Part shown: piece after piece, positions 1 through 64,000 of the stretch
Numbering within the stretch: the first letter of the stretch is position 1
How the letters are laid out: each line of letters opens with the position of its first letter
Assembly (NCBI GenBank): GCA_014687725.1
Contig: GCA_014687725.1_4094.1
Origin: a phage
Reading direction: 5' to 3' (one strand)
Length of the DNA stretch: 64,000 bases
Made by a program: the position numbers and the translations under genes
The notes under the pieces: model-generated
The model's input: the letters and a program-made list of their open reading frames with translations, nothing else
The model's database searches: none
Told to the model about the DNA's origin: nothing

Positions 1-1
1 A

Positions 2-190
2 GCACTGGTTAAATCTATGCGGGAACATGCCGACAAAATCGGCGTACAAGATCCAGCCGTTTGCTTCTGCGACGAATTGAATGATGATACCCTGGTAATA
101 GCAGAAGTCCAGGACGTTTCTAACTATTCCTCGCGTTACACTGGCGGCGTAGCAAATAAAGGTGACTTCTGTTTATACCTTACAAAATAA
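2..190 (+). CDS. hypothetical protein, C-terminal fragment (5' end outside window)
   Basis: Frame open from window edge to TAA 188-190, followed directly by a terminator hairpin; not in ORF track because no start codon in window. Confidence 0.4.
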   Translation, partial: ALVKSMREHADKIGVQDPAVCFCDELNDDTLVIAEVQDVSNYSSRYTGGVANKGDFCLYLTK

Positions 191-192
191 CA

Positions 193-226
193 ACGCGGGG
201 AGATAATAACTCCCCGTTACTTTTTC
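193..226 (+). terminator. rho-independent terminator
   Basis: GC stem ACGCGGGGAG/CTCCCCGT with 7-nt loop followed by T-run, right after stop codon. Confidence 0.6.
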
Positions 227-356
227 AGTACTGAATCATTTAATAGACGGATCTCGGCACCCGGTGGGTTAGTGACTGTTTCGTCTTGATGTAGTAATTA
301 TGCCAGTACTGGATGCACTTGTCAACAACTATTTTTCAAATACTTTTTATTAAAAT

Positions 357-412
357 ACTTGCAATTAGTTTTTAAACGCGTATAATGTTTTGCATAGGGG
401 GAGCGGTTCCCC
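357..412 (+). promoter_or_regulatory. class I early promoter + 5'UTR stem-loop cassette (PeSL-like)
   Basis: -35-like ACTTGCA 357-363, TATAAT 381-386, conserved TTTTGCAT, hairpin GGGGGAGCGGTTCCCC 397-412, then SD AAGGA. Confidence 0.6.
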
Positions 413-433
413 TGGTAACTAAGGAATAAGAAA

Positions 434-670
434 ATGGTCGAACAAATCAAATCAACGTCTTCGAATGTAACGGGAACGGTAGCACACTTTACTAGTGATG
501 AATCGCGGGGCGTTCCCTATTGTGCTGTACATGTAAACACTGAGGGTAACTACTGGTTTACGGTTTACGGATCATATTCATTTGGACGGCCAGGGCATCA
601 AAAAATTCTGGATAAAGTACAACCAACGGGTAAAAATATCACTGCCGAAATGTTTTATAAAAAATCATAA
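434..670 (+). CDS. hypothetical small protein (78 aa)
   Basis: ATG with SD AAGGA upstream; follows class I cassette. Confidence 0.7.
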   Translation: MVEQIKSTSSNVTGTVAHFTSDESRGVPYCAVHVNTEGNYWFTVYGSYSFGRPGHQKILDKVQPTGKNITAEMFYKKS

Positions 671-673
671 AGT

Positions 674-734
674 ACTTGATAATAGTTTTTAGTACTGTAT
701 AATATTTTACATCGCAAGGGGGAGCGGTTCCCCC
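674..734 (+). promoter_or_regulatory. class I early promoter + 5'UTR stem-loop cassette
   Basis: TTGATA 676-681, TATAAT 698-703, hairpin GGGGGAGCGGTTCCCCC 718-734. Confidence 0.6.
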
Positions 735-754
735 TGGTAACTAAGGATAATCAA

Positions 755-1054
755 ATGAAAATTGCAATCATCGCCCTGGCTTTATCTGTTTCCTCTTTCG
801 CTGTTAATGCGTCATTAGATGTAAGTAGTGAAAAATTCATTCAGTGCACTGTTGCAATGACCGATGAAAGTACTGGCGAGATTGTTTTAAAGGATTTAGA
901 GATCCAGCCAGAAGCATTTAAAAACGGGCCGTTCCATGAAGAAGACGAAAAAGGTAGCACGACAATTTATTACGATGCAAGTACTAAACGCGGTTCGGTC
1001 ACTGTTATGGATACTGAGAAAGTTACATTCACTGGCGTAATTAATTGTTTATAA
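755..1054 (+). CDS. small secreted/periplasmic protein (predicted signal peptide)
   Basis: N-terminus MKIAIIALALSVSSFAVNA = hydrophobic core + AxA-type cleavage motif; SD AAGGA. Confidence 0.7.
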   Translation: MKIAIIALALSVSSFAVNASLDVSSEKFIQCTVAMTDESTGEIVLKDLEIQPEAFKNGPFHEEDEKGSTTIYYDASTKRGSVTVMDTEKVTFTGVINCL

Positions 1055-1071
1055 TATAGTACTGAATCACT

Positions 1072-1100
1072 AGCCCACTATAAGAAGTGGGCTTTTTTTA
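1072..1100 (+). terminator. rho-independent terminator
   Basis: stem AGCCCACT/AGTGGGCT followed by T7 run. Confidence 0.8.
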
Positions 1101-1150
1101 TTGTAGTATTGTAGTACTGGTATACTTTGAAAATAGTTTTAAAAAAGTAG

Positions 1151-1178
1151 TTGACATTACCAGGGAAAAGCGTAGAAT
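1151..1178 (+). promoter_or_regulatory. sigma70-like promoter with ~115-nt leader
   Basis: TTGACA 1151-1156, 16-nt spacer, TAGAAT 1173-1178. Confidence 0.5.
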
Positions 1179-1292
1179 GTATTACATCAAGACGGGGAAC
1201 ACTAAGTAGACCGCCAGTAAGTCGAATGAAAAACTGGACACGTCAAACAAACTTTGATAAACTAACTTAAACTTTAATTGAGGATTTATAAA

Positions 1293-1775
1293 ATGGCTAA
1301 TGTAAAATCATTTCTGAAAGCACTGATTTCTAACGATACTGTTATTGCTGCTGAATTGCTGGCTGACCTGGATAATGATACCATGAAAGCAGTACGCAAC
1401 AATTTTAACATTGCTTACAGTGAAGCGAAAGAACTACAAGCCAAAAAGGTAGCAGAACTGGAAGAACAGAAAAAAGCCCGTGAAGCAGAACTGCAAGCAA
1501 CAATAGAAAGTATTCAGGCGGCGGTGTCTGGTTTAGATCTGGAAGTGGTTATTGAAATGGCACATAAAGCCCTGGCGGTTAAGTACGGTGAAGATAAGCC
1601 GGAATCTAAGCCTAAAAAATGGATTCAAGAACGTGTTACGGTTGTCCTTGATAACGGGGAAGAACATTTGATTCCTGTACGCGGTAACTGCATTGCGGTA
1701 GTACTGGATGCAATCAAAGAAAGCGGTATGACTCGCGAGGAATGGATCGAAGCTCACCGCAAAGTTGAAGCATAA
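1293..1775 (+). CDS. hypothetical protein (160 aa)
   Basis: ATG 1293 with SD GAGGA 8 nt upstream; track ORF began at in-frame TTG 1278. Confidence 0.75.
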   Translation: MANVKSFLKALISNDTVIAAELLADLDNDTMKAVRNNFNIAYSEAKELQAKKVAELEEQKKAREAELQATIESIQAAVSGLDLEVVIEMAHKALAVKYGEDKPESKPKKWIQERVTVVLDNGEEHLIPVRGNCIAVVLDAIKESGMTREEWIEAHRKVEA

Positions 1776-1796
1776 CAATTAAAGTACTGAATCACT

Positions 1797-1823
1797 AGCC
1801 CACTGTATAAGTGGGCTTTTTTG
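1797..1823 (+). terminator. rho-independent terminator
   Basis: stem AGCCCACT/AGTGGGCT + T-run; near-identical to terminator at 1072-1100. Confidence 0.8.
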
Positions 1824-1839
1824 TGTTTATCGTTTACCA

Positions 1840-1912
1840 GGCCACCAGCACCGCCTAGAATCGATTCTAACGCATTAAACTGATTATCTGATGCATCGCC
1901 CTAGCTGGTGGC
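1840..1912. repeat. inverted-repeat element with opposed Chi octamers flanking a perfect 14-bp palindrome
   Basis: CCACCAGC 1842-1849, palindrome TAGAATCGATTCTA 1856-1869, GCTGGTGG 1904-1911. Confidence 0.5.
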
Positions 1913-1975
1913 GTTAAGGTCGTTAGAATGCGATTGAGGACGTTTAAAGTATTTTGCAAAAAGTAATAAAAAGTA

Positions 1976-2036
1976 CTTGCACGATTAAGAGATTAGCGTA
2001 TAATGTTTTACATCGAGAGGGGGAAACGGTTCTCCT
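1976..2036 (+). promoter_or_regulatory. class I early promoter + 5'UTR stem-loop cassette
   Basis: -35-like TTGCAC 1977-1982, TATAAT 1999-2004, GGGGGAAACGGTTCTCC hairpin in leader. Confidence 0.55.
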
Positions 2037-2059
2037 TCCAAATCAAAGGAATCAAAACA

Positions 2060-2287
2060 ATGGCTATCGTAATCGCTTATGTAACTGGTACTACTGGCAC
2101 TTCTTCTACTGTTGCTGTAATTACCAACAAGAAAGGTGCGGAATTACATTCTGCAATGGATACCTGGGCGGTAAATGAGTTCGGTCAGTGGGCAAGTGTA
2201 GCATATGTTGAAACCTATCAAGTGCCAACCATTAGCTTAACGGATCTCGGTGTAGATCGTATCCTTTGCCTGGATGAATTAAATTAA
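2060..2287 (+). CDS. hypothetical small protein (75 aa)
   Basis: ATG 2060 with SD AAAGGA; track ORF start 2003 lies in promoter -10/leader. Confidence 0.7.
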   Translation: MAIVIAYVTGTTGTSSTVAVITNKKGAELHSAMDTWAVNEFGQWASVAYVETYQVPTISLTDLGVDRILCLDELN

Positions 2288-2373
2288 AAAAGTACTTGCA
2301 AAGTAAATCAGATAAAGTATAATACATTACATCAAGGGGAGAAATGGTTCTCCCTGATAATGAGGAAACTAAT

Positions 2374-2517
2374 ATGAAAACTTGTCAATGTGGTAAAAAA
2401 TCTATTACTGGTTTAAAGCGGGGCGTTGCTCTTTGCCAGTACCATTATAATTTACAAGTATGGGGTAAAGAATGGGCCGACCAGGTGGAAGCAGCAAAGA
2501 AAGCAAAAAGTAAGTAA
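2374..2517 (+). CDS. Cys-rich small protein (47 aa)
   Basis: ATG with SD GAGGAA behind class I cassette; C-x-C...C-x2-H pattern; below track size cut-off. Confidence 0.55.
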   Translation: MKTCQCGKKSITGLKRGVALCQYHYNLQVWGKEWADQVEAAKKAKSK

Positions 2518-2528
2518 AATTATTATCA

Positions 2529-2566
2529 CAGTACTATTGACATAGATTGATAGTACTGGCATAATA
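2529..2566 (+). promoter_or_regulatory. class II promoter with palindromic -35 region
   Basis: TTGACA 2537-2542, 17-nt spacer, CATAAT 2560-2565; -35 embedded in near-palindrome CAGTACTATTGA..TGATAGTACTG. Confidence 0.55.
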
Positions 2567-2598
2567 GATTTTATCAAGACAACTAAGAGGAAACAATA

Positions 2599-2811
2599 AT
2601 GGCTATCATCACAAAAATCAAAGTAAACAAATCACTGGTTAAGCTGGAAGAAGTGAAAGAAGGTTATAAAGTATCGTGGTGCGGCATGTATCGGATTTTT
2701 ACAGATGTTGACGATGCAATCAATTACTACACTGACACGGTAAAAAACTTTGTTCGTGCTGATGTGGTTATGGCAGTGGCAACACACAAAGCATCGAAAG
2801 AAAGTAAGTAA
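2599..2811 (+). CDS. hypothetical small protein (70 aa)
   Basis: ATG with SD AGAGGAA. Confidence 0.7.
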   Translation: MAIITKIKVNKSLVKLEEVKEGYKVSWCGMYRIFTDVDDAINYYTDTVKNFVRADVVMAVATHKASKESK

Positions 2812-2822
2812 AAATATTATCA

Positions 2823-2860
2823 CAGTACTATTGACATAGTTTGATAGTACTGGCATAATA
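2823..2860 (+). promoter_or_regulatory. class II promoter (duplicate of 2529-2566 block)
   Basis: TTGACA 2831-2836, CATAAT 2854-2859; ~80-nt block incl. leader nearly identical to 2508-2590. Confidence 0.55.
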
Positions 2861-2892
2861 GATTTTATCAAGACAACTAAGAGGAAATTAAA

Positions 2893-3237
2893 ATGGCTAA
2901 TATCAACACTATCGCAAAACAAAATATCAACCTGTCTTCTGTTGAAGTTGTACATATTGCCGCTCGGCGTTGGTTCCAGGCTTCATATGGTAACACTTAT
3001 TTCTCTTTAAGTGTAGACGTAGAAATTGATGGTAATTTTATTGAAGTAGTAAACGTGCCGTTCCAATATGGATACGGGGATCACTTTGACACTGTAGCAA
3101 TGGAAGAATTTAGCAAGGTTATTAATATGGAAGATAAAGAGTTTTTACGCGGTTCTTATCTTTCCCGTTTTTGCCGTGACAATAATATCACTGTTTACAG
3201 TTCGGTAACTGATGTTAAACGCAAAAAAGATCTTTAA
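2893..3237 (+). CDS. hypothetical protein (114 aa)
   Basis: ATG with SD AGAGGAA. Confidence 0.7.
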   Translation: MANINTIAKQNINLSSVEVVHIAARRWFQASYGNTYFSLSVDVEIDGNFIEVVNVPFQYGYGDHFDTVAMEEFSKVINMEDKEFLRGSYLSRFCRDNNITVYSSVTDVKRKKDL

Positions 3238-3317
3238 TTAGCTTTACTTTATGCAGATACTTTGATATAGTGTCTGCATAGGGGAAAGAAATTAAATTAA
3301 CTTAAGAGGATAGTATA

Positions 3318-3587
3318 ATGAAAAATATCAGTACTTTAATTGATGCAGGTACACATGTTCGGCGGTCTATGGTTGCAACCAGTACTACAAAACAAGTAGC
3401 GAGCGGTTATCTTGTATTTGTGCACGATGGTAAACTCCTGGAACGTTCAATCAATTTTGATGTTAAAAACAATTGCCGTTTTATTATCTTTAAGCGTGAA
3501 CAATATAAAATTGATTTACCAGCGAAGCCCATAAGCGGGGCGTATAACGTCTATTCATTGTTTGAGCGTCAACCATACACCTATTAA
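3318..3587 (+). CDS. hypothetical protein (89 aa)
   Basis: ATG with SD AAGAGGA. Confidence 0.65.
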   Translation: MKNISTLIDAGTHVRRSMVATSTTKQVASGYLVFVHDGKLLERSINFDVKNNCRFIIFKREQYKIDLPAKPISGAYNVYSLFERQPYTY

Positions 3588-3638
3588 TCAAAACATCGTT
3601 AGCGGTCGATTTAGGCCGCTTATATTGGGGATTATACC

Positions 3639-3911
3639 ATGAACGTTAATCAAGTACTGAATGAGATCGAAAGCATCATTAAACCGATGAAGCGTACTGA
3701 TGCTATGTTAACACCGGAAGAATGCCGCCTTTATGAGCGTTACAGCGTCGAACAAGTCCAGGCAATGGCTATGGCTACGCCAGCCGTTAAACCGCCTGAG
3801 AATGCGTTACAGGACGTTACAGGGGATTATATCATCAATCCAGTACTAGGGAAGATGGCTGCAATCACCGAAGATCAACAAGACTACTTAAGCCAGTACT
3901 TAAAAGGTTAA
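3639..3911 (+). CDS. hypothetical protein (90 aa)
   Basis: ATG preceded by G-rich SD-like TTGGGGA; hairpin upstream. Confidence 0.65.
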   Translation: MNVNQVLNEIESIIKPMKRTDAMLTPEECRLYERYSVEQVQAMAMATPAVKPPENALQDVTGDYIINPVLGKMAAITEDQQDYLSQYLKG

Positions 3912-3916
3912 TTAAT

Positions 3917-4126
3917 ATGCTTACTGTACAGGATAAGATCGACATCTTAAAGGTTAATATGTATGTGATTGATGCAGTACCTGGTAAAGTATTTGCATAC
4001 GATGACACCACTGTAAGCGATTTCTACTATAGCCAGGACGTGGGGGATCTTTCTGTACAGTCGGTTATTGAAAACGTAGTTAATGCAGCGTATGAGCATT
4101 TACTTTCAAATAGTACTTGCAATTAG
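3917..4126 (+). CDS. hypothetical protein (69 aa)
   Basis: ATG 6 nt after previous stop, SD AAAAGG. Confidence 0.6.
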   Translation: MLTVQDKIDILKVNMYVIDAVPGKVFAYDDTTVSDFYYSQDVGDLSVQSVIENVVNAAYEHLLSNSTCN

Positions 4127-4176
4127 TTTTTAAACGCGTATAATGTTTTACATGAAGGGGAGAAATGATTCTCCCC
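4116..4176 (+). promoter_or_regulatory. class I early promoter + 5'UTR stem-loop cassette
   Basis: TTGCAA 4117-4122, TATAAT 4139-4144, hairpin GGGGAGAAATGATTCTCCCC 4157-4176. Confidence 0.6.
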
Positions 4177-4195
4177 ACTAATTAAGGAATATGAA

Positions 4196-4342
4196 ATGAA
4201 AGCATCAAAAAAGAGTAATACTAAGAAAGCACGTTCACCTTTCGCTGGGGTATTCCCTTTACGTTTCGTTGATGAAGTGGTTTCCTACCCGCCTGGCCTT
4301 ACTCCTGAGATGGTAGAAAGTTTGCGTAAATCTAAAAAATAA
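4196..4342 (+). CDS. basic small protein (48 aa)
   Basis: ATG with SD AAGGAA; below track size cut-off. Confidence 0.55.
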   Translation: MKASKKSNTKKARSPFAGVFPLRFVDEVVSYPPGLTPEMVESLRKSKK

Positions 4343-4344
4343 TA

Positions 4345-4405
4345 CTTGCAATTAGTTTTTAGTACTGTATAATAGTTTACATGAAGGGGAGAAATAGTTC
4401 TCCCC
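4345..4405 (+). promoter_or_regulatory. class I early promoter + 5'UTR stem-loop cassette
   Basis: TTGCAA 4346-4351, TATAAT 4368-4373, hairpin GGGGAGAAATAGTTCTCCCC 4386-4405. Confidence 0.6.
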
Positions 4406-4423
4406 AATAACAGGAGAAACAAA

Positions 4424-4576
4424 ATGAAACAATATAATGCTCGGATGGATGTAACTATCGGTAACGGCAAAGGTCAATTCTCTTTCAGTACTCGCAAAAG
4501 TTATACAGAAAACTTCCTGCGTAATTGTGCACTGACCGCCGCACAAATTAAACATTACTTTCAGGCTAAAAAATGA
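4424..4576 (+). CDS. hypothetical small protein (50 aa)
   Basis: ATG with SD AGGAGA; below track cut-off. Confidence 0.55.
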   Translation: MKQYNARMDVTIGNGKGQFSFSTRKSYTENFLRNCALTAAQIKHYFQAKK

Positions 4577-4662
4577 AATCATTAGCTTATTACAGTTCGG
4601 CCCTGGTCGGTGCATTGATCGCGGCATTGTTAGTAACCTATCTATTCTTTATGGTGATTTAA
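4573..4662 (+). CDS. 29-aa hydrophobic peptide (one predicted TM helix)
   Basis: ATGA overlap with upstream stop; MKSLAYYSSALVGALIAALLVTYLFFMVI. Confidence 0.4.
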   Translation: MKSLAYYSSALVGALIAALLVTYLFFMVI

Positions 4663-4800
4663 ATGAATCCTAACGGTTTAATTTACAGTACTCCTAAAAC
4701 GAAAGCAGATAAAGCGAAAGCACGTAAAGCGAAAGTAAAGGAGTACATCAAGCAAGGCATGACGCGAAAGGCGGCAATTCTAAAAGCTAAAAATAAATGA
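4663..4800 (+). CDS. lysine-rich small protein (45 aa)
   Basis: ATG directly after upstream TAA; followed by R1 terminator. Confidence 0.45.
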   Translation: MNPNGLIYSTPKTKADKAKARKAKVKEYIKQGMTRKAAILKAKNK

Positions 4801-4808
4801 AAAAAAAA

Positions 4809-4895
4809 GTGGTTGACTTCGGTCAGCCATTTTGCTATTATGTATTCATTGAGAGATAGCTCACTAGCCCACAGGGTGCATAAGTGTATCTATTG
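4809..4895 (+). repeat. R1 terminator-promoter cassette, copy A (divergent)
   Basis: hairpin TGGTTGACTTCGGTCAGCCA 4810-4829 + T-run; TTGACT 4813-4818 inside hairpin, 17-nt spacer, TATTAT 4836-4841; 3' box AGCCCACAGGGTGCATAAGTGTATCTATTG. Confidence 0.55.
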
Positions 4896-4944
4896 TATAA
4901 TGATTGAGTACTGAAAACTATTTTAAAGTATTTGATAAAAAGTA

Positions 4945-5004
4945 CTTGCATACTATCTCAATAGGCGTATAATGTTTTACATCGCAAGGGGAAACGGTTT
5001 CCCC
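4945..5004 (+). promoter_or_regulatory. class I early promoter + 5'UTR stem-loop cassette
   Basis: CTTGCA 4945-4950, TATAAT 4968-4973, hairpin GGGGAAACGGTTTCCCC 4988-5004. Confidence 0.6.
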
Positions 5005-5024
5005 TGGTAATAAGGAAACGAATC

Positions 5025-5366
5025 ATGACTATTGCAATTGCTCAATCTAACTTTGAAAACGAAATCATCGCTCAGGCACTGCGTTTAAATGATGGTCGGG
5101 CCGAAATCAATTACGGTTTCAATAGTGGTGGATGTGAAAAATATCAGTACTTTATAACTGCTGATGGCGGTGTCCTGGGCATCAATACCGTTATTGTAAA
5201 CATTCAGAAAATTAATTTCAATGATCCAGACGATAGCCAGTTTTACATCACGGGCGTAGACGTGAACTATGAGGATGACTCACTAACTGATGATCACACT
5301 GGTGAGAAGTTAGAAAGTGCATACGGTGAAGATGATTATCAGTCCGGTCCAGAAGATTTCGAATAA
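5025..5366 (+). CDS. hypothetical acidic protein (113 aa)
   Basis: ATG with SD AAGGAA. Confidence 0.7.
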   Translation: MTIAIAQSNFENEIIAQALRLNDGRAEINYGFNSGGCEKYQYFITADGGVLGINTVIVNIQKINFNDPDDSQFYITGVDVNYEDDSLTDDHTGEKLESAYGEDDYQSGPEDFE

Positions 5367-5458
5367 TATTAAAAAATAGTTTGACAATAGTTTTTAGTAC
5401 TGTATAATAGTTTACATGAAGGGGAGAAATGATTCTCCCCACTAAGAGGAAAAACAAA

Positions 5459-5671
5459 ATGGCTAATATCCGCACTGTACTGAAAAATGCAAAACAAGTT
5501 TTATTTTCTGATCATGAAAATTTCAACAAGGATATCACAGGTGTTCGGAATATCAAAGATGTAAAAAGTGTTATGGGTATCTATTGCAATATGAAACGTG
5601 TTGGCACGTTCGGCGATAAAGTACTATACCAGGCAGGGGATTACAATTTTACACTGACTATCATTAACTAA
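5459..5671 (+). CDS. hypothetical small protein (70 aa)
   Basis: ATG 5459 with SD AGAGGA; track start 5429 lies inside leader hairpin. Confidence 0.7.
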   Translation: MANIRTVLKNAKQVLFSDHENFNKDITGVRNIKDVKSVMGIYCNMKRVGTFGDKVLYQAGDYNFTLTIIN

Positions 5672-5684
5672 AAATATTATCACA

Positions 5685-5720
5685 GTACTATTGACAACGT
5701 TTGATAGTACTGGCATAATA
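5685..5720 (+). promoter_or_regulatory. class II palindromic promoter
   Basis: TTGACA 5691-5696, CATAAT 5714-5719; CAGTACTATTGACA..TGATAGTACTG. Confidence 0.55.
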
Positions 5721-5762
5721 ACTTTTATCAAGACAACGCATATTAATTTAAGGAATACTAAA

Positions 5763-5942
5763 ATGGCTATTATCGCAAAAACTGAAATCATCGGCCTGGA
5801 TTCTATCATCATGACGTTTGAAGATCAAAAAGGGATGTATGTAGTTTCCTATGGTGATTATGTTCGGGAGTATGAAACGGTAGACGAAGCCTTTGAAAGT
5901 TACATTCGCCAGGTGAATAAAGCATACGACGACTACCGCTAA
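5763..5942 (+). CDS. hypothetical small protein (59 aa)
   Basis: ATG 5763 with SD AAGGAA; track ORF started in promoter. Confidence 0.6.
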   Translation: MAIIAKTEIIGLDSIIMTFEDQKGMYVVSYGDYVREYETVDEAFESYIRQVNKAYDDYR

Positions 5943-5961
5943 AATATATTACCAGTACTAT

Positions 5962-5997
5962 TAAATCTATTGACAATGATTGATAGTACAGTATAAT
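5962..5997 (+). promoter_or_regulatory. class II palindromic promoter
   Basis: TTGACA 5970-5975, TATAAT 5992-5997. Confidence 0.5.
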
Positions 5998-6041
5998 AAG
6001 TTTTATAAACAGTAGTTAACTTAACCTAAGAGAGAAACAAA

Positions 6042-6185
6042 ATGATCGCACTGGATTCATTCATCGACGCAGTACTGGCAAAAACTGGCGAGGATCTGAC
6101 CGCAGAACAATACGCGATGATCGAGCAATGCCAGCAAAACGGTAAATCGGTGAAAGATACTGTTAAGATTATCCGCAAGATGTAA
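6042..6185 (+). CDS. hypothetical small protein (47 aa)
   Basis: ATG with SD AAGAGAGA; below track cut-off. Confidence 0.55.
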   Translation: MIALDSFIDAVLAKTGEDLTAEQYAMIEQCQQNGKSVKDTVKIIRKM

Positions 6186-6191
6186 GAATAT

Positions 6192-6220
6192 AGCCCACTG
6201 GTTAACGCTGGTGGGCTTTA
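6192..6220 (+). terminator. terminator-like hairpin containing a Chi octamer
   Basis: stem AGCCCAC/GTGGGCT with 12-nt loop, weak T-tract; GCTGGTGG 6207-6214. Confidence 0.4.
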
Positions 6221-6290
6221 ATCATTTACCCTATACAATGCCAGTACTAAACCGTTTAACTCGTTAGAATGCATTACAGGACGTTTAACA

Positions 6291-6488
6291 ATGATTAGCA
6301 TGAAATCAGTACAAAAACAAATTGATACATTATCAAAAATTAAACGTAAACAATACTCATTAGAATATACAATCAATGGTAACTATCATCTAATGAAAGA
6401 GAATAATTTCATAGTCATTGATGAATCATTGCAAGTTATTAGTATAGTACTGAAAGCATTAATCAATGACAGAAAAAAGTTAAAATAA
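6291..6488 (+). CDS. hypothetical small protein (65 aa), weak
   Basis: Track ORF; poor SD, very AT-rich. Confidence 0.35.
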   Translation: MISMKSVQKQIDTLSKIKRKQYSLEYTINGNYHLMKENNFIVIDESLQVISIVLKALINDRKKLK

Positions 6489-6492
6489 TCTA

Positions 6493-6521
6493 TTGACAAA
6501 TTATGCCAGTACTGGCATAAT
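6493..6521 (+). promoter_or_regulatory. class II-type promoter
   Basis: TTGACA 6493-6498, 17-nt spacer, CATAAT 6516-6521. Confidence 0.55.
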
Positions 6522-6583
6522 ACTTACATCAAGACGAGAACGTCACTAACCCATAGGGTGCACAAATGTAGCTGTCTAATATT

Positions 6584-6614
6584 GATCAAAAAATGATCTG
6601 ATCAATACTTGATC
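6584..6614. promoter_or_regulatory. GATC cluster within repeated TGATCA motifs (4 GATC in 31 bp)
   Basis: GATC at 6584, 6595, 6600, 6611; sits in a 330-bp gene-free region. Confidence 0.5.
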
Positions 6615-6819
6615 AATTTGCGTAAAGTAGTATAATTCTATGCAGTTGGTTAGACGAAAGGTTATGATTAGTAGTGGAAGTGTATAAAAATTTTCATGGT
6701 GTGGTGATCCGCACATATGGGGATGAATATGTCGTGTCGTATGGATTGGAAAAAGTAAGAACAAGTAATATACTTGTCGCGTTACAGTACTATAGTATTT
6801 TTATAATGAGGTTAAAATA

Positions 6820-7077
6820 ATGGCTGTAGGATTCACGAAAGATGGGGCCGAGCAAGACGAGATTAACGCAGTGATTCAGGCCGCTGTTAACCACGCTAGA
6901 ACGCAAATTAACGCACAAATAGAATCACTGATACATTGCCTCGACTGCGGCGATATAATCCCTGAGAAACGACGCCAGGCCGTTAAGGGATGTAAGTACT
7001 GCATAACTTGCCAGGAGGATCATGATAGTACTTTTAAACGTCCCCCGCGTAATTGTTGGCATAGATCTATGAGATAA
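6820..7077 (+). CDS. DksA/TraR-family C4 zinc-finger protein
   Basis: CLDCGDIIPEKRRQAVKGCKYC matches the TraR/DksA zinc-finger signature (CxxC...GxxIPxxRRxA...CxxC). Confidence 0.75.
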   Translation: MAVGFTKDGAEQDEINAVIQAAVNHARTQINAQIESLIHCLDCGDIIPEKRRQAVKGCKYCITCQEDHDSTFKRPPRNCWHRSMR

Positions 7078-7083
7078 AAAGTA

Positions 7084-7111
7084 TTGACAGTACTGAAAGA
7101 TAGTGTATAAT
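7084..7111 (+). promoter_or_regulatory. sigma70-like promoter
   Basis: TTGACA 7084-7089, 16-nt spacer, TATAAT 7106-7111. Confidence 0.5.
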
Positions 7112-7140
7112 ATTTTATATCTTAACTGAGGATTGAAATC

Positions 7141-7497
7141 ATGGGAATACAACATATCACGCGTACTACTGACAATGGCGAGATCACTGGCTATCAAGTA
7201 CAGGGCAAAGTAGCACAATTGCAGTACTGGTTTGTTAAACGTGGAATCATTGCACCGGATCTTGATTATGACCGTGTAGCGTTTATTGATTCTCTTTATG
7301 TTGATCCTGATAGTCGGGGCAATGGTGAAGGTAACGAATTAATGAATGCCTTTATTGATGCCGCCGATGATTCAGATTGTATCATTTTAGAATGCGATAC
7401 GGGAGAAGATAACGCCTTTAATCTTAAAGAATGGTACGAAGGTTTCGGATTCGAGGTACTGATCGATAGTGAATATCCTATCATGATTTTATCATAG
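7141..7497 (+). CDS. GNAT-family acetyltransferase-like protein (118 aa)
   Basis: VDPDSRGNGEGNELMNAF resembles the acetyl-CoA-binding R/QxxGxG/A loop; family call tentative. Confidence 0.6.
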   Translation: MGIQHITRTTDNGEITGYQVQGKVAQLQYWFVKRGIIAPDLDYDRVAFIDSLYVDPDSRGNGEGNELMNAFIDAADDSDCIILECDTGEDNAFNLKEWYEGFGFEVLIDSEYPIMILS

Positions 7498-7575
7498 TAC
7501 TTGCATTTAGTTTTCAGTACTGTTATAGTACTTACATCAAGGGGAAACATCTTCCCCTACTAAGAGGAAATAAAA

Positions 7576-7764
7576 ATGGAAAACTTATCAAGTATTTTAG
7601 TACAAGATGATTTCGGTAATCCTGGAAGTGCTATCATTGTTCGGGGTAATAAAGCAACATTTGTTATTGCTGGTGGACCTGTACAGCGTAGCATTAAAAA
7701 TAATGCTGTTACCATTAATAATGTACGCTATCGCTTAGATAAAGAATTGATTCATAAACTTTAA
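7576..7764 (+). CDS. hypothetical small protein (62 aa)
   Basis: ATG with SD AAGAGGAA behind class I cassette. Confidence 0.65.
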   Translation: MENLSSILVQDDFGNPGSAIIVRGNKATFVIAGGPVQRSIKNNAVTINNVRYRLDKELIHKL

Positions 7765-7848
7765 AAAGTATTTGACAATAGATTATAGTACTGTATAATA
7801 AGTTACATGAAGGGGTGAAATGATTCTCCCCACTAAGAGGAAAGAAAA

Positions 7849-8061
7849 ATGCAAGGTCAACTAATCGTTCGTAAATGGTCTGATACTAACGAAAAACCGT
7901 GGGATGTACAATACATCGGACCGGATGGGGTATCACGTTATCAGCCTGGCGTAACGCATAGTACTGAGCAATTCGCAAACGCTCACCGCGAACGCCTGTT
8001 AGAATCCATGAAACAGGGATTCTGTGAAAAATTCATTCAAGATCATTGGCTGAAAGATTAA
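7849..8061 (+). CDS. hypothetical small protein (70 aa)
   Basis: ATG with SD AAGAGGAA behind class I cassette. Confidence 0.7.
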   Translation: MQGQLIVRKWSDTNEKPWDVQYIGPDGVSRYQPGVTHSTEQFANAHRERLLESMKQGFCEKFIQDHWLKD

Positions 8062-8078
8062 TATAAGGAGTACAGCTT

Positions 8079-8171
8079 ATGCAAATGAATCCGATGATTA
8101 TTGTTTTAGCTGTACTTATGATCATTCATGCAATAGTAGAAGTATTAACGCAATCAGGAGTAATAAAATGA
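8079..8171 (+). CDS. 30-aa hydrophobic peptide
   Basis: ATG 8 nt after SD AAGGAG; MQMNPMIIVLAVLMIIHAIVEVL...; below track cut-off. Confidence 0.45.
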   Translation: MQMNPMIIVLAVLMIIHAIVEVLTQSGVIK

Positions 8172-8341
8172 TTCAAGTAGAATTATCAGTACTGAAAGAT
8201 CTGTTTTATCGGTTAGGTACTACTGGCGAGTATCCTAAAAGTGATACCGCAAAACTTTTTGTATCACTCGACTTATGGCAACGCGAACAATTAGTAATGT
8301 CCTGGCGTAAAGGTAAAGCAGATAGCGAGGTGAAAGCATGA
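8168..8341 (+). CDS. hypothetical small protein (57 aa)
   Basis: ATGA overlap with upstream stop; below track cut-off. Confidence 0.5.
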   Translation: MIQVELSVLKDLFYRLGTTGEYPKSDTAKLFVSLDLWQREQLVMSWRKGKADSEVKA

Positions 8342-8487
8342 AAGAATTCTTATTCGAAGTAGTGTTTCAAGGTGTCGGTAGTAACCAACTGATTCGCTCA
8401 AGTGGTTACAATGTTAACCAGGCATGGAATAACATTAAACAAATGTACCCGAACGCTATCACCTATCGCAACCCGAAACAAGTTTAA
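8338..8487 (+). CDS. hypothetical small protein (49 aa)
   Basis: ATGA overlap with upstream stop; followed by R1 terminator. Confidence 0.5.
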   Translation: MKEFLFEVVFQGVGSNQLIRSSGYNVNQAWNNIKQMYPNAITYRNPKQV

Positions 8488-8494
8488 AAATAAT

Positions 8495-8585
8495 TGAAAA
8501 AGGGATTGACTCCGGTCAGTCCCTTTGCTATTATATACGCATAGAAACAAATCAGCCCACAGGGTGCATAAATGTATCTATTGTT
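8495..8585 (+). repeat. R1 terminator-promoter cassette, copy B
   Basis: A-run + hairpin GGGATTGACTCCGGTCAGTCCC 8502-8523 + T-run; TTGACT 8506-8511, 17-nt spacer, TATTAT 8529-8534; 3' box ..AGCCCACAGGGTGCATAAATGTATCTATTG. Confidence 0.6.
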
Positions 8586-8812
8586 TGCTGGTGGCTAGTA
8601 CTATCAAGTACTGAAAACTATTTTTAAAAAAGTACTTGCATTGTACTTAGAATCAAGTATAATGTTTTACATCAGGACGGGGAACGAAACAAGTAACCCC
8701 GTTAAGTAGTCCAGGAGTAAGACATAAGAAAACCTCCCCTGATAAAATAGTTTGACAATAGAAAGTAAACGAGTATAATACTTACATCAACCACTGATAA
8801 GGAAACATTAAA

Positions 8813-9088
8813 ATGCGGATTCTACTGACAGCTAACGAAATCGAACAAGTACTGACTACTAACCTGGAAGACTGGAAACGTGAAGCAGATATCCAGGCGG
8901 TTCAACGGCTTAACGATGAGTTAACGCCGGATGACTTAAGCAAGATTGTAGATCCTCAATTCTACGAAGATATCCACGACACCGCGTTAAGCGTCGAGGA
9001 TGTACTAGATAAGCACTACATTGATATTGATTTGCAGGTTTACGGTCGTAAAAACTTTATCACTATTCACGACATTTACAATAATTAA
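8813..9088 (+). CDS. hypothetical protein (91 aa)
   Basis: ATG with SD AAGGAA; two promoters upstream. Confidence 0.7.
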   Translation: MRILLTANEIEQVLTTNLEDWKREADIQAVQRLNDELTPDDLSKIVDPQFYEDIHDTALSVEDVLDKHYIDIDLQVYGRKNFITIHDIYNN

Positions 9089-9174
9089 GTATTGACAAAG
9101 TATCTTAGTACTGTATAATAGTTTACATCGAGAGGGGGAATGGTTCCCCTCCTAACAAAGAGAGAGAAATAAAA

Positions 9175-9357
9175 ATGGCTAAATGCACTATCTGTAAGAA
9201 AGAAATCGTATTAGTTCCAAGTGCCCGTGAACGTGCCGCTCGGTTCGGTGGCAAACCGTCAGACTATACAAAAATGTTTACTGTCCATGCAGCTTGCCAG
9301 GTAGCAAAACGTTCACAAGAAAGCGTAGAATTAATGCGTAAACTTTCCAAAAAATAA
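9175..9357 (+). CDS. hypothetical small protein (60 aa), Cys-containing
   Basis: ATG with SD AGAGAGA behind class I cassette. Confidence 0.7.
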   Translation: MAKCTICKKEIVLVPSARERAARFGGKPSDYTKMFTVHAACQVAKRSQESVELMRKLSKK

Positions 9358-9445
9358 GTATTGACAAAGTATCTTAGTACTGTATAATAGTTTACATCAA
9401 GTGAGGGGAAACGGTTCCCCTCCTAACAAAGAGAGAGAAATAAAA

Positions 9446-9769
9446 ATGGCTATGATCCTTGCCCAGAAAGTAGAACTGAAAATTGTAACCTCCTTTGACA
9501 TTAAAGTTAATCGGTGGACTGATTCACACGGCAATACTTACCACTCTTGCTACGTGTCTGCGTTAATTGGTGATCGTTGGGAAGACCTGGGACATGAAAC
9601 CTTTACATACGGTTACGGCACACAAGGCGAATACACGGGCTTGGAGATCATTAAAGAAACCGTTATAGGTTTCAACCCGAAAGAAACAGTTATTCACCGC
9701 ATCGAGGAAGAGATCAACAAAGAAATAACAGTTCGATACTACGATGTAAAACGTAAGAAAGATATGTAA
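9446..9769 (+). CDS. hypothetical protein (107 aa)
   Basis: ATG 9446; track start 9401 is a GTG inside the leader hairpin; cassette 9355-9445 duplicates 9084-9174. Confidence 0.7.
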   Translation: MAMILAQKVELKIVTSFDIKVNRWTDSHGNTYHSCYVSALIGDRWEDLGHETFTYGYGTQGEYTGLEIIKETVIGFNPKETVIHRIEEEINKEITVRYYDVKRKKDM

Positions 9770-9855
9770 TAGAATCCATTTAAAGTACTATTTGACATTG
9801 CCCAGATAGTACTTTATAATAGACTCTAACTTGTAGTACTAACTCAACTAATAGG

Positions 9856-10260
9856 ATGTATACCATGATTACTAAATTCTACGCTACCCGTGAAGCTGCC
9901 CGTATTGTTGCACGCGAGGAAGGAGCAGCATTTAAAGACATGGGCAAAGATGCACCGAAAGGCCAACGCTGGGCCGTACAGTTCAAAGAGATCTCTGATA
10001 TTGTGAATTCACCTGAGCCAGTACTAACAGCAGCAGAACTAAAACGAGCGGATTTACTGGCGTCAATACTTGATGCACAAGATGAGTTTATCGCTGATTC
10101 TGATATCAAAGTACAGACAAACCATACCGCTTGGACTCACGCGGATCACCTGGCAAACCTGAAGCGTCCAAGTGAACTGGTACGCAACCAGAAAGAGATC
10201 CGACACGACCGTAAGGGTAATCGTGTAACAGTATACAGTAAACGCCGCCAGGTTATCTAA
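9856..10260 (+). CDS. hypothetical protein (134 aa)
   Basis: Track ORF; alternative ATG at 9865; GC-richer than neighbours. Confidence 0.7.
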   Translation: MYTMITKFYATREAARIVAREEGAAFKDMGKDAPKGQRWAVQFKEISDIVNSPEPVLTAAELKRADLLASILDAQDEFIADSDIKVQTNHTAWTHADHLANLKRPSELVRNQKEIRHDRKGNRVTVYSKRRQVI

Positions 10261-10282
10261 TAACTTGCAGTACTAACAACAC

Positions 10283-10308
10283 GGCGGGATCAGTTCCCGC
10301 CTTTTTTA
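10283..10308 (+). terminator. rho-independent terminator
   Basis: stem GGCGGGA/TCCCGCC + T6. Confidence 0.8.
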
Positions 10309-10321
10309 TAGGACAAACAAA

Positions 10322-10576
10322 ATGATTAAGGTTCAACTATATAAAGATAATATCTTGCGGGTACACTATAAAGCCCCTCAGAGAATCATCACAAAGGCCG
10401 TACAGCTTGCTAATGAGTTTATTAATGGTAACCTATTACCAAGGAAGTTAAGCAACGGAAAACTGCGTGTAATCGATGTAGACACTAACAACAGAATAGT
10501 AATTGAGAACACAGGAAAGATAAACCTATATGAACACCAACAATATAATAAGAAAATAAAACTAATATCACGTTGA
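10322..10576 (+). CDS. hypothetical protein (84 aa)
   Basis: ATG with SD AGGA. Confidence 0.6.
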   Translation: MIKVQLYKDNILRVHYKAPQRIITKAVQLANEFINGNLLPRKLSNGKLRVIDVDTNNRIVIENTGKINLYEHQQYNKKIKLISR

Positions 10577-10629
10577 CAGTACTCAATTGTTTTAGTACTA
10601 TGTACATATACCAACACGGGAGAAACAAA

Positions 10630-10848
10630 ATGAAATTATCTAAAATCGAAAAGAAAACTATTGATGAAGCAGTTAAGCACGGTTATACCTTTCGTAATGA
10701 TTCACATTTTACCAATTTTCAACAAGGGTATCGTACTATTAAAAAACTCATTGACAAAGGTTTATTAGTTGAAGTCAATAACGGCAATGGTATTGAGTAT
10801 CAACCAACACAAGACGCATTTTATTTTAAGAAATATAATATTATCTAA
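10630..10848 (+). CDS. hypothetical protein (72 aa)
   Basis: ATG 10630 with SD GGGAGAAA; track start 10573 is the TTG of the promoter -35. Confidence 0.65.
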   Translation: MKLSKIEKKTIDEAVKHGYTFRNDSHFTNFQQGYRTIKKLIDKGLLVEVNNGNGIEYQPTQDAFYFKKYNII

Positions 10849-10905
10849 TTGACAGTACTCAAATGTTTTAGTACTATATGTACATACCAACACGGGGAAA
10901 ACAAA

Positions 10906-11148
10906 ATGATTACTTTAGAAAAACGTATCAAAGAAACTACATCGCTGGTGGAACTGTTAACAGTACTGAAATGCCGTACTACTCGGTTTAGTACACCGGA
11001 CTTTATTAATATGGTTGATGTTAACGGTCGTTATCGCATTGCAGTAGAACAAGGAACAGCGAAAGTATTCAGTACTAAAAACACTAAGGAAGTGATTCAT
11101 GCTGTAAGTGTTAAAAAAGTAGTTGCCATTGATAGTAAAGTACTGTAA
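10906..11148 (+). CDS. hypothetical protein (80 aa)
   Basis: ATG 10906; promoter/leader block 10849-10905 duplicates 10563-10629. Confidence 0.65.
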   Translation: MITLEKRIKETTSLVELLTVLKCRTTRFSTPDFINMVDVNGRYRIAVEQGTAKVFSTKNTKEVIHAVSVKKVVAIDSKVL

Positions 11149-11179
11149 GATAGTTTCATTAACTCAAGGAGAACATGCA

Positions 11180-11764
11180 ATGCGTAATTATACTAAATTC
11201 ATCCGTACCCTGTCAGAAATGGAAACCAACAAAGAGATCCTTTCAGCTTGTCGGTTAGCTGGTCTGGAGATCATCGGTGCGGGTTCTTCCCGTATTGTAT
11301 TCGCTTTAAATGATCGGTTAGTGATCAAGGTCGCGAATTGTGATGCGGGTGTAGAACAAAATGAAACTGAATGTAAGGTATGGAATTTTTTAGATTATGA
11401 CCGCCCTCAATTGAAACAGTACTTTGCAAAGGTGCATATGCATTTATGCGATCCTGATAATATGTTTATCGTTATGGATCGGTTGAGTACTGCAAGTAAA
11501 GGCAGTGTAAAGCACGTAAACGCGTGCAATGAATTAAAGTACAATATTAAACGTAATGCCATTGAACGCCAGCACCGCTTTGCTGATGCACTACAACACG
11601 TTGATGATACATTATCAACACTAACGATAAGAGATATCAGAAAACAGAATATCGGCCAGGATCGTAATGGCCTTATTAAAGTACTTGATTACGGTTTAAC
11701 CCGCAATATCTGGAATCAGTACTATAAAAAGCGTGATGTAGAAGCAAGTAAGGTAACACGATAA
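11180..11764 (+). CDS. protein kinase-like protein (eukaryote-type kinase fold)
   Basis: Gly-rich loop GAGSSRIVF, VIKVA lysine, catalytic-loop-like IRDIRKQN, DFG-like DYG; ATG with SD AAGGAG. Confidence 0.75.
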   Translation: MRNYTKFIRTLSEMETNKEILSACRLAGLEIIGAGSSRIVFALNDRLVIKVANCDAGVEQNETECKVWNFLDYDRPQLKQYFAKVHMHLCDPDNMFIVMDRLSTASKGSVKHVNACNELKYNIKRNAIERQHRFADALQHVDDTLSTLTIRDIRKQNIGQDRNGLIKVLDYGLTRNIWNQYYKKRDVEASKVTR

Positions 11765-11771
11765 AAAAGAT

Positions 11772-11862
11772 TAAAAAAGGGATTGACTCCGGTCAGTCCC
11801 TTTGCTATTATATATTCATTGAGAGATAACTCACTGACCCATAGGGTGCGGAAGTGTATCTA
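11772..11862 (+). repeat. R1 terminator-promoter cassette, copy C
   Basis: hairpin 11779-11800; TTGACT 11783-11788, TATTAT 11806-11811. Confidence 0.6.
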
Positions 11863-11984
11863 TTATATAAGTATTCAGTACTGAAAACTATTTTAAAAAA
11901 GTACTTGCAATGTACTTAGAATCAAGTATAATGTTTTACATAGAGAGGGGGAAATGGTTCTCCCTGGTAATAAGGAATAAAATC

Positions 11985-12206
11985 ATGACTACAATGACTT
12001 GCATTTACGCTTCCAATCTTCTGAATGATGCGGCCTTTAATGTTGATTCAGAATATCAATGTTATCGGGATGAAAATAAAAAAGTTTTTGTAGTTGATAA
12101 TAATGGTTTCCATATTGAATTACAATCCGGTTTCACTGGTGTTGATGGTAAATCAGTGTGGGGCGTACAGGATGATAAAGGCACATATCATTTTAAACGT
12201 AATTAA
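11985..12206 (+). CDS. hypothetical small protein (73 aa)
   Basis: ATG 11985 with SD AAGGAA; track start 11910 is inside promoter/leader. Confidence 0.7.
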   Translation: MTTMTCIYASNLLNDAAFNVDSEYQCYRDENKKVFVVDNNGFHIELQSGFTGVDGKSVWGVQDDKGTYHFKRN

Positions 12207-12290
12207 GTATTGACAAAGTATATCAGTACTGTATAATAGTTTACATCAAGGGGAGAATAGTTCTCCCCGATACTAAAAGGAAACAAAATT

Positions 12291-12563
12291 ATGTCCAGCT
12301 ACTCCGCTACTATGATCATTAAAGATATGAACGGTAATCCTACTTCTGCTGGTGGATCATTTGGAAACATTAATTTAGATGGTCGGTTATCCATGCAATC
12401 AGCCATCGATGCAGCGAAAGAAGTTTTTAAGAATGAATGTACTGTTAGTAAGCTGGATTATATGGGATTCGCTATCGAGAAAACTAATCGTTTTGTGAAC
12501 TACAAAAATCCACTGATGATTGATACTAACCTGAAAGCTAACGAAGTGGGGTACTTATTATGA
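12291..12563 (+). CDS. hypothetical protein (90 aa)
   Basis: ATG with SD AAAGGAA behind class I cassette. Confidence 0.7.
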   Translation: MSSYSATMIIKDMNGNPTSAGGSFGNINLDGRLSMQSAIDAAKEVFKNECTVSKLDYMGFAIEKTNRFVNYKNPLMIDTNLKANEVGYLL

Positions 12564-12751
12564 CAGTAGAAGAAGTTAAAAAAGTACTGGCAGTACTACG
12601 CTATCATAATCATTGCAAGGTGAAGAATGATCCTGATTATGTTGATTCATCCCTGGAGGAAGACACATTAAACGCAATAAGCCATATGCAAACATTAGCA
12701 AAGCGTATGACCGAAAAGAATAGACCGGACTATATCGGAAATAAAATTTAA
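12560..12751 (+). CDS. hypothetical small protein (63 aa)
   Basis: ATGA overlap with upstream stop. Confidence 0.6.
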   Translation: MTVEEVKKVLAVLRYHNHCKVKNDPDYVDSSLEEDTLNAISHMQTLAKRMTEKNRPDYIGNKI

Positions 12752-12837
12752 AAAGTACTTGCATTGTAGTTAGATTAACGTATAATGTTTTACATAGAGC
12801 GGGGGAACTATTCCCCCGCCAGTCCAGGAGATACACC

Positions 12838-13101
12838 ATGAACACTATCGAAATCACTATCAATGCACACGTATACGACAACGTAGTACTGCAAACTACT
12901 ATGACCGCTAATGATACCAGTACTTTGCGGAATACTGTTATTAGTGCCGTATGTGCCGCTATCGGTGATGTCGCCCTGGAAAATGCAGAACACATCAACA
13001 ACGGTTTCACTATGTGCAAACGTGATAACGCAAAACATATCATCGTAGAAGGTTACGGCGGTGTAGAATATAATCTTTATATGAAAAAAGTACTTGCATA
13101 A
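12838..13101 (+). CDS. hypothetical protein (87 aa)
   Basis: ATG with SD AGGAGA behind class I cassette. Confidence 0.7.
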   Translation: MNTIEITINAHVYDNVVLQTTMTANDTSTLRNTVISAVCAAIGDVALENAEHINNGFTMCKRDNAKHIIVEGYGGVEYNLYMKKVLA

Positions 13102-13168
13102 TAACTAAAACAAAGTATAATGTTTTGCATAGGGGGAGATATCCTCCCCCACTAAAAGGAGTAATAAA

Positions 13169-13393
13169 ATGGCTAACTTTGATGAACTGATGCGGGAAGT
13201 AGCTAACCTGGCAGAAGAGAAGAAATCATTCGATTCTATCTATAACACCGCTCACCGTGATTCAGTACTGGCATGTACTCAGGATCAAAAAGATGAACTA
13301 ATCGCCACATATCATGAAGCATGGAAGTACTACCGCCAATGGGAGAAAGAAGAAAGCGAGTCTACCATCAACGGCATCAATAATCTAATCTAA
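13169..13393 (+). CDS. hypothetical small protein (74 aa)
   Basis: ATG with SD AAAGGAG behind class I cassette. Confidence 0.7.
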   Translation: MANFDELMREVANLAEEKKSFDSIYNTAHRDSVLACTQDQKDELIATYHEAWKYYRQWEKEESESTINGINNLI

Positions 13394-13469
13394 AAGTTTT
13401 ATTTCAGTACTATTGACATAGCTTGATAGTACTGATGTAATAACTTTACTAACTACAAGGGGAAACATA

Positions 13470-13727
13470 ATGGAACAGTTCACACAATATCGGGTAAATC
13501 CTCAAGCTATGGCCTACGTAGAAGACCATAAAACGTTACCAGTACTAACACCAATTAAAGGCCATATCTATCGTGCAATGTCATGGAATACGGCCCAGGA
13601 TGGATATACTACCGCTGGCGTGGGTATGTATTGCGGGAATGGTGAATGGTTTGATCCAAATAATCCGGTAGCCATTGACAGTACTGAAAAAATGAAATGG
13701 GCCGACTACATCGAAGATATTTCATAA
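13470..13727 (+). CDS. hypothetical protein (85 aa)
   Basis: ATG with SD AAGGGGAA behind class II promoter (TTGACA 13413-13418). Confidence 0.7.
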   Translation: MEQFTQYRVNPQAMAYVEDHKTLPVLTPIKGHIYRAMSWNTAQDGYTTAGVGMYCGNGEWFDPNNPVAIDSTEKMKWADYIEDIS

Positions 13728-13816
13728 AACTATTTGACAGTACTAACCAGTAATGTATAATGTTTTACATAGAGCGGGGGAATAGTTCTCCCGCCAATAG
13801 TTTGGAGTAAAACATT

Positions 13817-14017
13817 ATGTCTATCGCTATCGCCCTGGTTGAAGTACTGAAAGAAGCTAAAGCCAACCTTATCGATGTACAGATTAAGGAATTACAAAAT
13901 GGTTTAATCGGCTGTACTTGTACCGCTGGTGGAGCGGCAGACTATCGGGAATTCGAATCACTTGAATCGATGGTCCGTTATCTTACCATGATCGTAGAAG
14001 ATTGGAGAATCATCTAA
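13817..14017 (+). CDS. hypothetical small protein (66 aa)
   Basis: ATG with SD TTGGAG behind class I cassette. Confidence 0.7.
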   Translation: MSIAIALVEVLKEAKANLIDVQIKELQNGLIGCTCTAGGAADYREFESLESMVRYLTMIVEDWRII

Positions 14018-14028
14018 CAAAAAAGAAT

Positions 14029-14115
14029 AAAAAAAGGGATTGACTCCGGTCAGTCCCTTTGCTATTATATACGCATAGACAAAAACTAGCCCACTGGGTG
14101 CAGGAGTGTATCTAA
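14029..14115 (+). repeat. R1 terminator-promoter cassette, copy D
   Basis: hairpin 14036-14057; TTGACT 14040-14045, TATTAT 14063-14068. Confidence 0.6.
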
Positions 14116-14263
14116 AATATATAGTTAATAACGGTGAGTAACTATCTGCTGGTGGGGTGAAAACTATTAATAAAAAAAGTATTGACAAAGTATATCAGTA
14201 CTGCAATAATGTATCTCGTAGGGCGGCAATGGTGCGACGGCCCACAAAGTTAGGAGATTCAAA

Positions 14264-14596
14264 ATGAGTACTTCAATCGCTATCGTTAAAGCTTTCATCC
14301 GTACCAATGTTTCATCTGTATTCATCGACGGTCTGGATCGGGAAGTAGAATACTCAATCATTATCGCACAGACTGCAAACGGTGCTCGGTATATCCTTAA
14401 TGATAGTGAAGCAAATCACTACTACTTCACTAAAGCTACTGGCTTTAAACGCATCGATGCTGACGTAGTATACACTAAGATGAATAAGCTGGTAGACAAG
14501 ATTAACGCGAAAGGTACTATCGATTTACAGTACTGGACCGAAACCGATCCAGAATATGGATCTCACCGCTACCTGAATCCAGGTATTAAAATGTAA
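14264..14596 (+). CDS. hypothetical protein (110 aa)
   Basis: ATG with SD TAGGAGA. Confidence 0.7.
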   Translation: MSTSIAIVKAFIRTNVSSVFIDGLDREVEYSIIIAQTANGARYILNDSEANHYYFTKATGFKRIDADVVYTKMNKLVDKINAKGTIDLQYWTETDPEYGSHRYLNPGIKM

Positions 14597-14685
14597 AAAG
14601 TACTTGCATAGTACTTAGAATCAAGTATAATGTTTTACATAGAGAGGGGGAAATGGTTCTCCCTCCTAAATTAAGGAGTTTTATC

Positions 14686-15087
14686 ATGACCTTCTCAATC
14701 AATTCCTTCGCTGACGTTTTAGTACTGGCTCGGACTTTCGGTAAAGATGCACTGGAGTACGCTGTAAGTAATGGTACTATCCAACCGGAACAGTGCCGCA
14801 TCATTGGAAACTGCAAACGTTGGGCGGTATCCAATACTATTGCACTGGAAAACTTCCACGATGGCAACAATGAATATTCTGTTGATGTAGTATTCGAAGC
14901 CGTTGATCTCGGCGGTATCTATAATACTAACCTGAATGATGTGCGTATCGTTCGCACGGGGTTCGGTGCTTATGATGTATCTATTCGTGAAGCTATGAAC
15001 ACCGGATACATTAGCAAGGACTTACTTGCTCACATCATGCAGCTGTGTACGGAACGTAACGAAGCACGCACTATCTTAGGACTGTAA
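14686..15087 (+). CDS. hypothetical protein (133 aa)
   Basis: ATG 14686 with SD AAGGAG; track start 14653 lies in leader hairpin. Confidence 0.7.
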   Translation: MTFSINSFADVLVLARTFGKDALEYAVSNGTIQPEQCRIIGNCKRWAVSNTIALENFHDGNNEYSVDVVFEAVDLGGIYNTNLNDVRIVRTGFGAYDVSIREAMNTGYISKDLLAHIMQLCTERNEARTILGL

Positions 15088-15155
15088 GCGTTACACATCA
15101 CCAAACATCATAGGCCGCCTTGTAGCGGCCTTAACTATATCAGGAGGGCATACAT

Positions 15156-15365
15156 ATGTTCTATACAGTATACAGCGTTCTAGGTACTATTGCAGGCGTA
15201 CATGATAACGTCAATGATGCTATGCGTACAGTACTGCAACAGGTTCCACTAAAGCCTAAGACCATTAAGCAGATGACAGCACGACTAACCAGGGCGACCG
15301 ATGGCGTGGAAGTATGGCAGGACTACGGGGATACACAGATAATCGTTAGCGTAACGAAGGATTAA
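15156..15365 (+). CDS. hypothetical small protein (69 aa)
   Basis: ATG with SD AGGAGGG. Confidence 0.65.
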   Translation: MFYTVYSVLGTIAGVHDNVNDAMRTVLQQVPLKPKTIKQMTARLTRATDGVEVWQDYGDTQIIVSVTKD

Positions 15366-15393
15366 TGCGTAAAGGGATCTAGTACTGATTCAG

Positions 15394-15459
15394 AAAAAAG
15401 TCAAGGCGTTTTTAAAATTATGCGTTAAAAAAATGCATAGGTAATCCCTTGACTTTTTT
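15394..15459. repeat. 13-bp perfect inverted repeat flanking a 40-nt AT-rich core
   Basis: AAAAAAGTCAAGG 15394-15406 / CCTTGACTTTTTT 15447-15459; in the 250-bp gene-free region before the array. Confidence 0.5.
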
Positions 15460-15556
15460 GAAATAAAAGGGATTGGACTATGGCAAAATGCGTAGGGGGC
15501 TAAAGGGCGGGTAACCTTAGCGACTTCGATAAAGGGGTATTACGAATAAAATGTTA

Positions 15557-15585
15557 TTGACTTTTTATATGAATCGTATAAAATA
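15557..15585 (+). promoter_or_regulatory. promoter at head of paralog array
   Basis: TTGACT 15557-15562, ~16-nt spacer, TAAAAT -10; then SD AAGGGAG. Confidence 0.5.
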
Positions 15586-15614
15586 TGATTGATATTAATT
15601 TTAAGGGAGTCCCT

Positions 15615-15812
15615 ATGCGTATTTTAACTAAAGAACAGCACCACGAAAGACTTATCAATAACATGGCTATGATAATGTATAAGTCCCATGACCGTGGTAT
15701 TGCCTATAAGCGTGAATTAATTATGGCACTATTCATTGGAACTAACTTTCAGGAAAGGTATGTCAACGATTGGATTTGGTATTTAATTGAAGATATAACG
15801 AGTAAACTATGA
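15615..15812 (+). CDS. family A paralog (LGTNYQ-motif small protein)
   Basis: motif FIGTNFQER; ATG 15615 with SD AAGGGAG (track start 15585). Confidence 0.65.
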   Translation: MRILTKEQHHERLINNMAMIMYKSHDRGIAYKRELIMALFIGTNFQERYVNDWIWYLIEDITSKL

Positions 15813-16009
15813 AAATGCGTATTTTAAATAAAGAAGAATATCAATCACTGTTACGTAAAAACTTCACAAAGATTTATAATACAGACACACACGTAGAACG
15901 AATGGAGTTATACCTTTTGATTACATTGGGAACAAACTATCAGGGTAGATGGGTGTGGCAATATATGGATACATTGAAAAATAAAATATTGTCCACGAGG
16001 AAACAATGA
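15809..16009 (+). CDS. family A paralog
   Basis: motif LGTNYQGR; ATGA stop/start overlap. Confidence 0.65.
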   Translation: MKMRILNKEEYQSLLRKNFTKIYNTDTHVERMELYLLITLGTNYQGRWVWQYMDTLKNKILSTRKQ

Positions 16010-16215
16010 AAACTATAACACGAACCCAATCATACGGTCTTATCTTGAAATACATGGACTTAATGGTGGATATCAGCAAAGACCTGCCTAAAACTGAAAT
16101 TGAAGTTGCAAGAGCAGAGATCCGCATGTTGGCTGTACTGAACACAAACCATCAGGAAGATTATGTTGAAGAATGGATTCGATTTTTAATAGAAGATATT
16201 AAGAGTAAACTATGA
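16006..16215 (+). CDS. family A paralog
   Basis: motif LNTNHQED; ATGA overlap. Confidence 0.65.
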   Translation: MKTITRTQSYGLILKYMDLMVDISKDLPKTEIEVARAEIRMLAVLNTNHQEDYVEEWIRFLIEDIKSKL

Positions 16216-16427
16216 TTATTATAGAAAACTCATATCAATATACTAAACGCATCGCTGCCAGACAACTTGAAATCCTCATAATATACGAAGAGACTTCTGA
16301 TTTAAACTTAGCCGAGGTATTGGAAAATGAAATACTTTTGGGTGCATTCTTGGGAACAGACTATCAGGAGTATTATGAGGAAAAGTATTTGTCATCTCTA
16401 GAGAAATACATCAGGAGCAAATTATGA
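16212..16427 (+). CDS. family A paralog
   Basis: motif LGTDYQEY; ATGA overlap. Confidence 0.65.
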   Translation: MIIIENSYQYTKRIAARQLEILIIYEETSDLNLAEVLENEILLGAFLGTDYQEYYEEKYLSSLEKYIRSKL

Positions 16428-16636
16428 TTATATTAACACCAGAAGAATATAAGAAACGTTTCAATTCTGTCCAGACTGAAATATTACTTATATACCTTTC
16501 AAATGCAGACCTTAACTTATCAAGGGCAATGGAGAAGGATTTACTTATGGGTGCATTTTTGGATACAGACTTTCAGGAGTATTATGTAGGGAAATACTTA
16601 ATTGAACTTCAGAACTACATTAAGAGTAAACTATGA
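16424..16636 (+). CDS. family A paralog
   Basis: motif LDTDFQEY; ATGA overlap. Confidence 0.65.
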   Translation: MIILTPEEYKKRFNSVQTEILLIYLSNADLNLSRAMEKDLLMGAFLDTDFQEYYVGKYLIELQNYIKSKL

Positions 16637-16860
16637 AACATTTAAGTAATATTGAGAAGATGAGAATTATCATTGATGCATTAAACAAATACGATACCCT
16701 TTTACAAATAAAAGGTTTAACTCGATTGGAACACAAGATAAACACCACCGATGTACGCATGTTGGCTGTACTGGGGACGAACTTTCAGGAAGAGTATGTT
16801 GTTGCACACATAGTTGCACTCACTAATTACATAATGGACAAATGTAATGAACATCATTAA
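16633..16860 (+). CDS. family A paralog
   Basis: motif LGTNFQEE; ATGA overlap. Confidence 0.65.
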   Translation: MKHLSNIEKMRIIIDALNKYDTLLQIKGLTRLEHKINTTDVRMLAVLGTNFQEEYVVAHIVALTNYIMDKCNEHH

Positions 16861-17071
16861 TAACTTTGAATACGAGGCCCGTGCTAAGAGTGCCAGAAAA
16901 AAAGAGAACACCATTTACTTCACTATGATGTACTTACAATGGACTGAAATTGAAGAAAAGGTTGCTGAAGTATGGATGTTGGAATTCATGGGGACGCAGT
17001 ATCAGAATAGGTTTGCGGGTGAGTATATCAATGTTCTTATGAAACAAATAGAAAGAAAGGAAAAGAACTAA
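16847..17071 (+). CDS. family A paralog
   Basis: motif MGTQYQNR. Confidence 0.65.
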   Translation: MNIINNFEYEARAKSARKKENTIYFTMMYLQWTEIEEKVAEVWMLEFMGTQYQNRFAGEYINVLMKQIERKEKN

Positions 17072-17229
17072 TGGTTTTCATTAACATATCTGACCAACTC
17101 GATACTAAACTAGAAGTCGAGCAGAGTGAGGGATGGATGCTGTACTTTCTTGGAACTTCTCATCAGAATTTTTATATCCATGAACACATAGTTGCACTCA
17201 AGAATTACATTATGGACAAATGCAAATGA
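17071..17229 (+). CDS. family A paralog, N-terminally shortened copy (52 aa)
   Basis: motif LGTSHQNF; C-terminus HIVALKNYIMDKC repeats that of the 16633-16860 copy; TAATG overlap; below track cut-off. Confidence 0.4.
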   Translation: MVFINISDQLDTKLEVEQSEGWMLYFLGTSHQNFYIHEHIVALKNYIMDKCK

Positions 17230-17483
17230 AATACTTAACACAAGATGAATATTCACTTAGAATTCGAAAGCTCACCCCAGAAGCAAGAGTAATCTACGAT
17301 GACCCCACCCTTACATGGAACCAAATGCGAGCTAAAGTTAATGAGCTATGGTTGCTGTACTTTATGGGGACTCAATATCAAGATAAGTTTTGCAAAGAAT
17401 TTGTCGATCAATTAATGAATGTTATACAGGATAAACTAGATGAATATTGGCTCGCAAAACATGAAGACTTTATCAGGAGTTGA
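17220..17483 (+). CDS. family A paralog
   Basis: motif MGTQYQDK. Confidence 0.65.
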   Translation: MQMKYLTQDEYSLRIRKLTPEARVIYDDPTLTWNQMRAKVNELWLLYFMGTQYQDKFCKEFVDQLMNVIQDKLDEYWLAKHEDFIRS

Positions 17484-17712
17484 GTATCAAACTGCCCTCT
17501 TCTCTCTTATTAACACCCTTAGAAAAAACAATGCATTACATGGTGCACCTGAAGTGGATGTTATCAACGGTGATGTTTATCTTATGAAATTCATTGGAAC
17601 AAACTATCAAGATCTGTTCATTCAACGATACTTGGCAGCATTAAGAAACCAAATCCAATATAAAACCCGTCAAGCCCAAAGAGAATGGAAGAGACAATGC
17701 GACAAAGACTAA
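17461..17712 (+). CDS. family A paralog
   Basis: motif IGTNYQDL; start uncertain (track 17440). Confidence 0.6.
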   Translation: MKTLSGVEYQTALFSLINTLRKNNALHGAPEVDVINGDVYLMKFIGTNYQDLFIQRYLAALRNQIQYKTRQAQREWKRQCDKD

Positions 17713-17945
17713 ATCACAAAATGTATTGTAAACTATTACAAACACTGGCACAGAAACACTATGACACCGTATCTGAAATATTACCCTATGATATCATGCG
17801 TTTAATTCATAGTGAGGCCGAGATGCTTGTACTGATGAGAGGGACTGATAAAACAGCAATAGCCAGATCGATTGAGCAATATATTGATGCACACTGCCAA
17901 CACATGAGAACCGAAATCTGGAGGAAAGAGAATGATAATCCTTAA
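17685..17945 (+). CDS. family A paralog (divergent)
   Basis: motif region MRGTDKTA; tandem position. Confidence 0.55.
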   Translation: MEETMRQRLNHKMYCKLLQTLAQKHYDTVSEILPYDIMRLIHSEAEMLVLMRGTDKTAIARSIEQYIDAHCQHMRTEIWRKENDNP

Positions 17946-18147
17946 TGAGTATCAGTATCATTGGAGGTTACAAACTATCAAATCAAAAGTGTATAGTATT
18001 GTGTTAAACAAATCTATTGCACAAGAGGACAAATGTGTTATAATAGCTGAAATGAAGTTGGGTGTATTCGTAGGGACAAACTATCAAAACATCTACACTG
18101 ACGTATTATTAAGTTCCTTACGTAACAAGGTGGTATCCAAAATATGA
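17932..18147 (+). CDS. family A paralog
   Basis: motif VGTNYQNI. Confidence 0.65.
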   Translation: MIILNEYQYHWRLQTIKSKVYSIVLNKSIAQEDKCVIIAEMKLGVFVGTNYQNIYTDVLLSSLRNKVVSKI

Positions 18148-18362
18148 GAAATTTACAAGGCTTTGAATACATCAGACTCCTGAAAACATGTGGAAGCAGA
18201 AGGAGAATGATATCAAGCGATAAGAGCATCCAAGCTAACCTTAAGCACGCACTAGTAACTGAACTCTATGTAGGTGCACTCTTAGGCACAAACTATCAAC
18301 AAATGTATGTAGATCTATGGATTGACGCTCTACAGAAAGAGGTTAAAAGTAAATGCAAATGA
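18144..18362 (+). CDS. family A paralog
   Basis: motif LGTNYQQM; ATGA overlap. Confidence 0.65.
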   Translation: MRNLQGFEYIRLLKTCGSRRRMISSDKSIQANLKHALVTELYVGALLGTNYQQMYVDLWIDALQKEVKSKCK

Positions 18363-18571
18363 TTAATTTAAGTAAAGACGAATTTTATGTTATACTGGCG
18401 AAAACTTATCCAGCACGTAAGGCCGTTTATGATAGTCACATTATTGAACCCTCAAAGAAGTTGATTTTAGTAAATGAGATAAAGATGCTTTCAGTCTTAG
18501 GAACAAACTATCAAGAGAATGCTGTACTGATGTTAATTGATGCCCTCCAGCGAGAGGTTAAACGTAAATGA
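18353..18571 (+). CDS. family A paralog
   Basis: motif LGTNYQEN. Confidence 0.65.
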   Translation: MQMINLSKDEFYVILAKTYPARKAVYDSHIIEPSKKLILVNEIKMLSVLGTNYQENAVLMLIDALQREVKRK

Positions 18572-18798
18572 AAATGATTCATTTAACTTACCATGAATAT
18601 CAAAAACGTTTAAATGCATCCAGAGATATAAGGATTCAAATATTCAATAACAAAAGATTGAAGCCTGATATCAGAAAAATCAAAATTATAGAAGCAGAGT
18701 TATGCAACTTTCTAGGGACCAACTATCAGGCAGGTAAGGTAAAAAACTATCTTAGAGAACTAATGAATAGTATTGAAAATAAATGTAAGGGTAATTAA
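18568..18798 (+). CDS. family A paralog
   Basis: motif LGTNYQAG; ATGA overlap. Confidence 0.65.
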   Translation: MKMIHLTYHEYQKRLNASRDIRIQIFNNKRLKPDIRKIKIIEAELCNFLGTNYQAGKVKNYLRELMNSIENKCKGN

Positions 18799-18799
18799 C

Positions 18800-19039
18800 A
18801 TGAAAATGATTAAATTATCTCAAGCAAAATATAAAGAACGCCTGGTGAAAATTGCACCTGGACTTAATGAAATCCATCACGGAGAAGTCATTAAACACGG
18901 AAATAAGATGATTATGAAACTTGAGTTAAAGGTGGGTGCATTCATAGGAACAAACTATCAGGAGTATTATGTAGATGAATACATAATCGCACTTAAGAGA
19001 TACATTGGAAGAAAACTATATCTACAAACTAAAGAATAG
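18800..19039 (+). CDS. family A paralog
   Basis: motif IGTNYQEY; ATG 18800 right after upstream TAA (track TTG 18773). Confidence 0.6.
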   Translation: MKMIKLSQAKYKERLVKIAPGLNEIHHGEVIKHGNKMIMKLELKVGAFIGTNYQEYYVDEYIIALKRYIGRKLYLQTKE

Positions 19040-19068
19040 TATTGAAAATAAATGTGAGGTTGATGAAC

Positions 19069-19332
19069 ATGCAAATGATCAATTTAAGTAAAGATGAATA
19101 TACCGAGCGTATGACAAAAATTACGCACAAACGTAATACAATCTATCACAACCCAGAAATTCAACACAGTAAGAAAATGATTATGATGCGTGAGTTAAAG
19201 ATGGGTGTATTCTTAGGAACAAACTATCAAGATACAGAAGTAAATCGCTTAATCGCGGAGTTACTACTGGAAATCAGAGGTAAGCTGTACTTTCATCAAA
19301 TGACCCAACCACTGAGGTGTACTAAGAAATGA
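19069..19332 (+). CDS. family A paralog
   Basis: motif LGTNYQDT; start uncertain (track TTG 19042). Confidence 0.6.
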   Translation: MQMINLSKDEYTERMTKITHKRNTIYHNPEIQHSKKMIMMRELKMGVFLGTNYQDTEVNRLIAELLLEIRGKLYFHQMTQPLRCTKK

Positions 19333-19544
19333 TCAACATCACATTGCAAGAAAGATTCATCCGAATCAACTATGCAATTACCAAATTAGATGCTACTATA
19401 GGATTCCAAAGTCTACCATACAAAACCAGATTGTTATTAGAGTGTGAAGCTAAGTTGGGTGTACTGTTAGGGACGCAACACCAACAACGATATGTGGAAA
19501 TCTGGATTGACCTTTTAACCCAAAATATATATGAGAGAATGTAA
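19329..19544 (+). CDS. family A paralog
   Basis: motif LGTQHQQR; ATGA overlap. Confidence 0.65.
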   Translation: MINITLQERFIRINYAITKLDATIGFQSLPYKTRLLLECEAKLGVLLGTQHQQRYVEIWIDLLTQNIYERM

Positions 19545-19775
19545 ATGCAAAATGAAATGATATACTTAACGAATGAAGAATTTCAAGAGAAGATGTTAAA
19601 AACCAAAAACATTACTCTTAAGTTCGTTCCAAATCAATCAATATCTGAAGTATCTGCAAATGTATTGTTTCAGAAGCTACCATACGTTCTTGGAACTGAT
19701 AAACAAGAATTTATGGTTCAAAATATGATTGAACATCTTATAATGAGTATTAAGGAAAAAGTTAATGCAAAATGA
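19545..19775 (+). CDS. family A paralog (long-N variant)
   Basis: motif LGTDKQEF. Confidence 0.65.
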   Translation: MQNEMIYLTNEEFQEKMLKTKNITLKFVPNQSISEVSANVLFQKLPYVLGTDKQEFMVQNMIEHLIMSIKEKVNAK

Positions 19776-20019
19776 AATGATATACTTAACCTATAATGAA
19801 TACGTCGAGAGATTAGTTCGTGCCAAGAGATATACCAATAAACGTCCAATTGACCTAAACCAAACCCCAGCAGAAAGGAGTGCAGAAGTATTATTCCAAT
19901 CACTACCATATCTTCTGGGAACTGATAGACAAGAGGAATATGTTGCACGTATGATTAGATATCTTAAAATCACTATTAAGGAAAAAGTAAATGCAAATGA
20001 AATACTTAACAGACGATGA
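19765..20019 (+). CDS. family A paralog (long-N variant)
   Basis: motif LGTDRQEE; first 33 nt identical to the 19545 copy. Confidence 0.65.
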   Translation: MQNEMIYLTYNEYVERLVRAKRYTNKRPIDLNQTPAERSAEVLFQSLPYLLGTDRQEEYVARMIRYLKITIKEKVNANEILNRR

Positions 20020-20242
20020 GTTAAAAGAACGACTAATTAAATCAAGAAAACATACAAATCAACTTCCAAACGACACAAACAAGTCTCCAGCGGAAAGGAG
20101 TGCAGAAGTTTTATACATTCAACTCATGTACTTTCTTGGCACTGACAGACAAGAGTATTACATTGAAAGTATGCTTCGATATCTTAAATTCTCTATAAAG
20201 GAAAAGATACATGATCAAGTATTTAAAAATCCTAACAGTTAA
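19991..20242 (+). CDS. family A paralog (long-N variant)
   Basis: motif LGTDRQEY. Confidence 0.65.
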   Translation: MQMKYLTDDELKERLIKSRKHTNQLPNDTNKSPAERSAEVLYIQLMYFLGTDRQEYYIESMLRYLKFSIKEKIHDQVFKNPNS

Positions 20243-20453
20243 TGAATATCATAAGATTGTAATGAAAACTAATAGTGCTTACGCTAAAAAATCAAACCCA
20301 AAGTACATACTGGAACACACATTTGAAGAACGTCAATTAGCTTTAGTTGAAGCAAAACTTCTTGCACTATTAGGAACAAACTATCAGGAAGAATACAATA
20401 GAAAACTAATATACCTTTTAACTAAACATATAAGAAAAAGAAAAAATGCATGA
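20211..20453 (+). CDS. family A paralog
   Basis: motif LGTNYQEE. Confidence 0.65.
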   Translation: MIKYLKILTVNEYHKIVMKTNSAYAKKSNPKYILEHTFEERQLALVEAKLLALLGTNYQEEYNRKLIYLLTKHIRKRKNA

Positions 20454-20680
20454 AACACTTGACAGATGATGAACATGGGCTTATAGTAATGGATGTAATC
20501 AACATCGAATACAAAAAGTTGATACGCTATCGTTGTTATGAAGATAAGCAACTCGTTCTAGCAGAACAGAAGTTGTTTCGACTCTTAAACACAAACTACC
20601 AAGCACAATACGAAGAATCGTATATGTACCTTTTGGCGAGGAAAGCAAAAAGAGATTATGAAAATTTTAAGCAAAGGTGA
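20450..20680 (+). CDS. family A paralog
   Basis: motif LNTNYQAQ; ATGA overlap. Confidence 0.65.
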   Translation: MKHLTDDEHGLIVMDVINIEYKKLIRYRCYEDKQLVLAEQKLFRLLNTNYQAQYEESYMYLLARKAKRDYENFKQR

Positions 20681-20879
20681 TTCAGTAATATTACTTATAG
20701 AGAGTTCAAGTAAATTCTTAAACATAACACTGTCTGATATAGATGAAGATGACAAAGAAGTACTGAGAGCAGATTTAAGAGTACTGTTACATATCGGAAC
20801 AAACCTACAAGAAGAATATGTAGAGTGCTACATCAATGAACTTAAAGAATCAGTACTGAGAAAATGCAAATGCAAATGA
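20658..20879 (+). CDS. family A paralog
   Basis: motif IGTNLQEE. Confidence 0.65.
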   Translation: MKILSKGDSVILLIESSSKFLNITLSDIDEDDKEVLRADLRVLLHIGTNLQEEYVECYINELKESVLRKCKCK

Positions 20880-21097
20880 AAATCATTACCGATGTAGAAT
20901 ACCTAACAATCATAAATGGACTGTTTTTGAAGCTCTTCGTCATTAACACATCAGATATACCAGATATGGATAAAATTATTAAGAGAAATGAAGTCTATGT
21001 TCTAGCTACCCTTGGAACGAACTATCAAGAACACGACATTAAAGATTATATTAATACACTTAAACGAGCTATTGAACTAAAATGCCAAAACCACTAG
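20864..21097 (+). CDS. family A paralog
   Basis: motif LGTNYQEH. Confidence 0.65.
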   Translation: MQMQMKIITDVEYLTIINGLFLKLFVINTSDIPDMDKIIKRNEVYVLATLGTNYQEHDIKDYINTLKRAIELKCQNH

Positions 21098-21297
21098 GAA
21101 CAGCAGAATACATTGAACTCATGGGATTACACTTCTCATCCTTTCAGAAACTTATGCGAGAATCAAAGAATGATTTAGAATATACCATCAGAGGTTCCGA
21201 TTTAAGAATGCTTCTCACCCTAGACACAGATTCCCAAGAGCGATTTGTCAATGAGCATATTAGAGCACTTTTAATGGAAATTAAAAGTAAACTATGA
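21082..21297 (+). CDS. family A paralog
   Basis: motif LDTDSQER. Confidence 0.65.
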   Translation: MPKPLGTAEYIELMGLHFSSFQKLMRESKNDLEYTIRGSDLRMLLTLDTDSQERFVNEHIRALLMEIKSKL

Positions 21298-21509
21298 AGA
21301 TAATATCAAACCAAGAGTACTTGGCACTATTCAGGAAGAATAATCACAAATATATGGCACTTGATTCAAGAACTGATATAAGTGAACTTGAAAAAAATCT
21401 TTTGCGTTCAGATATGATAGTACTGACACTCTTAGGAACACAGCATCAAGAGAGAACTGTTAATTCATACATAGGTATTCTTATACAGATAGTACAGGAA
21501 AAGATATGA
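21294..21509 (+). CDS. family A paralog
   Basis: motif LGTQHQER; ATGA overlap. Confidence 0.65.
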   Translation: MKIISNQEYLALFRKNNHKYMALDSRTDISELEKNLLRSDMIVLTLLGTQHQERTVNSYIGILIQIVQEKI

Positions 21510-21727
21510 GAATCATAACACAACAAGATATTCTTAAGTTCACAAGGGTTCATGCATCTGAATTTGATGCTATATTATCAAAAAGTTACAATGACCCTTA
21601 TACACAAGATGTACATTACAGTGAATTATGGATGTATATACTTTTAGGTACAAATAAGCAAGAGCAAGCCGTACAGAAGTATTTGACAGCTTTACGTGAT
21701 GCTACTGCTAATGGAGTATGTGTTTAA
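21506..21727 (+). CDS. family A paralog
   Basis: motif LGTNKQEQ; ATGA overlap. Confidence 0.65.
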   Translation: MRIITQQDILKFTRVHASEFDAILSKSYNDPYTQDVHYSELWMYILLGTNKQEQAVQKYLTALRDATANGVCV

Positions 21728-21728
21728 T

Positions 21729-21971
21729 ATGAAAGTACTGACAGAACTAGAAATGTATCATAGATTTAATAAGTACTATCATTTACTTAAGCCTATACAG
21801 AGGATTAAATGTCCATTTGAAGAGAAACAGGTTTTAATCTATGAGCACAAGTTCTTTGTATCATTAGGTACAGATCAACAAGAGTACTATTTGACGTTGT
21901 ACTTGATTACATTAATAGATTTAATTCACTATAAAACCAAACAAGCTAATAAAGAGAAATATGAAAACTAA
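21729..21971 (+). CDS. family A paralog
   Basis: motif LGTDQQEY; ATG 21729 just after upstream TAA (track 21696). Confidence 0.6.
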   Translation: MKVLTELEMYHRFNKYYHLLKPIQRIKCPFEEKQVLIYEHKFFVSLGTDQQEYYLTLYLITLIDLIHYKTKQANKEKYEN

Positions 21972-22305
21972 TATACAACTCAAGGTATATAAATCATTTG
22001 AACATACATATATCAAAAGTAGTCTATGTAGAGATGTAATGGATTACAAGGGTAAGCCATTCACAATTACCTATGATTCTTATGTTAGTGATTTATATAT
22101 ATCATTTGTTAATTACGAAAATAAAATATACAAGCACGTTGATATTAAAGATTTAAGTACTTTATCACCAGAGGAATACTTTCAGGAATCATTAGTATGG
22201 GATTTAGAGTTTCCTATGCCATTAGTACATAAGATGATAGTACTAATGAAAGAATCTAAACAGGAGCCTAATGGTGATTATGAAGAACACACAGTTGAGT
22301 ATTAA
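21961..22305 (+). CDS. family B paralog (EEYFQ-motif protein)
   Basis: motif LSPEEYFQESLVWD. Confidence 0.65.
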   Translation: MKTNIQLKVYKSFEHTYIKSSLCRDVMDYKGKPFTITYDSYVSDLYISFVNYENKIYKHVDIKDLSTLSPEEYFQESLVWDLEFPMPLVHKMIVLMKESKQEPNGDYEEHTVEY

Positions 22306-22675
22306 AAGTACTGATAATACTAAGAGTTATACAAGCTCAAGTACTGTGACAATCGAAGTGAATTCTATTAATGCTGGTAATGCAGTAGATAAGTTCTTTA
22401 TTGCTCAAGGGTACAGGAAAGATATTCATCAATATTGTTCAGTATATGGGGAGTACAATTCTACTGAAGATATAATTTATTGGTCAACACATCAAGATTA
22501 TATAACTAAAATTGGCGTTCCAGATGTTAGTACTTTATCTGAAGAAGAATACTTTCAGTACAGCTTAGTACATGATGTACCTATACCTTTAGGGTTAATC
22601 AAGGGTATGCAGGAAGAGGTTCATAAGCTTAAATCCATGAGTTCAGGTACTTTCATTAGAACAGTGCAATACTAG
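22271..22675 (+). CDS. family B paralog
   Basis: motif LSEEEYFQYSLVHD; start uncertain (alt ATG 22280). Confidence 0.6.
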   Translation: MVIMKNTQLSIKSTDNTKSYTSSSTVTIEVNSINAGNAVDKFFIAQGYRKDIHQYCSVYGEYNSTEDIIYWSTHQDYITKIGVPDVSTLSEEEYFQYSLVHDVPIPLGLIKGMQEEVHKLKSMSSGTFIRTVQY

Positions 22676-22676
22676 C

Positions 22677-22705
22677 TTGACAGTACTTTTCATTACTGAT
22701 ATAGT
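22677..22705 (+). promoter_or_regulatory. sigma70-like promoter inside array
   Basis: TTGACA 22677-22682, 17-nt spacer, TATAGT 22700-22705. Confidence 0.55.
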
Positions 22706-22734
22706 ACACTAACGTTAATCATAGGGTAAAAATT

Positions 22735-22980
22735 ATGTTAAATTTTTTAAATTTCCTTATCGTTTTGTGTATTGTTCTTGGGATTGCACCATTTGTATTG
22801 TATTTCATGGATTCAGATGAAATGCAGAAGATGAATTGCACAAGGACAGGACAGAGTAGAGAAGAGACGATTCTTATGCCTGTTACGGTTATTGTTAACA
22901 ACATGCCCATTACAAACATGGTCCCTACCCTAACGACAACGTACCAGTACTCTTGTGCTGACGGAGAGAGGTGGAGATGA
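22735..22980 (+). CDS. hypothetical small membrane protein (81 aa)
   Basis: N-terminal hydrophobic helix MLNFLNFLIVLCIVLGIAPFVLYF; own promoter. Confidence 0.55.
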   Translation: MLNFLNFLIVLCIVLGIAPFVLYFMDSDEMQKMNCTRTGQSREETILMPVTVIVNNMPITNMVPTLTTTYQYSCADGERWR

Positions 22981-23297
22981 AATTTAATATAGCAAAAACA
23001 TCGAGTATATGTATTTTTGGTTATGCAGAAGAGTTAGGTGATATTGACATTCTTTTGTACAAAAAGGATGGTGTTATGCATTTCAAGTACCAGGATGAAG
23101 AGGCAGACAATTATCCTTTACCTAATTTAGTACAAATGCAGGAAGATGAATTATTCCAGTACAGCTTAATATACGACATTGATATTTGCACGATGCCAGT
23201 ACTAATTAGTATTCAAAAAGTGATGCTCGATATGTATGATAAGCTAATACAAGGTACATCAGGGAGAATCATTGAAATCGATATACAAGACAATTAA
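22977..23297 (+). CDS. family B paralog
   Basis: motif MQEDELFQYSLIYD; ATG 22977 in ATGA overlap (track GTG 22971). Confidence 0.6.
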   Translation: MKFNIAKTSSICIFGYAEELGDIDILLYKKDGVMHFKYQDEEADNYPLPNLVQMQEDELFQYSLIYDIDICTMPVLISIQKVMLDMYDKLIQGTSGRIIEIDIQDN

Positions 23298-23490
23298 TCA
23301 AGAATGGAAGACCCAAAAGTACAGGGAATTCAACAGGAATTTTACAAAAGATGCATTGAATTTAAAAACAACAGAGTTTGATATGTTTATTTTTCTTGGA
23401 ACACGTTCACAAGAACAATTTGTTCATTATTATATAAATTCGTTGCGAACGGAGATAGTATGCAAAACACAGGGTATTATAAAAAGGTAA
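23272..23490 (+). CDS. family A paralog (island inside family B block)
   Basis: motif LGTRSQEQ; TTG start with SD GGGAGA. Confidence 0.55.
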   Translation: MKSIYKTINQEWKTQKYREFNRNFTKDALNLKTTEFDMFIFLGTRSQEQFVHYYINSLRTEIVCKTQGIIKR

Positions 23491-23726
23491 ACCAATATTT
23501 GTACGCTACAAAGTACAGGGATTTTTGTTTAAAGGGTGGTGATGAAGATTTTTCTTTGCGATTATCAGAATTTAATCTGTTATTTTATCTTGGTACAAAA
23601 GAACAAGAAGAAATGGCACAGAAATTTATCAAGCACCTTGTACAAAAAATTAATATGCAAATTTTGATGCTTAAGATACAGAATGAGATAAATGAATATG
23701 AATCCAGAAATAGTTCAGGATCTTAA
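23460..23726 (+). CDS. family A paralog (island)
   Basis: motif LGTKEQEE; ATG with SD GGAG. Confidence 0.6.
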   Translation: MQNTGYYKKVNQYLYATKYRDFCLKGGDEDFSLRLSEFNLLFYLGTKEQEEMAQKFIKHLVQKINMQILMLKIQNEINEYESRNSSGS

Positions 23727-24084
23727 AAAAGTAATATTTCTTTTGAATACCAGAAGTGAATTGTATACAGAGTTAAAAGAGATTAATGCATTTTATCAGA
23801 ATTTTGTAATCCAAGAGATCAGTGATTTAATTACAGATGCATTATTTGAATTATCGGAGAAATACAAAGGTTCAGAGTTCAGTGTTAAGAATGTTATTCG
23901 TCCAAGTGCAAGGAAAATTATATTATCACATTTTACATTTGACAATAAAGATTTATTCAGTCATAATCCAAGTACAGCTTTATATTTTATTCCTGATTCA
24001 GACAAAAATCATCCTATTCATTACGGATGGATTTTGTCATATATAGTACAAGGAAAGGAGTATCCTATTAAATGGAAAGATTAG
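23692..24084 (+). CDS. hypothetical protein (130 aa) with family A-like N-terminal segment
   Basis: FLLNTRSELYTELKEI resembles family A core; longer C-terminal extension. Confidence 0.55.
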   Translation: MNMNPEIVQDLKKVIFLLNTRSELYTELKEINAFYQNFVIQEISDLITDALFELSEKYKGSEFSVKNVIRPSARKIILSHFTFDNKDLFSHNPSTALYFIPDSDKNHPIHYGWILSYIVQGKEYPIKWKD

Positions 24085-24232
24085 GGCGATTAGATTATTA
24101 CACAATTAATACAAATTATTTGTTGCGTAATATAAAATCCGATTACAAAATATGGATAAAGAACAGAGATAGCATGTGTTATGAATTTTATTTAGATTAT
24201 GCTATCAAACGATTTTTAAGAGAAGAACATTA

Positions 24233-24436
24233 ATGCAAAAGATTAATACGATAACATTAAATGCATTACAGGATTCATTATTAGATAGTATTAAGATGTA
24301 TTACAATATACATTTGAAGGGTGGTATTGATAATTACGATTATTATTTGAGTTTAATTACATTTGAGCACCTTTCAGTACAGGACAGGATTTTACATCCT
24401 ACAAATCCTAGGTATCCATCGATAGGTAAATTATGA
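24233..24436 (+). CDS. hypothetical small protein (67 aa)
   Basis: Track ORF after 148-bp gap. Confidence 0.5.
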   Translation: MQKINTITLNALQDSLLDSIKMYYNIHLKGGIDNYDYYLSLITFEHLSVQDRILHPTNPRYPSIGKL

Positions 24437-24981
24437 ATGAGATAGAGTTATTAGCACACAAGATAAGTACAATAATGCTTATCCTCAATAACAACCATCC
24501 TATATCGCATATAGATGGAATCCTGAGTCAGAGGACAGGTGGTAGTTTATATTTGTCCATAAACGCAGATATCGCAAGGAAATACATTGATATTGATGTT
24601 GAAATCGAATATGATACAACGGGGATTGTTGATGTAGGTGCATTAATCAGTTCAAATCCAGTATCAGCATCCCCATTGACCAAAGATGTTAGTACAGGAT
24701 TCGAAGGATATTTGTGGTACAATACCAATGATGATTATTTTATATATCAGCATTCCAATACAAATTATGATGAAGACAAATTTCAGTTCATAGACCCTTA
24801 TGATGAAGCTGGCGTATTCCAACAATCATTAATCACAAAACCGCATGAGATGATGTATCTAATGTTATTCAGTACAATGCATTTGAATCCATTAATTAAA
24901 GGTTTAAAATTTTATATTCAATTAAATTTAGTCCATGTAGTTTATGATTTATTAATGCAAGGATATAGTTATGAAGTATAA
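24433..24981 (+). CDS. family B paralog (divergent)
   Basis: motif DEAGVFQQSLITK; ATGA overlap. Confidence 0.6.
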   Translation: MNEIELLAHKISTIMLILNNNHPISHIDGILSQRTGGSLYLSINADIARKYIDIDVEIEYDTTGIVDVGALISSNPVSASPLTKDVSTGFEGYLWYNTNDDYFIYQHSNTNYDEDKFQFIDPYDEAGVFQQSLITKPHEMMYLMLFSTMHLNPLIKGLKFYIQLNLVHVVYDLLMQGYSYEV

Positions 24982-25282
24982 AATGATGTATACCCCAGAT
25001 ATGATTTATGTTGAATTAGAAGATGATGACGATGGGTGGAATTTGATTTATTCAAGAAGTTCAGGTTGGTACATGGCACATTTAAATGATTCGATAGTTA
25101 CAGATTATTTTGTAGATTTCAATACATTATCCGATGAAGAATTGTTCCAACAGCAATTAGTGATTGACACGGGTGGTTATGATGTCTTATTATTAAAAAA
25201 GATACAGAAAGCTGTTATTGATTTTAAGCCCATGATATGGCAAAGGAAATATTATGACCTCGAAGTACCGTACCAGCAATGA
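24971..25282 (+). CDS. family B paralog
   Basis: motif LSDEELFQQQLVID. Confidence 0.65.
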   Translation: MKYKMMYTPDMIYVELEDDDDGWNLIYSRSSGWYMAHLNDSIVTDYFVDFNTLSDEELFQQQLVIDTGGYDVLLLKKIQKAVIDFKPMIWQRKYYDLEVPYQQ

Positions 25283-25820
25283 AATTCAGTACACCTACGC
25301 TAATGCAATCCTTATGGGACAAAAGTTAGCTTGTATTGTTGCAGCCTTATATAATGCCCAGAAATATCACAAGCGTCATTTCCACAAATGTATTGGTATT
25401 ATTCCATCGAAGTACAATACATATATTGCGTGCACGAGTCATTTTGATAAACGATTCAATACACCTGATACCCCAAATTCCCGTAGTGTTATTGGTCTTT
25501 TGGATTTCGCACCTGGTGCTGTTATTGGAAAGAATGATTTAGAGTACGCATGGTATAATAAAAATGCCCCATTAGTAATGGTAACATATGATAAAGAAAC
25601 GAACAAAACAATAGAGTACAATACATATAAATCAGAGGAAGAATTTTTCCAAGGTTCAATGCTTGTACCAGTGCGTTTGTTATTTTATAATGTCATAATG
25701 AGTACAGTACACAATAGTCCATTACACAAGAATCACAAAATTAATTTCAATTTTTGTGCTTATGCGATTGATGGTGTGTATGAGTGTTTAATGGAGGTAT
25801 TGAGTTATGAAGCTGAATAA
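25254..25820 (+). CDS. family B paralog
   Basis: motif KSEEEFFQGSMLV. Confidence 0.65.
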   Translation: MTSKYRTSNEIQYTYANAILMGQKLACIVAALYNAQKYHKRHFHKCIGIIPSKYNTYIACTSHFDKRFNTPDTPNSRSVIGLLDFAPGAVIGKNDLEYAWYNKNAPLVMVTYDKETNKTIEYNTYKSEEEFFQGSMLVPVRLLFYNVIMSTVHNSPLHKNHKINFNFCAYAIDGVYECLMEVLSYEAE

Positions 25821-26148
25821 TACATTTGATATTAATAAGTTAAGAGAATGGTTTTATAGTATTGAAATTGAAGCCATCCCGTATCATAGATATGAACAAT
25901 ATAATTTAACCAGTATTGATATCAGTGAGTTGTACGCGTATTATCAAAGTGCATTAGAGATGCATAAGTTATTTTTGAGTACAGATTTTGTTCTAAATTA
26001 CAATTTTGAGGAATTTAAAAATTATAATTTAGTACAGAAATATGTAGTAGCAAAGTACATGTACCTTCAAGGAATTACAAGTATAGTGGAATTCAATACA
26101 GTCCTTGCTTTAGTTGAGGTAATTTTATGCAGTACATGTATGATTTAG
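25807..26148 (+). CDS. hypothetical protein (113 aa), array member
   Basis: Track ORF; no clear family motif. Confidence 0.5.
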   Translation: MKLNNTFDINKLREWFYSIEIEAIPYHRYEQYNLTSIDISELYAYYQSALEMHKLFLSTDFVLNYNFEEFKNYNLVQKYVVAKYMYLQGITSIVEFNTVLALVEVILCSTCMI

Positions 26149-26633
26149 AGTTCAGCTTAGATGCTGCATTTAAATATGTTCACAAGATAGAAACAATATA
26201 CAGTACATTATGTGCAATAAAATCAGTAACAGAAGAGCTTGATGTTGGTGAAAAATATCAGGTATGGAATAATACATTTTTAAATAAAGAACGTTGCTCT
26301 ACGGGGTTTAATATTTTAACATTTAATCCCAGCAATTGTTACCCAGAGAAGCATGAACGTTATCCGAATGACGACATGTGGTTTGAGTACAAAGAAGATT
26401 GTGATATGTCGTTCATTGAAGTTCCTGATGATTTTAATGCACAAGATTTAACAGACGAGTGGTGGTTCCAGCAGAATTTAGTCCACGATGATATTGATTT
26501 ATTTTTTTATGTAGTATTTAAAATGCTTTATCACAACAATATAGTACAAGATAGTGTGTTTTTTTCATGTCTATATATTGATGATTTGTACAATGAAATT
26601 CAAATCAACATGCCCAGCACGCCTGTATCGTAA
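26127..26633 (+). CDS. family B paralog
   Basis: motif LTDEWWFQQNLVHD. Confidence 0.65.
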   Translation: MQYMYDLEFSLDAAFKYVHKIETIYSTLCAIKSVTEELDVGEKYQVWNNTFLNKERCSTGFNILTFNPSNCYPEKHERYPNDDMWFEYKEDCDMSFIEVPDDFNAQDLTDEWWFQQNLVHDDIDLFFYVVFKMLYHNNIVQDSVFFSCLYIDDLYNEIQINMPSTPVS

Positions 26634-26649
26634 GATATGGGCTTTTTTC
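26612..26649 (+). terminator. terminator-like hairpin + T-run
   Basis: 5-bp stem GCCCA/TGGGC with long loop, then T6. Confidence 0.4.
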
Positions 26650-26658
26650 GTTTTGGTA

Positions 26659-26687
26659 TTGACAAAGAAGTGCAAAGCTGTTATCAT
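26659..26687 (+). promoter_or_regulatory. sigma70-like promoter inside array
   Basis: TTGACA 26659-26664, 17-nt spacer, TATCAT 26682-26687. Confidence 0.5.
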
Positions 26688-26715
26688 GTGTAATCATTTT
26701 AAAGGAGAACATATA

Positions 26716-27228
26716 GTGAGTTTCATAATCCCAAGTACATACGAAGATGCATCAAGTGCAGTTCATAAGATTCATTATATTTTTAATTTAATTATTAGAT
26801 CTGCAAAAATTAAAATGTATGCACCTCTTGTGACAAATAATCGAAATGAAGAAATTTTTATTAGCACAGACAAAATTATTTTTCCATATTTCAATGAAGA
26901 TAGATTGTGGTTCATACATTTAGCTGCATTACAAAAATATAAGATGTCAATTCGTAATAATTTGGTTATACCGTTATATCATCCAGATATTGGAGAGGAT
27001 GAGTATTTTCAGTACAGTACAGTGCATCGCCATGAAGATATCTTTGTTGCTATGCTTATTGCTAAATTGAACACCGTTGATTTGGAGTACCACAAATACA
27101 ATAATAAATCATGTAAGATCATAATCCCTGCATTCATAGCTCTTTATGATTATGTGGTGCATAACAAAAAAGATGATACATATGCTTTCAATGAAGAGTA
27201 TTTGGATTTTTTTAAGGATAACATATGA
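26716..27228 (+). CDS. family B paralog
   Basis: motif IGEDEYFQYSTVH; GTG 26716 with SD AAAGGAG (track ORF began upstream at 26554; alt ATG 26683). Confidence 0.55.
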   Translation: MSFIIPSTYEDASSAVHKIHYIFNLIIRSAKIKMYAPLVTNNRNEEIFISTDKIIFPYFNEDRLWFIHLAALQKYKMSIRNNLVIPLYHPDIGEDEYFQYSTVHRHEDIFVAMLIAKLNTVDLEYHKYNNKSCKIIIPAFIALYDYVVHNKKDDTYAFNEEYLDFFKDNI

Positions 27229-27764
27229 GCAGTACAACAGTATCAAAAGTACAGAAAGCAATGTCATTCAATGAAATTGGTACATTTAAAGATAAGATCA
27301 TTGATTGCCTTGAATACATGATTTGTAGTAATATCGAAAGTATCGAGATATTTAACAAGACAAATCGCTCTTACCATATGATGTACATTGCAAACAATAA
27401 TGGTATCATTCCATTTATTTCGGATAGTACAATATGGTACGCATGTGATACGAAAAAATACACAGCAGGTTCGTATAGCTTAGGGTCACATACGGAATTG
27501 ATTATTCCTGAGCATTGTATGAAAGAAGAAGAATATTTTCAAATGCAATGTATACATTCACCATTAGTGTTGTTTAGTTTATATATTATACCTTATATCA
27601 CCAAATGTGTTCATGAGAATAAAGCTCCGTGGAATCATGAATTTGTATCGTTGAAGTTATTGTATAATGTATTAGTAGAATATTATGATTACAGGCACAA
27701 TGGTACAATCAGTGATGTATGGGATTTTGAATCGCTAAGGGTGAAAACATACACAGGTGAATGA
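27225..27764 (+). CDS. family B paralog
   Basis: motif MKEEEYFQMQCIH; ATGA overlap. Confidence 0.65.
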   Translation: MSSTTVSKVQKAMSFNEIGTFKDKIIDCLEYMICSNIESIEIFNKTNRSYHMMYIANNNGIIPFISDSTIWYACDTKKYTAGSYSLGSHTELIIPEHCMKEEEYFQMQCIHSPLVLFSLYIIPYITKCVHENKAPWNHEFVSLKLLYNVLVEYYDYRHNGTISDVWDFESLRVKTYTGE

Positions 27765-27765
27765 T

Positions 27766-28380
27766 ATGACCAGAATTAAAATGTATGATTTGATGCAGTA
27801 CAGTAAAATTGCCATTCCAGTGCTTAATAAAGTGCTGGATGCATTCATTGCCAAATACCCTGAGAATTCAGTGTTATGTATTCCATTTAGTGTTCCAGAT
27901 AAAGATGATATATTCCAAGTGAATGTCAGTACACGTGGTATTACATTACAGCAGAAATACATGGATACGGAATATTATGGAATAAAGTTGGATTCAGTAC
28001 AGGGTTCAAAATCAGCCTATGATTTTTTTGTTCCTAATAATATAGAGTCATGGGAAACAAACATTTCAAAGAAAGATGAAAATGATGTTCCTATTAGTGG
28101 TGTGTTCAACAATAAAGTTTTTTATTATTACGAAACCGACAAATTCCCTGAAGAGTTATATTACAATTCAGAAATGAATGAAGATGTAGATGCATTCATG
28201 TTTCAATTATCTTTAGTACATGATATCATTGATGTTCAAGAGTTAAGAGCAGAAATCAATTTAGCTAAAGAGTTATCGGACATGCTGCCACCGTTTAGTA
28301 TGCTTTTTTGTGAAGGTGGTTATTTTTCAAAAGAAGTGTTTGAACATTTCGTAGATGTTGTAAAAGGGTTGGATATATAG
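27766..28380 (+). CDS. family B paralog
   Basis: motif DVDAFMFQLSLVHD; ATG 27766 with SD AGGTGA (track GTG 27757). Confidence 0.6.
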   Translation: MTRIKMYDLMQYSKIAIPVLNKVLDAFIAKYPENSVLCIPFSVPDKDDIFQVNVSTRGITLQQKYMDTEYYGIKLDSVQGSKSAYDFFVPNNIESWETNISKKDENDVPISGVFNNKVFYYYETDKFPEELYYNSEMNEDVDAFMFQLSLVHDIIDVQELRAEINLAKELSDMLPPFSMLFCEGGYFSKEVFEHFVDVVKGLDI

Positions 28381-28381
28381 T

Positions 28382-28576
28382 ATGCTTACAGTTGATGTTA
28401 AACAAAAATACCGTAAGTTTGATTGGTTCACCGACAGTTTCCAGCTTGAATTATTACATTTGAATATCTGTGAAACATTATGTGCAGAAACACAAGATGA
28501 ATTTGATGATAGAGTGATGAACATAGTAATGCTTTCTTGCTTTAAACATTTTGGTTATTTTTTCGGACAGAATTGA
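28382..28576 (+). CDS. hypothetical small protein (64 aa)
   Basis: Track ORF. Confidence 0.5.
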   Translation: MLTVDVKQKYRKFDWFTDSFQLELLHLNICETLCAETQDEFDDRVMNIVMLSCFKHFGYFFGQN

Positions 28577-28584
28577 GGTAAAAA

Positions 28585-29100
28585 ATGCATCAACACAAGC
28601 ATCATTCATATGATTTTGCAATTAACATTATGAAGTTCATTCGAGCGTTGGAGGATGGGAAGCTTAGTCATAAGTACACCAAAGTGGGTGACAATTGGTT
28701 CAGAAATGATGATGAGTTCAGAAGTCATAAGATTGTTTACAGCAATAATTACAGTGCCAATTACCTACAAGATGTAGTGATGTGTTTTGAATACGTGTTG
28801 CAGTTCAGGGGTTCAATCCAGGATGAGTTGATGGAGCACATGTACATCCGATACCTTCCAATGCTCAAAGATGAAAATGTATTATTAAATTCAATATACC
28901 AACGAGTTCGTGAAATTGAGTGCAGGGATATATTAGATACAGAAGAATCGTATTTCCAGCAATCCCTGATTTATGCACCTGATTTATTACAGGTACATAA
29001 TTTGTTTAATACATTACGTCAAAACATCAGTACAGACATATTTTTGTCATTATCGGATTATGATACATTTGTCAAAGATTTAGAGGAAATAGGTTTATGA
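28585..29100 (+). CDS. family B paralog
   Basis: motif TEESYFQQSLIY; SD GAGG. Confidence 0.65.
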   Translation: MHQHKHHSYDFAINIMKFIRALEDGKLSHKYTKVGDNWFRNDDEFRSHKIVYSNNYSANYLQDVVMCFEYVLQFRGSIQDELMEHMYIRYLPMLKDENVLLNSIYQRVREIECRDILDTEESYFQQSLIYAPDLLQVHNLFNTLRQNISTDIFLSLSDYDTFVKDLEEIGL

Positions 29101-29441
29101 GTCGATTTTCGGTTTATATAGTAAACGTCAGTAAAGATGGTAGTTTAATTGAATTTGATGTAGTTGATAACAATGATAATTCATATGGTATTAAGGTACA
29201 GGACAATGATGTACAGTTCAGTACAAGGACAAATTTTGAGAATCCAGTCCAAGTTCCGAATTTCATAGAAGATGAAGCTGCACGATTCCAATACGAAACG
29301 GCATATGACAATGTACATATGCATATTATTATGCAAACGAGTTTAGTTCAATTAGTTCCTTTGTTCAGACAAAATATATATGTACATGAAGTGTCGATTA
29401 ATGGCATTCAAAGTTCCGTTTTGTTCGGTACAAATATGTAA
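29097..29441 (+). CDS. family B paralog (divergent)
   Basis: motif EDEAARFQYETAYD; ATGA overlap. Confidence 0.6.
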   Translation: MSRFSVYIVNVSKDGSLIEFDVVDNNDNSYGIKVQDNDVQFSTRTNFENPVQVPNFIEDEAARFQYETAYDNVHMHIIMQTSLVQLVPLFRQNIYVHEVSINGIQSSVLFGTNM

Positions 29442-29451
29442 GGAAAGTACA

Positions 29452-30003
29452 ATGAGTTCAATGAGTTTATTAGATACATTAGAAAAAGACAGAAGTGCAA
29501 TTAAGCGTTTAAAAGAGCAAGTACAAAAGATTGTATACAACGTTGATAAGTTTGAAGTCCCAGGAAGATTTGGTGATATTTCCCATACGGAGATCAAATC
29601 CCTTAAGTCAGATTTGTTGATTAAAAATAAAAATGGGTTGATTTTAGTTTTGAGTTCAGATATGATGGGGGCAACACATAGTTATAATGCAGTATCGGTG
29701 CGTTCAGAGTGTGAAGGTATATATCTATCACAGGGTTTCAATAGCGAGACACAGGTTTGTTTTTGTGATGCAGTACATGACCCTATGAAGTTCACGAGAA
29801 GTGAAGCCCAAGCGTTATTAGAGCTATCAGACGAGAGTTTGTTTCAGTACAGTACAATGTATGACAATGATAAGCTTCGTTGTATGTACGCTGTAAAGCA
29901 TTATACACAGGAGTTTTCTGGATTTGCATACCTTTTAGTTAGAACCAATACCAGATATATTGATATGTTAGAAGATTACATCGATAAAGTTGTTAATGTA
30001 TGA
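29452..30003 (+). CDS. family B paralog
   Basis: motif SDESLFQYSTMYD; ATG 29452 with SD AAGGAAAG (track 29380 overlaps upstream gene). Confidence 0.65.
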   Translation: MSSMSLLDTLEKDRSAIKRLKEQVQKIVYNVDKFEVPGRFGDISHTEIKSLKSDLLIKNKNGLILVLSSDMMGATHSYNAVSVRSECEGIYLSQGFNSETQVCFCDAVHDPMKFTRSEAQALLELSDESLFQYSTMYDNDKLRCMYAVKHYTQEFSGFAYLLVRTNTRYIDMLEDYIDKVVNV

Positions 30004-30185
30004 TGTATGATTATGTGATGGTATAATGCTGATGAAAGAGTTATTTGAAGATCAGTTCAATACATATGTGGATAATATTCTTTATTCCAGCCGTGCTAGT
30101 CAACGAGGAAATCGTGCTTACAATATAGATTACCTATTAGTGGTGCTGAGTTCACAGTACACCTACGCTGTACAGAGGACATATT

Positions 30186-30389
30186 ATGAATAATTTTAGA
30201 GATGTTGCTAAGGAGAAGTTCAAGTGCAGTTTAGATTTTGGGTTAAATGATTTTCTGACATGCACAATGTACAGGAATGATGATTATGAGCAATCCGTAA
30301 TTTCGTTGCACAGATATTTCGAAATAATTTACGCAAGATATCTTAGAAGGTTAGAGGGAATAGGGGATTGGAATTATGATTACGTTTGA
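30186..30389 (+). CDS. hypothetical small protein (67 aa)
   Basis: Track ORF after 180-bp gap with extended -10 TGGTATAAT 30020-30028. Confidence 0.5.
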   Translation: MNNFRDVAKEKFKCSLDFGLNDFLTCTMYRNDDYEQSVISLHRYFEIIYARYLRRLEGIGDWNYDYV

Positions 30390-30600
30390 AGAGCCGGAAG
30401 TGGCATATTGCTTTAGTGTGAAAGGTTTTGAATTCATGATGGATTCTATTTTGAAGGATACATATTTGGTTCAGATTGCAGTTGCAGATAATACAGATAA
30501 TGCATTACAGCGAGTATTGAATATATACGAGAGGACGAGTCGAAGGCTTTGTGCAATGAAAAGGATTGAAGAAATCAAGGTTTCTAGGCTGAATAAATAG
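30376..30600 (+). CDS. hypothetical small protein (74 aa)
   Basis: Track ORF. Confidence 0.5.
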   Translation: MITFEEPEVAYCFSVKGFEFMMDSILKDTYLVQIAVADNTDNALQRVLNIYERTSRRLCAMKRIEEIKVSRLNK

Positions 30601-30798
30601 AGACGTTTCATTTTGACAGGCCGCAGGGGGGGGTCAAAAAAATTTCCGCTGAAAAACATGCTAAGGTATATGTTTAATATAAAGTTTTATATTGTGTTTT
30701 TCAGAGTACAGTTCATGTTTCCTGAAACAAAAAATACCCCGCCGCCGAACGTTCTCCTTATATTGGAGTTTACCTTATTAATTATAGTAGAGATTAAG

Positions 30799-31176
30799 AT
30801 GGAAATAAAATATAATGAATTTTGTGCAAGGACATGGATGTACACTGGTGAGTTAGTTACGCACTCTAACTTATACAAGGGTGATTTAAACTACGCTAGG
30901 GACAAGATTTTAAAGTACTGGAATGCTGACTTTTATTTGATGGATTTTAGTACTGGGTTTAGGGGTAAAGCAACCGAGATGTTGGACTATACAGTACTTG
31001 ATGATGCTGCACTGTTTCAGGCGGCATTAGTATTTGATAAGAAGTACATCTGTACATTAGAAGAGATGATTGAATTACAGCGTAGAATTAAATGTATTCA
31101 CAGGGAATGTATAGATATCTGGTGCAGTACTGGTGAAGATGATTTTTGTAATCATTTCAATCTAGGGGAAGTGTGA
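30799..31176 (+). CDS. family B paralog
   Basis: motif LDDAALFQAALVFD; ATG 30799; track start 30613 (TTG) runs through a G8 tract and non-coding-looking sequence. Confidence 0.55.
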   Translation: MEIKYNEFCARTWMYTGELVTHSNLYKGDLNYARDKILKYWNADFYLMDFSTGFRGKATEMLDYTVLDDAALFQAALVFDKKYICTLEEMIELQRRIKCIHRECIDIWCSTGEDDFCNHFNLGEV

Positions 31177-31337
31177 TGGAATTTGATTTTTTAATATCAG
31201 TACATTCTTTTAAGCACAGTTATCAGTACTTTTGTAATTTAAACAAAGGTGATTTGATTATGGATACAGATACAGAGGCTGTATACAGTTCTAATATTCT
31301 GTACAAATTCAGTACTAATCTGAAGGAGATTTTATGA
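31176..31337 (+). CDS. family B paralog, truncated N-terminal duplicate (53 aa)
   Basis: first 27 codons near-identical to gene 31705-32061 (MEFDFLISVH(S/T)FKHSYQYFCNLNKGDL); likely recombination remnant. Confidence 0.4.
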   Translation: MEFDFLISVHSFKHSYQYFCNLNKGDLIMDTDTEAVYSSNILYKFSTNLKEIL

Positions 31338-31705
31338 AAAAAGAAATTAGAATTCAATTCGGTATGAGGAAAAAAGAGGTCATCTGTACACTGAATCATG
31401 CGGTCGTGGAAAGCCTTGGTGGTGCATTACAAAAATTCTCCCATTTTGTTCTTGTACTATATGAAAATGGGTCTTTTAAAATCTTCACATATGATGATTC
31501 AAAAAATTACCGTAATGATTTTGTAAATCTGACAGTACTGTCAGAAGAGGAATTCTTTCAGGAAAGTACTGTCTGGAATTTACCAGGAGCACCAATTGAA
31601 TACGTCCGTGCTACACAGGCAGAAATGATCAAAGTAATGCAGAACTATCCAGAAGATTATATGACTAAGTTTCCTGAATCTATTTATGTAGAGGTTGAGT
31701 ACTGA
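31334..31705 (+). CDS. family B paralog
   Basis: motif LSEEEFFQESTVW; ATGA overlap. Confidence 0.65.
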   Translation: MKKEIRIQFGMRKKEVICTLNHAVVESLGGALQKFSHFVLVLYENGSFKIFTYDDSKNYRNDFVNLTVLSEEEFFQESTVWNLPGAPIEYVRATQAEMIKVMQNYPEDYMTKFPESIYVEVEY

Positions 31706-32061
31706 TGGAATTTGATTTTTTAATATCAGTACATACTTTCAAGCACAGTTATCAGTACTTTTGTAATTTAAACAAAGGTGATTTAATGCACAGTGCAAAT
31801 GAGTATATTCATTACACTCAGGGTAAATTTACATTCATTGATTACAGTTCATTACAGTATCCACACCAAGATATGCCGGACTATACATTAATGGATACCG
31901 CAGAACTATTCCAAGAATCATTAGTATTTGATAAGAAGTACTTGTGTACATTTGAAGAAGTTATTGCAATACAAAATGAAATGAAAGAGTATGCTGCTTT
32001 GCATAAACCCAATGCAAGTATTAATCAAGAATACAAATTCAATTTAGGAATTCAAGAATGA
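31705..32061 (+). CDS. family B paralog
   Basis: motif MDTAELFQESLVFD. Confidence 0.65.
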   Translation: MEFDFLISVHTFKHSYQYFCNLNKGDLMHSANEYIHYTQGKFTFIDYSSLQYPHQDMPDYTLMDTAELFQESLVFDKKYLCTFEEVIAIQNEMKEYAALHKPNASINQEYKFNLGIQE

Positions 32062-32417
32062 CATATGATTATTCTATGTACTATTATAAGTTACCTAAAG
32101 GATGGGACTTGTGCTGTAATCTTATTAAGGGCGACTCGGAACATGAGTTGAGTTTATATATGCATTACAAAGATTCTTGTTTTAAATTTATTCATGTATC
32201 ACATGACGACTATGACTATGAATCTGAGAGTCTTATAGATTATACAGTACTGGACGATGGTGAACTATTTCAGGCTGCATTAGTGTTTGATAAGAATAAG
32301 TACTCCTGTACATTTGAAGAAATGGTTTCTTTGCAAAATGAAATGAAGAGATTTGAAAAAGAAAACGTATTTAATCCATCCCCATCAAGAACGAATAATT
32401 ATTATTTCAATATATGA
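32058..32417 (+). CDS. family B paralog
   Basis: motif LDDGELFQAALVFD; ATGA overlap. Confidence 0.65.
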   Translation: MTYDYSMYYYKLPKGWDLCCNLIKGDSEHELSLYMHYKDSCFKFIHVSHDDYDYESESLIDYTVLDDGELFQAALVFDKNKYSCTFEEMVSLQNEMKRFEKENVFNPSPSRTNNYYFNI

Positions 32418-32426
32418 GATTATAAA

Positions 32427-32918
32427 ATGACATTACAGAGTTCATTGGAAAAAGCAAAGAAGATTCATGAGTACATGAATATGGCAAAAGAAGGTTCAGT
32501 TTACGGTGTTTTCAAAGACACAAGTACTCAATATTATGTACCGGATAACCTCCTTTATAATGACTGCTCAGATACAGAAACGTGCGTACTGGATACAGAA
32601 ACGTGCATACTAGATACCGACCCTAATGATTATGAATGCTTCATTAATATGCATAATGAGTACATGGTCTATATTAATGATACAGATACCATCAACAGTA
32701 CTGACAGCGATTCCAATGACATTATAATTCCGAGTGAAGTACTGGAAGGTCCGTGGGATAGTGAAGAGTATTACTTCCAACAAAGTACTGTATATGATAA
32801 TGAAGTACTTGATGTTATTATAATTATGTGGTACTTTAAAAGTATTGGTTCTGGGAACTTCTATTTCGATTACAAATACGTAAAGAAAACTGTAGATAAC
32901 GGTATTAACAGGGGTTGA
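32427..32918 (+). CDS. family B paralog (WDSEEYYFQ subgroup)
   Basis: motif WDSEEYYFQQSTVYD; contains in-frame 21-bp tandem repeat 32571-32621. Confidence 0.65.
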   Translation: MTLQSSLEKAKKIHEYMNMAKEGSVYGVFKDTSTQYYVPDNLLYNDCSDTETCVLDTETCILDTDPNDYECFINMHNEYMVYINDTDTINSTDSDSNDIIIPSEVLEGPWDSEEYYFQQSTVYDNEVLDVIIIMWYFKSIGSGNFYFDYKYVKKTVDNGINRG

Positions 32919-32919
32919 A

Positions 32920-33390
32920 ATGAGTTTAGAAAGAGCATTAGAGATTGCGAAGTTAATTGATTTATGCAGCAAAGAAATTGTAGCAAATTGTCTTAATGGA
33001 TATCTATTCAAGGAAGGTAAATCATATTGTCGAATGAGATACGATGACAGTAGTGAGTACATTCACATGTATGAAGAAAACTTAGATTCTTCTGAAACAA
33101 CACTCAATGGGTGTGATGTTAATTTGGAAGATAATTACATGTACTTCTGTCGTGATGCTGATATTTTAATACAAGATTCTGACATTATATCTGGTGCAGC
33201 AGAGAAACATCTTCCGTATTCAGTACTGGATAATGACTGGGGAAGTGAAGAGTACTACTTCCAGCAGAATACTATCTACGAGGAAGATGTACTTGACAAG
33301 CTTGTCATTCTGTGGTACTTTAATAATACAGATTGTCCTAGCTTCTATTTGGACTTGGATCTACTACGAGTTATTAAAGAGGATATATGA
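32920..33390 (+). CDS. family B paralog (WDSEEYYFQ subgroup)
   Basis: motif WGSEEYYFQQNTIYE. Confidence 0.65.
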   Translation: MSLERALEIAKLIDLCSKEIVANCLNGYLFKEGKSYCRMRYDDSSEYIHMYEENLDSSETTLNGCDVNLEDNYMYFCRDADILIQDSDIISGAAEKHLPYSVLDNDWGSEEYYFQQNTIYEEDVLDKLVILWYFNNTDCPSFYLDLDLLRVIKEDI

Positions 33391-33830
33391 GTTTAGCAAG
33401 TGCACTTGAACTAGCACACAGAATACATCACTTCCACGATAACATAAAAAGTGGTTTCTATGGTGATAAAGTAAGTGCATTTGGTAATGAGTATTATCTA
33501 TCAGGTATAAAGACATACTCTGATGATATTTTACTTATGGGACAGGATAAAGACAATACTATACAGTACTCTTCATGTAGTCAATATACTAATTTTTTTG
33601 TATATATTCCAGGTACTAAGATTACTTTTGACACAACAAATACACCTGTTGACTTCGGGGTACTTGATGGCCCGTGGGGTACTGAAGAGTATTACTTCCA
33701 ACAGAGTCTCATTTTTAACCAAGAAATTCTTGATTCCTTGGTTGTGTTGTGGTACTTTAAGGAATTGAATTTTGAACCATTCTTTCTTGACTGGGGAGCA
33801 TGTGAATATTTAAGTACAGGGGATTTGTAA
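33387..33830 (+). CDS. family B paralog (WDSEEYYFQ subgroup)
   Basis: motif WGTEEYYFQQSLIFN; ATGA overlap. Confidence 0.65.
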   Translation: MSLASALELAHRIHHFHDNIKSGFYGDKVSAFGNEYYLSGIKTYSDDILLMGQDKDNTIQYSSCSQYTNFFVYIPGTKITFDTTNTPVDFGVLDGPWGTEEYYFQQSLIFNQEILDSLVVLWYFKELNFEPFFLDWGACEYLSTGDL

Positions 33831-34318
33831 TGTCATTACAAAGTGCATTGAAAGAAGCAAAGAAGATTCATGAGTACATGATTATGGTACAGGAAGGTTC
33901 AGTACCAGGTGTATATAAAACATCTGATACTGAATTTTTTGTAAAAGACCGTGACGATTATGACGAGTCCGAGATATGTGCAGAAACATTAGTACTGCAC
34001 ACTGATACTGGTGACAGTGATAACTGTGAATATCATATGTACAATCAGTACATTAGTTATTGCCGTAATGAAGATATTACCATCTACAACACAGATAGTG
34101 ATGCTGATGACACTATCATTCCTTATTCAGTACTGGAAGGACCGTGGGATAGTGAAGAATATTACTTCCAGAATAGTACGTTGTACAATGAAGAAGAATT
34201 AGATGTTATTGTAATTATGTGGTATTTCAAAAGTATTGACTCCAGTAGTTTCTATTTTGATTATGAATATGTAGAGAATACTGTAGGAGAAGGTAATGTC
34301 ATTACAAAGTGCTCTTGA
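33830..34318 (+). CDS. family B paralog (WDSEEYYFQ subgroup)
   Basis: motif WDSEEYYFQNSTLYN. Confidence 0.65.
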   Translation: MSLQSALKEAKKIHEYMIMVQEGSVPGVYKTSDTEFFVKDRDDYDESEICAETLVLHTDTGDSDNCEYHMYNQYISYCRNEDITIYNTDSDADDTIIPYSVLEGPWDSEEYYFQNSTLYNEEELDVIVIMWYFKSIDSSSFYFDYEYVENTVGEGNVITKCS

Positions 34319-34748
34319 AAAAGCAAAAGAACTACATGGATACTTTGACGATATAAAGGCAGGAAAGTTCAAAGAAGTGTACAAAGCCGAGAACGGCAAC
34401 TACTACAAGGATGAAATGTATAATAACTCCGTTGGTGTAAGGGTTATTCTTGGGTTGAATTCCAATAGTCCTATATCGTTTTCTGAATACAATAGAGATG
34501 CAGAATTTATTAGTTATGTTGAAAATGGTAGCATTCGTTTTATTAATCGCAAAAAACCATTAATTTTGAATTATGAAGTACTGGAAGGTCCGTGGGATAG
34601 TGAAGAGTATTACTTCCAAAACAGTACTGTTTACGATGATGAAGTACTTGAAGCATTAGTTATTATGTGGTACTTAAAGAGTGTTAACTGTCCTCGATTT
34701 TATTTGGATTTCGAAGAACTTCGTAAAGATCCAGAAGGTATAGAATGA
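34296..34748 (+). CDS. family B paralog (WDSEEYYFQ subgroup)
   Basis: motif WDSEEYYFQNSTVYD. Confidence 0.65.
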   Translation: MSLQSALEKAKELHGYFDDIKAGKFKEVYKAENGNYYKDEMYNNSVGVRVILGLNSNSPISFSEYNRDAEFISYVENGSIRFINRKKPLILNYEVLEGPWDSEEYYFQNSTVYDDEVLEALVIMWYLKSVNCPRFYLDFEELRKDPEGIE

Positions 34749-35059
34749 AAAACTTATTCAGTGTTCAGTACGTCCCTGGTGAAATTAGTTTATTGTATCT
34801 GTTTGATCATGATAATTCATTATTACTAGTAGTAAAGAAATGCCAAGCTAGTTCGTTTGTTGAATACATTCACGATAGTGAATATATACCTGATTTTTTA
34901 GAGTGTGATTATTACGATGAACATGAATCATTTATTTTCCAGGAATCTCTCGTATGGGATAAATCGATCAACTTCTTTACGTTAATTGAATTACAAAAGC
35001 AGGTGAAGTATCATTGGGATTATTTAATCACACAGGATTACATTGAGATAGAAATATAA
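34745..35059 (+). CDS. family B paralog
   Basis: motif DEHESFIFQESLVWD; ATGA overlap. Confidence 0.65.
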   Translation: MKNLFSVQYVPGEISLLYLFDHDNSLLLVVKKCQASSFVEYIHDSEYIPDFLECDYYDEHESFIFQESLVWDKSINFFTLIELQKQVKYHWDYLITQDYIEIEI

Positions 35060-35367
35060 TGACTAAAAATGAATTTGATTCACTTTGTACGGTTTATAAT
35101 TCATTGACAGAAATACCTGACTTTATTAATTACATTTCAGCTTTAAATCAAATTATGCATAGTTTTGAACAATCGTTTGAAGAGAAATATGCTGGTAGAA
35201 AAGTTCTATGTCATATGTCAATGTACTTAGGAGATGGTGAGCCTTACACTACAAGTACTACATGTGAAATAAAAAAATATAATATATTATTGGGGACAAT
35301 AGAATTCACAGTATCCAATGGTGGTAGTTATATGTACTTTAGAGATGGAGTGGTTGAATTATTATGA
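35059..35367 (+). CDS. hypothetical protein (102 aa), array member
   Basis: Track ORF; no clear motif. Confidence 0.5.
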   Translation: MTKNEFDSLCTVYNSLTEIPDFINYISALNQIMHSFEQSFEEKYAGRKVLCHMSMYLGDGEPYTTSTTCEIKKYNILLGTIEFTVSNGGSYMYFRDGVVELL

Positions 35368-35813
35368 GTTACGAAAGTGCAATCAAGAAAGCAAATGATA
35401 TTCTACGCGTCGTTAAATTCTTCAAAGAAAATCCTGAATACTTAGCTGATGAAAACCATGATCACGATGAGAGATTGAGACGAAAAATTGTCGCTTTATT
35501 TGACACTAATGCGGATAATTATAGTCTAATTGAGTTAGCATACGATTATATTTCATTGAACCGAAACGGCAATATAGTTAATATAGAAAGACATGCAACT
35601 GAAGAATCTTTTAAAATTTCAGATATTTTATCCCTGAGTACTGAAGAAGGGTACTTCCAGGGTAGTACTGTTTATGAACAAGGAACACTTGACAATCTAT
35701 GCACATTCAGTGTAATATATCAGAAATCTGTATTAGATGTATTTTATCTTGACACTGCTGAACTGGATACACTAACCAATTTTGTTACTACTGAAGAGGC
35801 TACATTCGAGTGA
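35364..35813 (+). CDS. family B paralog
   Basis: motif LSTEEGYFQGSTVYE; ATGA overlap. Confidence 0.65.
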   Translation: MSYESAIKKANDILRVVKFFKENPEYLADENHDHDERLRRKIVALFDTNADNYSLIELAYDYISLNRNGNIVNIERHATEESFKISDILSLSTEEGYFQGSTVYEQGTLDNLCTFSVIYQKSVLDVFYLDTAELDTLTNFVTTEEATFE

Positions 35814-36346
35814 TGAAAGTTAACATCAATGACTTTGATGCATTACAAGATTTATCAAAAAAGATTCGCACCATTGTACCAGTACTCAAAAAATGCAGTA
35901 CTGGTTTAATCGATCCTAGTACTGTTGTTAATGAGAAGTACAATTTTCATTATGTATTACAGGGTACTGGGGCATTCCAGAAGTGTGAGGTGCGTGAGAC
36001 ACACGTAATTGATACATCATTGTTTTCTATTGGTGCACCTGTGTCGAATAATACTATTTTCCTAGACAACGCTGGAAATATTCAACAATTAACATTTAAG
36101 AAAAGGAAAAAGAACAATAACATTGGTGTGTATGCGATGAAGTGGGGTCAACCTGATTTGAAGCGTGAAATTCACATCCCTAAGTACAATTACAATGCAT
36201 TTGACGAACAGTGTTTTCAACTATCGTGTACTGACCCTGACTATGCTATCATTCAGTTCTATATGGAATTGCAGATAGCATTTAACAGTAATTTGTATAT
36301 TAACTTATTGGCGATTAACATTGATGAAGTATTCAAAAACATTTAA
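35813..36346 (+). CDS. family B paralog (divergent)
   Basis: motif FDEQCFQLSCTD; ATG 35813 (track GTG 35810). Confidence 0.55.
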   Translation: MKVNINDFDALQDLSKKIRTIVPVLKKCSTGLIDPSTVVNEKYNFHYVLQGTGAFQKCEVRETHVIDTSLFSIGAPVSNNTIFLDNAGNIQQLTFKKRKKNNNIGVYAMKWGQPDLKREIHIPKYNYNAFDEQCFQLSCTDPDYAIIQFYMELQIAFNSNLYINLLAINIDEVFKNI

Positions 36347-36542
36347 TCGAATTGAATACATGAGAACTGTGAGTGCAGTGTGGGACATATGGTTCACTAC
36401 TAAACCAAAAATGGATTACCATGACTTTAAGCTCTTGTTCTTCGTTGGCTCTAACAAACAGGATGTTGCAATGAAGGGTTATATTCAGCACTTACAGGAA
36501 CTAATCCAGAAGAGAATATATGAAAATAATAGACCAAAATGA
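36324..36542 (+). CDS. family A paralog (island inside family B block)
   Basis: motif FFVGSNKQDV; ATG 36324 (track TTG 36321). Confidence 0.55.
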   Translation: MKYSKTFNRIEYMRTVSAVWDIWFTTKPKMDYHDFKLLFFVGSNKQDVAMKGYIQHLQELIQKRIYENNRPK

Positions 36543-36711
36543 CATTGCTAAACTATTCAATATATATTCTACTAGAATGATGCAAACAGACTCATATAGT
36601 ACTGAATTCAAAGAGTTGAAAGTCCTGATGTACTTGGGAACCCAATATCAGGAACAAGTTATTTTGGAATATATTAATTCGCTGAAGAAGGATATCCGTT
36701 ATGTACGATGA
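36520..36711 (+). CDS. family A paralog (island)
   Basis: motif LGTQYQEQ. Confidence 0.6.
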   Translation: MKIIDQNDIAKLFNIYSTRMMQTDSYSTEFKELKVLMYLGTQYQEQVILEYINSLKKDIRYVR

Positions 36712-37261
36712 TTTAGATATTGCGTTTGAACGTATGGTAATTTTAATGCAATGTGCAGAAATGCATGAAACAATCCGTCGCACCAAAGGGATTGAATATA
36801 CAAGTAAACTATTCTCATACGAAAGTCGTCGAGGGATGGATCATTTTTACTGCACTGATTGTTCAAAGTTTTCAGTACTGAAATATTATCATCCTACTGT
36901 TTCCAATAATAGTTTAATATCCACATATGACGGTGATCTGTTTAGTGTAATGTATGACACATTACATCCATCAATTTCAATCTATAAAGATTGCGATAGT
37001 AGTTTATCGTATATAATTGAAGATTACTTATCTCCTAATACTGAAGAGAATATTTTTCAGAACAGTGTGTTGCATGATGAATTAAGTATAAAATGCATCT
37101 ATATGTTCAATAAGTTAAAAGAGTACGCCGATAATAATTACTTAATTGATAAGTTAGCAGTATTGTCTGTTTCCGTTTTTAATACAAATGACATTGATAT
37201 GAAATACTATAATGAGATTTGTAAAGTACATCATATGTATAAGGAACTATTATGTCAATAA
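36701..37261 (+). CDS. family B paralog
   Basis: motif NTEENIFQNSVLHD. Confidence 0.65.
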   Translation: MYDDLDIAFERMVILMQCAEMHETIRRTKGIEYTSKLFSYESRRGMDHFYCTDCSKFSVLKYYHPTVSNNSLISTYDGDLFSVMYDTLHPSISIYKDCDSSLSYIIEDYLSPNTEENIFQNSVLHDELSIKCIYMFNKLKEYADNNYLIDKLAVLSVSVFNTNDIDMKYYNEICKVHHMYKELLCQ

Positions 37262-37854
37262 ATGCAAATAAATGTTGTAGTGCAGATGTGCATTTGTTTT
37301 TTAAGAAATTAGCAAATGATATTATATATATGCAGGAAATGATTTATCACAAACGAGCGGATTTAGAAAAAGCATTAGTACAGTTCTCATTTATGCTTGA
37401 TGGTGATATATTTCTAGAGAGTGATGCATTGCGAATAGTATTAGACAAAAATGCTAAAAGATTTTTATTTCATATAGATAATAAATTATGTTCCTCCGTA
37501 TGTCGTACTTTTTATAATCGTGATTCGGACTTATATCAATTCCTTTATTCTAAAGGTGCAGTAGAAGCATCATATGGTGATGGTTATGCCCTAGGAAAGA
37601 GTATTCCATTTATGAAATCATTTAAAATAGAACACATCAGTACTGATGAAGATGCAATGTTCACAAATGATATAACTATGGGACGTGAAGATGCAATGCG
37701 ATATATTACAAATTCTATGCATACATTCTTTCAACGAACAGAATTTGATAATGTATATATATCAAATGTAAATATTTTCAATGACCTGTGTCAGTACTTG
37801 AGAAGTGTTTGTGATTTTGATGAAAGCTATTGTAAGCTTTATACTGAGGTATAA
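37252..37854 (+). CDS. hypothetical protein (200 aa), array member
   Basis: Track ORF; no clear motif. Confidence 0.55.
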   Translation: MSINANKCCSADVHLFFKKLANDIIYMQEMIYHKRADLEKALVQFSFMLDGDIFLESDALRIVLDKNAKRFLFHIDNKLCSSVCRTFYNRDSDLYQFLYSKGAVEASYGDGYALGKSIPFMKSFKIEHISTDEDAMFTNDITMGREDAMRYITNSMHTFFQRTEFDNVYISNVNIFNDLCQYLRSVCDFDESYCKLYTEV

Positions 37855-37859
37855 AACAA

Positions 37860-38222
37860 ATGAACACATTAAGTATTACATACTATACAACTAAAAAATT
37901 AGTTACTTGTTTAATATCATTGAAGACAAACCATGATGATATGTTTGATATGGCTGCATATGAATTAGAATTATCAGAAGATGGCTTCAAGAGCTATGAA
38001 GTATATAGCTATGTTCGTGAAGATGTAATTGACACTACACTAATGCAAGAGGATGAGTTATTCCAAGAAAGTTTAGTATGGGATAATAAGTACGATTGTA
38101 ACTTTGATTTCTTATGTTTAATCCAGAAAGAAATGAAAAGAATCTTTGATAATTATCCAGTGAAGAGATTGAGTACTGGACCGGAGCAGTACAGGAGAAT
38201 TTTATTCCGTTATGAAGACTGA
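37860..38222 (+). CDS. family B paralog
   Basis: motif MQEDELFQESLVWD. Confidence 0.65.
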   Translation: MNTLSITYYTTKKLVTCLISLKTNHDDMFDMAAYELELSEDGFKSYEVYSYVREDVIDTTLMQEDELFQESLVWDNKYDCNFDFLCLIQKEMKRIFDNYPVKRLSTGPEQYRRILFRYED

Positions 38223-38547
38223 ATTAGTTAAAGTAATGTACGCTACTCATATTAAACTACTACTTGTTAAATTTGATTATAATAAAAAACATAATGATTT
38301 CTATACTTTAATTCGTGATGAAAATACATTCTCCTTGCGATGCAACAATATACCCTTGAAGATAAATGATTTTACTTCACTTGACGAGGGGGAATTATTT
38401 CAAGAATCATTAGTTTTTAATAGTAATATAAAAATTGATATAGAAGTTATTAAAAAATACCAGATTCTATTGAACAAAATTATGAATTGTTATCCATGTG
38501 AAATAGGTGGTCATATGCAGTTCAAATCAAAAATGTATGAATTATGA
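38212..38547 (+). CDS. family B paralog
   Basis: motif LDEGELFQESLVFN. Confidence 0.65.
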   Translation: MKTELVKVMYATHIKLLLVKFDYNKKHNDFYTLIRDENTFSLRCNNIPLKINDFTSLDEGELFQESLVFNSNIKIDIEVIKKYQILLNKIMNCYPCEIGGHMQFKSKMYEL

Positions 38548-38554
38548 GGTTTAT

Positions 38555-39091
38555 ATGTTAGATAAAAAAATGAACTCTGGAACCCAATATAATCATCTTA
38601 AGTTGGATACATTCGAATCAGCTATCAGTACAGCACAAGATATAATTGATATTATCAAGTTCATTAAAGAAGATAAGTTCAAATGTTTGAAAATACTAAA
38701 TCGTTCAATGTACCGTGATAAAAATATTCATGTATCAGTACGTAGACCGAAAGATCAAGAAAGTGGGAGAGATTTCTATAACAACAGTGAGCAGTTCGAA
38801 TGTGAATATGATCCAGAATTTAGAGGTGGTTTCATGTGTTACAGTATGAAGGATACCTCACACATTGAGATACGTTCATCGAAAGGTGGCATACGTACAT
38901 TAGAGTTTATTGATATAGTTTTAAATCAGGAATACTACTTTCAACTATCATTATTGTTTCCTGCATACGATTTAGGAGTTCTATTCATGTATAAGTACTT
39001 TCATGAGCACTGGAATGAAGACTTCTATCTGGACTTAGAAGATTACCAATTAGTTTGGGAAGAAATGGTAGAACTTCGCAACCACTCTTGA
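38555..39091 (+). CDS. family B paralog
   Basis: motif LNQEYYFQLSLLF; ATG 38555 with SD GAGG (track GTG 38507 overlaps upstream gene). Confidence 0.6.
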   Translation: MLDKKMNSGTQYNHLKLDTFESAISTAQDIIDIIKFIKEDKFKCLKILNRSMYRDKNIHVSVRRPKDQESGRDFYNNSEQFECEYDPEFRGGFMCYSMKDTSHIEIRSSKGGIRTLEFIDIVLNQEYYFQLSLLFPAYDLGVLFMYKYFHEHWNEDFYLDLEDYQLVWEEMVELRNHS

Positions 39092-39117
39092 CACCCACCG
39101 ATTTTTTGTGATATAAT
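39088..39117 (+). promoter_or_regulatory. sigma70-like promoter with extended -10, inside array
   Basis: TTGACA 39088-39093 (overlaps upstream stop), TG-n-TATAAT ending 39117; hairpin CCCTTTA..TAAAGGG downstream. Confidence 0.55.
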
Positions 39118-39150
39118 CCCTTTATATTAATTGTAAAGGGTTATAACACA

Positions 39151-39627
39151 ATGTCCAAAGACCTATCATTTAGCAATGCACAAAAAATAGCAAAAGACAT
39201 TATCAGGGTTTATAAATTCCTTGCGAATGTTACTGAAGATTTTTTAATTGATAAAAATAAAGTTATTAAACGAAATGGATATCTTTCCTTTATGGATGGG
39301 TTACTCTATAGCTCAGATGAATCAACTTGTAGTATTAGAGTGCTTGATGAAGTACCAAGTGGTGATTTTATTTCATACCATTTCCCAAGTTCAGATAATT
39401 TCAAATACTACAATCATCTTCTTATAAATGAAGCATTTGATACGATTGTAATTAACACTGAAGAAGAGTTCTTCCAGTACAGTACTGTGTATCCAGAGAG
39501 GATTGTTTTCAGTTCAGTGATTTTAACAGCCCTTAAAAATGAACTAAATTCCGATAGTGATCATTTCTACTTGGACCTGAACAATGTCGATTGTATTATT
39601 GAGTACCTGGAGAAAAATGGTTTATGA
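39151..39627 (+). CDS. family B paralog
   Basis: motif NTEEEFFQYSTVY. Confidence 0.65.
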   Translation: MSKDLSFSNAQKIAKDIIRVYKFLANVTEDFLIDKNKVIKRNGYLSFMDGLLYSSDESTCSIRVLDEVPSGDFISYHFPSSDNFKYYNHLLINEAFDTIVINTEEEFFQYSTVYPERIVFSSVILTALKNELNSDSDHFYLDLNNVDCIIEYLEKNGL

Positions 39628-40094
39628 TTACTACAGAATATGATTACGATGGTGTTTTAGAATTTGCAGAAAATATCTATCGCATTGCAAAGGAGTTCAG
39701 AAGTCCTAAACCTTTTGGTGGTATGTTTCAATACGATGAGTTCAGTTCATCTAAAGGAAGACTAGCATTTACTAATGGTAGAGGTAATCAAATCTACGCG
39801 GAGTACTTTGATGATAATGACTTTCATTACAAAGCAGAATACATTTCATATTGCCCTGGGTCTGATTTGAAGATTAATATTGATACATTTAGAGAAGCAG
39901 TACAAGTTCCATATAATGATTTAGTATTCATGTCAGAGGAAATGTACTTTCAGAAATCATTGATTAATGATACAAAAGTACTTAATGCTATGTTATTTTA
40001 TGGTGCACTACTTAATCATTACAAATACAATCAACGATTCTTTTTAGATTTAGCAGTATACTATAAATGCGTGGATTATTTGAATGCAAAATAA
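39624..40094 (+). CDS. family B paralog
   Basis: motif MSEEMYFQKSLIND; ATGA overlap. Confidence 0.65.
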   Translation: MITTEYDYDGVLEFAENIYRIAKEFRSPKPFGGMFQYDEFSSSKGRLAFTNGRGNQIYAEYFDDNDFHYKAEYISYCPGSDLKINIDTFREAVQVPYNDLVFMSEEMYFQKSLINDTKVLNAMLFYGALLNHYKYNQRFFLDLAVYYKCVDYLNAK

Positions 40095-40446
40095 GAAAAC
40101 AATTCAGTACATGACTGATGGTTCTGAATACTTTGTTTCAAGATATGTAATCAACTACAACCATTATGTAACCTATATTCCAGAGTACAATCAATTTTAT
40201 ATTCAGATTTATCAAAATAATGGAAAGATAAATGATATATATTCAGAAATAAAAATCCCTGATTATAGTACTTTATCAGAAGAGGAATTGTTTCAGGAGA
40301 ACACTATAAGTACTGAAGATGTGTACGAAATAATGGAATACCAGAAGGTACTTAAACATTTTCATGAAGCAAATGATATACAAATAGATATTGTTAAACC
40401 GTGGTGTTACAATACATATGAGGTAAATTATGTTAGAAATGATTAA
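40084..40446 (+). CDS. family B paralog
   Basis: motif LSEEELFQENTIS. Confidence 0.65.
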   Translation: MQNKKTIQYMTDGSEYFVSRYVINYNHYVTYIPEYNQFYIQIYQNNGKINDIYSEIKIPDYSTLSEEELFQENTISTEDVYEIMEYQKVLKHFHEANDIQIDIVKPWCYNTYEVNYVRND

Positions 40447-40843
40447 AATTATGCAACGCTGTCTTGTTGATCAACACGGGGTATATGGATATCGTTTAAG
40501 TGCTCCTATTGACAAAAATAAAACAACCTATGTAAGCTATAATGCTGTACATGGATTTGATATATTCATTGATGCCAACAATAAAATCAAACAAGCTAAG
40601 GATGTGTCTATAATGACCCCTGATGAGTTATTCCAGTACAGCTTAGTTCTTCCTACATGTATCGATTTACAACGTCTAGGAGCGATACAGAAGGTTTTAC
40701 GCGAACATAAAGTACAACCCAATAAAGTCACACACATTCCAGAAACAATCTTCAAAACCATAGAAGTAGAAACTCCTGATTATATGTTAAGTGATGATGA
40801 GTACTACGAAAAACACTTCCCTGGTAAAGTTTGGAGAGACTAA
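40430..40843 (+). CDS. family B paralog
   Basis: motif MTPDELFQYSLVL. Confidence 0.65.
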   Translation: MLEMIKIMQRCLVDQHGVYGYRLSAPIDKNKTTYVSYNAVHGFDIFIDANNKIKQAKDVSIMTPDELFQYSLVLPTCIDLQRLGAIQKVLREHKVQPNKVTHIPETIFKTIEVETPDYMLSDDEYYEKHFPGKVWRD

Positions 40844-41334
40844 TGAACCGAAAGTACAGAGAAACTATGAAGTTCGCTAAGGAGTGTTTAGAAGTGTTTG
40901 AGTTCATCAATGCTCATAAAGATTTACTCCATAGATACATTGCAATCAGTGAGACAGATGACCATAGGTACATATGTTCTCGAATTCAAGATAAGATATA
41001 TAAGATTGTGTTCTCGGAAACATACACAGATACATCTAATTCACTATATGATTTTGCACGTACTGATTACGTTTCATACAAATCTTGGTCTGATAGTATT
41101 AAAATTGTGCACAAGCAAAATACATTTTATTCTTTTCTTACGGACATTTCCGAAGAAAGTTACTTTCAAAACAGTTTAATTTATACAGAAAAAGAACTCA
41201 AAATGTTATTCATAATGTCGTACTTTAAAAAGTACTGCAAATTTAATACATTATCTTTTGAGATTTCTGCAATGAAAGTATTCATTAAAAATGTAAAAGA
41301 ATTAAAGAGGGCTTTTAATGTACATAGAAAATGA
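40843..41334 (+). CDS. family B paralog
   Basis: motif ISEESYFQNSLIY; ATG 40843 (track TTG 40831). Confidence 0.6.
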   Translation: MNRKYRETMKFAKECLEVFEFINAHKDLLHRYIAISETDDHRYICSRIQDKIYKIVFSETYTDTSNSLYDFARTDYVSYKSWSDSIKIVHKQNTFYSFLTDISEESYFQNSLIYTEKELKMLFIMSYFKKYCKFNTLSFEISAMKVFIKNVKELKRAFNVHRK

Positions 41335-41860
41335 GAATGTAAAATGCATTACTGACATTTGTATAAAATTAATGAAAATTTTCATTAACCCAAAATACAA
41401 GACTCGTTCTTTACGTCATAATATTGATGAGCATTGTACCATTAATATACTAGGTAGTATTCTTGATGTAAAATATGATGGTAAAATGTTATTCGGTATA
41501 AGAGAAGAGAAGATAGATGATGCATTCTTTTCTTCTAAAGATAAATTTGAACCTTCTGATTATAAAGTGATTATTCGTGATGATAGCATCTATATTAGTA
41601 GTGATTATTCAAATTACTTCGATAAAATATACACTGAAAACGTTGACTACCATTATGAAATGATTGATTTACCAGTAACAGACATTGATATGGAGAGAAT
41701 CAAATTTTCATTATCAGATAATGAGTACTTAGGTATACAAACATATTATTCACTACAAGGAAAGATTCCACCTGCTATGTATATAAGGATTGAGATTGGT
41801 AATGTATTCAATGATAAGGTTATATCAATTGCTGATAAAATATTGGGGGTTGAATTATGA
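41318..41860 (+). CDS. hypothetical protein (180 aa), array member
   Basis: Track ORF; no clear motif. Confidence 0.55.
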   Translation: MYIENENVKCITDICIKLMKIFINPKYKTRSLRHNIDEHCTINILGSILDVKYDGKMLFGIREEKIDDAFFSSKDKFEPSDYKVIIRDDSIYISSDYSNYFDKIYTENVDYHYEMIDLPVTDIDMERIKFSLSDNEYLGIQTYYSLQGKIPPAMYIRIEIGNVFNDKVISIADKILGVEL

Positions 41861-42420
41861 ATATCAATGATTACCAATTTCATAGGCTTGAATTTCGTCA
41901 TTGTGTTGCATTTGCAAAAACATTGATGTGCATCATTGACACTCTTTCATCCAAACAATTTCGTAAGGATAATGATTTATTTCTGAAAAAAGGTCGTGTA
42001 ACATCATCCGATATCTGTGTTGAACTATTTGTTGATATCAGTGTTGATACCGGAGACAGTACAAGGGTTGGTTGTATAGGTCATATTGGTACACATTGCT
42101 TCACATGGAATCCAAATACAAGTCAAGTACGAATTGATTATAGAAATTCACGTTGGGTTGATCTTAGTACTGAATCAGATTTAGAATCAGCTATGTTCCA
42201 GCTAAGTTTAATTCACAATCCTAATGAACTTCTTTACATTATTACTTTCAGTTATCTGTTACAAAACTACGATAAACCATCAGGGTTTTTCATAGAATCG
42301 GATATAGAAGAAATTATGGAAGAGTTTCCTAGTTTAAAGGATATTCTGGTAGAAAAAGATTTCTATGAAGACTTCAGAGATTTATACGACATGCACTTGG
42401 AGTTATTTAAGAATGGATAA
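41857..42420 (+). CDS. family B paralog
   Basis: motif SDLESAMFQLSLIHN; ATGA overlap. Confidence 0.65.
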   Translation: MNINDYQFHRLEFRHCVAFAKTLMCIIDTLSSKQFRKDNDLFLKKGRVTSSDICVELFVDISVDTGDSTRVGCIGHIGTHCFTWNPNTSQVRIDYRNSRWVDLSTESDLESAMFQLSLIHNPNELLYIITFSYLLQNYDKPSGFFIESDIEEIMEEFPSLKDILVEKDFYEDFRDLYDMHLELFKNG

Positions 42421-42931
42421 AGATGATATTCTAATTAGACTAATCAACAGTCTGTTAAATTTCGTGAATAGTGCCAGTGATACACACAATATAGGTGACA
42501 TTGAATTCAAATCATTTGGAATGTACGGTGAGGAAAAAACATATTATGCATCAATGAAATTCCAAGATTATTATGAAATGTTAGTTTCATTATCATACGA
42601 AGATGTGGACCCAAGATGGAGTTCCAGTATTTCACTATCGAGAATGGTAATTCGTAGTAAACATCGTTACATTTCGTCAAAGAATACTCCCAACTTGTTT
42701 GATATTGTTTTAAATGAAAATACCAATCCTATATCTAAACATGATATCGTACCTTTAACTGATGAAGTACTTTTTCAATTAAGTACCATTTGTGATGAAG
42801 ATGTGATATCATGTATGAAAATTTATGAGAAGGTTGGGAGTGATATTCCCATGAACTATTACCTAACGATAGATGGAACATACCTCAGAGATGAAGCTCT
42901 AGCGTACATTGACAGTGTTTTACCAAAATAA
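42413..42931 (+). CDS. family B paralog
   Basis: motif LTDEVLFQLSTICD; ATG 42413 (track 42365 overlaps upstream gene). Confidence 0.6.
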   Translation: MDKDDILIRLINSLLNFVNSASDTHNIGDIEFKSFGMYGEEKTYYASMKFQDYYEMLVSLSYEDVDPRWSSSISLSRMVIRSKHRYISSKNTPNLFDIVLNENTNPISKHDIVPLTDEVLFQLSTICDEDVISCMKIYEKVGSDIPMNYYLTIDGTYLRDEALAYIDSVLPK

Positions 42932-42953
42932 AGACCCGTATTGGGTCTTTTTG
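42932..42953 (+). terminator. rho-independent terminator
   Basis: stem AGACCC/GGGTCT, 5-nt loop, T-run. Confidence 0.7.
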
Positions 42954-42963
42954 TGTTTACGTC

Positions 42964-42992
42964 TTTACAGTAGCATTCAGATGTGTTATAAT
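42964..42992 (+). promoter_or_regulatory. promoter with extended -10
   Basis: TTTACA 42964-42969, 14-nt spacer, TG-n-TATAAT 42984-42992. Confidence 0.5.
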
Positions 42993-43019
42993 CGCTTTTA
43001 ATAGAGTACAGGAGAAGAT

Positions 43020-43586
43020 ATGAGTACTGAATTAATTAAAGAAGTTACCTTACTTCTGAAGCATTGTTTTAAGTTCATTCCTGATACTGGTTCACGCCAG
43101 TACATTAAAGTTAATGAGAAATATAACATCAATATCCTTGTATCTGAAACTGCGAGCAGTTATGCTAACATTGAGTTGGATTCTGAAGAAAAATATACAG
43201 TATTACAAATCATAGCAGATGTACAACGTAAACAAGATTATCGTTCTTCATTTTACAACGATTATCTGTGTGTTTGCTCAAACTTCAGTGAGAATAAAAT
43301 TGTGTATAAGAATTTATACACACATGAAGTGATTGATACATATAATTATAAAATTTCATCTGATGAATACAATGTGCTAATGTTCAACGCAAACCTTTTG
43401 TATGATACCAGTACTGTACGCTGTTTAGAGTTAGCATATAAAATTCCAAAGATCATGGAAAGAAAAGATTTGATTCACTTTAAAACTATTTTAAAATACA
43501 GTACAAAAGAATTAGAGGATTTAGTACAGGCTCTTAAGAATTTCATTAATGAACATGTACCTGTTAAATTCGAGGATGCACAATGA
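43020..43586 (+). CDS. hypothetical protein (188 aa), possibly very divergent family B
   Basis: weak motif-like segment VLMFNANLLYD; SD AGGAGAAG. Confidence 0.6.
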   Translation: MSTELIKEVTLLLKHCFKFIPDTGSRQYIKVNEKYNINILVSETASSYANIELDSEEKYTVLQIIADVQRKQDYRSSFYNDYLCVCSNFSENKIVYKNLYTHEVIDTYNYKISSDEYNVLMFNANLLYDTSTVRCLELAYKIPKIMERKDLIHFKTILKYSTKELEDLVQALKNFINEHVPVKFEDAQ

Positions 43587-44167
43587 ACCATATCAGAACT
43601 AAAATTTTGAGACTCATGCATGACATTGCAGAACTTTCAGAGATTCATGACATTACAGAAATTGTTGAATTTGGTGATTATCGACTGAAAATTGAAAACA
43701 AATCCAAACATCGTTTTGGTTCAGTTCAGTTGGATGTATATAAAACTTATGAATTTTCTAAAAAAATTAAAAGTTCATGGGATACGATTACTATGTACAT
43801 TCGCACATCCAGAAATCGTGAACGTATTGGTTCTATTTCTTCTAATATGGTATTTGCGAATGCATTACATGAAAAAATGAATAAAATTGTAGAATCTGAT
43901 TTCAGTGAAGATGATGGTTTTATTGGGTTGGATGTTCCACCAGAATTAGACCAAAGTGAAGATATTCGAGATGCATTCATTTTCCAGAAATCATTGTTGG
44001 ACAATTACAAAGAATTCGAGTACTTAATGCTTTGTTACGATACTGCAAAAGTTCTTGATTGTGGTGAACTAGTTATGTACAATGATTTTATCAATTACAA
44101 GACTGATGTTCTGAATACACTACTTCAAAATATAGAATCGGTTAAGGAAAAATATGAACGCTTATAG
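43583..44167 (+). CDS. family B paralog
   Basis: motif IRDAFIFQKSLLDN; ATGA overlap. Confidence 0.65.
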   Translation: MNHIRTKILRLMHDIAELSEIHDITEIVEFGDYRLKIENKSKHRFGSVQLDVYKTYEFSKKIKSSWDTITMYIRTSRNRERIGSISSNMVFANALHEKMNKIVESDFSEDDGFIGLDVPPELDQSEDIRDAFIFQKSLLDNYKEFEYLMLCYDTAKVLDCGELVMYNDFINYKTDVLNTLLQNIESVKEKYERL

Positions 44168-44732
44168 TTATATGACAGAACGCCATCAGTTATTATATGA
44201 TATCAGTACAAAAATGTTATCAATTGTTAGTAGTGCAAAAGAAATTGAAAAACAATACCTCATCCGTGATGTAGCAATTTCATCTAAATGTTGGTCCAAT
44301 GAATATTACGATCACGGTATTCTTACTATTTCTGGGGCTAGAAATATTTGTATTGTAAAAAATAAAAATAAAAGTAATGAAGAGTGTGAGATTAGAACCG
44401 ATATACAAATTAAGGATGATGGGAGTTTTTCACACCACCCATTCCATATTAGTACTATTAGTGTTTTATATAATATTAAAGTACTATTCGGTGATGAAGA
44501 GTATGTGTTAAAAGCTATCAATCCAGAATCAAGTACAGTTGAAGAAGAACTGTTCCAGATGAGCACTGTTATACATGAAGAGGTTCTTAGTACTGTTATT
44601 TTTTGTAGTTTAATTTATCATGAATACAAAAAGTTCCAGTTCGATTTCCACATGTTAGGAACATACATCTTCAATAATTTGAATGTAGATCGTTTAAAAG
44701 CATTAAATGCAGCAATGGATAAGGTGCTATAA
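44154..44732 (+). CDS. family B paralog
   Basis: motif VEEELFQMSTVIHE. Confidence 0.65.
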   Translation: MNAYSYMTERHQLLYDISTKMLSIVSSAKEIEKQYLIRDVAISSKCWSNEYYDHGILTISGARNICIVKNKNKSNEECEIRTDIQIKDDGSFSHHPFHISTISVLYNIKVLFGDEEYVLKAINPESSTVEEELFQMSTVIHEEVLSTVIFCSLIYHEYKKFQFDFHMLGTYIFNNLNVDRLKALNAAMDKVL

Positions 44733-45160
44733 TGACAAGAGATGATTGTTTGTACATATGGGATATAATTGAAACTACACTTTCAAATCCAGAAAATTAT
44801 AAAACAAAAAAAAGACAACGACACAAAATATGGATAGATTTGTTCGTTGAGGGCATACACGCAGTGACTATTTGGCATTCACCAAGGGCATCAGCATCTA
44901 CTCTATTGGACAATGAATGCATTGATTGCATTAATTCCACTTTTCATCTCCACGGTACTACAATTTTCGGTACATTTCTGGATATTGAAAGTAAAGATGA
45001 TATTGATTCACTTGCGTTACAATACCAAGTACTATATAATACTAAATTAATTTACGATTTAGTACTAGCTTCTTATGTGTATAAATTAATGATGAAATAT
45101 AATCATATTTCTGTTTCAGTTTATACTAAGGATATTCTTTCATTAAGAGACAAAACATGA
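44732..45160 (+). CDS. hypothetical protein (142 aa), array member
   Basis: Track ORF. Confidence 0.55.
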   Translation: MTRDDCLYIWDIIETTLSNPENYKTKKRQRHKIWIDLFVEGIHAVTIWHSPRASASTLLDNECIDCINSTFHLHGTTIFGTFLDIESKDDIDSLALQYQVLYNTKLIYDLVLASYVYKLMMKYNHISVSVYTKDILSLRDKT

Positions 45161-45666
45161 GTTTATTAAATGCACGAGAATTAGTTGAGATGTATGAGAT
45201 CTTATCTTCATATAAAAATTCTCCAAAAGATGTAATTCTAAACAAAAAGTTCCATGTCAGTGTTGAACATATAACAAATATAGATATGATTTCTTTGGTG
45301 GAAAGTAATAAGTCAGGTCTGGAGCGTGATATCATGCGTTTGATTTATATTCCTAAACCATCATATACTAATGATAGTACTATTAGCAATGAGACATTCA
45401 TGTATAGTCCTGGTACGGATTCTACTATAGTATCGCTGTCCAATAAATCAATGGATACTTTACAATTCATCAATACCAGTACTGATAACATTGAAGAAAT
45501 TGAATTTCAAAACAATACATTAAGTCCATGTAGTAGTGTTATAACCTTTATGTCATATCTATGGTCAACTAAAACAAGTGCTGTTGTATATAGTTCAAAT
45601 TATACACAAGATAGTATTGTTGAATCATATAAAGTTCTAAAGGAATACTATGAAAATAACAAATGA
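45157..45666 (+). CDS. family B paralog (divergent)
   Basis: motif NIEEIEFQNNTLS; ATGA overlap. Confidence 0.55.
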   Translation: MSLLNARELVEMYEILSSYKNSPKDVILNKKFHVSVEHITNIDMISLVESNKSGLERDIMRLIYIPKPSYTNDSTISNETFMYSPGTDSTIVSLSNKSMDTLQFINTSTDNIEEIEFQNNTLSPCSSVITFMSYLWSTKTSAVVYSSNYTQDSIVESYKVLKEYYENNK

Positions 45667-46231
45667 TTTTATTAAAAGTGTAGTACACCCTATGCTTAGT
45701 ATTATGAAAAAAATACAGAATCTACCGGAAGATAACGATTACAAGTTTAATCGTTTTGATTCAGATGTGTTTTGTATTGAAATTGAAATTAATAACAATC
45801 GTAATTTACATTTAAAATTCAAAGAATCTTCGAGTCCGTACTACAACTTTGATATGAATTTTAAAATAGATACTGACATTGAAGAAAACATAATATCAAA
45901 TCATACTAGCAAAAATGGTTTTATGCATAGAACTACTATGTACAATAATAAAAATAGTATTATATCTAAATGGAATCAACAATTCACTAAAATTTGTGAA
46001 ATTGAATATAATGATTTTGGTGAAGAACATTACTTTCAGTTAAGTACAATTCATGAACTTCCACCATATGATTATGTTAAAACATGGTTTGATATTCATA
46101 ATATAATTGATGATGCAATCAAACTTCCATTTGGTGTGTCAATATCATATACTGCTCCTAAAACATTTGTTTTTACTGAAGATATGATTATGAAAAAGAT
46201 ATGGGCAATCATCCCACTTATGATGGATTAA
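45650..46231 (+). CDS. family B paralog
   Basis: motif FGEEHYFQLSTIHE. Confidence 0.65.
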   Translation: MKITNDFIKSVVHPMLSIMKKIQNLPEDNDYKFNRFDSDVFCIEIEINNNRNLHLKFKESSSPYYNFDMNFKIDTDIEENIISNHTSKNGFMHRTTMYNNKNSIISKWNQQFTKICEIEYNDFGEEHYFQLSTIHELPPYDYVKTWFDIHNIIDDAIKLPFGVSISYTAPKTFVFTEDMIMKKIWAIIPLMMD

Positions 46232-46237
46232 ATTTGT

Positions 46238-46263
46238 ACCAGGGGTTGACTCTGGTTTTTTTG
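46238..46263 (+). terminator. rho-independent terminator (contains TTGACT)
   Basis: stem ACCAG/CTGGT, loop GGGTTGACT, T7 run. Confidence 0.65.
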
Positions 46264-46292
46264 TATGATACATTGTTCTCAAGGAGAATTTT

Positions 46293-46844
46293 ATGAACTA
46301 CAATCATGATCTTTTTACATTATGTGCATCCAAATGTGTTGAAGGATGGGCAGATAAAATCAATACCATAATTCATCGATATCTCGTCTTTAGTTCCCGT
46401 GCACGAAGTGAGGGGGCTATGGATTTCAAATATACACTATCTATTGATGGTGTAACTATCCATGCAGACGAAGAACGTCTGAACATTAATTTGTATGATT
46501 CCTGTGTATTTGCTATTCACCAAAAGATGGGGAAAGGATGGGGTTGTAATAACATTAACTCCAAAGCTATCTTTTGGGTTGGTCACCATCAGACAGTACT
46601 TGATCCTTCAATCAAATCTAATCTTTTATCCGATAATATGGTTTATGATTTATTGTACTCCGAAGAACAACATTTTCAGTTAAGTACATTGCATGTTCTG
46701 GCACAGTACGAGGATTGTTACAAAACATTAGAACTATGCCATTCCCTTGAACTTAAAGATAAATTAATACAAGTTTACCCTTCATTCTTTCATGAAGAAG
46801 TCCAAAGTACACTAGATCATATTTTATATGGATACGATAAATGA
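46293..46844 (+). CDS. family B paralog
   Basis: motif SEEQHFQLSTLHV; SD AAGGAGAA. Confidence 0.65.
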   Translation: MNYNHDLFTLCASKCVEGWADKINTIIHRYLVFSSRARSEGAMDFKYTLSIDGVTIHADEERLNINLYDSCVFAIHQKMGKGWGCNNINSKAIFWVGHHQTVLDPSIKSNLLSDNMVYDLLYSEEQHFQLSTLHVLAQYEDCYKTLELCHSLELKDKLIQVYPSFFHEEVQSTLDHILYGYDK

Positions 46845-47443
46845 GAAAAAGTTATCAAGAAGCTATTGACTTAATTCGTGAAGTTATCAAGGTGGCTCCT
46901 GCTGCTATTGAGTTCAAGAAGTCCATATACAAGAAGTATGGGTCAATGTCGAGTATGTGCTTTCAAAAGAAACGTAGAGCATTCACTACCCAGTACTGGA
47001 ATGATTCTATCATCCTGAGCAATGAGACTCAGCGTATTTTAACACTAGAATCTGAACCTAATGAGTACGGGGAAGGGAACATTTGTGTACCTGATTATGA
47101 TGAAATTAACTTCAACTGCGGTGATTTTGAAACAACATTATTACTTCATGAGGGTTATCCAGAAGGTGATGTATTAGCTGAGTACAATCCAAAAACTAAA
47201 ATTCTCAAAAGAGGAATCCAGTTCACTATTAATAACAAAGATGATGTTCAAGCAGCACTGATGCAACTGAGTACAAGTGAACCTATCACTATTAGTGTAG
47301 AAGAGTTATGGGGAATTATTTCAGTACTCAATGAGTGCTACAAAGTAAAATCATTGCGTAAACACAGCATTATATTACATACCAATATGGCAAATATAAA
47401 ATGTAAGCACATTCAAGAAATGGTGGTTCCAGATGGACTTTAA
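46841..47443 (+). CDS. hypothetical protein (200 aa), weakly family B-like
   Basis: segment AALMQLSTSEP; ATGA overlap. Confidence 0.55.
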   Translation: MRKSYQEAIDLIREVIKVAPAAIEFKKSIYKKYGSMSSMCFQKKRRAFTTQYWNDSIILSNETQRILTLESEPNEYGEGNICVPDYDEINFNCGDFETTLLLHEGYPEGDVLAEYNPKTKILKRGIQFTINNKDDVQAALMQLSTSEPITISVEELWGIISVLNECYKVKSLRKHSIILHTNMANIKCKHIQEMVVPDGL

Positions 47444-48017
47444 AGAAATTGAAAGTAAATTAAAGTACTTCAAAGATATCAAACTTCTTTGGAAAAAGTA
47501 TAAAGTTGATTACAATTTCAGTGATGATGAGACAATAAAATACATTGAGATTAATATCAAAATCAAGTTCAAGAATAATAATTATGGTGAAGTAACCTTA
47601 AATCATACTGGTATATCACTCAAGGACTATGATGGTACAACACTCGCATATTTTGACTTCACACCAGAACCAGGTGAAACACTACTTAGTGAGATAAATT
47701 CCTATGACATGGAAGTGTTCGGCGGGAATCCGTTACTGTTCCGACTTTCTGAAGAGTGGAGTGAAGAGTACTACACTTACAAAGATGGTGTAGTACTTGA
47801 TATTCATGGAGAAGTTGTGAATGACTTGGAAGAACGTTTGTTCCAAGAATTGTGTGTTTCAAATACTTCATATGCATACAATCATATCCTTGACATGTTT
47901 GATTTATATAGTAAAATAGATGCTGAAATGAAGGCACATGGTATTCATTACCTTACAATTAACGACTATGCTCAACTCGAAACCGCTGTGAAAGCATTGA
48001 CTAAAGTACTGAAATAG
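47433..48017 (+). CDS. family B paralog (divergent)
   Basis: motif LEERLFQELCVSN. Confidence 0.55.
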   Translation: MDFKEIESKLKYFKDIKLLWKKYKVDYNFSDDETIKYIEINIKIKFKNNNYGEVTLNHTGISLKDYDGTTLAYFDFTPEPGETLLSEINSYDMEVFGGNPLLFRLSEEWSEEYYTYKDGVVLDIHGEVVNDLEERLFQELCVSNTSYAYNHILDMFDLYSKIDAEMKAHGIHYLTINDYAQLETAVKALTKVLK

Positions 48018-48026
48018 GAATGAAAT

Positions 48027-48440
48027 ATGAAACTGTATCATGCGAGTACTGTAAAAATTGATAACTTTTATATCCCGTATGGTGGTCTTCATATGGGAGG
48101 TAAACACAGTGCTTTGGAAGCTGCATTACGCAAGCTGAGAAGCCCACTGAACGTAGTAGACGCATGTACAGTATACTTGCATACCTTAGAAGTTGATGTT
48201 GATAACGTGCTTCTGTGTGAAGATTTAGGCAGTGATGATGAGTGGCGTTCACTTATTGAGAATTGCACTGCTCAAGGTTATGATGCTGTTCAGTACAAAA
48301 ATGATTACGAGCCAGACAATGTTCCTAGCTTTATGATTTGGGATGCATCTAAAGTTCGCATCATTGAAGTTGATGCTATGCATATGGATGAAGCTGAAAT
48401 GATTATCGAAGATTTTCTTGATGAATATGAAGGTGTATAA
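48027..48440 (+). CDS. hypothetical protein (137 aa)
   Basis: Track ORF; distinct from families A/B. Confidence 0.6.
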   Translation: MKLYHASTVKIDNFYIPYGGLHMGGKHSALEAALRKLRSPLNVVDACTVYLHTLEVDVDNVLLCEDLGSDDEWRSLIENCTAQGYDAVQYKNDYEPDNVPSFMIWDASKVRIIEVDAMHMDEAEMIIEDFLDEYEGV

Positions 48441-48976
48441 TGTCTGAACCGATGGTAGCACTGGCACGTACAAAATTACTATTAAAGATTGGTGAGATTT
48501 TTACGGTTCTTCTGTCCAATAATATTGATATCACTGAGCTAGATATTAAGCAACCGTGGGAAGTGACTATGTTCTCGGCGTTCCACCGATTGTCATATAA
48601 AGGTGAAAGTGTTCTTGATTTTAACCCTAAAGCAAAATTCATAGATTATGCTGCGTTGTACAGAGAGTTGCACAGAAATATTTATTCCGGTTGTATAACC
48701 AATAACTTCAAAGAAATTAAAGTTCAAACTGCATCACATGAGTTCAATGATTTACTTTATCCAGAATTTAATCTAACGGAAGAATTACTCTTTCAGTACT
48801 CGTTAATTCTCACAAATCTCGAAACGCTAGAGTACTACAAAGAGTTAGTAGATATTTTTATGAATACACGACTTTCAAAAGATATTGTGATATTCTGGTA
48901 TACAGAGCATGTTACGGAGGAATTGCTTACTGAATTTCTTCTAAATATGACAGCTATAAAGGAGAAGTTATGTTAG
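48440..48976 (+). CDS. family B paralog
   Basis: motif LTEELLFQYSLIL; TAATG overlap. Confidence 0.65.
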   Translation: MSEPMVALARTKLLLKIGEIFTVLLSNNIDITELDIKQPWEVTMFSAFHRLSYKGESVLDFNPKAKFIDYAALYRELHRNIYSGCITNNFKEIKVQTASHEFNDLLYPEFNLTEELLFQYSLILTNLETLEYYKELVDIFMNTRLSKDIVIFWYTEHVTEELLTEFLLNMTAIKEKLC

Positions 48977-49443
48977 ATATTTTAGGAAACATCGATACTG
49001 CAAATTATTTTATCCAGGACGCACTGTTCAATACAGTTCAACAAGGATTAGAAGTTCGTCATAACGTTTACCAAGGTGATGGTTATTTCGTTGATATTGT
49101 TGAGGCACGAAAGAATACGTTTAATGTTAACATTACAACACTGGGTAGACAGAACATTGCACGAATTTTAGTAAGTAAAGATGAAATTGTATTGAGATAC
49201 AGTGCTAAGTTTATGTTGACTTATAAGAAAAAAACTGATATGTTCAGTACTAATTTATTTGATGAACCATTTGACCTTGATGATATTGAAGCTACTTTCT
49301 TTACTCAAAGTACTATGGTAAAATACACTGATGTTCAATTTTCTGCTGATGTAATGTCAGAAACATTACAAATGATCAAGGTATTATTTTATGCATTTGA
49401 GCAATTTAGAGAAGAAAGAAACAAGGTTAACAACCACAGATGA
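48970..49443 (+). CDS. hypothetical protein (157 aa), weakly family B-like
   Basis: segment IEATFFTQSTMV. Confidence 0.55.
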   Translation: MLDILGNIDTANYFIQDALFNTVQQGLEVRHNVYQGDGYFVDIVEARKNTFNVNITTLGRQNIARILVSKDEIVLRYSAKFMLTYKKKTDMFSTNLFDEPFDLDDIEATFFTQSTMVKYTDVQFSADVMSETLQMIKVLFYAFEQFREERNKVNNHR

Positions 49444-49804
49444 ACTAATAGAGGCGATCACTAAGGAGTCAAAATACCACAAAGGGATTCGTCTATATTT
49501 TATAGATATTGGTTCAATGGAAGGCATATACATTTATGGTTCACAATCTTTATCTTATGATGTAATGCCAAAAAAACATGTAAAAATCTTTTTAGGTTCA
49601 AATAAAAAAACTTTCTTGACAATTAATGATAAAAACGTTATTATGAATTCGTTGGGTCATGATAAGGTGGAAATTGATCTAAACACACTGGAGGATATTG
49701 ATTTTTTTCAATACGAGTGTTTAGGTGTTGACTTACATGGCATTAGTAGCGATATGATAAAATCATTAATCAAATATTTCGAAGGTGTTCATAAATGTAT
49801 CTAA
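49391..49804 (+). CDS. family B paralog (divergent)
   Basis: motif LEDIDFFQYECLG; 53-nt overlap with upstream gene, start uncertain. Confidence 0.5.
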   Translation: MHLSNLEKKETRLTTTDELIEAITKESKYHKGIRLYFIDIGSMEGIYIYGSQSLSYDVMPKKHVKIFLGSNKKTFLTINDKNVIMNSLGHDKVEIDLNTLEDIDFFQYECLGVDLHGISSDMIKSLIKYFEGVHKCI

Positions 49805-50292
49805 CTAAATCAATGAAAAATTCATTTGATAAAATCAAGAGTTGTCTTGATGGGGAAAATATTACAAGTGTTACACAAACTGCTGACCAAATTCAAAGCA
49901 GTTCAAGTGATTGTACTGTTATTTTAGGTTTACATAGTCTACGTTTATCAATAGTAAATAATATTGACAACACTGCTATTGTAATCACACCATGCCATAT
50001 TCAAAATGAGAATGGTGTATATCTTCATCACATGGGAACAGTATTTCATATTTTCAATACAAACGAAAACATTGTTAAGGAATACAAATCTCTTAATATT
50101 GATTCAGGTGAATTATTTCAAATGAGTACTTTGTACTCATGTAATTTTACAGATACTTCATGTATTTTGCCATTTTTCTTGGAAATTATTAAGAAAATGG
50201 AAAATTTAAAACGTGAATACAATAAAGAAATGGTTCCTGAAGCTATATTAAATATTACTAATGCTATAGAGAAGTATAATGCAGTGACTTAA
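49795..50292 (+). CDS. family B paralog
   Basis: motif DSGELFQMSTLYS. Confidence 0.65.
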   Translation: MYLTKSMKNSFDKIKSCLDGENITSVTQTADQIQSSSSDCTVILGLHSLRLSIVNNIDNTAIVITPCHIQNENGVYLHHMGTVFHIFNTNENIVKEYKSLNIDSGELFQMSTLYSCNFTDTSCILPFFLEIIKKMENLKREYNKEMVPEAILNITNAIEKYNAVT

Positions 50293-50334
50293 TAAAAACG
50301 CACATGGAGTGCATTAGAAGATCAAGGATAGATC

Positions 50335-50808
50335 ATGGAGATTAAAACTGTTGAAAATGGGAAAATTGATGACATTTTAGAGTTGGACGCATTCAAAGTT
50401 CATGATATAATGTTTAATGTGAAGGACATTATTCAATGTCTATTTTTGTGTAGCAAGACAATGCATGATTTTTTTCACAACCCAAATACTAACGTTTTTA
50501 TACTAACAATCAGTACTGAAAACTCGTTTATCATGGGTATGCCTATGAGTACAAATGAACAATATATTGATTGTGTTATTCGTAATAACGATAGTATTAC
50601 GCCACAATCTGAAGTACGTAAAAAGAAAAACACCTACACAATCAAAGATGATAAAATTATGATGTGCTGTAGTAAAGGGTTTATATTAGATAATTTTATC
50701 GTCAAAGACAGTTATCACGACTTTAAAGTGTCTGAAAATCAATCCAATGTAGTTCTTTATGCGAGTGACATAGAAAGTCTAACAGTTAAAGATCCCAGTT
50801 TGGAGTAA
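50335..50808 (+). CDS. hypothetical protein (157 aa)
   Basis: Track ORF; SD AAGGA. Confidence 0.6.
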   Translation: MEIKTVENGKIDDILELDAFKVHDIMFNVKDIIQCLFLCSKTMHDFFHNPNTNVFILTISTENSFIMGMPMSTNEQYIDCVIRNNDSITPQSEVRKKKNTYTIKDDKIMMCCSKGFILDNFIVKDSYHDFKVSENQSNVVLYASDIESLTVKDPSLE

Positions 50809-50810
50809 GT

Positions 50811-50942
50811 ATGGCTAAGAAAGTAAACAATTTCGTACAGAAACACATGAATGAGTTTAACAAGCCTCAGACACATGTGGATCGTAAAAAAGAAATGAAA
50901 AATGGTAAAGTAAAACACAAGTCGAGATTTATTCTCGACTAA
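50811..50942 (+). CDS. basic small protein (43 aa)
   Basis: ATG with SD GGAG 7 nt upstream; MAKKVNNFVQKHMNEFNKPQTHVDRKKEMKNGKVKHKSRFILD; below track cut-off. Confidence 0.45.
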   Translation: MAKKVNNFVQKHMNEFNKPQTHVDRKKEMKNGKVKHKSRFILD

Positions 50943-50971
50943 TTTTTTGTCTAAATTTATGAGGATTGTAT

Positions 50972-51820
50972 ATGTTAGATATTTCAGATTTTCTTAATTT
51001 TAAAAAGTATTCAGTACTTGAACATATCAACGAATTTCTGAATTCTACTACACCATTTGGTATCAGTACATCAGATGCATACGATGGATATACAATCTTC
51101 CCATACAATGACTTTCAAATTTCCGTCAAAAAAGGTTTTACAAAAGAAGTTGCAATTCGTGATGTAGTAATGTATAGCGATTCTTCTATTTCTTACTGTC
51201 ATGACGTGAACAAGTTTGAATCTCTTTCAACACCTAATTGTTCATACTACAAATCCCATGACACGATGATGTATAAAGAACAACATATCAATGGTGTTTC
51301 GTTCTATAAAACTAGCAGTGATAAATCATATACATCTAGAGATGATTTTGGAAAATACACATGTACTATGCACACGGATAATGAAAAAACAAATTACACT
51401 CATTCATTCGAGTCCAAATTCCAAGAGAGTGAAGTTTCAAATATCACTATACAAGAACAGGTTTCAGAAGGCATTGTATATCGTAGTACTGCATTCTTTC
51501 GCATGAAAGATATTGCCACAGGCAGACCAATGATGTACAATATTGACATATACATGAAAGGTGATATATCCGAAGTAGTGATTAGTACTGGTTATCGTGA
51601 AAAATATACAGTTACAATGGAATCACCAGATGCATCATTAGTTCACCTCTTTAACAATTTATATACATTCCAATTCGAACTTAGTTTCGATCCAAATGAA
51701 TATCAAATATTTGATATATTAAAAAGTAATATTATTAATAAGTTAGAATATTACTACAAGTTAGGTGGTAAGATGTGCATAGTTAATACTATGTTACATA
51801 ACATAAAAGAAACATTATAA
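50972..51820 (+). CDS. hypothetical protein (282 aa)
   Basis: ATG 50972 with SD GAGGA (track TTG 50966). Confidence 0.7.
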   Translation: MLDISDFLNFKKYSVLEHINEFLNSTTPFGISTSDAYDGYTIFPYNDFQISVKKGFTKEVAIRDVVMYSDSSISYCHDVNKFESLSTPNCSYYKSHDTMMYKEQHINGVSFYKTSSDKSYTSRDDFGKYTCTMHTDNEKTNYTHSFESKFQESEVSNITIQEQVSEGIVYRSTAFFRMKDIATGRPMMYNIDIYMKGDISEVVISTGYREKYTVTMESPDASLVHLFNNLYTFQFELSFDPNEYQIFDILKSNIINKLEYYYKLGGKMCIVNTMLHNIKETL

Positions 51821-51836
51821 ATCTGGAGGATTTGGT

Positions 51837-52130
51837 ATGGATACTAAATTCAAAATTATTTTTAAAACTAAGCCGTATATTCCACATACAGCAGAACGTT
51901 TTATACCACATGGTGCTGAGGAAATTATTCACCAAGATGGTACTAAGTTATACCTTGTTCCTTGTTCTTATGAACGTGCAGTAGAAATGTTACTAATGAA
52001 TGCTAGACTATGCAAAAACAAGTACATTAGTTACCTATACAATGAACATATTTTAGATTTCAATGATGAAAATATGTTCATTCTAGCAATTGAGGATTTT
52101 GATAACTGGTACAATATTATTAAAATCTAA
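51837..52130 (+). CDS. hypothetical protein (97 aa)
   Basis: ATG with SD GGAGGA. Confidence 0.65.
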   Translation: MDTKFKIIFKTKPYIPHTAERFIPHGAEEIIHQDGTKLYLVPCSYERAVEMLLMNARLCKNKYISYLYNEHILDFNDENMFILAIEDFDNWYNIIKI

Positions 52131-52140
52131 TGAAAATAAT

Positions 52141-52175
52141 GTGAACATATTAGATTCTTGTGATATAATGTTCAC
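52141..52175 (+). promoter_or_regulatory. extended -10 promoter bracketed by 8-bp inverted repeat (operator-like)
   Basis: GTGAACAT 52141-52148 / ATGTTCAC 52168-52175 flank TG-n-TATAAT 52161-52169. Confidence 0.45.
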
Positions 52176-52201
52176 ATCTTTTTTTGATAACGGAGATATA
52201 G

Positions 52202-52588
52202 ATGAATACAAGTTCAGTCCTAAAAGCAATTGGTGGTGTTTTACTCATTGAAGTAAAAGGTGAGCCAAAGCTATGCTGTTTAGAAGATATGAAGAATACA
52301 AAACACTTCAGTACTGGTCAGATTTTCAATGCCATTCGTATTCTAAATGACAAATCCATTGCTGATTATGGAAAAGTTTGGCCTGTATATCAAAATGCTG
52401 ATGGTGATATCAGTACTGATTGGAAAACAATTGAGGCGGTACGACAAAGTTGTGAGAGTGATTGGGACTTCATTGTTGAAGTTTGTGATCAACTACAAGA
52501 AGATGTTCCAGAAATTGTTGAACGAAAAGAAGTTCTAGCACGACTTGAAAAATTCCGTCACGGAACACTACAGTATGACACAATCTAA
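52202..52588 (+). CDS. hypothetical protein (128 aa)
   Basis: ATG with SD GGAGA. Confidence 0.65.
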   Translation: MNTSSVLKAIGGVLLIEVKGEPKLCCLEDMKNTKHFSTGQIFNAIRILNDKSIADYGKVWPVYQNADGDISTDWKTIEAVRQSCESDWDFIVEVCDQLQEDVPEIVERKEVLARLEKFRHGTLQYDTI

Positions 52589-52637
52589 TCTGCTTATTAA
52601 AAATATCTAATTAACATTATATAAAAGGAATTTAAAA

Positions 52638-52943
52638 ATGGAAGACAATGGAATGAAATTTGATATGTTTGAAGGTGTACCAGAGTTCGATTTCAACAAA
52701 CTTGAAGAAGGTGAGGAATCAGAACTAGTTAGTGTTACACTTAAAGCAGATTCTAAAAAGAAATATTCATCATCAGTACGTTCACGTTCACAAGAAGAAT
52801 ACGAAACATTTATTGAAAGTATTCATTATGAAACATTCCATCACGCAGATGGAACTCCATATGAAGTACGTGTAACAGTACTGAAGCCTGAAGTAAATCC
52901 AATGGAAAATCTACGTCCTGTTTACTGCTGGGCAAGTCACTAA
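52638..52943 (+). CDS. hypothetical acidic protein (101 aa)
   Basis: ATG with SD AAAGGAA. Confidence 0.65.
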   Translation: MEDNGMKFDMFEGVPEFDFNKLEEGEESELVSVTLKADSKKKYSSSVRSRSQEEYETFIESIHYETFHHADGTPYEVRVTVLKPEVNPMENLRPVYCWASH

Positions 52944-52951
52944 TAAACCAA

Positions 52952-52983
52952 AGGACGGGATTTGTTATCTCGTCCTTTTTTTG
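52952..52983 (+). terminator. rho-independent terminator
   Basis: ~10-bp stem AGGACGGGAT/ATCTCGTCCT + T7. Confidence 0.75.
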
Positions 52984-52994
52984 TCTGGAGATGT

Positions 52995-53849
52995 ATGAAA
53001 CTTTATCTAATCGTTGACTACAATAAGGATTATGCTGGTAACTTCACCGAAGATTCGGATGGATATTGCACATCGACTAATGTCAATGTACGTAGCAGTA
53101 GTGCTCATGAACATGAATCTTGTAAAAATCTAAAAGATTTTATCGCATACCGAGCATTTGAAAAGAACTTCTGCCGCAGTAGATATTCGAAGTTTGAGTA
53201 CCCGTTAATTGATGTTCCTGATGATTTAATGTTCCAGTTAATGCTGACTGGAGTTCAAGATTATGATTACATAGCGTATAATCATATTACTAAGAAAATT
53301 TATATTGGTACATCATCACATGACACTTCTATGTATGCATCATGCCCAGATGATCGAATGAATGATAGAAAATCATACTATAGTGGGTCAGTTGGTTTAA
53401 ATGATTCATTAAATAAAAATTCATTCTTTGAGTATGTTTATGATTACCATCATGAGAAAAAAGAACGTGAAGATTACTGTATAGCAATTGATAGTACTAA
53501 TGGTTATGAAGACGTGAAAGAAGCACTTATGCCGTACATTATTGAAAAGTACTACAAAGATTTTCAGTACTGTAGTAATTTTCTAATCAGAAATTCTATT
53601 ATAATCGGTCGCCAATCTAGTGCATACTCTCAGTACTATAATGATTCACCAGTAGCATCGGCAAATGAAATGTGTGATATTTTACAAATTCCACGTGAAG
53701 ATATGGCATTCATTTTTACATCTTTTATTGAAGATGATGAGTTGTATATTAAAAATAAACACCGTTTCATGCCAAGCAAGATTGAGGTTATTCGAAGTTT
53801 TAGTGTTGATATACTAACAAATTTCACAGAAAAAACCGAATATAACTGA
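52995..53849 (+). CDS. hypothetical protein (284 aa), weakly family B-like
   Basis: ATG 52995 with SD GGAG (track 52962 overlaps terminator); segment DDLMFQLMLTG. Confidence 0.65.
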   Translation: MKLYLIVDYNKDYAGNFTEDSDGYCTSTNVNVRSSSAHEHESCKNLKDFIAYRAFEKNFCRSRYSKFEYPLIDVPDDLMFQLMLTGVQDYDYIAYNHITKKIYIGTSSHDTSMYASCPDDRMNDRKSYYSGSVGLNDSLNKNSFFEYVYDYHHEKKEREDYCIAIDSTNGYEDVKEALMPYIIEKYYKDFQYCSNFLIRNSIIIGRQSSAYSQYYNDSPVASANEMCDILQIPREDMAFIFTSFIEDDELYIKNKHRFMPSKIEVIRSFSVDILTNFTEKTEYN

Positions 53850-53878
53850 GACAAATGATAAGTTAATGATATAATATA

Positions 53879-53912
53879 AGGTGACAACATAATATGTTGG
53901 TCACCTTTTTTA
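53879..53912 (+). terminator. rho-independent terminator
   Basis: 12-bp stem AGGTGACAACAT/ATGTTGGTCACCT + T6. Confidence 0.8.
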
Positions 53913-53913
53913 A

Positions 53914-54527
53914 TCCTGAAAGGTTCCCATAAGGAAATGATTAAAAGCCTAATCCACTCGAAAATGTAGAGGGTAGATGAGTAGTCCTTTCAGTACGAAC
54001 AGCAGATGAAACCCGTTAGATGATGGCATAGTTTGAACCACTCACGGCAATGCGGCTGTATAAAGAACTCCAATAGGATAAAGAGAGTTCCTCGATAGAC
54101 ATATAAGGATCGCACCTTACCAATTATCTAAGGGAGATTTCATAAGAAATATGCGGTCGGAATTATACAATATAGTTGCGTCCAAATTTTGTGAAATCAA
54201 ATACAAGTACTGGTCATATGGTATTTGTATTATGTGTCGGGATGTTTAAGACCGACGACCGTTGCTACAAGAACCGCGATAGAGAGAAACAGAGCAACCC
54301 GCTTTCGTCTCGTAAGAGAATTCGTGATATGAACTATGTGAAGGCCACCAGCGTCAAATTTTTTTGTTCTTTCCCCTGCGGGGGGGATGAAATATGCTCA
54401 AGCAAACCCCGTCAATATTAATTAAAAGAAAATAGTACTTGTAGAATTAGACATGCGTAGCATGATAATTCTACTGATGTTGATGCAATCAACGTCACGT
54501 ATATTCATTGATGTTTCCATAGGAATA
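53914..54527. other. ORF-poor, GC-richer intergenic region (candidate structured RNA / origin-type element)
   Basis: ~600 bp with no convincing ORF on either strand; multiple short hairpins; G7 tract 54380-54386; minus-strand Chi 54345-54352. Confidence 0.4.
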
Positions 54528-55073
54528 ATGATGGCATTTATTAGAAAAGAAAAAACTGTTACTTATAAAACTTTGAATTTTGATGATTGCATTAATCAAT
54601 CACAAGACGAAGATATCTTTACTGGATATGTGGTTATTAAAGAAAAAGGATGCATTTCTTATATAAAGGAATTACAAAATGGAATTGAAGTGACTTCAGT
54701 TAAATTACTTCCTACTCAAAAACCAACAATATCAAAAGCCCAGTATGGTAATTATTTTGAAGAAAGATATAGTAATAATTCAATAAGTGTTAAGGCTCAT
54801 ATTATTAAAGGAGAACTAGAAGGAGAATATAGAAAATACAACCCACAAGGAAAATGTGTTTGGGTTAAATACTTCAATTCAGGATATGATGTAACATCTG
54901 AAATTATAGAATTCTTGGGTTTAAAATGTACCCCTGAGACTATTCATGATTACAAGTTCAATACTGAAGAAGAGTTTAATCTGATGATGCGTTACGGTTC
55001 ACATTTTAAATTTTTATATGAATATAACATTGACAGTAGTACTTTTGATAAGATAGTACACAACTGTCTCTAA
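54528..55073 (+). CDS. hypothetical protein (181 aa)
   Basis: ATG 54528 with SD AGGAA (track start 54453 upstream); repeated G-x-Y/W-x-Y-N-x-G-like units, weakly MORN-like. Confidence 0.6.
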   Translation: MMAFIRKEKTVTYKTLNFDDCINQSQDEDIFTGYVVIKEKGCISYIKELQNGIEVTSVKLLPTQKPTISKAQYGNYFEERYSNNSISVKAHIIKGELEGEYRKYNPQGKCVWVKYFNSGYDVTSEIIEFLGLKCTPETIHDYKFNTEEEFNLMMRYGSHFKFLYEYNIDSSTFDKIVHNCL

Positions 55074-55089
55074 CAAAAGGAATTATATA

Positions 55090-55611
55090 ATGTCGAAGAA
55101 GGATGCTTCGAAAAAACATTCAGTACATTTCAGTACTGGAAAGGACAACTGGACAACTCCCAAAGATTTCTTTGAAGATTTGGATGAGTTATGGGGATTT
55201 ACACTTGATGCTGCTTGTGTTGATGAGACTGCATTGTGTGATAACTATTTTACACCTGATGATAATTCTCTTGAACAAGACTGGGGAAAAAATATTGTTT
55301 GGTTAAATCCCCCATATAGTGATTTAAAAACTTGGTTAGCCAAGGCAGTAGATGCGTATAATAAAGGTGCTACAGTACTGATTCTAGTACCATCCAGGAC
55401 TGATACAATAGCATTTCAGGAATATGCAGCCAAAATATGTGATTGTATTTGTTTTATCAAAGGTAGATTACGTTTTGGTATTCCAGAAGAACCTGATAAG
55501 AAAACAGATTCAGCACCATTTCCTTCGTGTCTTATAGTCCTTGATAAGTACCTCACTACTGCTAAAATTAATTATCTTAAATCTCTCGGATTGGTGATGA
55601 AGAATCTATGA
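55090..55611 (+). CDS. DNA N6-adenine methyltransferase (phage Dam-type, NPPY family)
   Basis: WTTPKDFF, LNPPYS, VPSRTDT, GRLRFG blocks; SD AAAGGA. Confidence 0.85.
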   Translation: MSKKDASKKHSVHFSTGKDNWTTPKDFFEDLDELWGFTLDAACVDETALCDNYFTPDDNSLEQDWGKNIVWLNPPYSDLKTWLAKAVDAYNKGATVLILVPSRTDTIAFQEYAAKICDCICFIKGRLRFGIPEEPDKKTDSAPFPSCLIVLDKYLTTAKINYLKSLGLVMKNL

Positions 55612-56141
55612 AAGAAACATGTGTATTAACGTTTGGTCGTATTAATCCTGTACATCGTGGACATGGTTTAGTTTTTGAAAAGGCCAAAACATTACAAGAA
55701 CAGTACAATGCTGATTTAAAAATATATCTAAGCACCAGTACTGACAATATAAAAAACCCACTCCCACCTGAACTAAAAATGTATTATACAGAGGGATTCT
55801 ATCCTTCAGTGCAAGAGAACATCTACACAGAAGACAATCTATTTGATATAATGAGAGAACTGGATGGAAAGTACTTAGATGTTCTTTTCATTTGTGGTTC
55901 TGACCGTATTGATTCTTTTCAAAAAACTCTTGACATGTACAATGGTAAGTTGTATAATTTTTGTAGTATAAAAGCAATTCAGGCAGGTATTGACCGTAAT
56001 GTAAGTCAATATAGCTCAACACAAATGCGTAACTTCGCAAAAAATGAAGATTTTGATAGTTTTCGTGAGTTTTTACCTGGAAATGACGAGGACTTAAAAA
56101 TACAATTATTTGAAGACGTTATAAAATACATGAGGAAATAA
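55608..56141 (+). CDS. HxGH-motif nucleotidyltransferase (cytidylyl/adenylyltransferase superfamily, NMN adenylyltransferase-like)
   Basis: N-terminal TFGRINPVHRGH = (T/H)xGH signature; ATGA overlap with methyltransferase gene. Confidence 0.7.
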   Translation: MKETCVLTFGRINPVHRGHGLVFEKAKTLQEQYNADLKIYLSTSTDNIKNPLPPELKMYYTEGFYPSVQENIYTEDNLFDIMRELDGKYLDVLFICGSDRIDSFQKTLDMYNGKLYNFCSIKAIQAGIDRNVSQYSSTQMRNFAKNEDFDSFREFLPGNDEDLKIQLFEDVIKYMRK

Positions 56142-56143
56142 TT

Positions 56144-56437
56144 ATGTCAGTACTGTTCAAAACCAATCCAGTACTTTGGGTTCAAAATGAGCAATCAGGA
56201 TTTCGTTCCATCCATGTTGAATACAAAGGTAATACTGTAGTTGCAATTATTGCTAACAAAACTCTAGGAAACTGGACTGCACAGGTTGTTCCTATGGGAT
56301 ATTCTTACACATCTGATGAGGTACAATTCCTGGCTGAACTATATCGCCAAGTGCCGTTTATCATTAATGTACTAGAAGGTAATGATACATTATCACATGC
56401 AGATGTGATTAATTTTCTTGGAAACTTGCATGTGTGA
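56144..56437 (+). CDS. hypothetical protein (97 aa)
   Basis: ATG with SD GAGGAA. Confidence 0.65.
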   Translation: MSVLFKTNPVLWVQNEQSGFRSIHVEYKGNTVVAIIANKTLGNWTAQVVPMGYSYTSDEVQFLAELYRQVPFIINVLEGNDTLSHADVINFLGNLHV

Positions 56438-56717
56438 TGAAATAAATCTTACAGGATATTTTTTACAAGAATCAATGATTAAATTTAGTGAAAAATTTTC
56501 AGTACTGGATGGTATCGAAATGTGGCATGTCAAACCACTGTTCCACACTTTCAGTAAAGAGCACAAAATGTTATTGACTGAAGCGAGTAAATCAAATAAC
56601 ATATGTGAAATCAAAATTGGTGTAAATGTCTATAAAGGGATGGTTATCTTTTTTGACAATAACAGCAACTACTTTTATATTGTTAAGGAGCATTACGTTG
56701 ACAAATACAAATACTAA
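56430..56717 (+). CDS. hypothetical protein (95 aa)
   Basis: ATG 56430 (track TTG 56418). Confidence 0.55.
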   Translation: MCDEINLTGYFLQESMIKFSEKFSVLDGIEMWHVKPLFHTFSKEHKMLLTEASKSNNICEIKIGVNVYKGMVIFFDNNSNYFYIVKEHYVDKYKY

Positions 56718-57312
56718 TACATACTTCCGTTATCTTCGCTTAGGTCTTTCCCTACGTCCGATCCGTGGAAAGTGCGATTCACTCGCTGACCTTGACTATG
56801 CATATGCATTACATCATGAAGGTGTACAGTATGTATTGGGTGATTATGGTGAATTTGAAGAAACAAATGACAGTACTGGAATTAATGCTGGTGTAGAAAA
56901 TCTTAACAACATTGCTAACAGTTCTCGCCATGACATTGTGTTACAGATTCAAAACTTTATTGAGCAGCACACAGGTAAACGTGTTTGGTGCTATGTCGGC
57001 ACTGATGCACAAATGTCAATTTCATTCGGTAACGATGAAGGATATGTTGCACAGCTTATTATGGATTTTGAATCTGAAGAGAAGTTTTTAGAATTCAAAG
57101 AAAAGATTATTCAGTCACTTGTTGATATGGGTATCCCCGAAGATAAAATGCCAGAAGTTCAAAACATTGATGAATTTGTTTTGATTCCATCTGATGAGAA
57201 ATATGATGCAATGTTTACTGCTCTTAATATTCCAGGAGTTATTGTGGAGTACTTTGATGATGGTGATGATAGTATCTATATCGATCTAGATGACGATGAC
57301 GACGATGAATAA
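56698..57312 (+). CDS. hypothetical protein with poly-Asp C-terminus (204 aa)
   Basis: TTG 56698 with SD AAGGAG 7 nt upstream (track ATG 56626 would overlap upstream gene by 90 nt); tail DLDDDDDDE. Confidence 0.55.
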   Translation: MTNTNTNTYFRYLRLGLSLRPIRGKCDSLADLDYAYALHHEGVQYVLGDYGEFEETNDSTGINAGVENLNNIANSSRHDIVLQIQNFIEQHTGKRVWCYVGTDAQMSISFGNDEGYVAQLIMDFESEEKFLEFKEKIIQSLVDMGIPEDKMPEVQNIDEFVLIPSDEKYDAMFTALNIPGVIVEYFDDGDDSIYIDLDDDDDDE

Positions 57313-57318
57313 TGTACA

Positions 57319-57347
57319 TAGCCCGACATAAGTTCGGGCTATTTTTG
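57319..57347 (+). terminator. rho-independent terminator
   Basis: stem TAGCCCGA/TCGGGCTA + T5. Confidence 0.8.
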
Positions 57348-57358
57348 TAAGGGGATAT

Positions 57359-57634
57359 ATGAATTATAAAGTTCTACAATATACATACAGTGTTTTGTTT
57401 GATTTACATCACAATGGAAGATATCTCAATACAATACGAGAAAACACATTCACTCATACTATCTGGATTAATCACTTAATAATGATACGTGAATATTTTG
57501 TTAATAGTGAGATAATCATTCGTGGTAAAAAACAGAAGATAGAACAAGTTAATAGTTTTGGTGGTAAATTAGTGCTATCATTTATAGATAGTAATACTAA
57601 TGAAAGATATAGTATAGATTTGGTGGACATATGA
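57359..57634 (+). CDS. family C paralog
   Basis: N-terminus MNYKVLQYTYSVLFDL; SD GGGGA. Confidence 0.65.
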   Translation: MNYKVLQYTYSVLFDLHHNGRYLNTIRENTFTHTIWINHLIMIREYFVNSEIIIRGKKQKIEQVNSFGGKLVLSFIDSNTNERYSIDLVDI

Positions 57635-57897
57635 ATTATAAAGATTTCCTACTAACATACAAGATTATTCAAGATTTAGCACACGACAATGATAGCCCTA
57701 GTCTAGAAGACACATGCACTGAAATGATTCATACGATTCGTGGTAAGATTAAAAAAAAATTCAGTACTGTTATTATTGGTGATGACCATGCAGAATTTTC
57801 TGATATAATCATTAGACGTGATGGTAAAGTTGAGGTTCAGTACTACACTGATTTTGGATTTACCAGTATTCCGTTGGAGATATTCCCTTGGGATTAA
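57631..57897 (+). CDS. family C paralog
   Basis: N-terminus MNYKDFLLTYKIIQDL; ATGA overlap. Confidence 0.65.
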   Translation: MNYKDFLLTYKIIQDLAHDNDSPSLEDTCTEMIHTIRGKIKKKFSTVIIGDDHAEFSDIIIRRDGKVEVQYYTDFGFTSIPLEIFPWD

Positions 57898-58199
57898 ATT
57901 TAAATGATATACAATTCACTTATAAGATCCTATATGATTTGTATGATGTATACCTTGTTAGTAACAACATAGGTTCACATAACCGATCCAAAGAACAACC
58001 ATTTATTGATTTATATATTGAGTACTTAGATTCAGTAGGTGAATATATAAAAAAGAATTACAGTACTTTTATCGATGGAAATGATAAATTCGATTTCTAT
58101 GGTGTGCAATCATATAATGGTATAATCCATGTTCAATTTCAGGAAATAACCGATAGGGGATTTATCGAGATTAAAGTTGTGAAGTTGGTGAATTTATAA
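57888..58199 (+). CDS. family C paralog
   Basis: LNDIQFTYKILYDLYD; TTG start with SD GGAGA, no in-frame ATG nearby. Confidence 0.5.
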   Translation: MGLNLNDIQFTYKILYDLYDVYLVSNNIGSHNRSKEQPFIDLYIEYLDSVGEYIKKNYSTFIDGNDKFDFYGVQSYNGIIHVQFQEITDRGFIEIKVVKLVNL

Positions 58200-58209
58200 G
58201 AGGTTACAT

Positions 58210-58521
58210 ATGTTATTAAATGATATACAATTCACATACAAATTTTTGTATATCCAATACGCTACGGTTGATGCTGGAGAATATCTCTACAGTGAAATCT
58301 ATCGTTCGGTATGGATAAAGTTTTTGGATGAATTACATGAATATTACCATGATTTGTGTATAGTTCGTGATAATAAAATATACAAATTCCGCGATATTGT
58401 TAGTCATAGCGGTAAGCTACGATTGGAATTAAGTACTGATAGTGATGTTGATTGGATTGGTGTAAATTTACTGGAGTTGGAGAATGAAAAACAACTTAAA
58501 GGAAATACAAGTATTTTATAA
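58210..58521 (+). CDS. family C paralog
   Basis: MLLNDIQFTYKFLYIQY; SD AAGAGG. Confidence 0.65.
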   Translation: MLLNDIQFTYKFLYIQYATVDAGEYLYSEIYRSVWIKFLDELHEYYHDLCIVRDNKIYKFRDIVSHSGKLRLELSTDSDVDWIGVNLLELENEKQLKGNTSIL

Positions 58522-58768
58522 ATTCTTATACTTATCATATGTAAAAGATGAGTACTATGAAAGTGTGTATTATTTTTTATGGCAACATTACCGTACTATA
58601 GTAAGAGATTTATATATAGGAAAATCTATCATATACAATGGTGAAAAATGTATATGTACTGATGTCGTTAGTTTTAATGGTTCTTTAACACTGTGTTTCA
58701 GATGCGATAATAATAGTGGGTCATTTTCATTAAACGTATATCAGTTAGAAGGAATAAATTTTGAATAA
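58484..58768 (+). CDS. family C paralog
   Basis: LKEIQVFYKFLYLSY; 38-nt overlap with upstream gene. Confidence 0.55.
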   Translation: MKNNLKEIQVFYKFLYLSYVKDEYYESVYYFLWQHYRTIVRDLYIGKSIIYNGEKCICTDVVSFNGSLTLCFRCDNNSGSFSLNVYQLEGINFE

Positions 58769-58961
58769 ATGTCCATATTGTAACAGTACTCAATTAGCTC
58801 GTTTCCGTTTAGATTCAGACTGGGCGACTGGTGCTGGTGATTTCTTCCCTATTAATGATGATGCGGAATACACCGAAGAACAGCACAAAGATTTTGATAA
58901 ATCATGGCGACCTGACATTGAGTGCATTTATTGCCTTAATTGTGAGCGTGTTCATGACTAA
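58761..58961 (+). CDS. zinc-ribbon small protein (66 aa)
   Basis: CPYC...CLNC pattern; TTG start with SD AAGGA. Confidence 0.5.
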   Translation: MNKCPYCNSTQLARFRLDSDWATGAGDFFPINDDAEYTEEQHKDFDKSWRPDIECIYCLNCERVHD

Positions 58962-59217
58962 AGCTGAACTAATAGTTCATACATATAAAATGATATCAAG
59001 TACTGAGTTATCATATAGTGCAGATAATCCAGTACTGGATTATTTTGTTGAATTATTGAAAGAGCATTATATTGGTAAATCACTGAATATTAATAATATT
59101 AATTTCACTATAACGGATGTGGGACCAGGAAAAAACGTACTAATTGTATGTATTACTTCAACTGGTAACCCATTATACCCAATATCAGTAATTTTTGAGG
59201 TATTAGGTGATTTATGA
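58954..59217 (+). CDS. family C paralog
   Basis: ATG 58954 (track 58831 is out-of-frame overlap of zinc-ribbon gene); shares layout with 59214 copy. Confidence 0.55.
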   Translation: MTKAELIVHTYKMISSTELSYSADNPVLDYFVELLKEHYIGKSLNINNINFTITDVGPGKNVLIVCITSTGNPLYPISVIFEVLGDL

Positions 59218-59504
59218 ATATCATATTAATACAAAAAACATATACTCTACTGATGAAAGAATATACTAATACTTATGATGAAAAGTGCAGTGCAAATCAT
59301 AATATGTATGAATTCATTACTCAAGAGTACAGGGATTATATATATGCTGTGTTAGTTGGTAGATATTTCAGTACTAGAAAATACCCAAAACTTCAAATAG
59401 TTGATGTTTCTTTTTATTTCAATGGTCATATTACTATTCATAGTTTAGACCAAGATTCAACAACGTACTTAAACTTTTCATTTGATGAGGTAATATTTTT
59501 ATGA
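59214..59504 (+). CDS. family C paralog
   Basis: MNIILIQKTYTLLMKEY; ATGA overlap. Confidence 0.65.
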   Translation: MNIILIQKTYTLLMKEYTNTYDEKCSANHNMYEFITQEYRDYIYAVLVGRYFSTRKYPKLQIVDVSFYFNGHITIHSLDQDSTTYLNFSFDEVIFL

Positions 59505-59677
59505 GAACAGTATTTTTTATCTGGAGTCTTTTTTCATTGGCAGTACTGACAGTATGTGGGATTTGTTTCCTTTCATCAATTAATACTTGGTATATCAATT
59601 TACTATTTCCATTTGTCGGTGTTGGTTTAGGGTTTACTTTGCATAGTGTATGTAAGGATTACAATGAGAACAAATGA
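59501..59677 (+). CDS. small membrane protein (58 aa, two predicted TM helices)
   Basis: ATGA overlap; FFIWSLFSLAVLTVCGICFL and INLLFPFVGVGLGFTL segments; below track cut-off. Confidence 0.45.
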   Translation: MRTVFFIWSLFSLAVLTVCGICFLSSINTWYINLLFPFVGVGLGFTLHSVCKDYNENK

Positions 59678-59942
59678 AGTACTTATTGCTGAAACAATGA
59701 AGATGATTTACAATATCACGTCAGCACAGAATATGCCCTATCCAACTAAGTCTTTATTGAGGACTGTGTATCTGGGGATAGTACAGGAGTACTACAAATC
59801 CAAGCACCGAAGCATTATTAGTGTTTATCGTGATTATGAAAGGATTCGTATTTTATTCTGGAACAAGAATCGAGTACGTTCTGAATGTGACCTAGTGGAC
59901 TTTAAATTAGAGAATCTTTATTGCTATAAACAGGGACAATAG
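59664..59942 (+). CDS. hypothetical protein (92 aa)
   Basis: ATG 59664 with SD AAGGA (track GTG 59646). Confidence 0.55.
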   Translation: MRTNEVLIAETMKMIYNITSAQNMPYPTKSLLRTVYLGIVQEYYKSKHRSIISVYRDYERIRILFWNKNRVRSECDLVDFKLENLYCYKQGQ

Positions 59943-60000
59943 TTTAATTCATGATATAATAATGGGTAAGGAACAATAATTAACACAAGGAGTGTGTGAA

Positions 60001-60729
60001 ATGCTTGACCGTATCCGTTTCGCTACAGAGATGGCGAATGAATTAAACATGGCAAATTTCCAAATGTTAACATCAGTAATGGCTGAACATGCATGTGCTT
60101 ATTCTGTAAGTGGTGTGCAGTGTGGTCAGGAGAATATGTTAGCAGATGTTTATAGTGAAGTGCAAAGTAAGCAATATAGTGTAAAGACATATAAGGATAA
60201 GTTTGTTAGTCTTTATATGAACGAAGATATTGCCGAAGACCGTAAATTCACTGATTTTATTATTGAACGCCGAGTATCAGGTGTATCTAATCCTAATGCA
60301 TCAAGCGAGGAAGTTTTTGCAGAAGTACTGAAAGATATATACGAAAATGAATTAAAAAGTAAGAATCATTACAATGTACGTGAAACGAACACAGTGCTCT
60401 TGGGATATGATGAAGACGAAGAATACTATTATTTTCGTATGACTGAAGTTCCTTTTGAATACAAATCTCCATATACAACTACAGTGAAAGAATTTACTGA
60501 AAAAAGTAAAAACTTCATGAAGCATGAAGGAAATCGTTGTAGTATAAATGGTTATGACGAAAATGGCATTCACATTTATGAATGGGTTCACCCAAATTGT
60601 CAGACATACACTCGTTGCTTGAAAAAACGTTATAATTTAGAAGAGCATGAATCATTCTATTTTAAAGTTAAGAAGCAAGGTTATACTCGCCCCGCCGATT
60701 CTGAATTGATGGGTATGATATATTTCTAA
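60001..60729 (+). CDS. hypothetical protein (242 aa)
   Basis: ATG 60001 with SD AAGGAG (track GTG 59992). Confidence 0.7.
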   Translation: MLDRIRFATEMANELNMANFQMLTSVMAEHACAYSVSGVQCGQENMLADVYSEVQSKQYSVKTYKDKFVSLYMNEDIAEDRKFTDFIIERRVSGVSNPNASSEEVFAEVLKDIYENELKSKNHYNVRETNTVLLGYDEDEEYYYFRMTEVPFEYKSPYTTTVKEFTEKSKNFMKHEGNRCSINGYDENGIHIYEWVHPNCQTYTRCLKKRYNLEEHESFYFKVKKQGYTRPADSELMGMIYF

Positions 60730-60739
60730 GGAAACTTCT

Positions 60740-61021
60740 ATGGATTTTTATCTACACACATGGACATACGAACAATATATTACATTATATCTTGAAATTA
60801 TTAACACAGAACCTAGGTGTGGTTGTAGGTTCGCAGATATCATAAAAGAGTATGCTGACGAGTTCGAGTTTGTGTATCTTGGGTCTGATATATTTGTAAA
60901 AAGTGTAGGTAAAACCGGACGAATCACTGATATAGATTACGACACTGTTAGTGTGAATTTCTATGTTGATTTTCCTGATGCTGGCGTTGATGGTGTATAT
61001 TGTCTTTATGAAATAATTTAA
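60740..61021 (+). CDS. hypothetical protein (93 aa)
   Basis: Track ORF; followed by terminator. Confidence 0.65.
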   Translation: MDFYLHTWTYEQYITLYLEIINTEPRCGCRFADIIKEYADEFEFVYLGSDIFVKSVGKTGRITDIDYDTVSVNFYVDFPDAGVDGVYCLYEII

Positions 61022-61027
61022 ATTCTT

Positions 61028-61053
61028 AGGCCAGCGTTTGCTGGTCTTTTTTC
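61028..61053 (+). terminator. rho-independent terminator
   Basis: stem AGGCCAGC/GCTGGTCT + T6. Confidence 0.75.
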
Positions 61054-61065
61054 GCAGGTACAAAG

Positions 61066-61368
61066 ATGTTCAGTATAGATTTAATTAACAGTACTATCAA
61101 AATGTTGGCTGATTTGGTGAGACAATCCAATGGAACTTTATATCCATCAATGTATAAAATGTTTGACCGATACATCAAGGATTGTAACATATCATTATAT
61201 GGACTTGCTGTTGATATAGACGATTACTATGGAATTAATACTTCATATAAAACAGGAATTTTAATTGGTATTAATATAAAGATGGGGTATTTACCTTATT
61301 ACTGTATAGGATTACCAGATAATACTTTTGTAGAATATCCAGCCAGTACTATTAAATTAAGAGGATAA
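61066..61368 (+). CDS. hypothetical protein (100 aa)
   Basis: Track ORF. Confidence 0.6.
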   Translation: MFSIDLINSTIKMLADLVRQSNGTLYPSMYKMFDRYIKDCNISLYGLAVDIDDYYGINTSYKTGILIGINIKMGYLPYYCIGLPDNTFVEYPASTIKLRG

Positions 61369-61375
61369 AACTAAA

Positions 61376-61954
61376 ATGAATGTATTAGAATTAAGTACTA
61401 AGCTGATTAGTATGCGTAATGAGTGGTACGATTGGTTTTATAATGGTACTGATATGGATTTTTCAAAATATCCATTTATGGAATCAGGATGTGATGCAAG
61501 ATACCGCTGGTTGAGCAAAGATTGTTCTGGTTTACATATTCTAGTTGACGATAGTGGTCAGGGAATTATAAAAGATTTACTTCAAGTTGAACAACTCGTC
61601 CATGATAATTGGTGTGATAACGATCCATACCTTGGAAATATGATTTATGTAAGTGAAGATGATTGCATATTCGTTATCCAGCGTCATGGTAATTCTATGT
61701 TTTATGTAGCAGATAGCAGTACTCCAGAAGGTGCAGCAGCCGATGGACTTATGCCTAAGATTGATATATTGGAATTTGGATTACCTGAGCACTTCCAGAT
61801 TAGTACTTTATACGATATTCCACCACTTGAGTTCTTTGAAGAATTTAAATTGTACTACAATGATCTTCAAAAATTGAGTACTGATCGACGCATTGAAATA
61901 ACTGTTAAGTACATGGACGGAACGAAATTAACTGATACGGGGATAGAATTTTGA
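61376..61954 (+). CDS. family B paralog (outlier copy)
   Basis: motif GLPEHFQISTLYD. Confidence 0.6.
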   Translation: MNVLELSTKLISMRNEWYDWFYNGTDMDFSKYPFMESGCDARYRWLSKDCSGLHILVDDSGQGIIKDLLQVEQLVHDNWCDNDPYLGNMIYVSEDDCIFVIQRHGNSMFYVADSSTPEGAAADGLMPKIDILEFGLPEHFQISTLYDIPPLEFFEEFKLYYNDLQKLSTDRRIEITVKYMDGTKLTDTGIEF

Positions 61955-62640
61955 TTAAAGATTTAGATAGAATTTTATATGTACTAAGGGGTGTAATTAC
62001 ATTACATCCACAAATCAATCGAATTGAAAGTACATTTCAGTTGGAGTCAAGAGAAACTCCATATTCACATATATCAAATGTAGTTGGTTCACTCAGTACT
62101 GAAGACTCGTCTTACGATATTTGTGTATGTGAAGTACAACCAAGTTCGGATCTTGGATTTGCTATTTTTGATAAAGATCAAAATCTCATTAGTATGTTTC
62201 AGTGCAATAATCCTTTTTGGAAAACATGCCTGTATCCAGAGTGGGCTATGCTTGATCCAACCAAGAGTACCATTAAAGTTTATGACTCTAAAAATGATGA
62301 AGTCGTTATTGATTTGGATGAGTCAATGTCAGAGGAAGAACACTTTCAGCTAATGATGATGCGTGCTATGCCGGAATACAATGCAATGATTAACACTGTG
62401 CAATACATTAAGGATACCATGCCAGCGTTGCGTACACATGAGTTTTGTCATCCGGTATTGTATGAACATCTAGATTTAGACTTCAGTACTATTAAATTTA
62501 AAGATAGTGTTAAAAAATATATTCAAGAGAATGTTAAATTTGATTTTATTAGTACTATGAACAATAATCCAAAAACTAATTTTAGGCATCAGTACAATGA
62601 ATCTTTGTCTAATGGACGTGATACAAGTTGGTGGAAATAA
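61951..62640 (+). CDS. family B-like paralog (outlier copy)
   Basis: motif MSEEEHFQLMMMRAM; TTG start with SD GGGGA. Confidence 0.5.
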   Translation: MIKDLDRILYVLRGVITLHPQINRIESTFQLESRETPYSHISNVVGSLSTEDSSYDICVCEVQPSSDLGFAIFDKDQNLISMFQCNNPFWKTCLYPEWAMLDPTKSTIKVYDSKNDEVVIDLDESMSEEEHFQLMMMRAMPEYNAMINTVQYIKDTMPALRTHEFCHPVLYEHLDLDFSTIKFKDSVKKYIQENVKFDFISTMNNNPKTNFRHQYNESLSNGRDTSWWK

Positions 62641-62641
62641 T

Positions 62642-62905
62642 ATGAATATTAAAGATAGATTACAATTACTATACACTATTGAACAGGCTGCTTATGATCT
62701 TGTTCGAAAAATCTCAGATGAACTACCTAAAGGAACTAAAGTTCGTGTACGTGAGATGAATTATTTTTCTGGAAAATTTGAAGAACAAGTACTAACAGTG
62801 AATAAAGTAACATACTATGAATCTGAGTTGTCTATTCAGTGTGAATCTGATCATGGATTAATATCATATTATGGAACTGATGTAGATATAGAGGTAATAA
62901 AATGA
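62642..62905 (+). CDS. hypothetical small protein (87 aa)
   Basis: ATG 62642 just after upstream TAA (track 62597). Confidence 0.55.
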   Translation: MNIKDRLQLLYTIEQAAYDLVRKISDELPKGTKVRVREMNYFSGKFEEQVLTVNKVTYYESELSIQCESDHGLISYYGTDVDIEVIK

Positions 62906-64000
62906 CCCTTTTGCAAATATATGAAGATTTAATGCACTTATGTAATACAAACGATGCATTCTTTTATGTGGATCATAAAAGCCCTGCTGGTGGCACGTAT
63001 CGTGTATTCAGTTATCGTCTAGCATCATACACTGATTTCATGCAACCAAATGCGTTGGAAACCCGTGGCTCTATGTGGGAAATTGATGAAGAAGGTGAAA
63101 TGATACGTTGTGCAGCACGTACAATGAAAAAGTTCTTCAATGCTTACGAGAATCCTGCTACAATGTTCCCTGCTAACACCACATTCGATGACATTGCGGT
63201 AGTGATGCCTAAGTTGGATGGTTCGATTATCAGTACTTACCGTGATAATGATGGTGAGATTCGTTGTAAATCACATACTGCATTGTATTCTGACCATGCG
63301 ATTAACAGTACTCGACTTATTAACGAGAACCAGAATTTGTATCAGTACATCGACGAAGCGGAACGTTTAGGTTACACAGTTAATATGGAGTATACAAGCC
63401 CAGAGTACCGAATTGTATTACCATATCAGGTAGAACAACTGTTTGTACTGAACGTTCGTCATCGTGTGAGTGGTGAGTTGCTATGTGGTAAAGCACTACG
63501 TGATAAGTTTCCATGTCTTGCACAGTACAGTACTAATATGACTGGAAAAGATATTCATCACACTTTTCCGGTACGAAATACCTTCCGTGAAAGCGTGGAG
63601 GAAGTTCATAAAATGCTTGATATTGAGGGTTTTGTGTGCATCCTAAATAATGGGACAATGTGTAAAATAAAGACTGACTGGTACAGTTCATTACATCTTA
63701 CAAAAGATAGTATTATTATTGATTCTCATTTATATGAAGCAGTATTAAATGGTTCAAGTGATGATTTAAAACAATTGTTCAGTACTGATGAATATGCTAT
63801 GCAAAAGATATTAAGAATGGAACAATTGGTATTTTCGTGCTATAATGCATTACAAGATGAAGTAGAAAGCTTCGTCAAGGAACACAAGCACTTGGAGCGA
63901 AAGGAATTCGCAATGAAGGTTCAGGAGTGTTTAACTAATGAACTGAATCGTCAGGGCTTGGCCTTTGCAATGTATAACAATAAGAAAGTTGATTACAAAG
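62902..64000 (+). CDS. rnlA: RNA ligase 1 (T4 gp63/Rnl1-like), 3'-truncated by window end
   Basis: ATGA overlap start; blocks TYRVFSYRLASYTDF, ALETRGSMWEID, nucleotidyl-lysine motif KLDGS, IEGFVCILNNG..KIKTDWYSSLH parallel T4 Rnl1; not in track (no stop in window). Confidence 0.9.
   Translation, partial: MTLLQIYEDLMHLCNTNDAFFYVDHKSPAGGTYRVFSYRLASYTDFMQPNALETRGSMWEIDEEGEMIRCAARTMKKFFNAYENPATMFPANTTFDDIAVVMPKLDGSIISTYRDNDGEIRCKSHTALYSDHAINSTRLINENQNLYQYIDEAERLGYTVNMEYTSPEYRIVLPYQVEQLFVLNVRHRVSGELLCGKALRDKFPCLAQYSTNMTGKDIHHTFPVRNTFRESVEEVHKMLDIEGFVCILNNGTMCKIKTDWYSSLHLTKDSIIIDSHLYEAVLNGSSDDLKQLFSTDEYAMQKILRMEQLVFSCYNALQDEVESFVKEHKHLERKEFAMKVQECLTNELNRQGLAFAMYNNKKVDYK

Follow-up and report, generated by a model that had tools for sequence, protein, structure and literature searches.

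What do about 100 small, co-oriented genes just inside the terminal repeat of a jumbo phage encode, and how are they expressed? We addressed this question for positions 15366-53849 of a 64,000-nt stretch of phage DNA (the window, by which we mean the whole stretch analysed). The window comes from an Asteriusvirus jumbo coliphage of the PBECO4/121Q/G17 type (98.6% identity to vB_EcoM_G17; genome ~350 kb; host E. coli). Position 1 of the G17 record aligns at window 15517, and the 'Direct Terminal Repeats' annotation of the vB_Ec-M-J record ends at the same sequence, so the boundary of the terminal repeat is backed by two independent records. Terminal redundancies of ~20 kb and 20,668 bp have been published for G17 (PMC6563267) and Sharanji (PMC11895373), respectively. 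The array starts 40 nt into the unique region, adjoining a direct terminal repeat of ~20.7 kb, with its first promoter at 15557 and its first gene at 15615. We give a probability of roughly 55% to the reading that it comprises early polycistronic operons, transcribed by the host RNA polymerase, that would encode diversified host-targeting proteins. The gene layout is as follows.

1..15517, + strand, inner 15.5 kb of the terminal repeat: 44 small genes with ~84-nt spacers, most with a consensus sigma-70 promoter upstream
15585..21971, + strand, family A main block: 28 tandem copies of ~65-90 aa with LGTNYQE; ORF 17685-17945 belongs to neither family
21961..23297, + strand, family B island 1: three copies (21961, 22271, 22971), with ORF 22735-22980 outside both families and promoter P2 in between
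23272..23726, + strand, family A island 1: two copies amid family B genes, the position being occupied in five genomes
24433..50292, + strand, family B main block: 33 copies with HMM support, acidic and 100-220 aa long, FQ being invariant in the motif sEExyFQxS(T/L)
31173..31337, + strand, 54-aa truncated copy of the N-terminal part of B gene 31705-32061, with an 85-nt stretch 96% identical
36321..36711, + strand, family A island 2: two copies deep within the B block
50966..53849, + strand, tail of the interval: 5-6 genes of neither family, with a promoter at 52142-52169, a terminator at 52950-52978 and another at ~53878-53907

On the + strand, 97 ORFs were counted in 15585-50808 and 103 in 15366-53849 (coding fractions 0.989 and 0.978), and the public annotation of G17 carries the same ~104 overlapping CDS, all named 'hypothetical protein'. 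With refined starts, overlaps make up 71% of the array junctions (n = 97); the gap has a median of -4 nt and is ≤15 nt at 84% of junctions; 4-nt ATGA junctions account for 24% and 1-nt junctions for 9%. The earlier note's description of ~100 co-oriented, mostly overlapping phage genes in a handful of predicted transcription units therefore agrees with both ORF and junction counts. A Shine-Dalgarno motif of at least 4 nt of their own is found for 68 of the 103 genes, so that independent initiation is also possible. Since the non-array genes downstream are similarly dense (median gap 2 nt), the tight packing is ordinary phage operon design and nothing special to the array. The real contrast is with the terminal repeat upstream, which has a promoter per gene and a median gap of 84 nt (region 1-15400).

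BLASTP clustering and iterated HMM searches recovered the two paralog families and the interdigitated islands that had been proposed. Family A has 32 copies of ~70 aa sharing the LGTNYQE motif; its AF2 model is a three-helix bundle (pLDDT 97), in which an invariant G-T-x-x-Q-E core sits at the predicted turn between helices 2 and 3 and the rest is hypervariable. Family B has 36 HMM-supported copies, or up to 44 when motif-bearing ORFs are counted, and is predicted to form an alpha/beta domain, acidic in composition, in which FQ is invariant and the remaining scaffold is hypervariable. In its main block, eight more ORFs carry the motif at the matching relative position and ~20 are assigned to neither family. 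At least 68 array genes, and probably 76 in all, belong to families A and B, both of them lineage-specific.

All 32 A and 36 B members found by the iterated HMM lie head-to-tail on the + strand within 15585-50292. The best paralog of an A gene is its neighbour in 14 of 32 cases (6% expected; Spearman rho with distance -0.27, p 1e-7), while for B the best paralog is adjacent in 9 of 36 and an overall distance correlation is absent. Copy number differs between isolates, with 26, 29, 30, 32 and 32 A copies in five genomes. The comparison of isolates for presence/absence polymorphism that the earlier note had suggested found such polymorphism, concentrated in family A and in the first half of the array, which is covered 52-100% in related genomes, against 97-100% of the second half in most. 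The genome of EC22.5-2 lacks 329 nt (window 16852-17180), roughly the length of one gene unit, and the flanking alignments overlap within a 58-nt paralogous repeat (D15) whose copies are 378 nt apart; in 121Q and TH47 an adjacent A gene pair stands in swapped order. Evidently, tandem duplication gave rise to the families and unequal crossing-over reshaped them. The distal half is well conserved among isolates, which a core function would explain no less well than an arms race would.

The possibility that the array is an assembly artefact of collapsed or expanded repeats, for which only the repetitive gene layout speaks, is close to negligible. Median amino-acid identity between paralogs is ~30%, DNA repeats reach at most 218-226 nt (74-77% identity), and a single 85-nt stretch (96%) is the one exception to the limits of 226 nt and 77%. 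The same layout and order recur in more than 30 independently assembled genomes, whose differences are whole-gene and biologically sensible.

[quoted passage not shown] It most likely corresponds to family A. That sentence gives no coordinates, families, structure or function, and it calls the copies 'very similar', in contrast to the median identity found here; in the literature searched, we found nothing on family B, the motifs, the position beside the terminal repeat or the conservation across genera. Hua et al. 2017 (PMC5646251) read the 121Q array as selectively neutral filler, tandem duplication having enlarged the genome to fit a bigger capsid (a capsid/genome ratchet). Copy-number variation among viable isolates fits this, as does the lack of a detectable function or domain in the array proteins, but selection makes it unlikely. 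The dN/dS falls from 0.38-0.44 in A and 0.29-0.32 in B to 0.22 in the remaining array genes and 0.11-0.17 in flanking genes. All these values are below 1, so a gene-wide signal of positive selection is absent, which speaks against the host-targeting reading. Ortholog identity ranges from 39% to 100% inside one genome pair. Given dN/dS of 0.2-0.44 across the array classes, its genes are evidently real and under purifying selection, with families conserved across genera infecting Escherichia and Klebsiella. More than 30 genomes keep the reading frames intact, families and motifs persist in the two genera while the remaining protein sequence has diverged to ~15-30% identity, and most promoter hexamers are conserved between genomes, all of which argues for function and against filler.

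The relation between the two families was then considered. Profile comparison of A with B detected no relationship. The proposal that the two families recombine within the locus was not borne out: five genomes share one order, A-block, BBB, AA, B..., AA, B..., from which we take the islands to be ancestral, and recombination is documented within family A. A Klebsiella RaK2-like phage has 13 A and 30 B copies, more interleaved than here and with both motifs kept, and because both families co-occur there the A-B linkage is old and conserved. That linkage lends the suggested joint function some backing; 1:1 pairing was not seen. A two-component system in which each A works with at least one B (for example, adaptor and effector, or inhibitor and target) would explain the shared locus, the interleaving in both Asteriusvirus and the Klebsiella phage, and the A islands that persist within B blocks in five genomes. 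It is nevertheless doubtful, since copy numbers are unmatched (32 to 36-44 here, 13 to 30 in the Klebsiella phage), most A genes stand in an A-only block, well away from all B genes, and EC22.5-2 has extra B-like genes at 305-337 kb with no A hit there, besides the missing sequence relationship.

Returning to expression of the array as early operons, the predicted signals are as follows.

15557..15584, + strand, P1, promoter-like TTGACT-16-TAAAAT (10/12 consensus positions), heading predicted unit TU1 (15615-22675, ~31-34 genes)
22677..22705, + strand, P2, promoter-like TTGACA-17-TATAGT with TG (11/12), in a 59-nt gap; identical in TH47
26621..26687, + strand, terminator hairpin 26621-26642 (-12.8 kcal/mol), then P3 at 26659-26687
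39088..39117, + strand, P4, promoter-like, perfect TTGACA-18-TATAAT with TG (12/12), in a 59-nt gap
42930..42992, + strand, terminator 42930-42950, then P5 at 42964-42992 (11/12 with TG)
46238..46256, + strand, terminator hairpin with a TTGACT hexamer partly within its loop and descending stem
50920..50940, + strand, terminator hairpin ending the paralog array (-12 kcal/mol, z -4.5), absent from the earlier list

All six promoter-like sites listed previously are present, with 10-12 of 12 consensus positions, each in one of the few intergenic gaps; the one at 52142 has 10/12 with TG. The four terminators listed with them (here at 26621, 42930, 46238 and 52950) are hairpins with energies from -10 to -16.6 kcal/mol, and a U tract follows every one; two were added, at 50920 and ~53878. 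The hairpin at 46238-46256 may double as a terminator and a weak promoter, as in the terminal repeat. The first G17 CDS starts at window 15615, after P1, and the CDS following P3 (11/12 with TG) at 26716; P3 heads the longest predicted unit, TU3, which runs to 39091 (12.4 kb, ~30 genes). In genomes down to ~84% identity, the hexamers of 22677 and 39088 are unchanged (at P4 the spacer varies) and those of 42964 and 52142 nearly so, 42964 having a -10 substitution in at least one genome; in 121Q and TH47 the -10 hexamers of 15557 and 26659 have substitutions. The array is organised in ~7-9 predicted units of 1-12 kb, each with a sigma-70-type promoter at its head and several ending in an intrinsic terminator, at ~7 promoters per ~100 genes.

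Good sigma-70-like promoters and hairpin terminators lie almost only in the few intergenic gaps; weak internal promoters may exist. Promoter-like sites as a whole match the shuffle expectation in the array (107 vs 110.8; 121 vs 121.0); those occurring within genes at chance frequency could work, which would raise the number of transcription units. The terminal-repeat part has ten perfect 12/12 promoters and is enriched in promoter-like sites (85 vs 51.0 expected by shuffling, sd 7.2).

The T4/CBB-type late motif is nearly absent (TATAAATA 0 vs 14.8 expected; ATAAATA 3 vs 47.9, sd 6.7), and a single + strand copy falls in the array, at 30593. Across the EC22.5-2 genome the motif has few copies, mostly outside the first ~110 kb, the part that holds the array region. 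The CBB paper (PMC5259590) proposes for such stretches of short ORFs, rich in sigma-70 promoters, a role as early genes in host takeover; a search of the literature found no Asteriusvirus transcriptome. Assignment to the early class would follow from promoter type, late-motif avoidance and position. The array is best read as an accessory arm of putatively early genes, transcribed away from the adjoining genome end.

Paralogous families are typical of inner-body proteins, as in phiKZ, and the products could on that ground be packaged inner-body or ejected proteins. The phiKZ-like bubblegram of 121Q, suggesting an inner body, points the same way (PMC5646251). Virion mass spectrometry of phAPEC6 (Table 1 of PMC7247149), by contrast, lists nothing between gp347 and gp549, an interval that includes the family B members gp426c and gp442c. 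The phAPEC6 virion instead contains another paralog set, the 'DNA condensation proteins' gp003-010, gp549 and gp551 (PMC7247149). Together with sigma-70 promoters and the lack of late-promoter motifs in the array, this makes packaging highly improbable. The A and B products are best read as soluble, non-virion proteins: non-virion because the phAPEC6 proteome lacks gp348-gp548, and soluble because TM-like segments occur in no A protein and in just 2 of the 36 from B, the latter family being acidic.

Database searches gave no match for either family in Pfam, NCBIfam or PDB. In PHROGs, family A matches phrog_4148 and family B members match phrog_9317, 12674, 19795 and others, all of 'unknown function'. 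No sequence, domain or fold resemblance was found between array proteins and known anti-defence or host-takeover proteins (Ocr, Ard, Acr and similar), which counts against the host-targeting reading.

In the preferred reading of early host-targeting operons, host RNA polymerase would transcribe the array early in infection, and stop/start overlaps would couple translation, leaving almost no untranslated RNA and also shielding the multi-kilobase transcripts from Rho. The A and B products would form a diversified set that binds or inhibits host proteins in the service of host takeover or counter-defence, and the paralog repertoire would broaden the range of host strains that can be exploited. 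Judged from sequence, the two families would then represent a large block of probable host-targeting genes.

Several known systems invite comparison. The SPO1 host-takeover module and the T5 pre-early genes are small early genes inside a terminal repeat. These modules and that of CBB (PMC5259590) resemble the array in having small genes, early or presumed early, at or beside a long terminal repeat, host-type promoters and a presumed action on the host; they lie inside the repeat with ~1 promoter per 1-2 genes, which fits window 1-15517. We rejected the array itself as a module of this type, as it starts beyond 15517, has far fewer promoters per gene and consists of paralog families. Anti-defence islands in the leading regions of conjugative plasmids (bioRxiv 10.1101/2023.02.15.528439) are likewise one-direction clusters of small genes where DNA may enter first, but the array has no known anti-defence family. 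Bacillus phage G has a lineage-specific expansion of ~35 zinc-ribbon proteins (Iyer et al. 2021, PMC7824862), also a big expansion of one small protein family in a single jumbo phage genome; these proteins differ in family and fold and have a recognisable domain suggesting a DNA-binding or transcription-factor role, whereas A and B have none.

The array also resembles in form the multigene families of large eukaryotic DNA viruses. Tandem paralogs near the termini, copy-number variation among isolates, unequal recombination and small non-structural proteins are common to both, as in MGF110, MGF360 and MGF505 of African swine fever virus. Poxvirus families behave as 'genomic accordions' (Elde et al. 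2012, as cited in PMC13359090), and for the array no evidence of such rapid, selection-driven amplification was found. The African swine fever virus and poxvirus families have no homology to A or B, and the role in host range or immune evasion that is demonstrated there is only presumed here. By its sequence, the array is a tandem viral multigene family, with head-to-tail paralogs, closest paralogs often as neighbours (above all in family A), a varying copy number and, for one indel, breakpoints in paralogous sequence.

The array (window 15366-53849, with its paralogs in a core at 15585-50808) is built of long operons, gap-free and all on one strand, with host-type promoters at their heads that are mostly well conserved between genomes. 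It carries two families that are under selection and evolve in tandem, each keeping an invariant core while the rest of the protein is hypervariable; we put the probability of this reading of its architecture and evolution at about 0.9. By megablast, the whole window comes from an Asteriusvirus jumbo coliphage. Positions 15366-35000 are 98.6% identical to Escherichia phage vB_EcoM_G17 (G17) over 100% of their length, and SHEFM2K, 121Q, PBECO4, Sharanji and phAPEC6 are also close. In the G17 record, the array corresponds to an unbroken series of 104 CDS (G17_00510 to G17_00613), all annotated 'hypothetical protein' and with identical overlaps.

In alignment, window 15517 corresponds to position 1 of the G17 record. 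The independent vB_Ec-M-J record lists 'Direct Terminal Repeats 1-21525', whose end sequence GGGCGGGTAACCT falls at the same point, and terminal redundancies of ~20 kb (from read coverage) and a repeat of 20,668 bp have been reported for G17 (PMC6563267) and Sharanji (PMC11895373), respectively. Window 1-15517 is therefore the inner part of the terminal repeat. The inner boundary of this ~20.7 kb direct terminal repeat, at 15517/15518 (GGGCGGGTAACCT followed by T), lies within the gap 15366-15584. The first array promoter (15557-15584) starts 40 nt past it, and all array genes are transcribed away from the adjoining genome end.

The terminal-repeat part (1-15517) is a distinct module of 44 small genes, all on the + strand, with spacers of ~84 nt between them. 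Ten of its promoters are perfect (TTGACA-16/17-TATAAT) and many more match at 11/12 positions, which makes roughly one per gene; promoter-like sites are enriched here (85 vs 51.0 expected, sd 7.2). This promoter-per-gene module (1-15365) is like the terminal-repeat host-takeover modules of SPO1 and T5. It also holds two-member paralog pairs (2893-3237 / 9401-9769 and 10573-10848 / 10849-11148) and a repeated 28-nt hairpin, AAAGGGATTGACTCCGGTCAGTCCCTTT, with GCTATTAT after it, at 4806-4833, 8499-8526, 11776-11803 and 14033-14060; a similar element lies at 46238-46256 in the array. The hairpin looks like a terminator stem with a -35 TTGACT hexamer inside it and an extended -10 behind it, so a single element may serve for both transcription termination and restart.

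All plausible ORFs of the array interval are on the + strand. The earlier note had described ~100 abutting or overlapping genes, and we count 103 ORFs in the full interval, 97 of them in 15585-50808 with a coverage of 98.9%. After starts had been refined by Shine-Dalgarno score, 71% of junctions were overlapping, 24% were of the ATGA type and 84% were ≤15 nt apart; the median gap was -4 nt, compared with 84 nt in window 1-15400, and only eight gaps in the interval were ≥40 nt. Such packing is not unique to the array: outside it, the genes downstream are spaced by a median of 2 nt. The operon architecture is ordinary for phages.

The six promoter-like sites proposed in the earlier note were all recovered, all in gaps and with 10-12 of 12 consensus positions, and five have an extended -10 TG. 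The hexamers of the sites at 22677 and 39088 are unchanged in 121Q, EC22.5-2, G17 and TH47 (~84% identical) despite spacer mutations, and the other sites have -10 substitutions in some of the compared genomes. The four proposed terminators fold with -10 to -16.6 kcal/mol, each followed by a U tract, and two more were found at 50920 and about 53878. That promoters are few holds for strong intergenic sites and is limited to these, since promoter-like match totals in the array equal the shuffle expectation (107 vs 110.8; 121 vs 121.0); weaker internal matches occur at chance frequency, and some may act as weak promoters. About nine transcription units are predicted; the two longest span 7.1 kb with about 31 genes and 12.4 kb with about 30.

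At 52125-52205, an inverted repeat (GTGAACAT...ATGTTCAC) brackets the promoter at 52142; it looks like an operator and is mostly kept in TH47, with one left-arm substitution. The largest non-coding gap of the window (53850-54175, 326 nt) contains a strong terminator hairpin at about 53878-53907 and has no Rfam or tRNA match; no tRNAs or known RNA families were found in the window.

Late-promoter motifs were scanned on both strands. The T4-type late promoter TATAAATA does not occur in the window (0 vs 14.8 expected, sd 3.8), the late core ATAAATA of the CBB/GAP32 type occurs three times (47.9 expected, sd 6.7) and TAAATA 23 times (Markov expectation 81.5).

Occurrences of the late core ATAAATA in the window (only three, both strands scanned)
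30593, + strand, ATAAATA
31681, - strand, ATAAATA
48679, - strand, ATAAATA

The late-promoter core is strongly avoided across the whole window and on both strands. The late motif is scarce throughout the EC22.5-2 genome as well, where the few copies present are clustered between 160 and 350 kb, a stretch that does not include the array region. The 'middle' promoter of the CBB type (TGAAACG...TA) gave 2 matches in the window vs 1.7 expected, none within the array. The scarcity of late motifs and the presence of sigma-70 promoters both point to an array that is probably transcribed by the host polymerase and not late. For Asteriusvirus and RaK2-like phages, our literature search found neither a transcriptome nor functional data; a phage transposon-sequencing preprint covers phiKZ only.

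The array products are non-virion and soluble. A role as virion proteins was considered and rejected because the phAPEC6 virion proteome contains no protein between gp347 and gp549 (PMC7247149), the range in which the family B members gp426c and gp442c of that phage fall. TM-like segments were predicted in 0/32 family A, 2/36 family B and 2/29 other array genes.

BLASTP clustering and iterated HMM searches assigned 32 members to family A and 36 to family B. Family A proteins are 52-96 aa long, with the consensus LGTNxQExYVxxYIxxLxxxIxxK and invariant Q54 and L65, and AlphaFold2 on the paralog alignment predicted a three-helix bundle (pLDDT 97). Their conserved columns form the hydrophobic core and a polar cluster (T7, E10, E42, G50, T51, N52, Q54, E55 and K72), and the remaining positions are near-maximally variable. 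A 154-aa protein from an ENA metagenome contig of 3149 bp (P0041) scored 117 bits against the family A profile and appears to be two family A domains fused in one reading frame.

Family B proteins are 100-220 aa long and acidic (median net charge -9), with F113 and Q114 invariant within sEExyFQxS(T/L)(V/I); the model (pLDDT 90) combines a beta-sheet with one helix at the N-terminus and several at the C-terminus. Since eight further unassigned ORFs carry the hallmark at an equal relative position (e.g., DAFMFQLSLVHD and EEQHFQLSTLH), the family probably has at least 44 members. The motif EEyYFQxS recalls a TEV/3C-type protease site. Its likeness to ENLYFQ/S is superficial, as P1' is not Gly/Ser, and its location in a helix predicted with high confidence (pLDDT about 97 at residues 109-115) also disfavours cleavage; we treat it as a likely structural or functional core. 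The two families are unrelated, a single superfamily being rejected at a profile-profile probability of 0.3%. A compositional step separates their blocks (window 16000-22000 vs 22000-50000), with an AT skew of 0.16-0.21 for A vs 0.01-0.08 for B and a GC skew of 0.02-0.09 for A and 0.07-0.24 for B. A third small tandem paralog family, unrelated to A or B, comprises five adjacent genes of about 90-103 aa at 57359-58768.

The paralogs are old, with a median pairwise identity of about 30% and a maximum of 56%, and the DNA repeats in the array are short and diverged. This divergence, the short repeats and the identical layout in >30 assemblies rule out an assembly artefact. Tandem origin remains visible in family A, where the neighbouring gene is the best paralog for 14 of 32 genes (6% expected). 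Comparison of related isolates, which the earlier note had suggested, shows differences by presence and absence of genes: family A has 32 copies in the window, 32 in G17, 30 in EC22.5-2, 29 in TH47 and 26 in 121Q, and family B has 35-38 in these five genomes. Coverage among isolates is 52-100%, in many alignment pieces, for the proximal half (family A and the first B genes) vs 97-100% in most genomes for the distal half. Window 16852-17180 is missing from EC22.5-2. The alignments on either side of the missing stretch overlap within a paralogous repeat of 58 nt that has two copies 378 nt apart, the signature of unequal crossing-over. Two adjacent family A genes are swapped in order in 121Q and TH47, and the gene at 31173-31337 is a truncated duplicate. 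All five genomes share one order of families (A-block, BBB, AA, B..., AA, B...), which makes the family islands ancestral.

Pooled dN/dS against TH47 fell from 0.44 in A through 0.29 in B, 0.22 in the other array genes and 0.17 in the terminal-repeat genes to 0.11 in the downstream genes, and against 121Q it was 0.38 for A and 0.32 for B; the array genes are thus real and under purifying selection, with A evolving fastest. Gene-wide positive selection was not seen, dN/dS being <1 in every gene class. Between two given genomes, orthologs can be anywhere from 39% to 100% identical, a spread that indicates mosaic allele exchange.

When 1.84 billion representative proteins were searched exhaustively by profile, family B was represented by 141 clusters, nearly all of 65-210 aa, one spurious 2,635-aa entry apart. 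Named members belong to Asteriusvirus genomes and the Klebsiella phages RaK2, K64-1 and Muenster, and a BFVD structural search added family B likeness in the GAP32, Serratia BF and Yersinia fHe-Yen9 phages. Two partial proteins labelled Actinomadura adrarensis at NCBI (P0031 and P0331, contigs of 513-563 bp) fall inside coliphage family B clusters and are probably phage contamination of that assembly. A word-indexed search had suggested that family A is limited to Asteriusvirus, a view overturned when both HMMs were run on the Klebsiella RaK2-like genome OU509535, which has 13 A and 30 B genes on one strand. There, 13/13 A and 27/30 B genes lie within about 31 kb, with three more B genes further upstream; interleaving is far greater than in the window, and the motifs are kept in 9/13 A and 28/30 B genes. 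In the complete EC22.5-2 genome (OR845138.1), the 30 family A copies are at the array locus only. Family B has 47 matches in that genome, of which eight weaker ones lie at 305-337 kb (L015) and two at 139-152 kb. The 305-337 kb stretch, which has no family A match and is remote from the main array, is a second region in which sigma-70-like promoters on the + strand abound.

A 2026 review (PMC13282480) repeats the statement of Hua et al. (PMC5646251) on the array in 121Q, and about 10% of RaK2 gene products were reported to be paralogues (PMC3622015). Family B, the motifs, the predicted folds, the terminal-repeat adjacency, the cross-genus co-occurrence and any function are undescribed in searchable papers.

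For function, we tentatively favour, at somewhat below even odds, a diversified set of binders or inhibitors acting on host factors, for takeover or counter-defence. The array genes would be expressed early in infection, and their stop/start overlaps would couple translation and so protect the transcripts from Rho. We class the array as a case of tandem multigene families in giant viral genomes, set on ordinary phage polycistronic operons. By analogy, A and B together could be to this phage what the terminal multigene families are to African swine fever virus and poxviruses, a strain-range library, although we consider this more specific proposal unlikely. Such a library, adjoining the terminal repeat, would number >75 genes, roughly 12% of the phage's genes. 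Each member would keep one invariant docking or structural core (G-T-x-x-Q-E in A, EE-x-x-FQ-x-S in B), and the surface that it presents, with the host factor or defence protein that this surface meets, would differ from member to member. Copy number, shifting by unequal crossing-over, would set the phage's strain range, and the two folds would be new effector scaffolds.

Jumbo phages consist mostly of genes of unknown function, which raises the question why they carry such numbers of them. In this phage, two selected, cross-genus families at one contiguous, probably early-expressed locus make up about 12% of the genes, and natural copy-number variation suggests that the family A block could be deleted block by block. 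The locus also bears on therapy, for which Asteriusvirus phages have been put forward as candidates. The array offers a practical entry point for asking whether batteries of diversified host-targeting genes drive gigantism in phages, as they do in large eukaryotic DNA viruses.

Follow-up and report, generated by a model that had tools for sequence, protein, structure and literature searches.

What purpose is served by 250 bp of gene-free DNA at the head of a long array of small phage genes is the question raised by the locus described here (positions 15366 to 15614 of the window, the whole stretch of 64,000 nucleotides that was analyzed). A sequence-only reading of the window had drawn attention to an inverted repeat, repeated words, and a promoter in this gap and had proposed either a control region for the whole 38-kb locus, namely, an operator or attenuator, or a recombination/replication site. 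From comparison with related phages, the region is better read as a terminal-repeat boundary and probable packaging cut site. The bond between positions 15517 and 15518 (…GGGTAACCT/TAGCG…; a slash marks the cut throughout) probably represents, at roughly 80% on the sequence comparisons set out below, the inner boundary of a direct terminal repeat of approximately 20.7 kb and a physical end of the virion DNA. With similarly high confidence, the 250-bp gap is a junction of two functionally distinct halves, 15366 to 15517 and 15518 to 15614.

Phage identity and gene layout

Using positions 14000 to 17000 as a megablast query, 42 phage records were identified, all of which are jumbo myoviruses of the PBECO4/121Q/G17 group (genus Asteriusvirus). 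The window derives from an Asteriusvirus jumbo coliphage sharing 99.3% identity with G17 and Sharanji. With the same query, records of approximately 366 to 384 kb were matched twice as often as records of approximately 348 kb, suggesting that the terminal repeat is included in the longer ones.

Nearly all open reading frames in the window are on the plus strand, and the genes in the terminal repeat and in the array are all directed inward from the left end of the genome. The terminal repeat is dense with small genes bearing their own promoter and terminator cassettes, and the array is a long series of overlapping genes encoding proteins of approximately 65 to 75 amino acids. The space between the two is indeed gene free, as had been claimed, since G17, CRJP21, fEgEco12, and other annotated relatives carry no feature between the last gene of the repeat, which encodes a 69-amino-acid (aa) protein, and the array. 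In the annotation of G17 and CRJP21, the first array gene starts at the ATG at 15615 and is preceded by the ribosome-binding site AAGGGAG. A homolog of the 69-aa gene is located directly upstream of the terminus module (Table 1) in each lineage examined, and the homologous proteins in other jumbo phages share 29 to 37% identity with it. No terminus module was found after the homolog of the 69-aa gene in RaK2; the RaK2 terminus, if it exists, would lie elsewhere, or this homolog would be a paralog.

Table 1. Features of the repeat boundary and the start of the array, in window coordinates
Feature	Position	Strand	Remarks
69-aa protein gene, function unassigned (phrog_17833)	15156-15365	+	Last gene of terminal repeat
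Terminus module, non-coding (putative)	15366-15517	.	Last 152 bp of direct terminal repeat; placed by the G17 repeat end and the ends of relatives
Block 0, AAAGGGATCTAGTACT	15371-15386	.	Directly past stop codon; related AAGGATTTAGTACT-type sequences in other lineages
Perfect 13-bp inverted repeat, AAAAAAGTCAAGG and CCTTGACTTTTTT	15394-15406 and 15447-15459	.	AT-rich spacer of 40 nt; inner hairpin
Block A, AAAATGCATAGGTAATCCCTT	15430-15450	.	21/21 identical in Pectobacterium phage CBB
Block B, TTGGACTATG	15473-15482	.	GACTATG at -43 to -37
Block C and cut site, AAAGGGCGGGTAACCT/TAGCG	15502-15522	.	Packaged DNA end between 15517 and 15518
Array leader, first 97 bp of unique DNA	15518-15614	+	Block D, -35, -10, ribosome-binding site
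Block D, AAAGGGGTATTAC	15531-15543		On unique side, in array leader
-35 box, TTGACT	15557-15562	+	
-10 box, TAAAAT	15579-15584	+	Ends 30 nt before ATG
Ribosome-binding site, AAGGGAG	15603-15609	+	
First small-gene array gene (65 aa, phrog_4148)	15615-15812	+	Next genes overlap head to tail

The repeat boundary and genome end in Asteriusvirus

The linear G17 record contains a 20,668-bp terminal repeat with no mismatches between its copies, which was determined from read coverage (PMC6563267); its boundary is 152 nt past the 69-aa gene and maps to 15517/15518. The terminus of the window phage was transferred from relatives in which the junction is either identical over 301 nt or homologous. Over these 301 nt the junction is 100% identical to those of G17, Sharanji, slurp01, and SHEFM2K, and in window coordinates the sequence across the end reads …GGGCGGGTAACCT/TAGCGACTTCG….

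Other members of the genus place the end in the same column. PhageTerm gave a repeat of 20,668 bp for Sharanji (PMC11895373). In CRJP21, which has a 20,152-bp repeat with no mismatches, the terminal 100 nt are the same as those of the window up to 15517, and E9.1 and BF17, the repeat of the latter having been determined with PhageTerm (PMC10059673), have record or repeat ends whose last 100 nt are identical to those before 15517. The 20,993-bp repeat of fEgEco12, established with PhageTerm and restriction digests (PMC13070987), and the annotated repeat of vB_Ec-M-J (positions 1 to 21525) both end 152 nt after the 69-aa gene, at the column of 15517, while in WPEC3 and WPEC5 the offset of the 69-aa gene from the record start equals that of G17. 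In total, at least nine Asteriusvirus records or papers give the end at the 15517/15518 column, a count in which some later records were possibly oriented on G17 and would not be independent determinations. The JP4 record is differently arranged and was left out of the comparison of ends. Across the sister phages together with Klebsiella phage fENko-Kae01 (Kae01) and CBB, the repeat ranges from 19.7 to 22.5 kb in length, with the landmarks at its start and stop being shared.

Two determinations are discordant. For ELP-22, PhageTerm returned the shared left end and a right end located 128 nt earlier, at window position 15389, so that the record ends directly after block 0. For UE-S1, the repeat was reported as 8.3 kb, a value doubted by the authors of the fEgEco12 study (PMC13070987). 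With 15366 to 15517 as a putative DNA-processing site, the earlier suggestion of a recombination/replication site pointed the right way in its general sense; that the region borders a repeat and forms the end of the packaged genome had gone unrecognized.

Ends in other lineages

The same end column was identified in three phages outside Asteriusvirus. The PhageTerm-annotated repeat of Kae01 (positions 1 to 19736) ends 145 nt after the homolog of the 69-aa gene, at …CATGCCT/TAGCCACC (TAGCC), and the CBB repeat, inferred from read depth (PMC5259590), ends past an unannotated homolog of the same gene, at …AACGCT/TAGCGAGG (TAGCG). The third, Erwinia phage Kaldavass, has a record that starts exactly at …TAATGCT/.

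Using the CBB module as a blastn query, matches were found in unannotated DNA of GAP32, Xanthomonas phages XbC2 and XaC1, Serratia phage BF, Yersinia phages fHe-Yen9-03 and fHe-Yen9-04, and six Erwinia pEa_SNUABM phages; for the majority of these records, the distance between the record start and the module is 13 to 25 kb. The terminus module is also present on several metagenomic contigs of 355 to 371 kb. When IMG/VR was searched with the pattern GGACTATG-N30-34-CCTTAGC, nearly all of the matches were due to chance, with three jumbo contigs being useful; the pattern CCTTCCGCTATATC likewise returned nearly all chance matches in IMG/VR and zero useful contigs. Both were outperformed in contig scans by a pattern built on blocks A and B.

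Conserved blocks are phased to the cut

To examine sequence conservation around the end, an ungapped alignment of 18 lineages was anchored at the cut and extended from -100 to +20. The bases CT/TAG were invariant in all 18 lineages, and the heptamer CCTTAGC, which spans the cut, occurs a single time in the 64-kb window. Without gaps, the window shares 61% identity with CBB and 51% with Kae01, whereas random offsets averaged 27% and reached at most 43 to 45%. Conservation was confined to a set of blocks (Table 1), with the sequence between them diverging freely among lineages.

The blocks hold fixed distances from the cut. The core of block A, AGGTAATCC, occupies -79 to -71, and the end of the block is 67 nt from the cut in the genomes of Asteriusvirus, CBB-like phages, XbC2, Kaldavass, and GAP32; in every lineage possessing block B, its final G is 35 nt from the cut. 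Block A is absent from Turkey5, JNE01, and A4, and block B is absent from A4 and GAP32, where a short inverted repeat is found in its place. Thus, neither block is strictly essential. Block 0 includes the hexamer AGTACT, whose specificity is doubtful because the word is abundant genome-wide. AGTACT was also considered as a terminus signal in its own right, as it lies near both termini in all lineages, and was rejected as it is the commonest hexamer of the window (233 copies).

On the unique side of the cut, conservation reaches about +26 (GGGGTATTAC, block D). Natural variants are informative here. In Salmonella SD phages, a deletion has removed approximately 15536 to 15610, including the promoter, and in PBECO4 and BF17 an insertion of approximately 490 bp carrying an extra gene is found at about 15536, at the same AAAGG word. 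In both cases everything up to about +18 is intact and only the sequence downstream is altered; judged by these variants, block D is dispensable.

The left terminus carries a mirrored TAGCG

The left end of the genome is outside the window, about 5.2 kb ahead of its first base. The sequences across it read …TTCAGTACTGATATGCCACTA/AGTAGGCAG in Asteriusvirus, …CCCCCTTCCGCTA/TATCTTC in Kae01, and …CCCCTTCCGCTA/TATCCGT in CBB. When the opposite strand is read, the left termini of G17, Kae01, and CBB each show TAGTG or TAGCG as the first bases beyond the packaged DNA, mirroring the /TAGCG of the right end. As homology links the left sites among themselves and the right sites among themselves, the mirrored motif counts as roughly one coincidence of 5 nt. 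It is no more than suggestive of one enzyme that would cut both boundaries in opposite orientations. In a k-mer comparison of the left and right termini in three lineages, the only sequences in common were AGTACT words and, at the cut, the 5-nt TAGCG, and the candidate idea of recognition blocks common to both termini was rejected, as nothing consistent was obtained.

The inverted repeat and repeated words

The 13-bp inverted repeat with its AT-rich spacer was reproduced as first described: its arms are 100% complementary, the spacer is 40 nt, and it was unmatched in any of 300 local shuffles of 120 nt. The nested repeat said to be enclosed by it was also recovered, as a 9-bp inner hairpin at 15418 to 15440. 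The region folds better than shuffled sequences, with z scores of -4.5 as DNA and -3.4 as RNA. The element TTGACTTTTT, missed in the first reading, has three copies in the 64 kb, all of which are in this region and two of which are the arms of the inverted repeat. A search of Rfam 15 returned no family at threshold, the sole match being to bglG-cis-reg at 28 bits against a threshold of 80 bits.

An inverted repeat of at least 10 bp is present upstream of block A in 5 of 15 lineages (the window, fEgEco12, A4, Kae01, and CBB). Those of the window and fEgEco12 are versions of one sequence; those of A4, Kae01, and CBB are unrelated to these and to each other, and the remaining lineages of the 15 have no inverted repeat beyond chance. 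A conserved structure was accordingly rejected, significance being reached in only 5 of 15 lineages and with differing sequences. The 13-bp inverted repeat is, by this comparison, a lineage-specific addition outside the conserved core and is evolutionarily labile. Candidate roles include a terminator-like insulator and a site for a dimeric protein.

A hairpin terminator particular to the lineage, possibly bidirectional, would stop transcripts of the repeat genes before the genome end or the array, and this role is an unlikely one. The outer 13-bp and inner 9-bp stems are predicted to combine into an extended hairpin with little interruption, with an A-run on one side and a U-run on the other (in RNA, A6-GUCAAGG…CCUUGAC-U6), no other terminator is found downstream of the 69-aa gene, and elsewhere in the repeat hairpins containing TTGACT double as terminator-promoter cassettes. 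Against these points, the repeat differs from a rho-independent terminator in its 40-nt spacer, its AT-rich stem, and a U-run that is itself paired within the stem; it was called neither by a terminator scan of the window nor by ARNOLD in the annotation of G17. The equivalents in Kae01, A4, and CBB are without a U-tract, and most lineages are without such a repeat altogether. Termination would be compatible with a packaging cut site as an additional function. The TTGACT within the right arm (15449) was also considered as a second promoter and rejected: only ATTGGA is found 16 to 18 nt downstream, with no acceptable -10 box, and the pair was not listed by the promoter scan.

The repeated words were recounted. 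Instead of the five AAAGGG words reported, there are four exact copies (15371, 15466, 15502, and 15531), the supposed fifth being TAAGGGAG, the ribosome-binding site. They are strongly clustered, four falling within 166 nt when both strands of the entire 64 kb contain 22, and can be accounted for as parts of blocks 0, C, and D together with a single lineage-specific copy. The three ATGCGT(A) words were confirmed, with ATGCGTA at 15365, 15488, and 15615, and one ATGCGTT was found in addition at 15420; ATGCGT occurs 21 times on the plus strand of the whole window. Block A is represented among the related ATGCRTAGG words.

Clustered direct and inverted words around a 40-nt AT-rich core could also be taken for a replication origin, in which AAAGGG and ATGCRTAGG would serve as iteron-like words alongside the inverted repeat. 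This is the least credible of the explanations considered. Cumulative GC skew climbs at a steady rate across the window and shows no inflection near 15.5 kb, and no initiator gene is adjacent. In addition, these words are components of the cut-phased blocks, and from one lineage to another they change in sequence but not in distance from the cut.

The promoter and leader of the array

The promoter said to launch the array has the form TTGACT-16 nt-TAAAAT, a sigma-70-like match at 10 of 12 consensus positions. In a scan of 2 kb, this pair tied for the top score and was the best on the plus strand. A -35/-10 pair is found at the same place in relatives despite sequence drift, with TTGACT…TAAAAT in Turkey5 and JNE01, TTGACT…TATAAT in EJP2, and TTGACA-17-TATACT in Kae01; the pair is also retained in fEgEco12. 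It is absent in CBB-like phages and, as described above, deleted in SD phages. A promoter that launches the array is therefore plausible, given that a sigma-70-type pair is kept in relatives though the sequence has diverged. From these consensus elements we infer promoter activity, and the host sigma-70-type promoter and ribosome-binding site in 15518 to 15614 would drive the small-gene array, probably early in infection. The array begins where the unique DNA begins; thus, the array promoter is present once per virion genome and the upstream module twice.

The control function originally proposed for the gap was examined against this arrangement. As an operator or attenuator of the array, the region would bind a repressor at the 13-bp repeat and the repeated words, or an RNA hairpin would attenuate entry into the array. 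In its favor, neither the inverted repeat nor the clustering of words is a random feature, the RNA fold has a z score of -3.4, and a consensus promoter lies downstream. Furthermore, 23 nt at 15428 to 15450, which include block A, are 83% complementary to the ribosome-binding site and start of the first array gene (15603 to 15625). This complementarity is not conserved, however, and no Rfam family reached its threshold in the region. The inverted repeat is 98 to 163 nt upstream of the -35 box and has no overlap with the promoter, and it is missing from Turkey5 and JNE01, which retain both promoter and array. The conserved blocks keep their register relative to the cut site, not the promoter, and the module is retained in phages that have lost the promoter (SD), in those with a gene inserted between module and array (PBECO4 and BF17), and in those with different genes downstream (Kae01 and CBB). 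Control of the whole 38-kb locus from this region is consequently very improbable, and that part of the original proposal was set aside.

Proposed mechanism and significance

In the reading favored here, positions 15366 to 15517 would constitute a recognition and cutting module for the packaging nuclease (terminase), with the end-forming cut at 15517/15518. Replicating DNA, either concatemeric or circularized, would contain one copy of the repeat per unit. The nuclease would cut by CGCTA or CACTA at one boundary and by TAGCG at the other, approximately 20.7 kb further on in the next unit, and because the cuts would be set that far into the next unit, each virion would receive the repeat twice. 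Blocks A and B are located within the packaged DNA, 67 and 35 nt from the cut, and would most plausibly position a recognition subunit or an accessory bending protein; from the alignments we infer binding of terminase or an accessory factor to these blocks. Fixed spacing between blocks combined with freely varying sequence between them is the pattern expected of a multipart protein-DNA assembly site.

A more general proposal, to which we assign somewhat less than an even chance, is that a clade of jumbo phages with a T4-like terminase uses one conserved, phased 'ter' site to produce exact ends approximately 20 kb apart. The site would consist of block A at -79, block B at -43, and CT/TAGCG at the cut, with TAGCG mirrored at the other boundary, and the clade would comprise Asteriusvirus, Mimasvirus, Eneladusvirus, the Munch/Kae01 group, and relatives infecting Erwinia and Xanthomonas. 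If this is true, a headful-type motor would have gained site-specific cutting at both ends, and the 152-bp module would be a minimal cis element for studying how very long exact repeats are generated and duplicated. To our knowledge, the generation of such repeats is poorly understood, even in T5 and SPO1.

With the end pinned to one phosphodiester bond and the module keeping base-pair spacing in at least five phage lineages, the architecture is settled at the sequence level. This allows the correct orientation and annotation of many collapsed records of 348 to 352 kb. The compact cis element, from about -90 to +18, could be used in packaging assays, in phage engineering, and for recognizing complete genomes in metagenomes.

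Comparison with known systems

The position of the repeat boundary was already known from GenBank features and several papers. The boundaries given for sister phages (G17, fEgEco12, vB_Ec-M-J, BF17, and Sharanji, and beyond the genus fENko-Kae01 and CBB) fall in identical or homologous sequence at the same end column; unlike the description of blocks given here, these papers and records provide only coordinates and lengths. In the searched texts on sister phages, no description of conserved blocks, fixed spacing, the boundary sequence, or an inverted TAGCG was found, and the phased module with inverted TAGCG at both termini appears to be undescribed.

The literature on this clade is contradictory, with headful packaging assumed from terminase phylogeny in one paper and repeats of approximately 20 kb described in others. 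A T4-like terminase is described in the phAPEC6 and CBB papers (PMC7247149 and PMC5259590), and the large terminase of phAPEC6 is reported as closest to those of T4, RB49, and KVP40 (PMC7247149), from which headful packaging 'without real physical ends' was assumed (PMC7247149). Whereas T4-type headful packaging yields permuted ends, many determinations here give one fixed end at a conserved motif. The end position is identical in many isolates and in several genera, the right end of ELP-22 being discordant, and such a fixed, conserved end argues against the headful inference from phAPEC6 for this clade.

Three systems with defined ends offer partial parallels. The concatemer junction of T7 and T3 contains pac elements and, close to the boundary of the repeat, an inverted repeat able to form a hairpin, and the T7 repeat is 160 bp. 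The present phages resemble T7 and T3 in having exact ends with a direct repeat, an inverted repeat and promoter-like elements near the cut, and a repeat that is duplicated in processing; they differ from T7 in that the terminase is unrelated and the inverted repeat is unconserved across lineages. Lambda cos (cosQ-cosN-cosB) is a multipartite, phased terminase site that generates 12-nt cohesive ends and no terminal repeat. The likeness to cos lies in a cut flanked by one-sided recognition elements, the spacing of which is more important than the intervening sequence. In contrast to lambda, the cuts here are approximately 20.7 kb apart and produce ends bearing a direct repeat of approximately 20 kb, and an IHF-type site was not identified.

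T5 has a long exact terminal repeat with an injection-stop region at the inner end of the repeat. Both T5 and the present phages have a nonpermuted genome, a multikilobase exact repeat of small early genes, and structured noncoding DNA at the inner end of that repeat, and UE-S1 has been classed by PhageTerm as 'long-ended T5 type'. By analogy, the region might act as an injection-stop or pause signal that holds entry until the repeat genes are expressed: the genes of repeat and array all point inward from the left end, the repeat is full of small genes with their own promoter/terminator cassettes, and the structured region is placed exactly at the boundary of repeat and unique DNA. Conservation is tied to the exact cut column, however, and an identical copy terminates the molecule on the right, where a stop signal would have no role, making this explanation highly improbable. 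The repeat here is also twice as long as that of T5, there is no sequence similarity between the two, and the present phages are not known to have nicks or two-step entry. For the packaging cut site favored here, the nearest functional analogs are found in two places, with the exact long repeats of T5 and SPO1 on one side and the multipartite logic of lambda cos on the other.

Variation around the genome end in related phages

The AAAGG(G) word at positions 15531 to 15536, located shortly downstream of the cut that ends the terminal repeat, is the end-point common to two independent natural rearrangements (window positions ~15536 to 15610). In four Salmonella SD phages, ~75 nt are deleted from this word onward, with loss of the promoter of the small-gene array. 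PBECO4 and BF17 carry at the same word an insertion of ~490 bp, which adds a gene for a 121-aa protein together with a promoter for it (TTGACTTTTT).

The termini of ELP-22 (GenBank accession number OR699282.2) were assigned by PhageTerm. Its left end is the common left end, and its right end, …CTAGTACTGAT, is equivalent to window position 15389, 128 nt short of the end found in all other records. This alternative right end could represent a second, minor cut or be an artefact of the software or library.

Putative terminator-promoter cassettes in the terminal repeat

Three near-identical cassettes of ~50 bp each, with the sequence AAAAAGGGATTGACTCCGGTCAGTCCCTTTGCTATTATATA(C/T)…, were identified in the terminal repeat. 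Each forms a hairpin that the G17 annotation lists as a terminator, and the TTGACT −35 box inside the hairpin stem is followed 17 nt later by TATTAT. Located between genes of the repeat, the cassettes look like combined terminator-promoter units. Their left arm is resembled by block B (AAAGGGATTGGACT), a conserved block of the noncoding terminus module.

Cassettes of the terminal repeat, in window coordinates
Feature	Position	Description
Cassette 1	8485-8550	Hairpin with internal TTGACT
Cassette 2	11762-11825	Hairpin with internal TTGACT
Cassette 3	14019-14082	Hairpin with internal TTGACT

Other sequence matches and word bias

Positions 15428 to 15450, which include conserved block A of the module, form an inverted match of 23 nt (83% complementary) with positions 15603 to 15625, spanning the ribosome binding site and start codon of the first array gene; comparison by eye revealed no apparent conservation of this complementarity in the relatives compared. 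Using Rfam, a subthreshold match to bglG-cis-reg was found at positions 15341 to 15477 (score of 28 bits, the gathering threshold of the family being 80; E = 0.016), most likely a chance similarity to the AT-rich hairpin.

Hexamer counts across the whole window identified AGTACT as the most frequent word, with 233 copies against ~21 expected, frequently within CAGTACTG (one copy lies at 15381). As the copies are spread over all three codon phases, the excess is a bias at the DNA level. Density was uneven, with ~6 copies per kb where the window covers the terminal repeat and zero copies in two 4-kb stretches within the small-gene array (16001 to 20000 and 24001 to 28000).

Comparison with the RaK2 group

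A homologue of the 69-aa gene that precedes the terminus module is also present in Klebsiella phage RaK2 (region 261542 to 262348), where it is followed directly by more genes and by no terminus-like module. Any fixed genome end of the RaK2/K64-1 group must therefore be located elsewhere.

Follow-up and report, generated by a model that had tools for sequence, protein, structure and literature searches.

A tandem array of 29 divergent small-protein genes beside the terminal repeat of an Asteriusvirus jumbo coliphage

Tandem arrays of divergent paralogs beside terminal repeats occur in African swine fever virus (ASFV; the MGF110, MGF360 and MGF505 families) and as the terminal host-range families of poxviruses. 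Isolates differ in how many copies and which cassettes they carry, and single members are dispensable; the families have proven functions in immune evasion and host range, and they do not form one translationally coupled operon. In phages, gp37-gp60 of Bacillus phage SPO1 and the pre-early genes of T5 form host-takeover modules that lie in the terminal redundancies and are expressed first; their small orphan genes cluster at the terminal repeat or beside it and are read inward from sigma-70-type promoters. In PA5oct, a related phage that depends on the host RNA polymerase, the genes of the direct terminal repeat (DTR) are early genes (PMC7318152). Tandem paralog arrays have also been described in the jumbo phages 121Q and G in the context of a genome-capsid ratchet (Hua et al. 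2017, PMC5646251), and Bacillus phage G carries about 35 copies of a Zn ribbon, for which a role as nucleic-acid-binding regulators was suggested (Iyer et al. 2021, PMC7824862).

The window analysed here, a stretch of 64,000 nucleotides, comes from an Asteriusvirus jumbo coliphage with 97% identity to phages G17 and Sharanji. ORF listing and start-site analysis showed that positions 15615-21971 are filled by 29 head-to-tail genes on the plus strand, encoding proteins of 52-87 amino acids (Table 1), and the annotation of G17 contains the same 29 CDSs. Like the arrays of 121Q and phage G, which were attributed to tandem duplication, this is a long run of small jumbo-phage paralogs. For the 121Q array there is a single sentence that gives no coordinates and no analysis and possibly refers to the neighbouring family B; the proteins studied here (family A) are not "very similar", as reported there (PMC5646251), but share a mean identity of 25%, and they are predicted three-helix bundles, in contrast to the Zn ribbons of phage G. 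The likeness to the ASFV and poxvirus families lies in arrangement and variability, with no relation in sequence or fold. As in SPO1, T5 and PA5oct, the genes are small, lie next to the terminal repeat and are associated with sigma-70-type promoters. The genes of SPO1, T5 and PA5oct are mostly mutually unrelated and individually promoted, as are those at 1-15.5 kb of the window, whereas the array, which starts just beyond the DTR, is made up of one family and has a single promoter for at least 29 genes.

Table 1 Features of the array and its surroundings (positions in the window; score, leave-one-out HMM)
Feature	Position	Strand	Score (bits)	Remarks
Intergenic region upstream of array	15366-15614	+		249 bp; 88.6-100% identity in 9 related loci
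Sigma-70-like promoter	15557-15584	+		TTGACT-16 nt-TAAAAT; 10/12 match; about 40 nt inside unique region
Member 1	15615-15812	+	48	65 aa; SD AAGGGAG upstream; AF2 pLDDT 97.7
Member 2	15809-16009	+	48.6
Member 3	16006-16215	+	60.3
Member 4	16212-16427	+	51.0	51% identity to member 5
Member 5	16424-16636	+	65.8
Member 6	16633-16860	+	61.2
Member 7	16847-17071	+	51.6
Member 8	17071-17229	+	48.8	52 aa, N-terminally short
Member 9	17220-17483	+	69.0	Alternative start 17226
Member 10	17461-17712	+	41.8	Alternative start 17440
Member 11, divergent	17697-17945	+	10.6	R-G-T-D-K-T; 6-residue insertion
Member 12	17932-18147	+	59.3
Member 13	18144-18362	+	69.2
Member 14	18353-18571	+	61.2	Alternative start 18359
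Member 15	18568-18798	+	66.3
Member 16	18800-19039	+	70.1	75% DNA identity to member 17 unit
Member 17	19069-19332	+	70.4	29-nt spacer ahead
Member 18	19329-19544	+	45.4
Member 19	19545-19775	+	53.9
Member 20	19765-20019	+	60.2	57% identity to member 19
Member 21	19991-20242	+	64.3
Member 22	20211-20453	+	50.1
Member 23	20450-20680	+	34.2	Codons 3-6 His-Leu-Thr-Asp
Internal promoter-like site	20459-20487			TTGACA at 20459; 11/12 match; within member 23
Member 24	20658-20879	+	58.5
Member 25	20864-21097	+	62.1	Alternative starts 20870, 20876
Member 26	21082-21297	+	43.8
Member 27	21294-21509	+	58.6
Member 28	21506-21727	+	46.5
Member 29	21729-21971	+	38.6	3' end overlaps family B start 21961
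Two family B genes	21961-22675	+		21961-22305 and 22271-22675; continue gap-free unit
Next intergenic promoter-like site	22677-22705	+		TTGACA-17-TATAGT; 11/12 match
Family A island copy	23272-23490	+		72 aa; HMM match 23248-23487, 39 bits
Family A island copy	23460-23726	+		88 aa; HMM match 23382-23723, 25 bits
Family A island copy	36321-36542	+		73 aa; HMM match 36279-36539, 22 bits
Family A island copy	36520-36711	+		63 aa; HMM match 36505-36708, 42.6 bits

The first-pass annotation of this DNA had proposed 29 tandem paralogs. In a leave-one-out HMM analysis with 200 shuffles per member as a control, 28 of the 29 genes scored 34-70 bits and the shuffles at most 12.8 bits, so that paralogy is statistically certain for these 28. 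Member 11 scored just above its best shuffle (9.3 bits) and is the only one without a match to PHROG 4148; AF2 nevertheless predicts three helices for it (pLDDT 86.6), and we regard it as a divergent member of the family with the same predicted fold. Since the other 28 match phrog_4148 (best E = 9e-27; 16 members also match phrog_28039), the family has already been catalogued as a phage protein cluster. The PHROG entries carry no function, structure or context, and are silent on the array organisation, the adjacency to the DTR, the fold and the association of families A and B. Family A is a narrow lineage, with only 85 clusters at 50% identity among 1.84 billion proteins, 34 of them close to some member from the window. 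With a mean identity of 25%, the paralogs are old rather than recently amplified.

Several features support a true protein-coding paralog family. Paralog identity at codon positions 1, 2 and 3 was 41.6, 51.2 and 34.1%, pooled ortholog dN/dS was 0.31-0.38, and pN/pS over 205 ortholog pairs was 0.39; in the same pairs, the codon of the invariant threonine showed no nonsynonymous and 45 synonymous changes. Among 406 paralog pairs only 18 weak DNA-level HSPs were found, all on the same strand and none inverted. The family A HMM had no minus-strand match in the window, the array had no match in Rfam, and its ORFs are intact in eight related phages. No alignment column had a dN/dS clearly above 1 (maximum 1.01), and therefore an arms race is not demonstrated; the variable positions are near neutral (pN/pS 0.5-1.0) and could simply be drifting.

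The core motif that had been proposed for the family was largely borne out: all 29 members have the T and the preceding [LIMV], 28 have the Q and 25 the G, although the fourth and fifth motif positions are looser than claimed ([NDQS]-[YFHKRLSQ]). The N-terminal pattern is also real but weaker (M1, L4 in 72%, T/S/N5, E8 in 69%, Y9 in 61%). The AF2 model of member 1, built on a paralog-only alignment, has a pLDDT of 97.7 and helices at residues 6-24, 29-39 and 46-64; the family A product is thus confidently predicted to be a soluble three-helix bundle, and no transmembrane segments were predicted in these proteins. The conserved columns comprise the hydrophobic core together with M1, L4, T5, E8, Y9, E34, G42, T43, N44, Q46, L57, I61 and K64, including the G-T-N-x-Q turn of helix 3. 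The conserved polar residues are expected to lie close together, at one pole of the bundle. Positions outside core and turn are mostly polar and hypervariable (3.3-3.6 bits entropy). Accordingly varied are the pI (4.5-9.9, above 8 in 15 of 29 members), the net charge (-6 to +9) and the Cys content (0-3). In size and up-down-up topology the predicted fold resembles staphylococcal Sbi-IV and Efb-C and the protein A domains, which are diversifiable binding scaffolds in nature; the likeness is one of predicted fold alone. The top Foldseek match in the PDB was Sbi-IV (E = 3.6, TM 0.52); since it is not significant, it points to a likeness between instances of a very common fold and not to homology.

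Genes overlap at 24 of the 28 junctions, and the spacer is at most 1 nt at 27. The overlaps had been described as ATGA or TAATG at almost every stop; overlapping itself holds, but these are not the sole forms. ATGA was found at 11 junctions (up to 14 when MQM/MKM starts are read from their second ATG), TAATG at one, longer overlaps of 10-32 nt at 12, a spacing of 0-1 nt at three and a 29-nt gap at one. This gap, ahead of member 17, is the sole sizeable spacer, and an out-of-frame C-terminal remnant lies there (18987-19088). SD-like purine cores precede 22 of 29 starts (background 23%), and the array contains no gap of at least 50 nt, compared with 35 in the 15.5 kb upstream.

The upstream promoter, earlier placed at 15557-15585, is present and conserved among related phages: the -35 element is kept in six of seven aligned phages, with TAAAAT or TATTAT as the -10, and PBECO4 has TTGACA-17-TATGAT immediately ahead of its array. 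Internal promoters and terminators had been described as not evident. Indeed, no convincing plus-strand terminator was found in the array; as to promoters, one near-consensus promoter-like site lies within member 23 and probably arises simply from the conserved Leu-Thr codons TTG ACA. Two weak points for an early operon are that the upstream promoter matches at only 10 of 12 positions and that promoter-like sites overall occur at chance level (58 observed, 53 expected). The gap-free unit continues beyond 21971 through two family B genes, and the first gap of at least 50 nt follows at 22676-22734. The unit probably extends to at least 22675. We infer that the array is read as one polycistronic transcript, and an operon with translational coupling fits the sequence.

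The inner boundary of the DTR lies at about 15517, within the intergenic region upstream of the array, where position 1 of G17 maps; the stretch 15470-15550 is locally GC-rich (47% GC, window 34%). In the vB_Ec-M-J record the DTR is annotated at 1-21525 and the first array gene starts at 21624. The array begins 98 nt past the inner boundary of a 20.7-kb DTR, whose part in the window contains at least 10 perfect TTGACA-N16/17-TATAAT promoters.

Copy number varies among related phages, with 23, 25, 27, 27, 29, 29, 29 and 29 array copies in eight genomes, the smallest number being that of 121Q, of the same genus. The differences come from indels that fall at gene junctions and comprise whole-gene units (159-459 nt). 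PBECO4 and JP4 lack member 19 (a 220-nt unit), member 8 is missing from 121Q, ph0011, Ecwhy_1 and EcMJ, and in the last three of these nothing matched member 7 over 70% or more of its length. Single members are replaced within otherwise near-identical arrays: compared with G17, members 9 and 10 have only 67 and 71% amino acid identity and all others 94-100%.

Our tentative interpretation is an early, translationally coupled operon for diversified binders of host or defence factors. The host RNA polymerase would read the array early as one polycistronic mRNA that continues into family B; translational coupling would yield roughly equimolar paralogs and keep the long AT-rich message covered by ribosomes. 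Against this reading count the age of the paralogs and the lack of alignment columns with dN/dS clearly above 1, and clustering of the polar residues at one pole could instead mean one common ligand rather than many targets.

Improbable, in our view, is that family A proteins cooperate with those of the neighbouring family B, for instance as their adaptors, chaperones or regulators, instead of acting on the host by themselves; the two arrays would then form one two-family system. Besides the 29 array genes there are four dispersed copies, at 23272, 23460, 36321 and 36520; these islands within the family B block, noticed in the first pass, were all recovered by the HMM (22-43 bits), the third as a partial match in which the C-terminal half alone fits the model (positions 38-71), and no further family A match was found elsewhere in the window. 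The array passes into B without a gap, the window contains 33 HMM matches to each family, and members are interleaved in three lineages without DNA similarity to each other, including, outside this genus, Klebsiella phage RaK2, where 45 kb hold 12 scattered A and 21 B genes, and the uncultured phage contig L011, where 20 kb hold 12 A genes, likewise scattered, and 17 B genes. That A always co-occurs with B might indicate a joint role that does not concern the host. However, the families are largely segregated in the window (29 A, 3 B, 2 A, 19 B, 2 A, 11 B) and not paired A-B-A-B, their counts are unequal in the RaK2 and L011 stretches, no A/B profile similarity or fusion was found, and co-location could merely mark a shared hyperplastic region.

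We consider it improbable that the array is largely dispensable filler, with duplicates of little individual function kept to fill a larger capsid. The genome-capsid ratchet, for which the arrays of 121Q and phage G were cited (PMC5646251), would accommodate the varying copy number, the loss of individual members without obvious consequence and the near-neutral variable positions. But none of the 29 ORFs is disrupted in any genome of good quality, the low dN/dS is accompanied by strongly constrained scaffold residues, SD-like sites and overlapping junctions are maintained, and the paralogs are still recognisable at about 25% identity in a family that persists across genera.

Another reading is that small regulators that bind nucleic acids have expanded in this lineage, acting as specific transcription factors or as structural proteins on DNA. 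This would suit small helical proteins of which about half have a pI above 8, and would parallel the expansion in phage G (PMC7824862); we judge it quite unlikely. Very unlikely is packaging into the virion, whether as part of the internal head or inner body or for injection along with the DNA. The phage phAPEC6 has an inner body, and gel-based mass spectrometry easily misses small proteins; yet none of its 62 virion proteins has the expected 7-11 kDa (PMC7247149), which argues that the family is not structural, and the array lies beside the early, sigma-70 promoter-rich DTR, far from the structural genes. Finally, that the ORFs are untranslated and the periodicity is a DNA- or RNA-level repeat (the first pass had named RNA-level repeats with strand-independent conservation as a refutation) is effectively refuted by conservation in the order of codon positions 2 > 1 > 3, dN/dS below 0.4, the few same-strand HSPs, the lack of minus-strand HMM and Rfam matches and the confident AF2 fold from paralogs alone.

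To summarize, the array is a real, uncharacterised lineage-specific expansion of a kind already known in jumbo phages. If it is an early operon of diversified binders, each paralog would present its own surface on the common scaffold to a different host or defence factor, or to a different allelic variant of one, and recombination at the gene junctions, which resemble one another, would add, remove and exchange whole-gene cassettes. The array may thus be an arsenal that serves host takeover, counters defences or widens host range.

The array of family A ('LGTNYQ-motif') paralogs lies in DNA of an Asteriusvirus-type jumbo coliphage: over the segment 15500-22000, identity was 97.4% with Escherichia phages vB_EcoM_G17 and Sharanji and 82-94% with PBECO4, phAPEC6, UE-S1, 121Q and Salmonella relatives, and all the genes of related phages that this segment matches are annotated as "hypothetical protein". 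The first-pass annotation had described a run of 29 tandem paralogs. With small corrections this was borne out by an unbroken chain of plus-strand ORFs, by HMM scores and by the annotation of G17, which also lists 29 CDSs at almost identical coordinates. A six-frame scan of the whole window retrieved the 29 genes, defined by family-consistent start codons and numbered along the plus strand, together with the same four island copies outside the array that had been named before and one small out-of-frame remnant of a family C-terminus; the minus strand, which opposite the array carries short ORFs only, gave no match to the family A model, either in ORFs or elsewhere.

Positions of the features discussed in the text (window coordinates unless another genome is named)
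Feature	Genome	Position	Remarks
Terminal-repeat part	Window	1-15.5 kb	35 gaps of at least 50 nt
Intergenic region at the repeat boundary	Window	15366-15614	249 bp; GC 47% vs 34%; 88.6-100% conserved in nine related loci
Inverted repeat just inside the terminal repeat	Window	15441-15473	8 bp, AATCCCTT ... AAGGGATT; 15-nt loop; no T-run after
Inner boundary of the terminal repeat	Window	~15517	the -35 element follows after 40 nt, the first array gene after 98 nt
Promoter-like site before the array	Window	15557-15584	TTGACT-16-TAAAAT, 10/12 match
Unbroken ORF chain	Window	15585-21971	plus strand
Family A array	Window	15615-21971	29 genes of 52-87 aa, plus strand
Members 9 and 10	Window	17220-17712	67% and 71% identical to G17
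Member 11	Window	17697-17945	R-G-T-D-K-T motif, 6-residue insertion
Members 16 and 17	Window	18743-19229	75% DNA identity over 219 nt, including an upstream 'LKINVRxxNM' reading frame
Out-of-frame family C-terminus remnant	Window	18987-19088	runs from the end of member 16 into the start of member 17
Promoter-like match inside the array	Window	20459-20487	11/12 match; probably a coding by-product
Family B matches	Window	21925-42931	33 HMM matches, 54-188 aa
First two family B genes	Window	21961-22305, 22271-22675	
First real gap after the array	Window	22676-22734	holds the next gap-located promoter-like site
Family A island copies	Window	23272, 23460, 36321, 36520	39, 25, 22 and 43 bits
Third small family	Window	57359-58768	five tandem paralogs, 88-103 aa
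Extra gene before the array	PBECO4	19498-20003	366 nt
Broken array	CMSTMSU ('UNVERIFIED_ORG')	103704-114774	17 partial HMM matches, many frameshifts
Scattered family A copies	RaK2	225000-270000	12 copies over 45 kb

When the 29 products were aligned, one Thr was invariant, and a Gln and, at a later position, a Leu were each kept in 28 of them, with the consensus M-x-x-L-x-x-x-E-Y ... L-G-T-N-x-Q-E-x-Y-V-x-x-x-I-x-x-L-x-x-x-I-x-x-K. In a leave-one-out HMM analysis 28 members scored 34-70 bits, and 200 shuffles of each reached at most 12.8 bits. The exception was member 11, with 10.6 bits against 9.3 for its best shuffle; AlphaFold predicted a three-helix protein for it as well (pLDDT 86.6), a prediction that leans on the family alignment. 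Nucleotide identity between paralogs was 41.6%, 51.2% and 34.1% at codon positions 1, 2 and 3 (28-32% expected from composition), and comparison of the 406 gene pairs yielded 18 DNA-level HSPs, all weak and same-strand. Pooled ortholog dN/dS was 0.36 for 121Q, 0.32 for ph0011, 0.38 for Ecwhy_1 and 0.31 for PBECO4. Across 205 ortholog pairs, pooled column by column of the alignment, pN/pS was 0.39 overall, with 0 nonsynonymous and 45 synonymous changes in the invariant Thr column; positive selection was rejected, the highest value of any column being 1.01. Rfam returned no matches in the window. We therefore conclude that the array consists of protein-coding paralogs, as the first-pass annotation had proposed, and not of RNA-level repeats, against which codon positions, strand, dN/dS and the empty Rfam result all speak.

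Amino acid identity between the paralogs in the window averaged 24.8% and did not exceed 56.6%; these are old paralogs. Neighbours were more similar than non-neighbours (30.8% vs 24.4% identity, permutation p < 1e-4), a pattern that tandem duplication is expected to leave. A genomic accordion, that is, recent adaptive amplification, was rejected since there are no near-identical copies (maximum 57% and mean 25% amino acid identity, 18 weak HSPs). Members 16 and 17 are the most recent duplication in the array; the out-of-frame remnant spans their junction, including the only 29-nt spacer of the array.

AlphaFold2, run on member 1 with the 29 paralogs as the sole alignment, returned a model with high scores (pLDDT 97.7, pTM 0.81), in which helices span residues 6-24, 29-39 and 46-64 and a one-residue beta bridge links residue 2 to the invariant Thr43. 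The conserved columns comprise heptad-like hydrophobic positions and the polar residues T5, E8, Y9, E34, G42, T43, N44, Q46, E47 and K64; from the up-down-up topology of the model we infer that most of these polar residues would lie together at one end of the bundle, forming a polar pole. The other alignment columns have near-maximal entropy, and the proteins vary widely in pI (4.5-9.9) and net charge (-6 to +9). No transmembrane-like segment was found in the family A proteins. The one database family matching them was PHROG 4148, of unknown function (phrog_4148; 28 of the 29 members, best E = 9.3e-27), to which member 11 gave no match. Searches of Pfam-A, NCBIfam and PADLOC produced chance single-member matches only (E >= 5.8e-4), with no family shared by two members; PDB sequences, searched by profile, likewise gave only scattered chance matches. 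Foldseek found nothing significant in the PDB, the top match being the Sbi-IV three-helix bundle (E = 3.6), and a structure search of BFVD retrieved family members only. A 3C/TEV-like protease site at the aromatic-Gln motif was set aside as improbable because in family A helix 3 starts with this Gln, and the next residue is mostly Glu. A Zn-ribbon of the phage G type was rejected because the members have 0-3 Cys and no conserved Cys column.

Family A is a real, constrained family of soluble three-helix-bundle proteins, and its genes are packed in an operon-like manner with overlapping junctions. All genes are on the plus strand; 24 of the 28 junctions overlap, in line with the stop/start overlaps noted in the first-pass annotation, and 27 have a spacer of at most 1 nt. 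The junctions comprise 11 ATGA overlaps (as many as 14 if translation of the frequent M-Q-M or M-K-M starts begins at the second ATG), one TAATG, 12 overlaps of 10-32 nt, three spacers of 0-1 nt and one of 29 nt. An SD-like four-base purine-rich core is present 4-18 nt upstream of 22 of the 29 starts (regional background 23%), and these cores lie in sequence that encodes the conserved, Lys/Glu-rich C-terminus of the gene before. No gap reaches 50 nt between 15620 and 22000, and a sequence scan found no convincing plus-strand terminator. The gap-free chain runs on through the first two genes of family B, a second small-protein family adjoining the array.

A single promoter had also been claimed for the run. 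The only upstream gap holds a promoter-like site that is kept in related phages, in some of them with TATTAT as the -10 element. A second, closer match to the consensus lies inside the array; we regard this internal match as probably a coding by-product because the conserved Leu-Thr codons of member 23 supply its -35 element, TTGACA. A consensus scan counted 58 promoter-like matches in the region and 53 in shuffled sequence, and such matches are in themselves not evidence of function. In PBECO4, the extra gene separates the array from the conserved boundary region, and a separate TTGACA-17-TATGAT promoter-like site directly precedes the first family A gene. No Asteriusvirus transcriptome was found in the literature; the operon reading of the array is plausible.

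The position of the array at the boundary of the direct terminal repeat (DTR) is newly defined here. Window positions 12500-15500 map to 18-3018 of G17 and 15500-22000 to 343667-350167, both on the minus strand; therefore, G17 carries a 20,668-bp terminal repeat, and the Sharanji repeat determined by PhageTerm has the same size (PMC11895373). In the vB_Ec-M-J record the DTR is annotated at 1-21525, and the first family A gene starts at 21624. The inner boundary falls within a conserved and locally GC-rich intergenic region, which may hold the signal that defines the repeat end. Genome architecture switches at this boundary: the repeat part has at least 10 perfect TTGACA-N16/17-TATAAT promoters, about one per small gene and all reading inward on the plus strand, whereas the array has one promoter-like site for at least 29 genes. 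PA5oct, a related phage that depends on host RNAP, transcribes most of its DTR genes early and at high levels (PMC7318152), which supports early expression of the array by analogy only.

The conserved promoter-like site stands just inside the unique region, and the array behind it gains, loses and replaces genes cassette by cassette. Copy number in the main array is 29 for the window, G17, PBECO4 and JP4, 27 for ph0011 and Ecwhy_1, 25 (and a fragment) for UE-S1, and 23 for 121Q; the arrays differ by indels of entire genes (159-459 nt), whose breakpoints fall at gene junctions. Between the window and G17 the members were 94-100% identical except for members 9 and 10, which look like a local cassette replacement between near-identical phages. 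Mosaic divergence with similar single-cassette replacements was seen in other phage pairs. The broken array of the CMSTMSU record most likely reflects sequencing frameshifts and not biology.

A profile search run exhaustively against 1.84 billion cluster representatives retrieved only 85 clusters, all of 52-122 aa, 34 of which were at least 50% identical to a window protein. Weak matches led to two other lineages, namely Klebsiella phages RaK2 and K64-1 (Alcyoneusvirus) and an uncultured 29%-GC phage contig (Logan assembly SRR34023385), whose context was recovered by exact look-up of the distant member; a single distant member used as query found nothing in IMG/VR or the phage collection. In RaK2 the copies are scattered in groups of one to three, and the Logan contig has 12 copies in 20 kb. 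Among 5,426 complete E. coli genomes there was no match to the array. Many family members occur in draft assemblies on contigs of ~350 kb labelled Escherichia coli, which seem to be phage genomes that came along when isolates were assembled.

In the window, in RaK2 (12 A and 21 B copies) and in the Logan contig (12 A and 17 B copies), family A is interleaved with family B. Since the RaK2 and Logan stretches have no DNA similarity to the window, this suggests an old linkage of the two families; the long unbroken array is specific to Asteriusvirus, and the association is older. With 33 HMM matches each, families A and B fill ~27 kb of the window. Family B has an invariant Phe-Gln in E-E-x-x-F-Q-x-S, superficially like a TEV/3C protease site, and matches only PHROGs of unknown function. 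That family A is a truncated relative of family B was rejected: both have an aromatic-Gln-Glu motif, yet the hhalign probability was 0.2%. No description of family A was found in the literature apart from one sentence on tandem arrays of 121Q by Hua et al., which gives no coordinates or analysis (PMC5646251). About 10% of the RaK2 proteins are paralogs (PMC3622015), and phage G has a ~35-copy Zn-ribbon expansion (Iyer et al. 2021, PMC7824862). The array is an uncharacterised, lineage-specific tandem expansion of a kind known in jumbo phages, here on an unusual scale.

Its arrangement can be compared with three known systems. The terminal multigene families of ASFV (MGF) and poxviruses have a role in host range or defence evasion; as an analogy only, the array likewise consists of tandem divergent paralogs by a terminal repeat and varies in copy number (23-29) and content through whole-gene indels and cassette replacement. 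SPO1 and T5 keep a host-takeover module inside the terminal redundancy, each gene with its own strong early promoter. The array differs from this type, lying just outside the DTR and having no internal gaps, whereas the description fits the gap-rich terminal-repeat part of the window with its perfect sigma-70 promoters. With translationally coupled polycistronic operons, the array shares the common strand and the overlapping or abutting stop and start codons.

Tentatively, we propose that host RNA polymerase would transcribe the array early as one message, that translational coupling would lead to similar amounts of each product and shield the long AT-rich message from premature termination, and that the proteins would form a diversified repertoire that binds host or defence factors. 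We give this operon of binders somewhat less than an even chance. The binder step draws on the analogy with the eukaryotic-virus terminal multigene families and the SPO1/T5 modules, from the conserved scaffold with otherwise variable positions, and from the mosaic variation between isolates. Against it weigh the lack of a column with positive selection and the age of the paralogs, and a single ligand common to all members might be bound at the conserved polar pole. Since A is always found with B, the two families could also act jointly, a partnership that we consider unlikely. That the array, constrained in sequence and variable in copy number, is largely dispensable filler seems quite unlikely.

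A role as nucleic-acid-binding regulators is very unlikely. Ribbon-helix-helix proteins have an N-terminal beta-strand and then two helices joined by a G-x-S/T/N turn, which the G-T-N turn of family A resembles. Assignment to this class (Arc/MetJ/CopG) was rejected, as the model has three helices with the motif between helices 2 and 3 (residue ~43), the beta structure is a one-residue bridge only, and no Pfam or PDB match was found. Helix-turn-helix domains are tri-helical, with a sharp turn of 3-4 residues and a recognition helix; here the AlphaFold2 topology stands against such a domain, and no such matches were obtained. That the array encodes virion proteins or is a non-coding repeat is highly unlikely, and none of the 62 phAPEC6 virion proteins is 7-11 kDa (PMC7247149).

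If the set of binders is extended to both families, A and B together would be the phage counterpart of the ASFV and poxvirus terminal multigene families: a recombination-driven, cassette-exchanging repertoire of small binders at the terminal-repeat boundary, expressed first as one coupled operon, whose composition would set which hosts and defence systems are overcome. This generalization we regard as doubtful.

In jumbo phages, most of the genome consists of orphan genes of unknown role. Family A offers an unusually clean test case, since it presents a single three-helix scaffold, predicted with confidence, in 29 divergent versions; they form a compact array that is the first unit of the unique region after the terminal repeat, and entire cassettes distinguish the arrays of related phages in nature. 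It can thus be tested directly if expansions of this kind serve as adaptive repertoires (against defence systems or for host range) or only as filler, and by what route phage genomes become larger. If the proteins are binders, the array would be a natural library on a minimal scaffold; if it is dispensable, the capsid-genome ratchet idea would gain experimental support.
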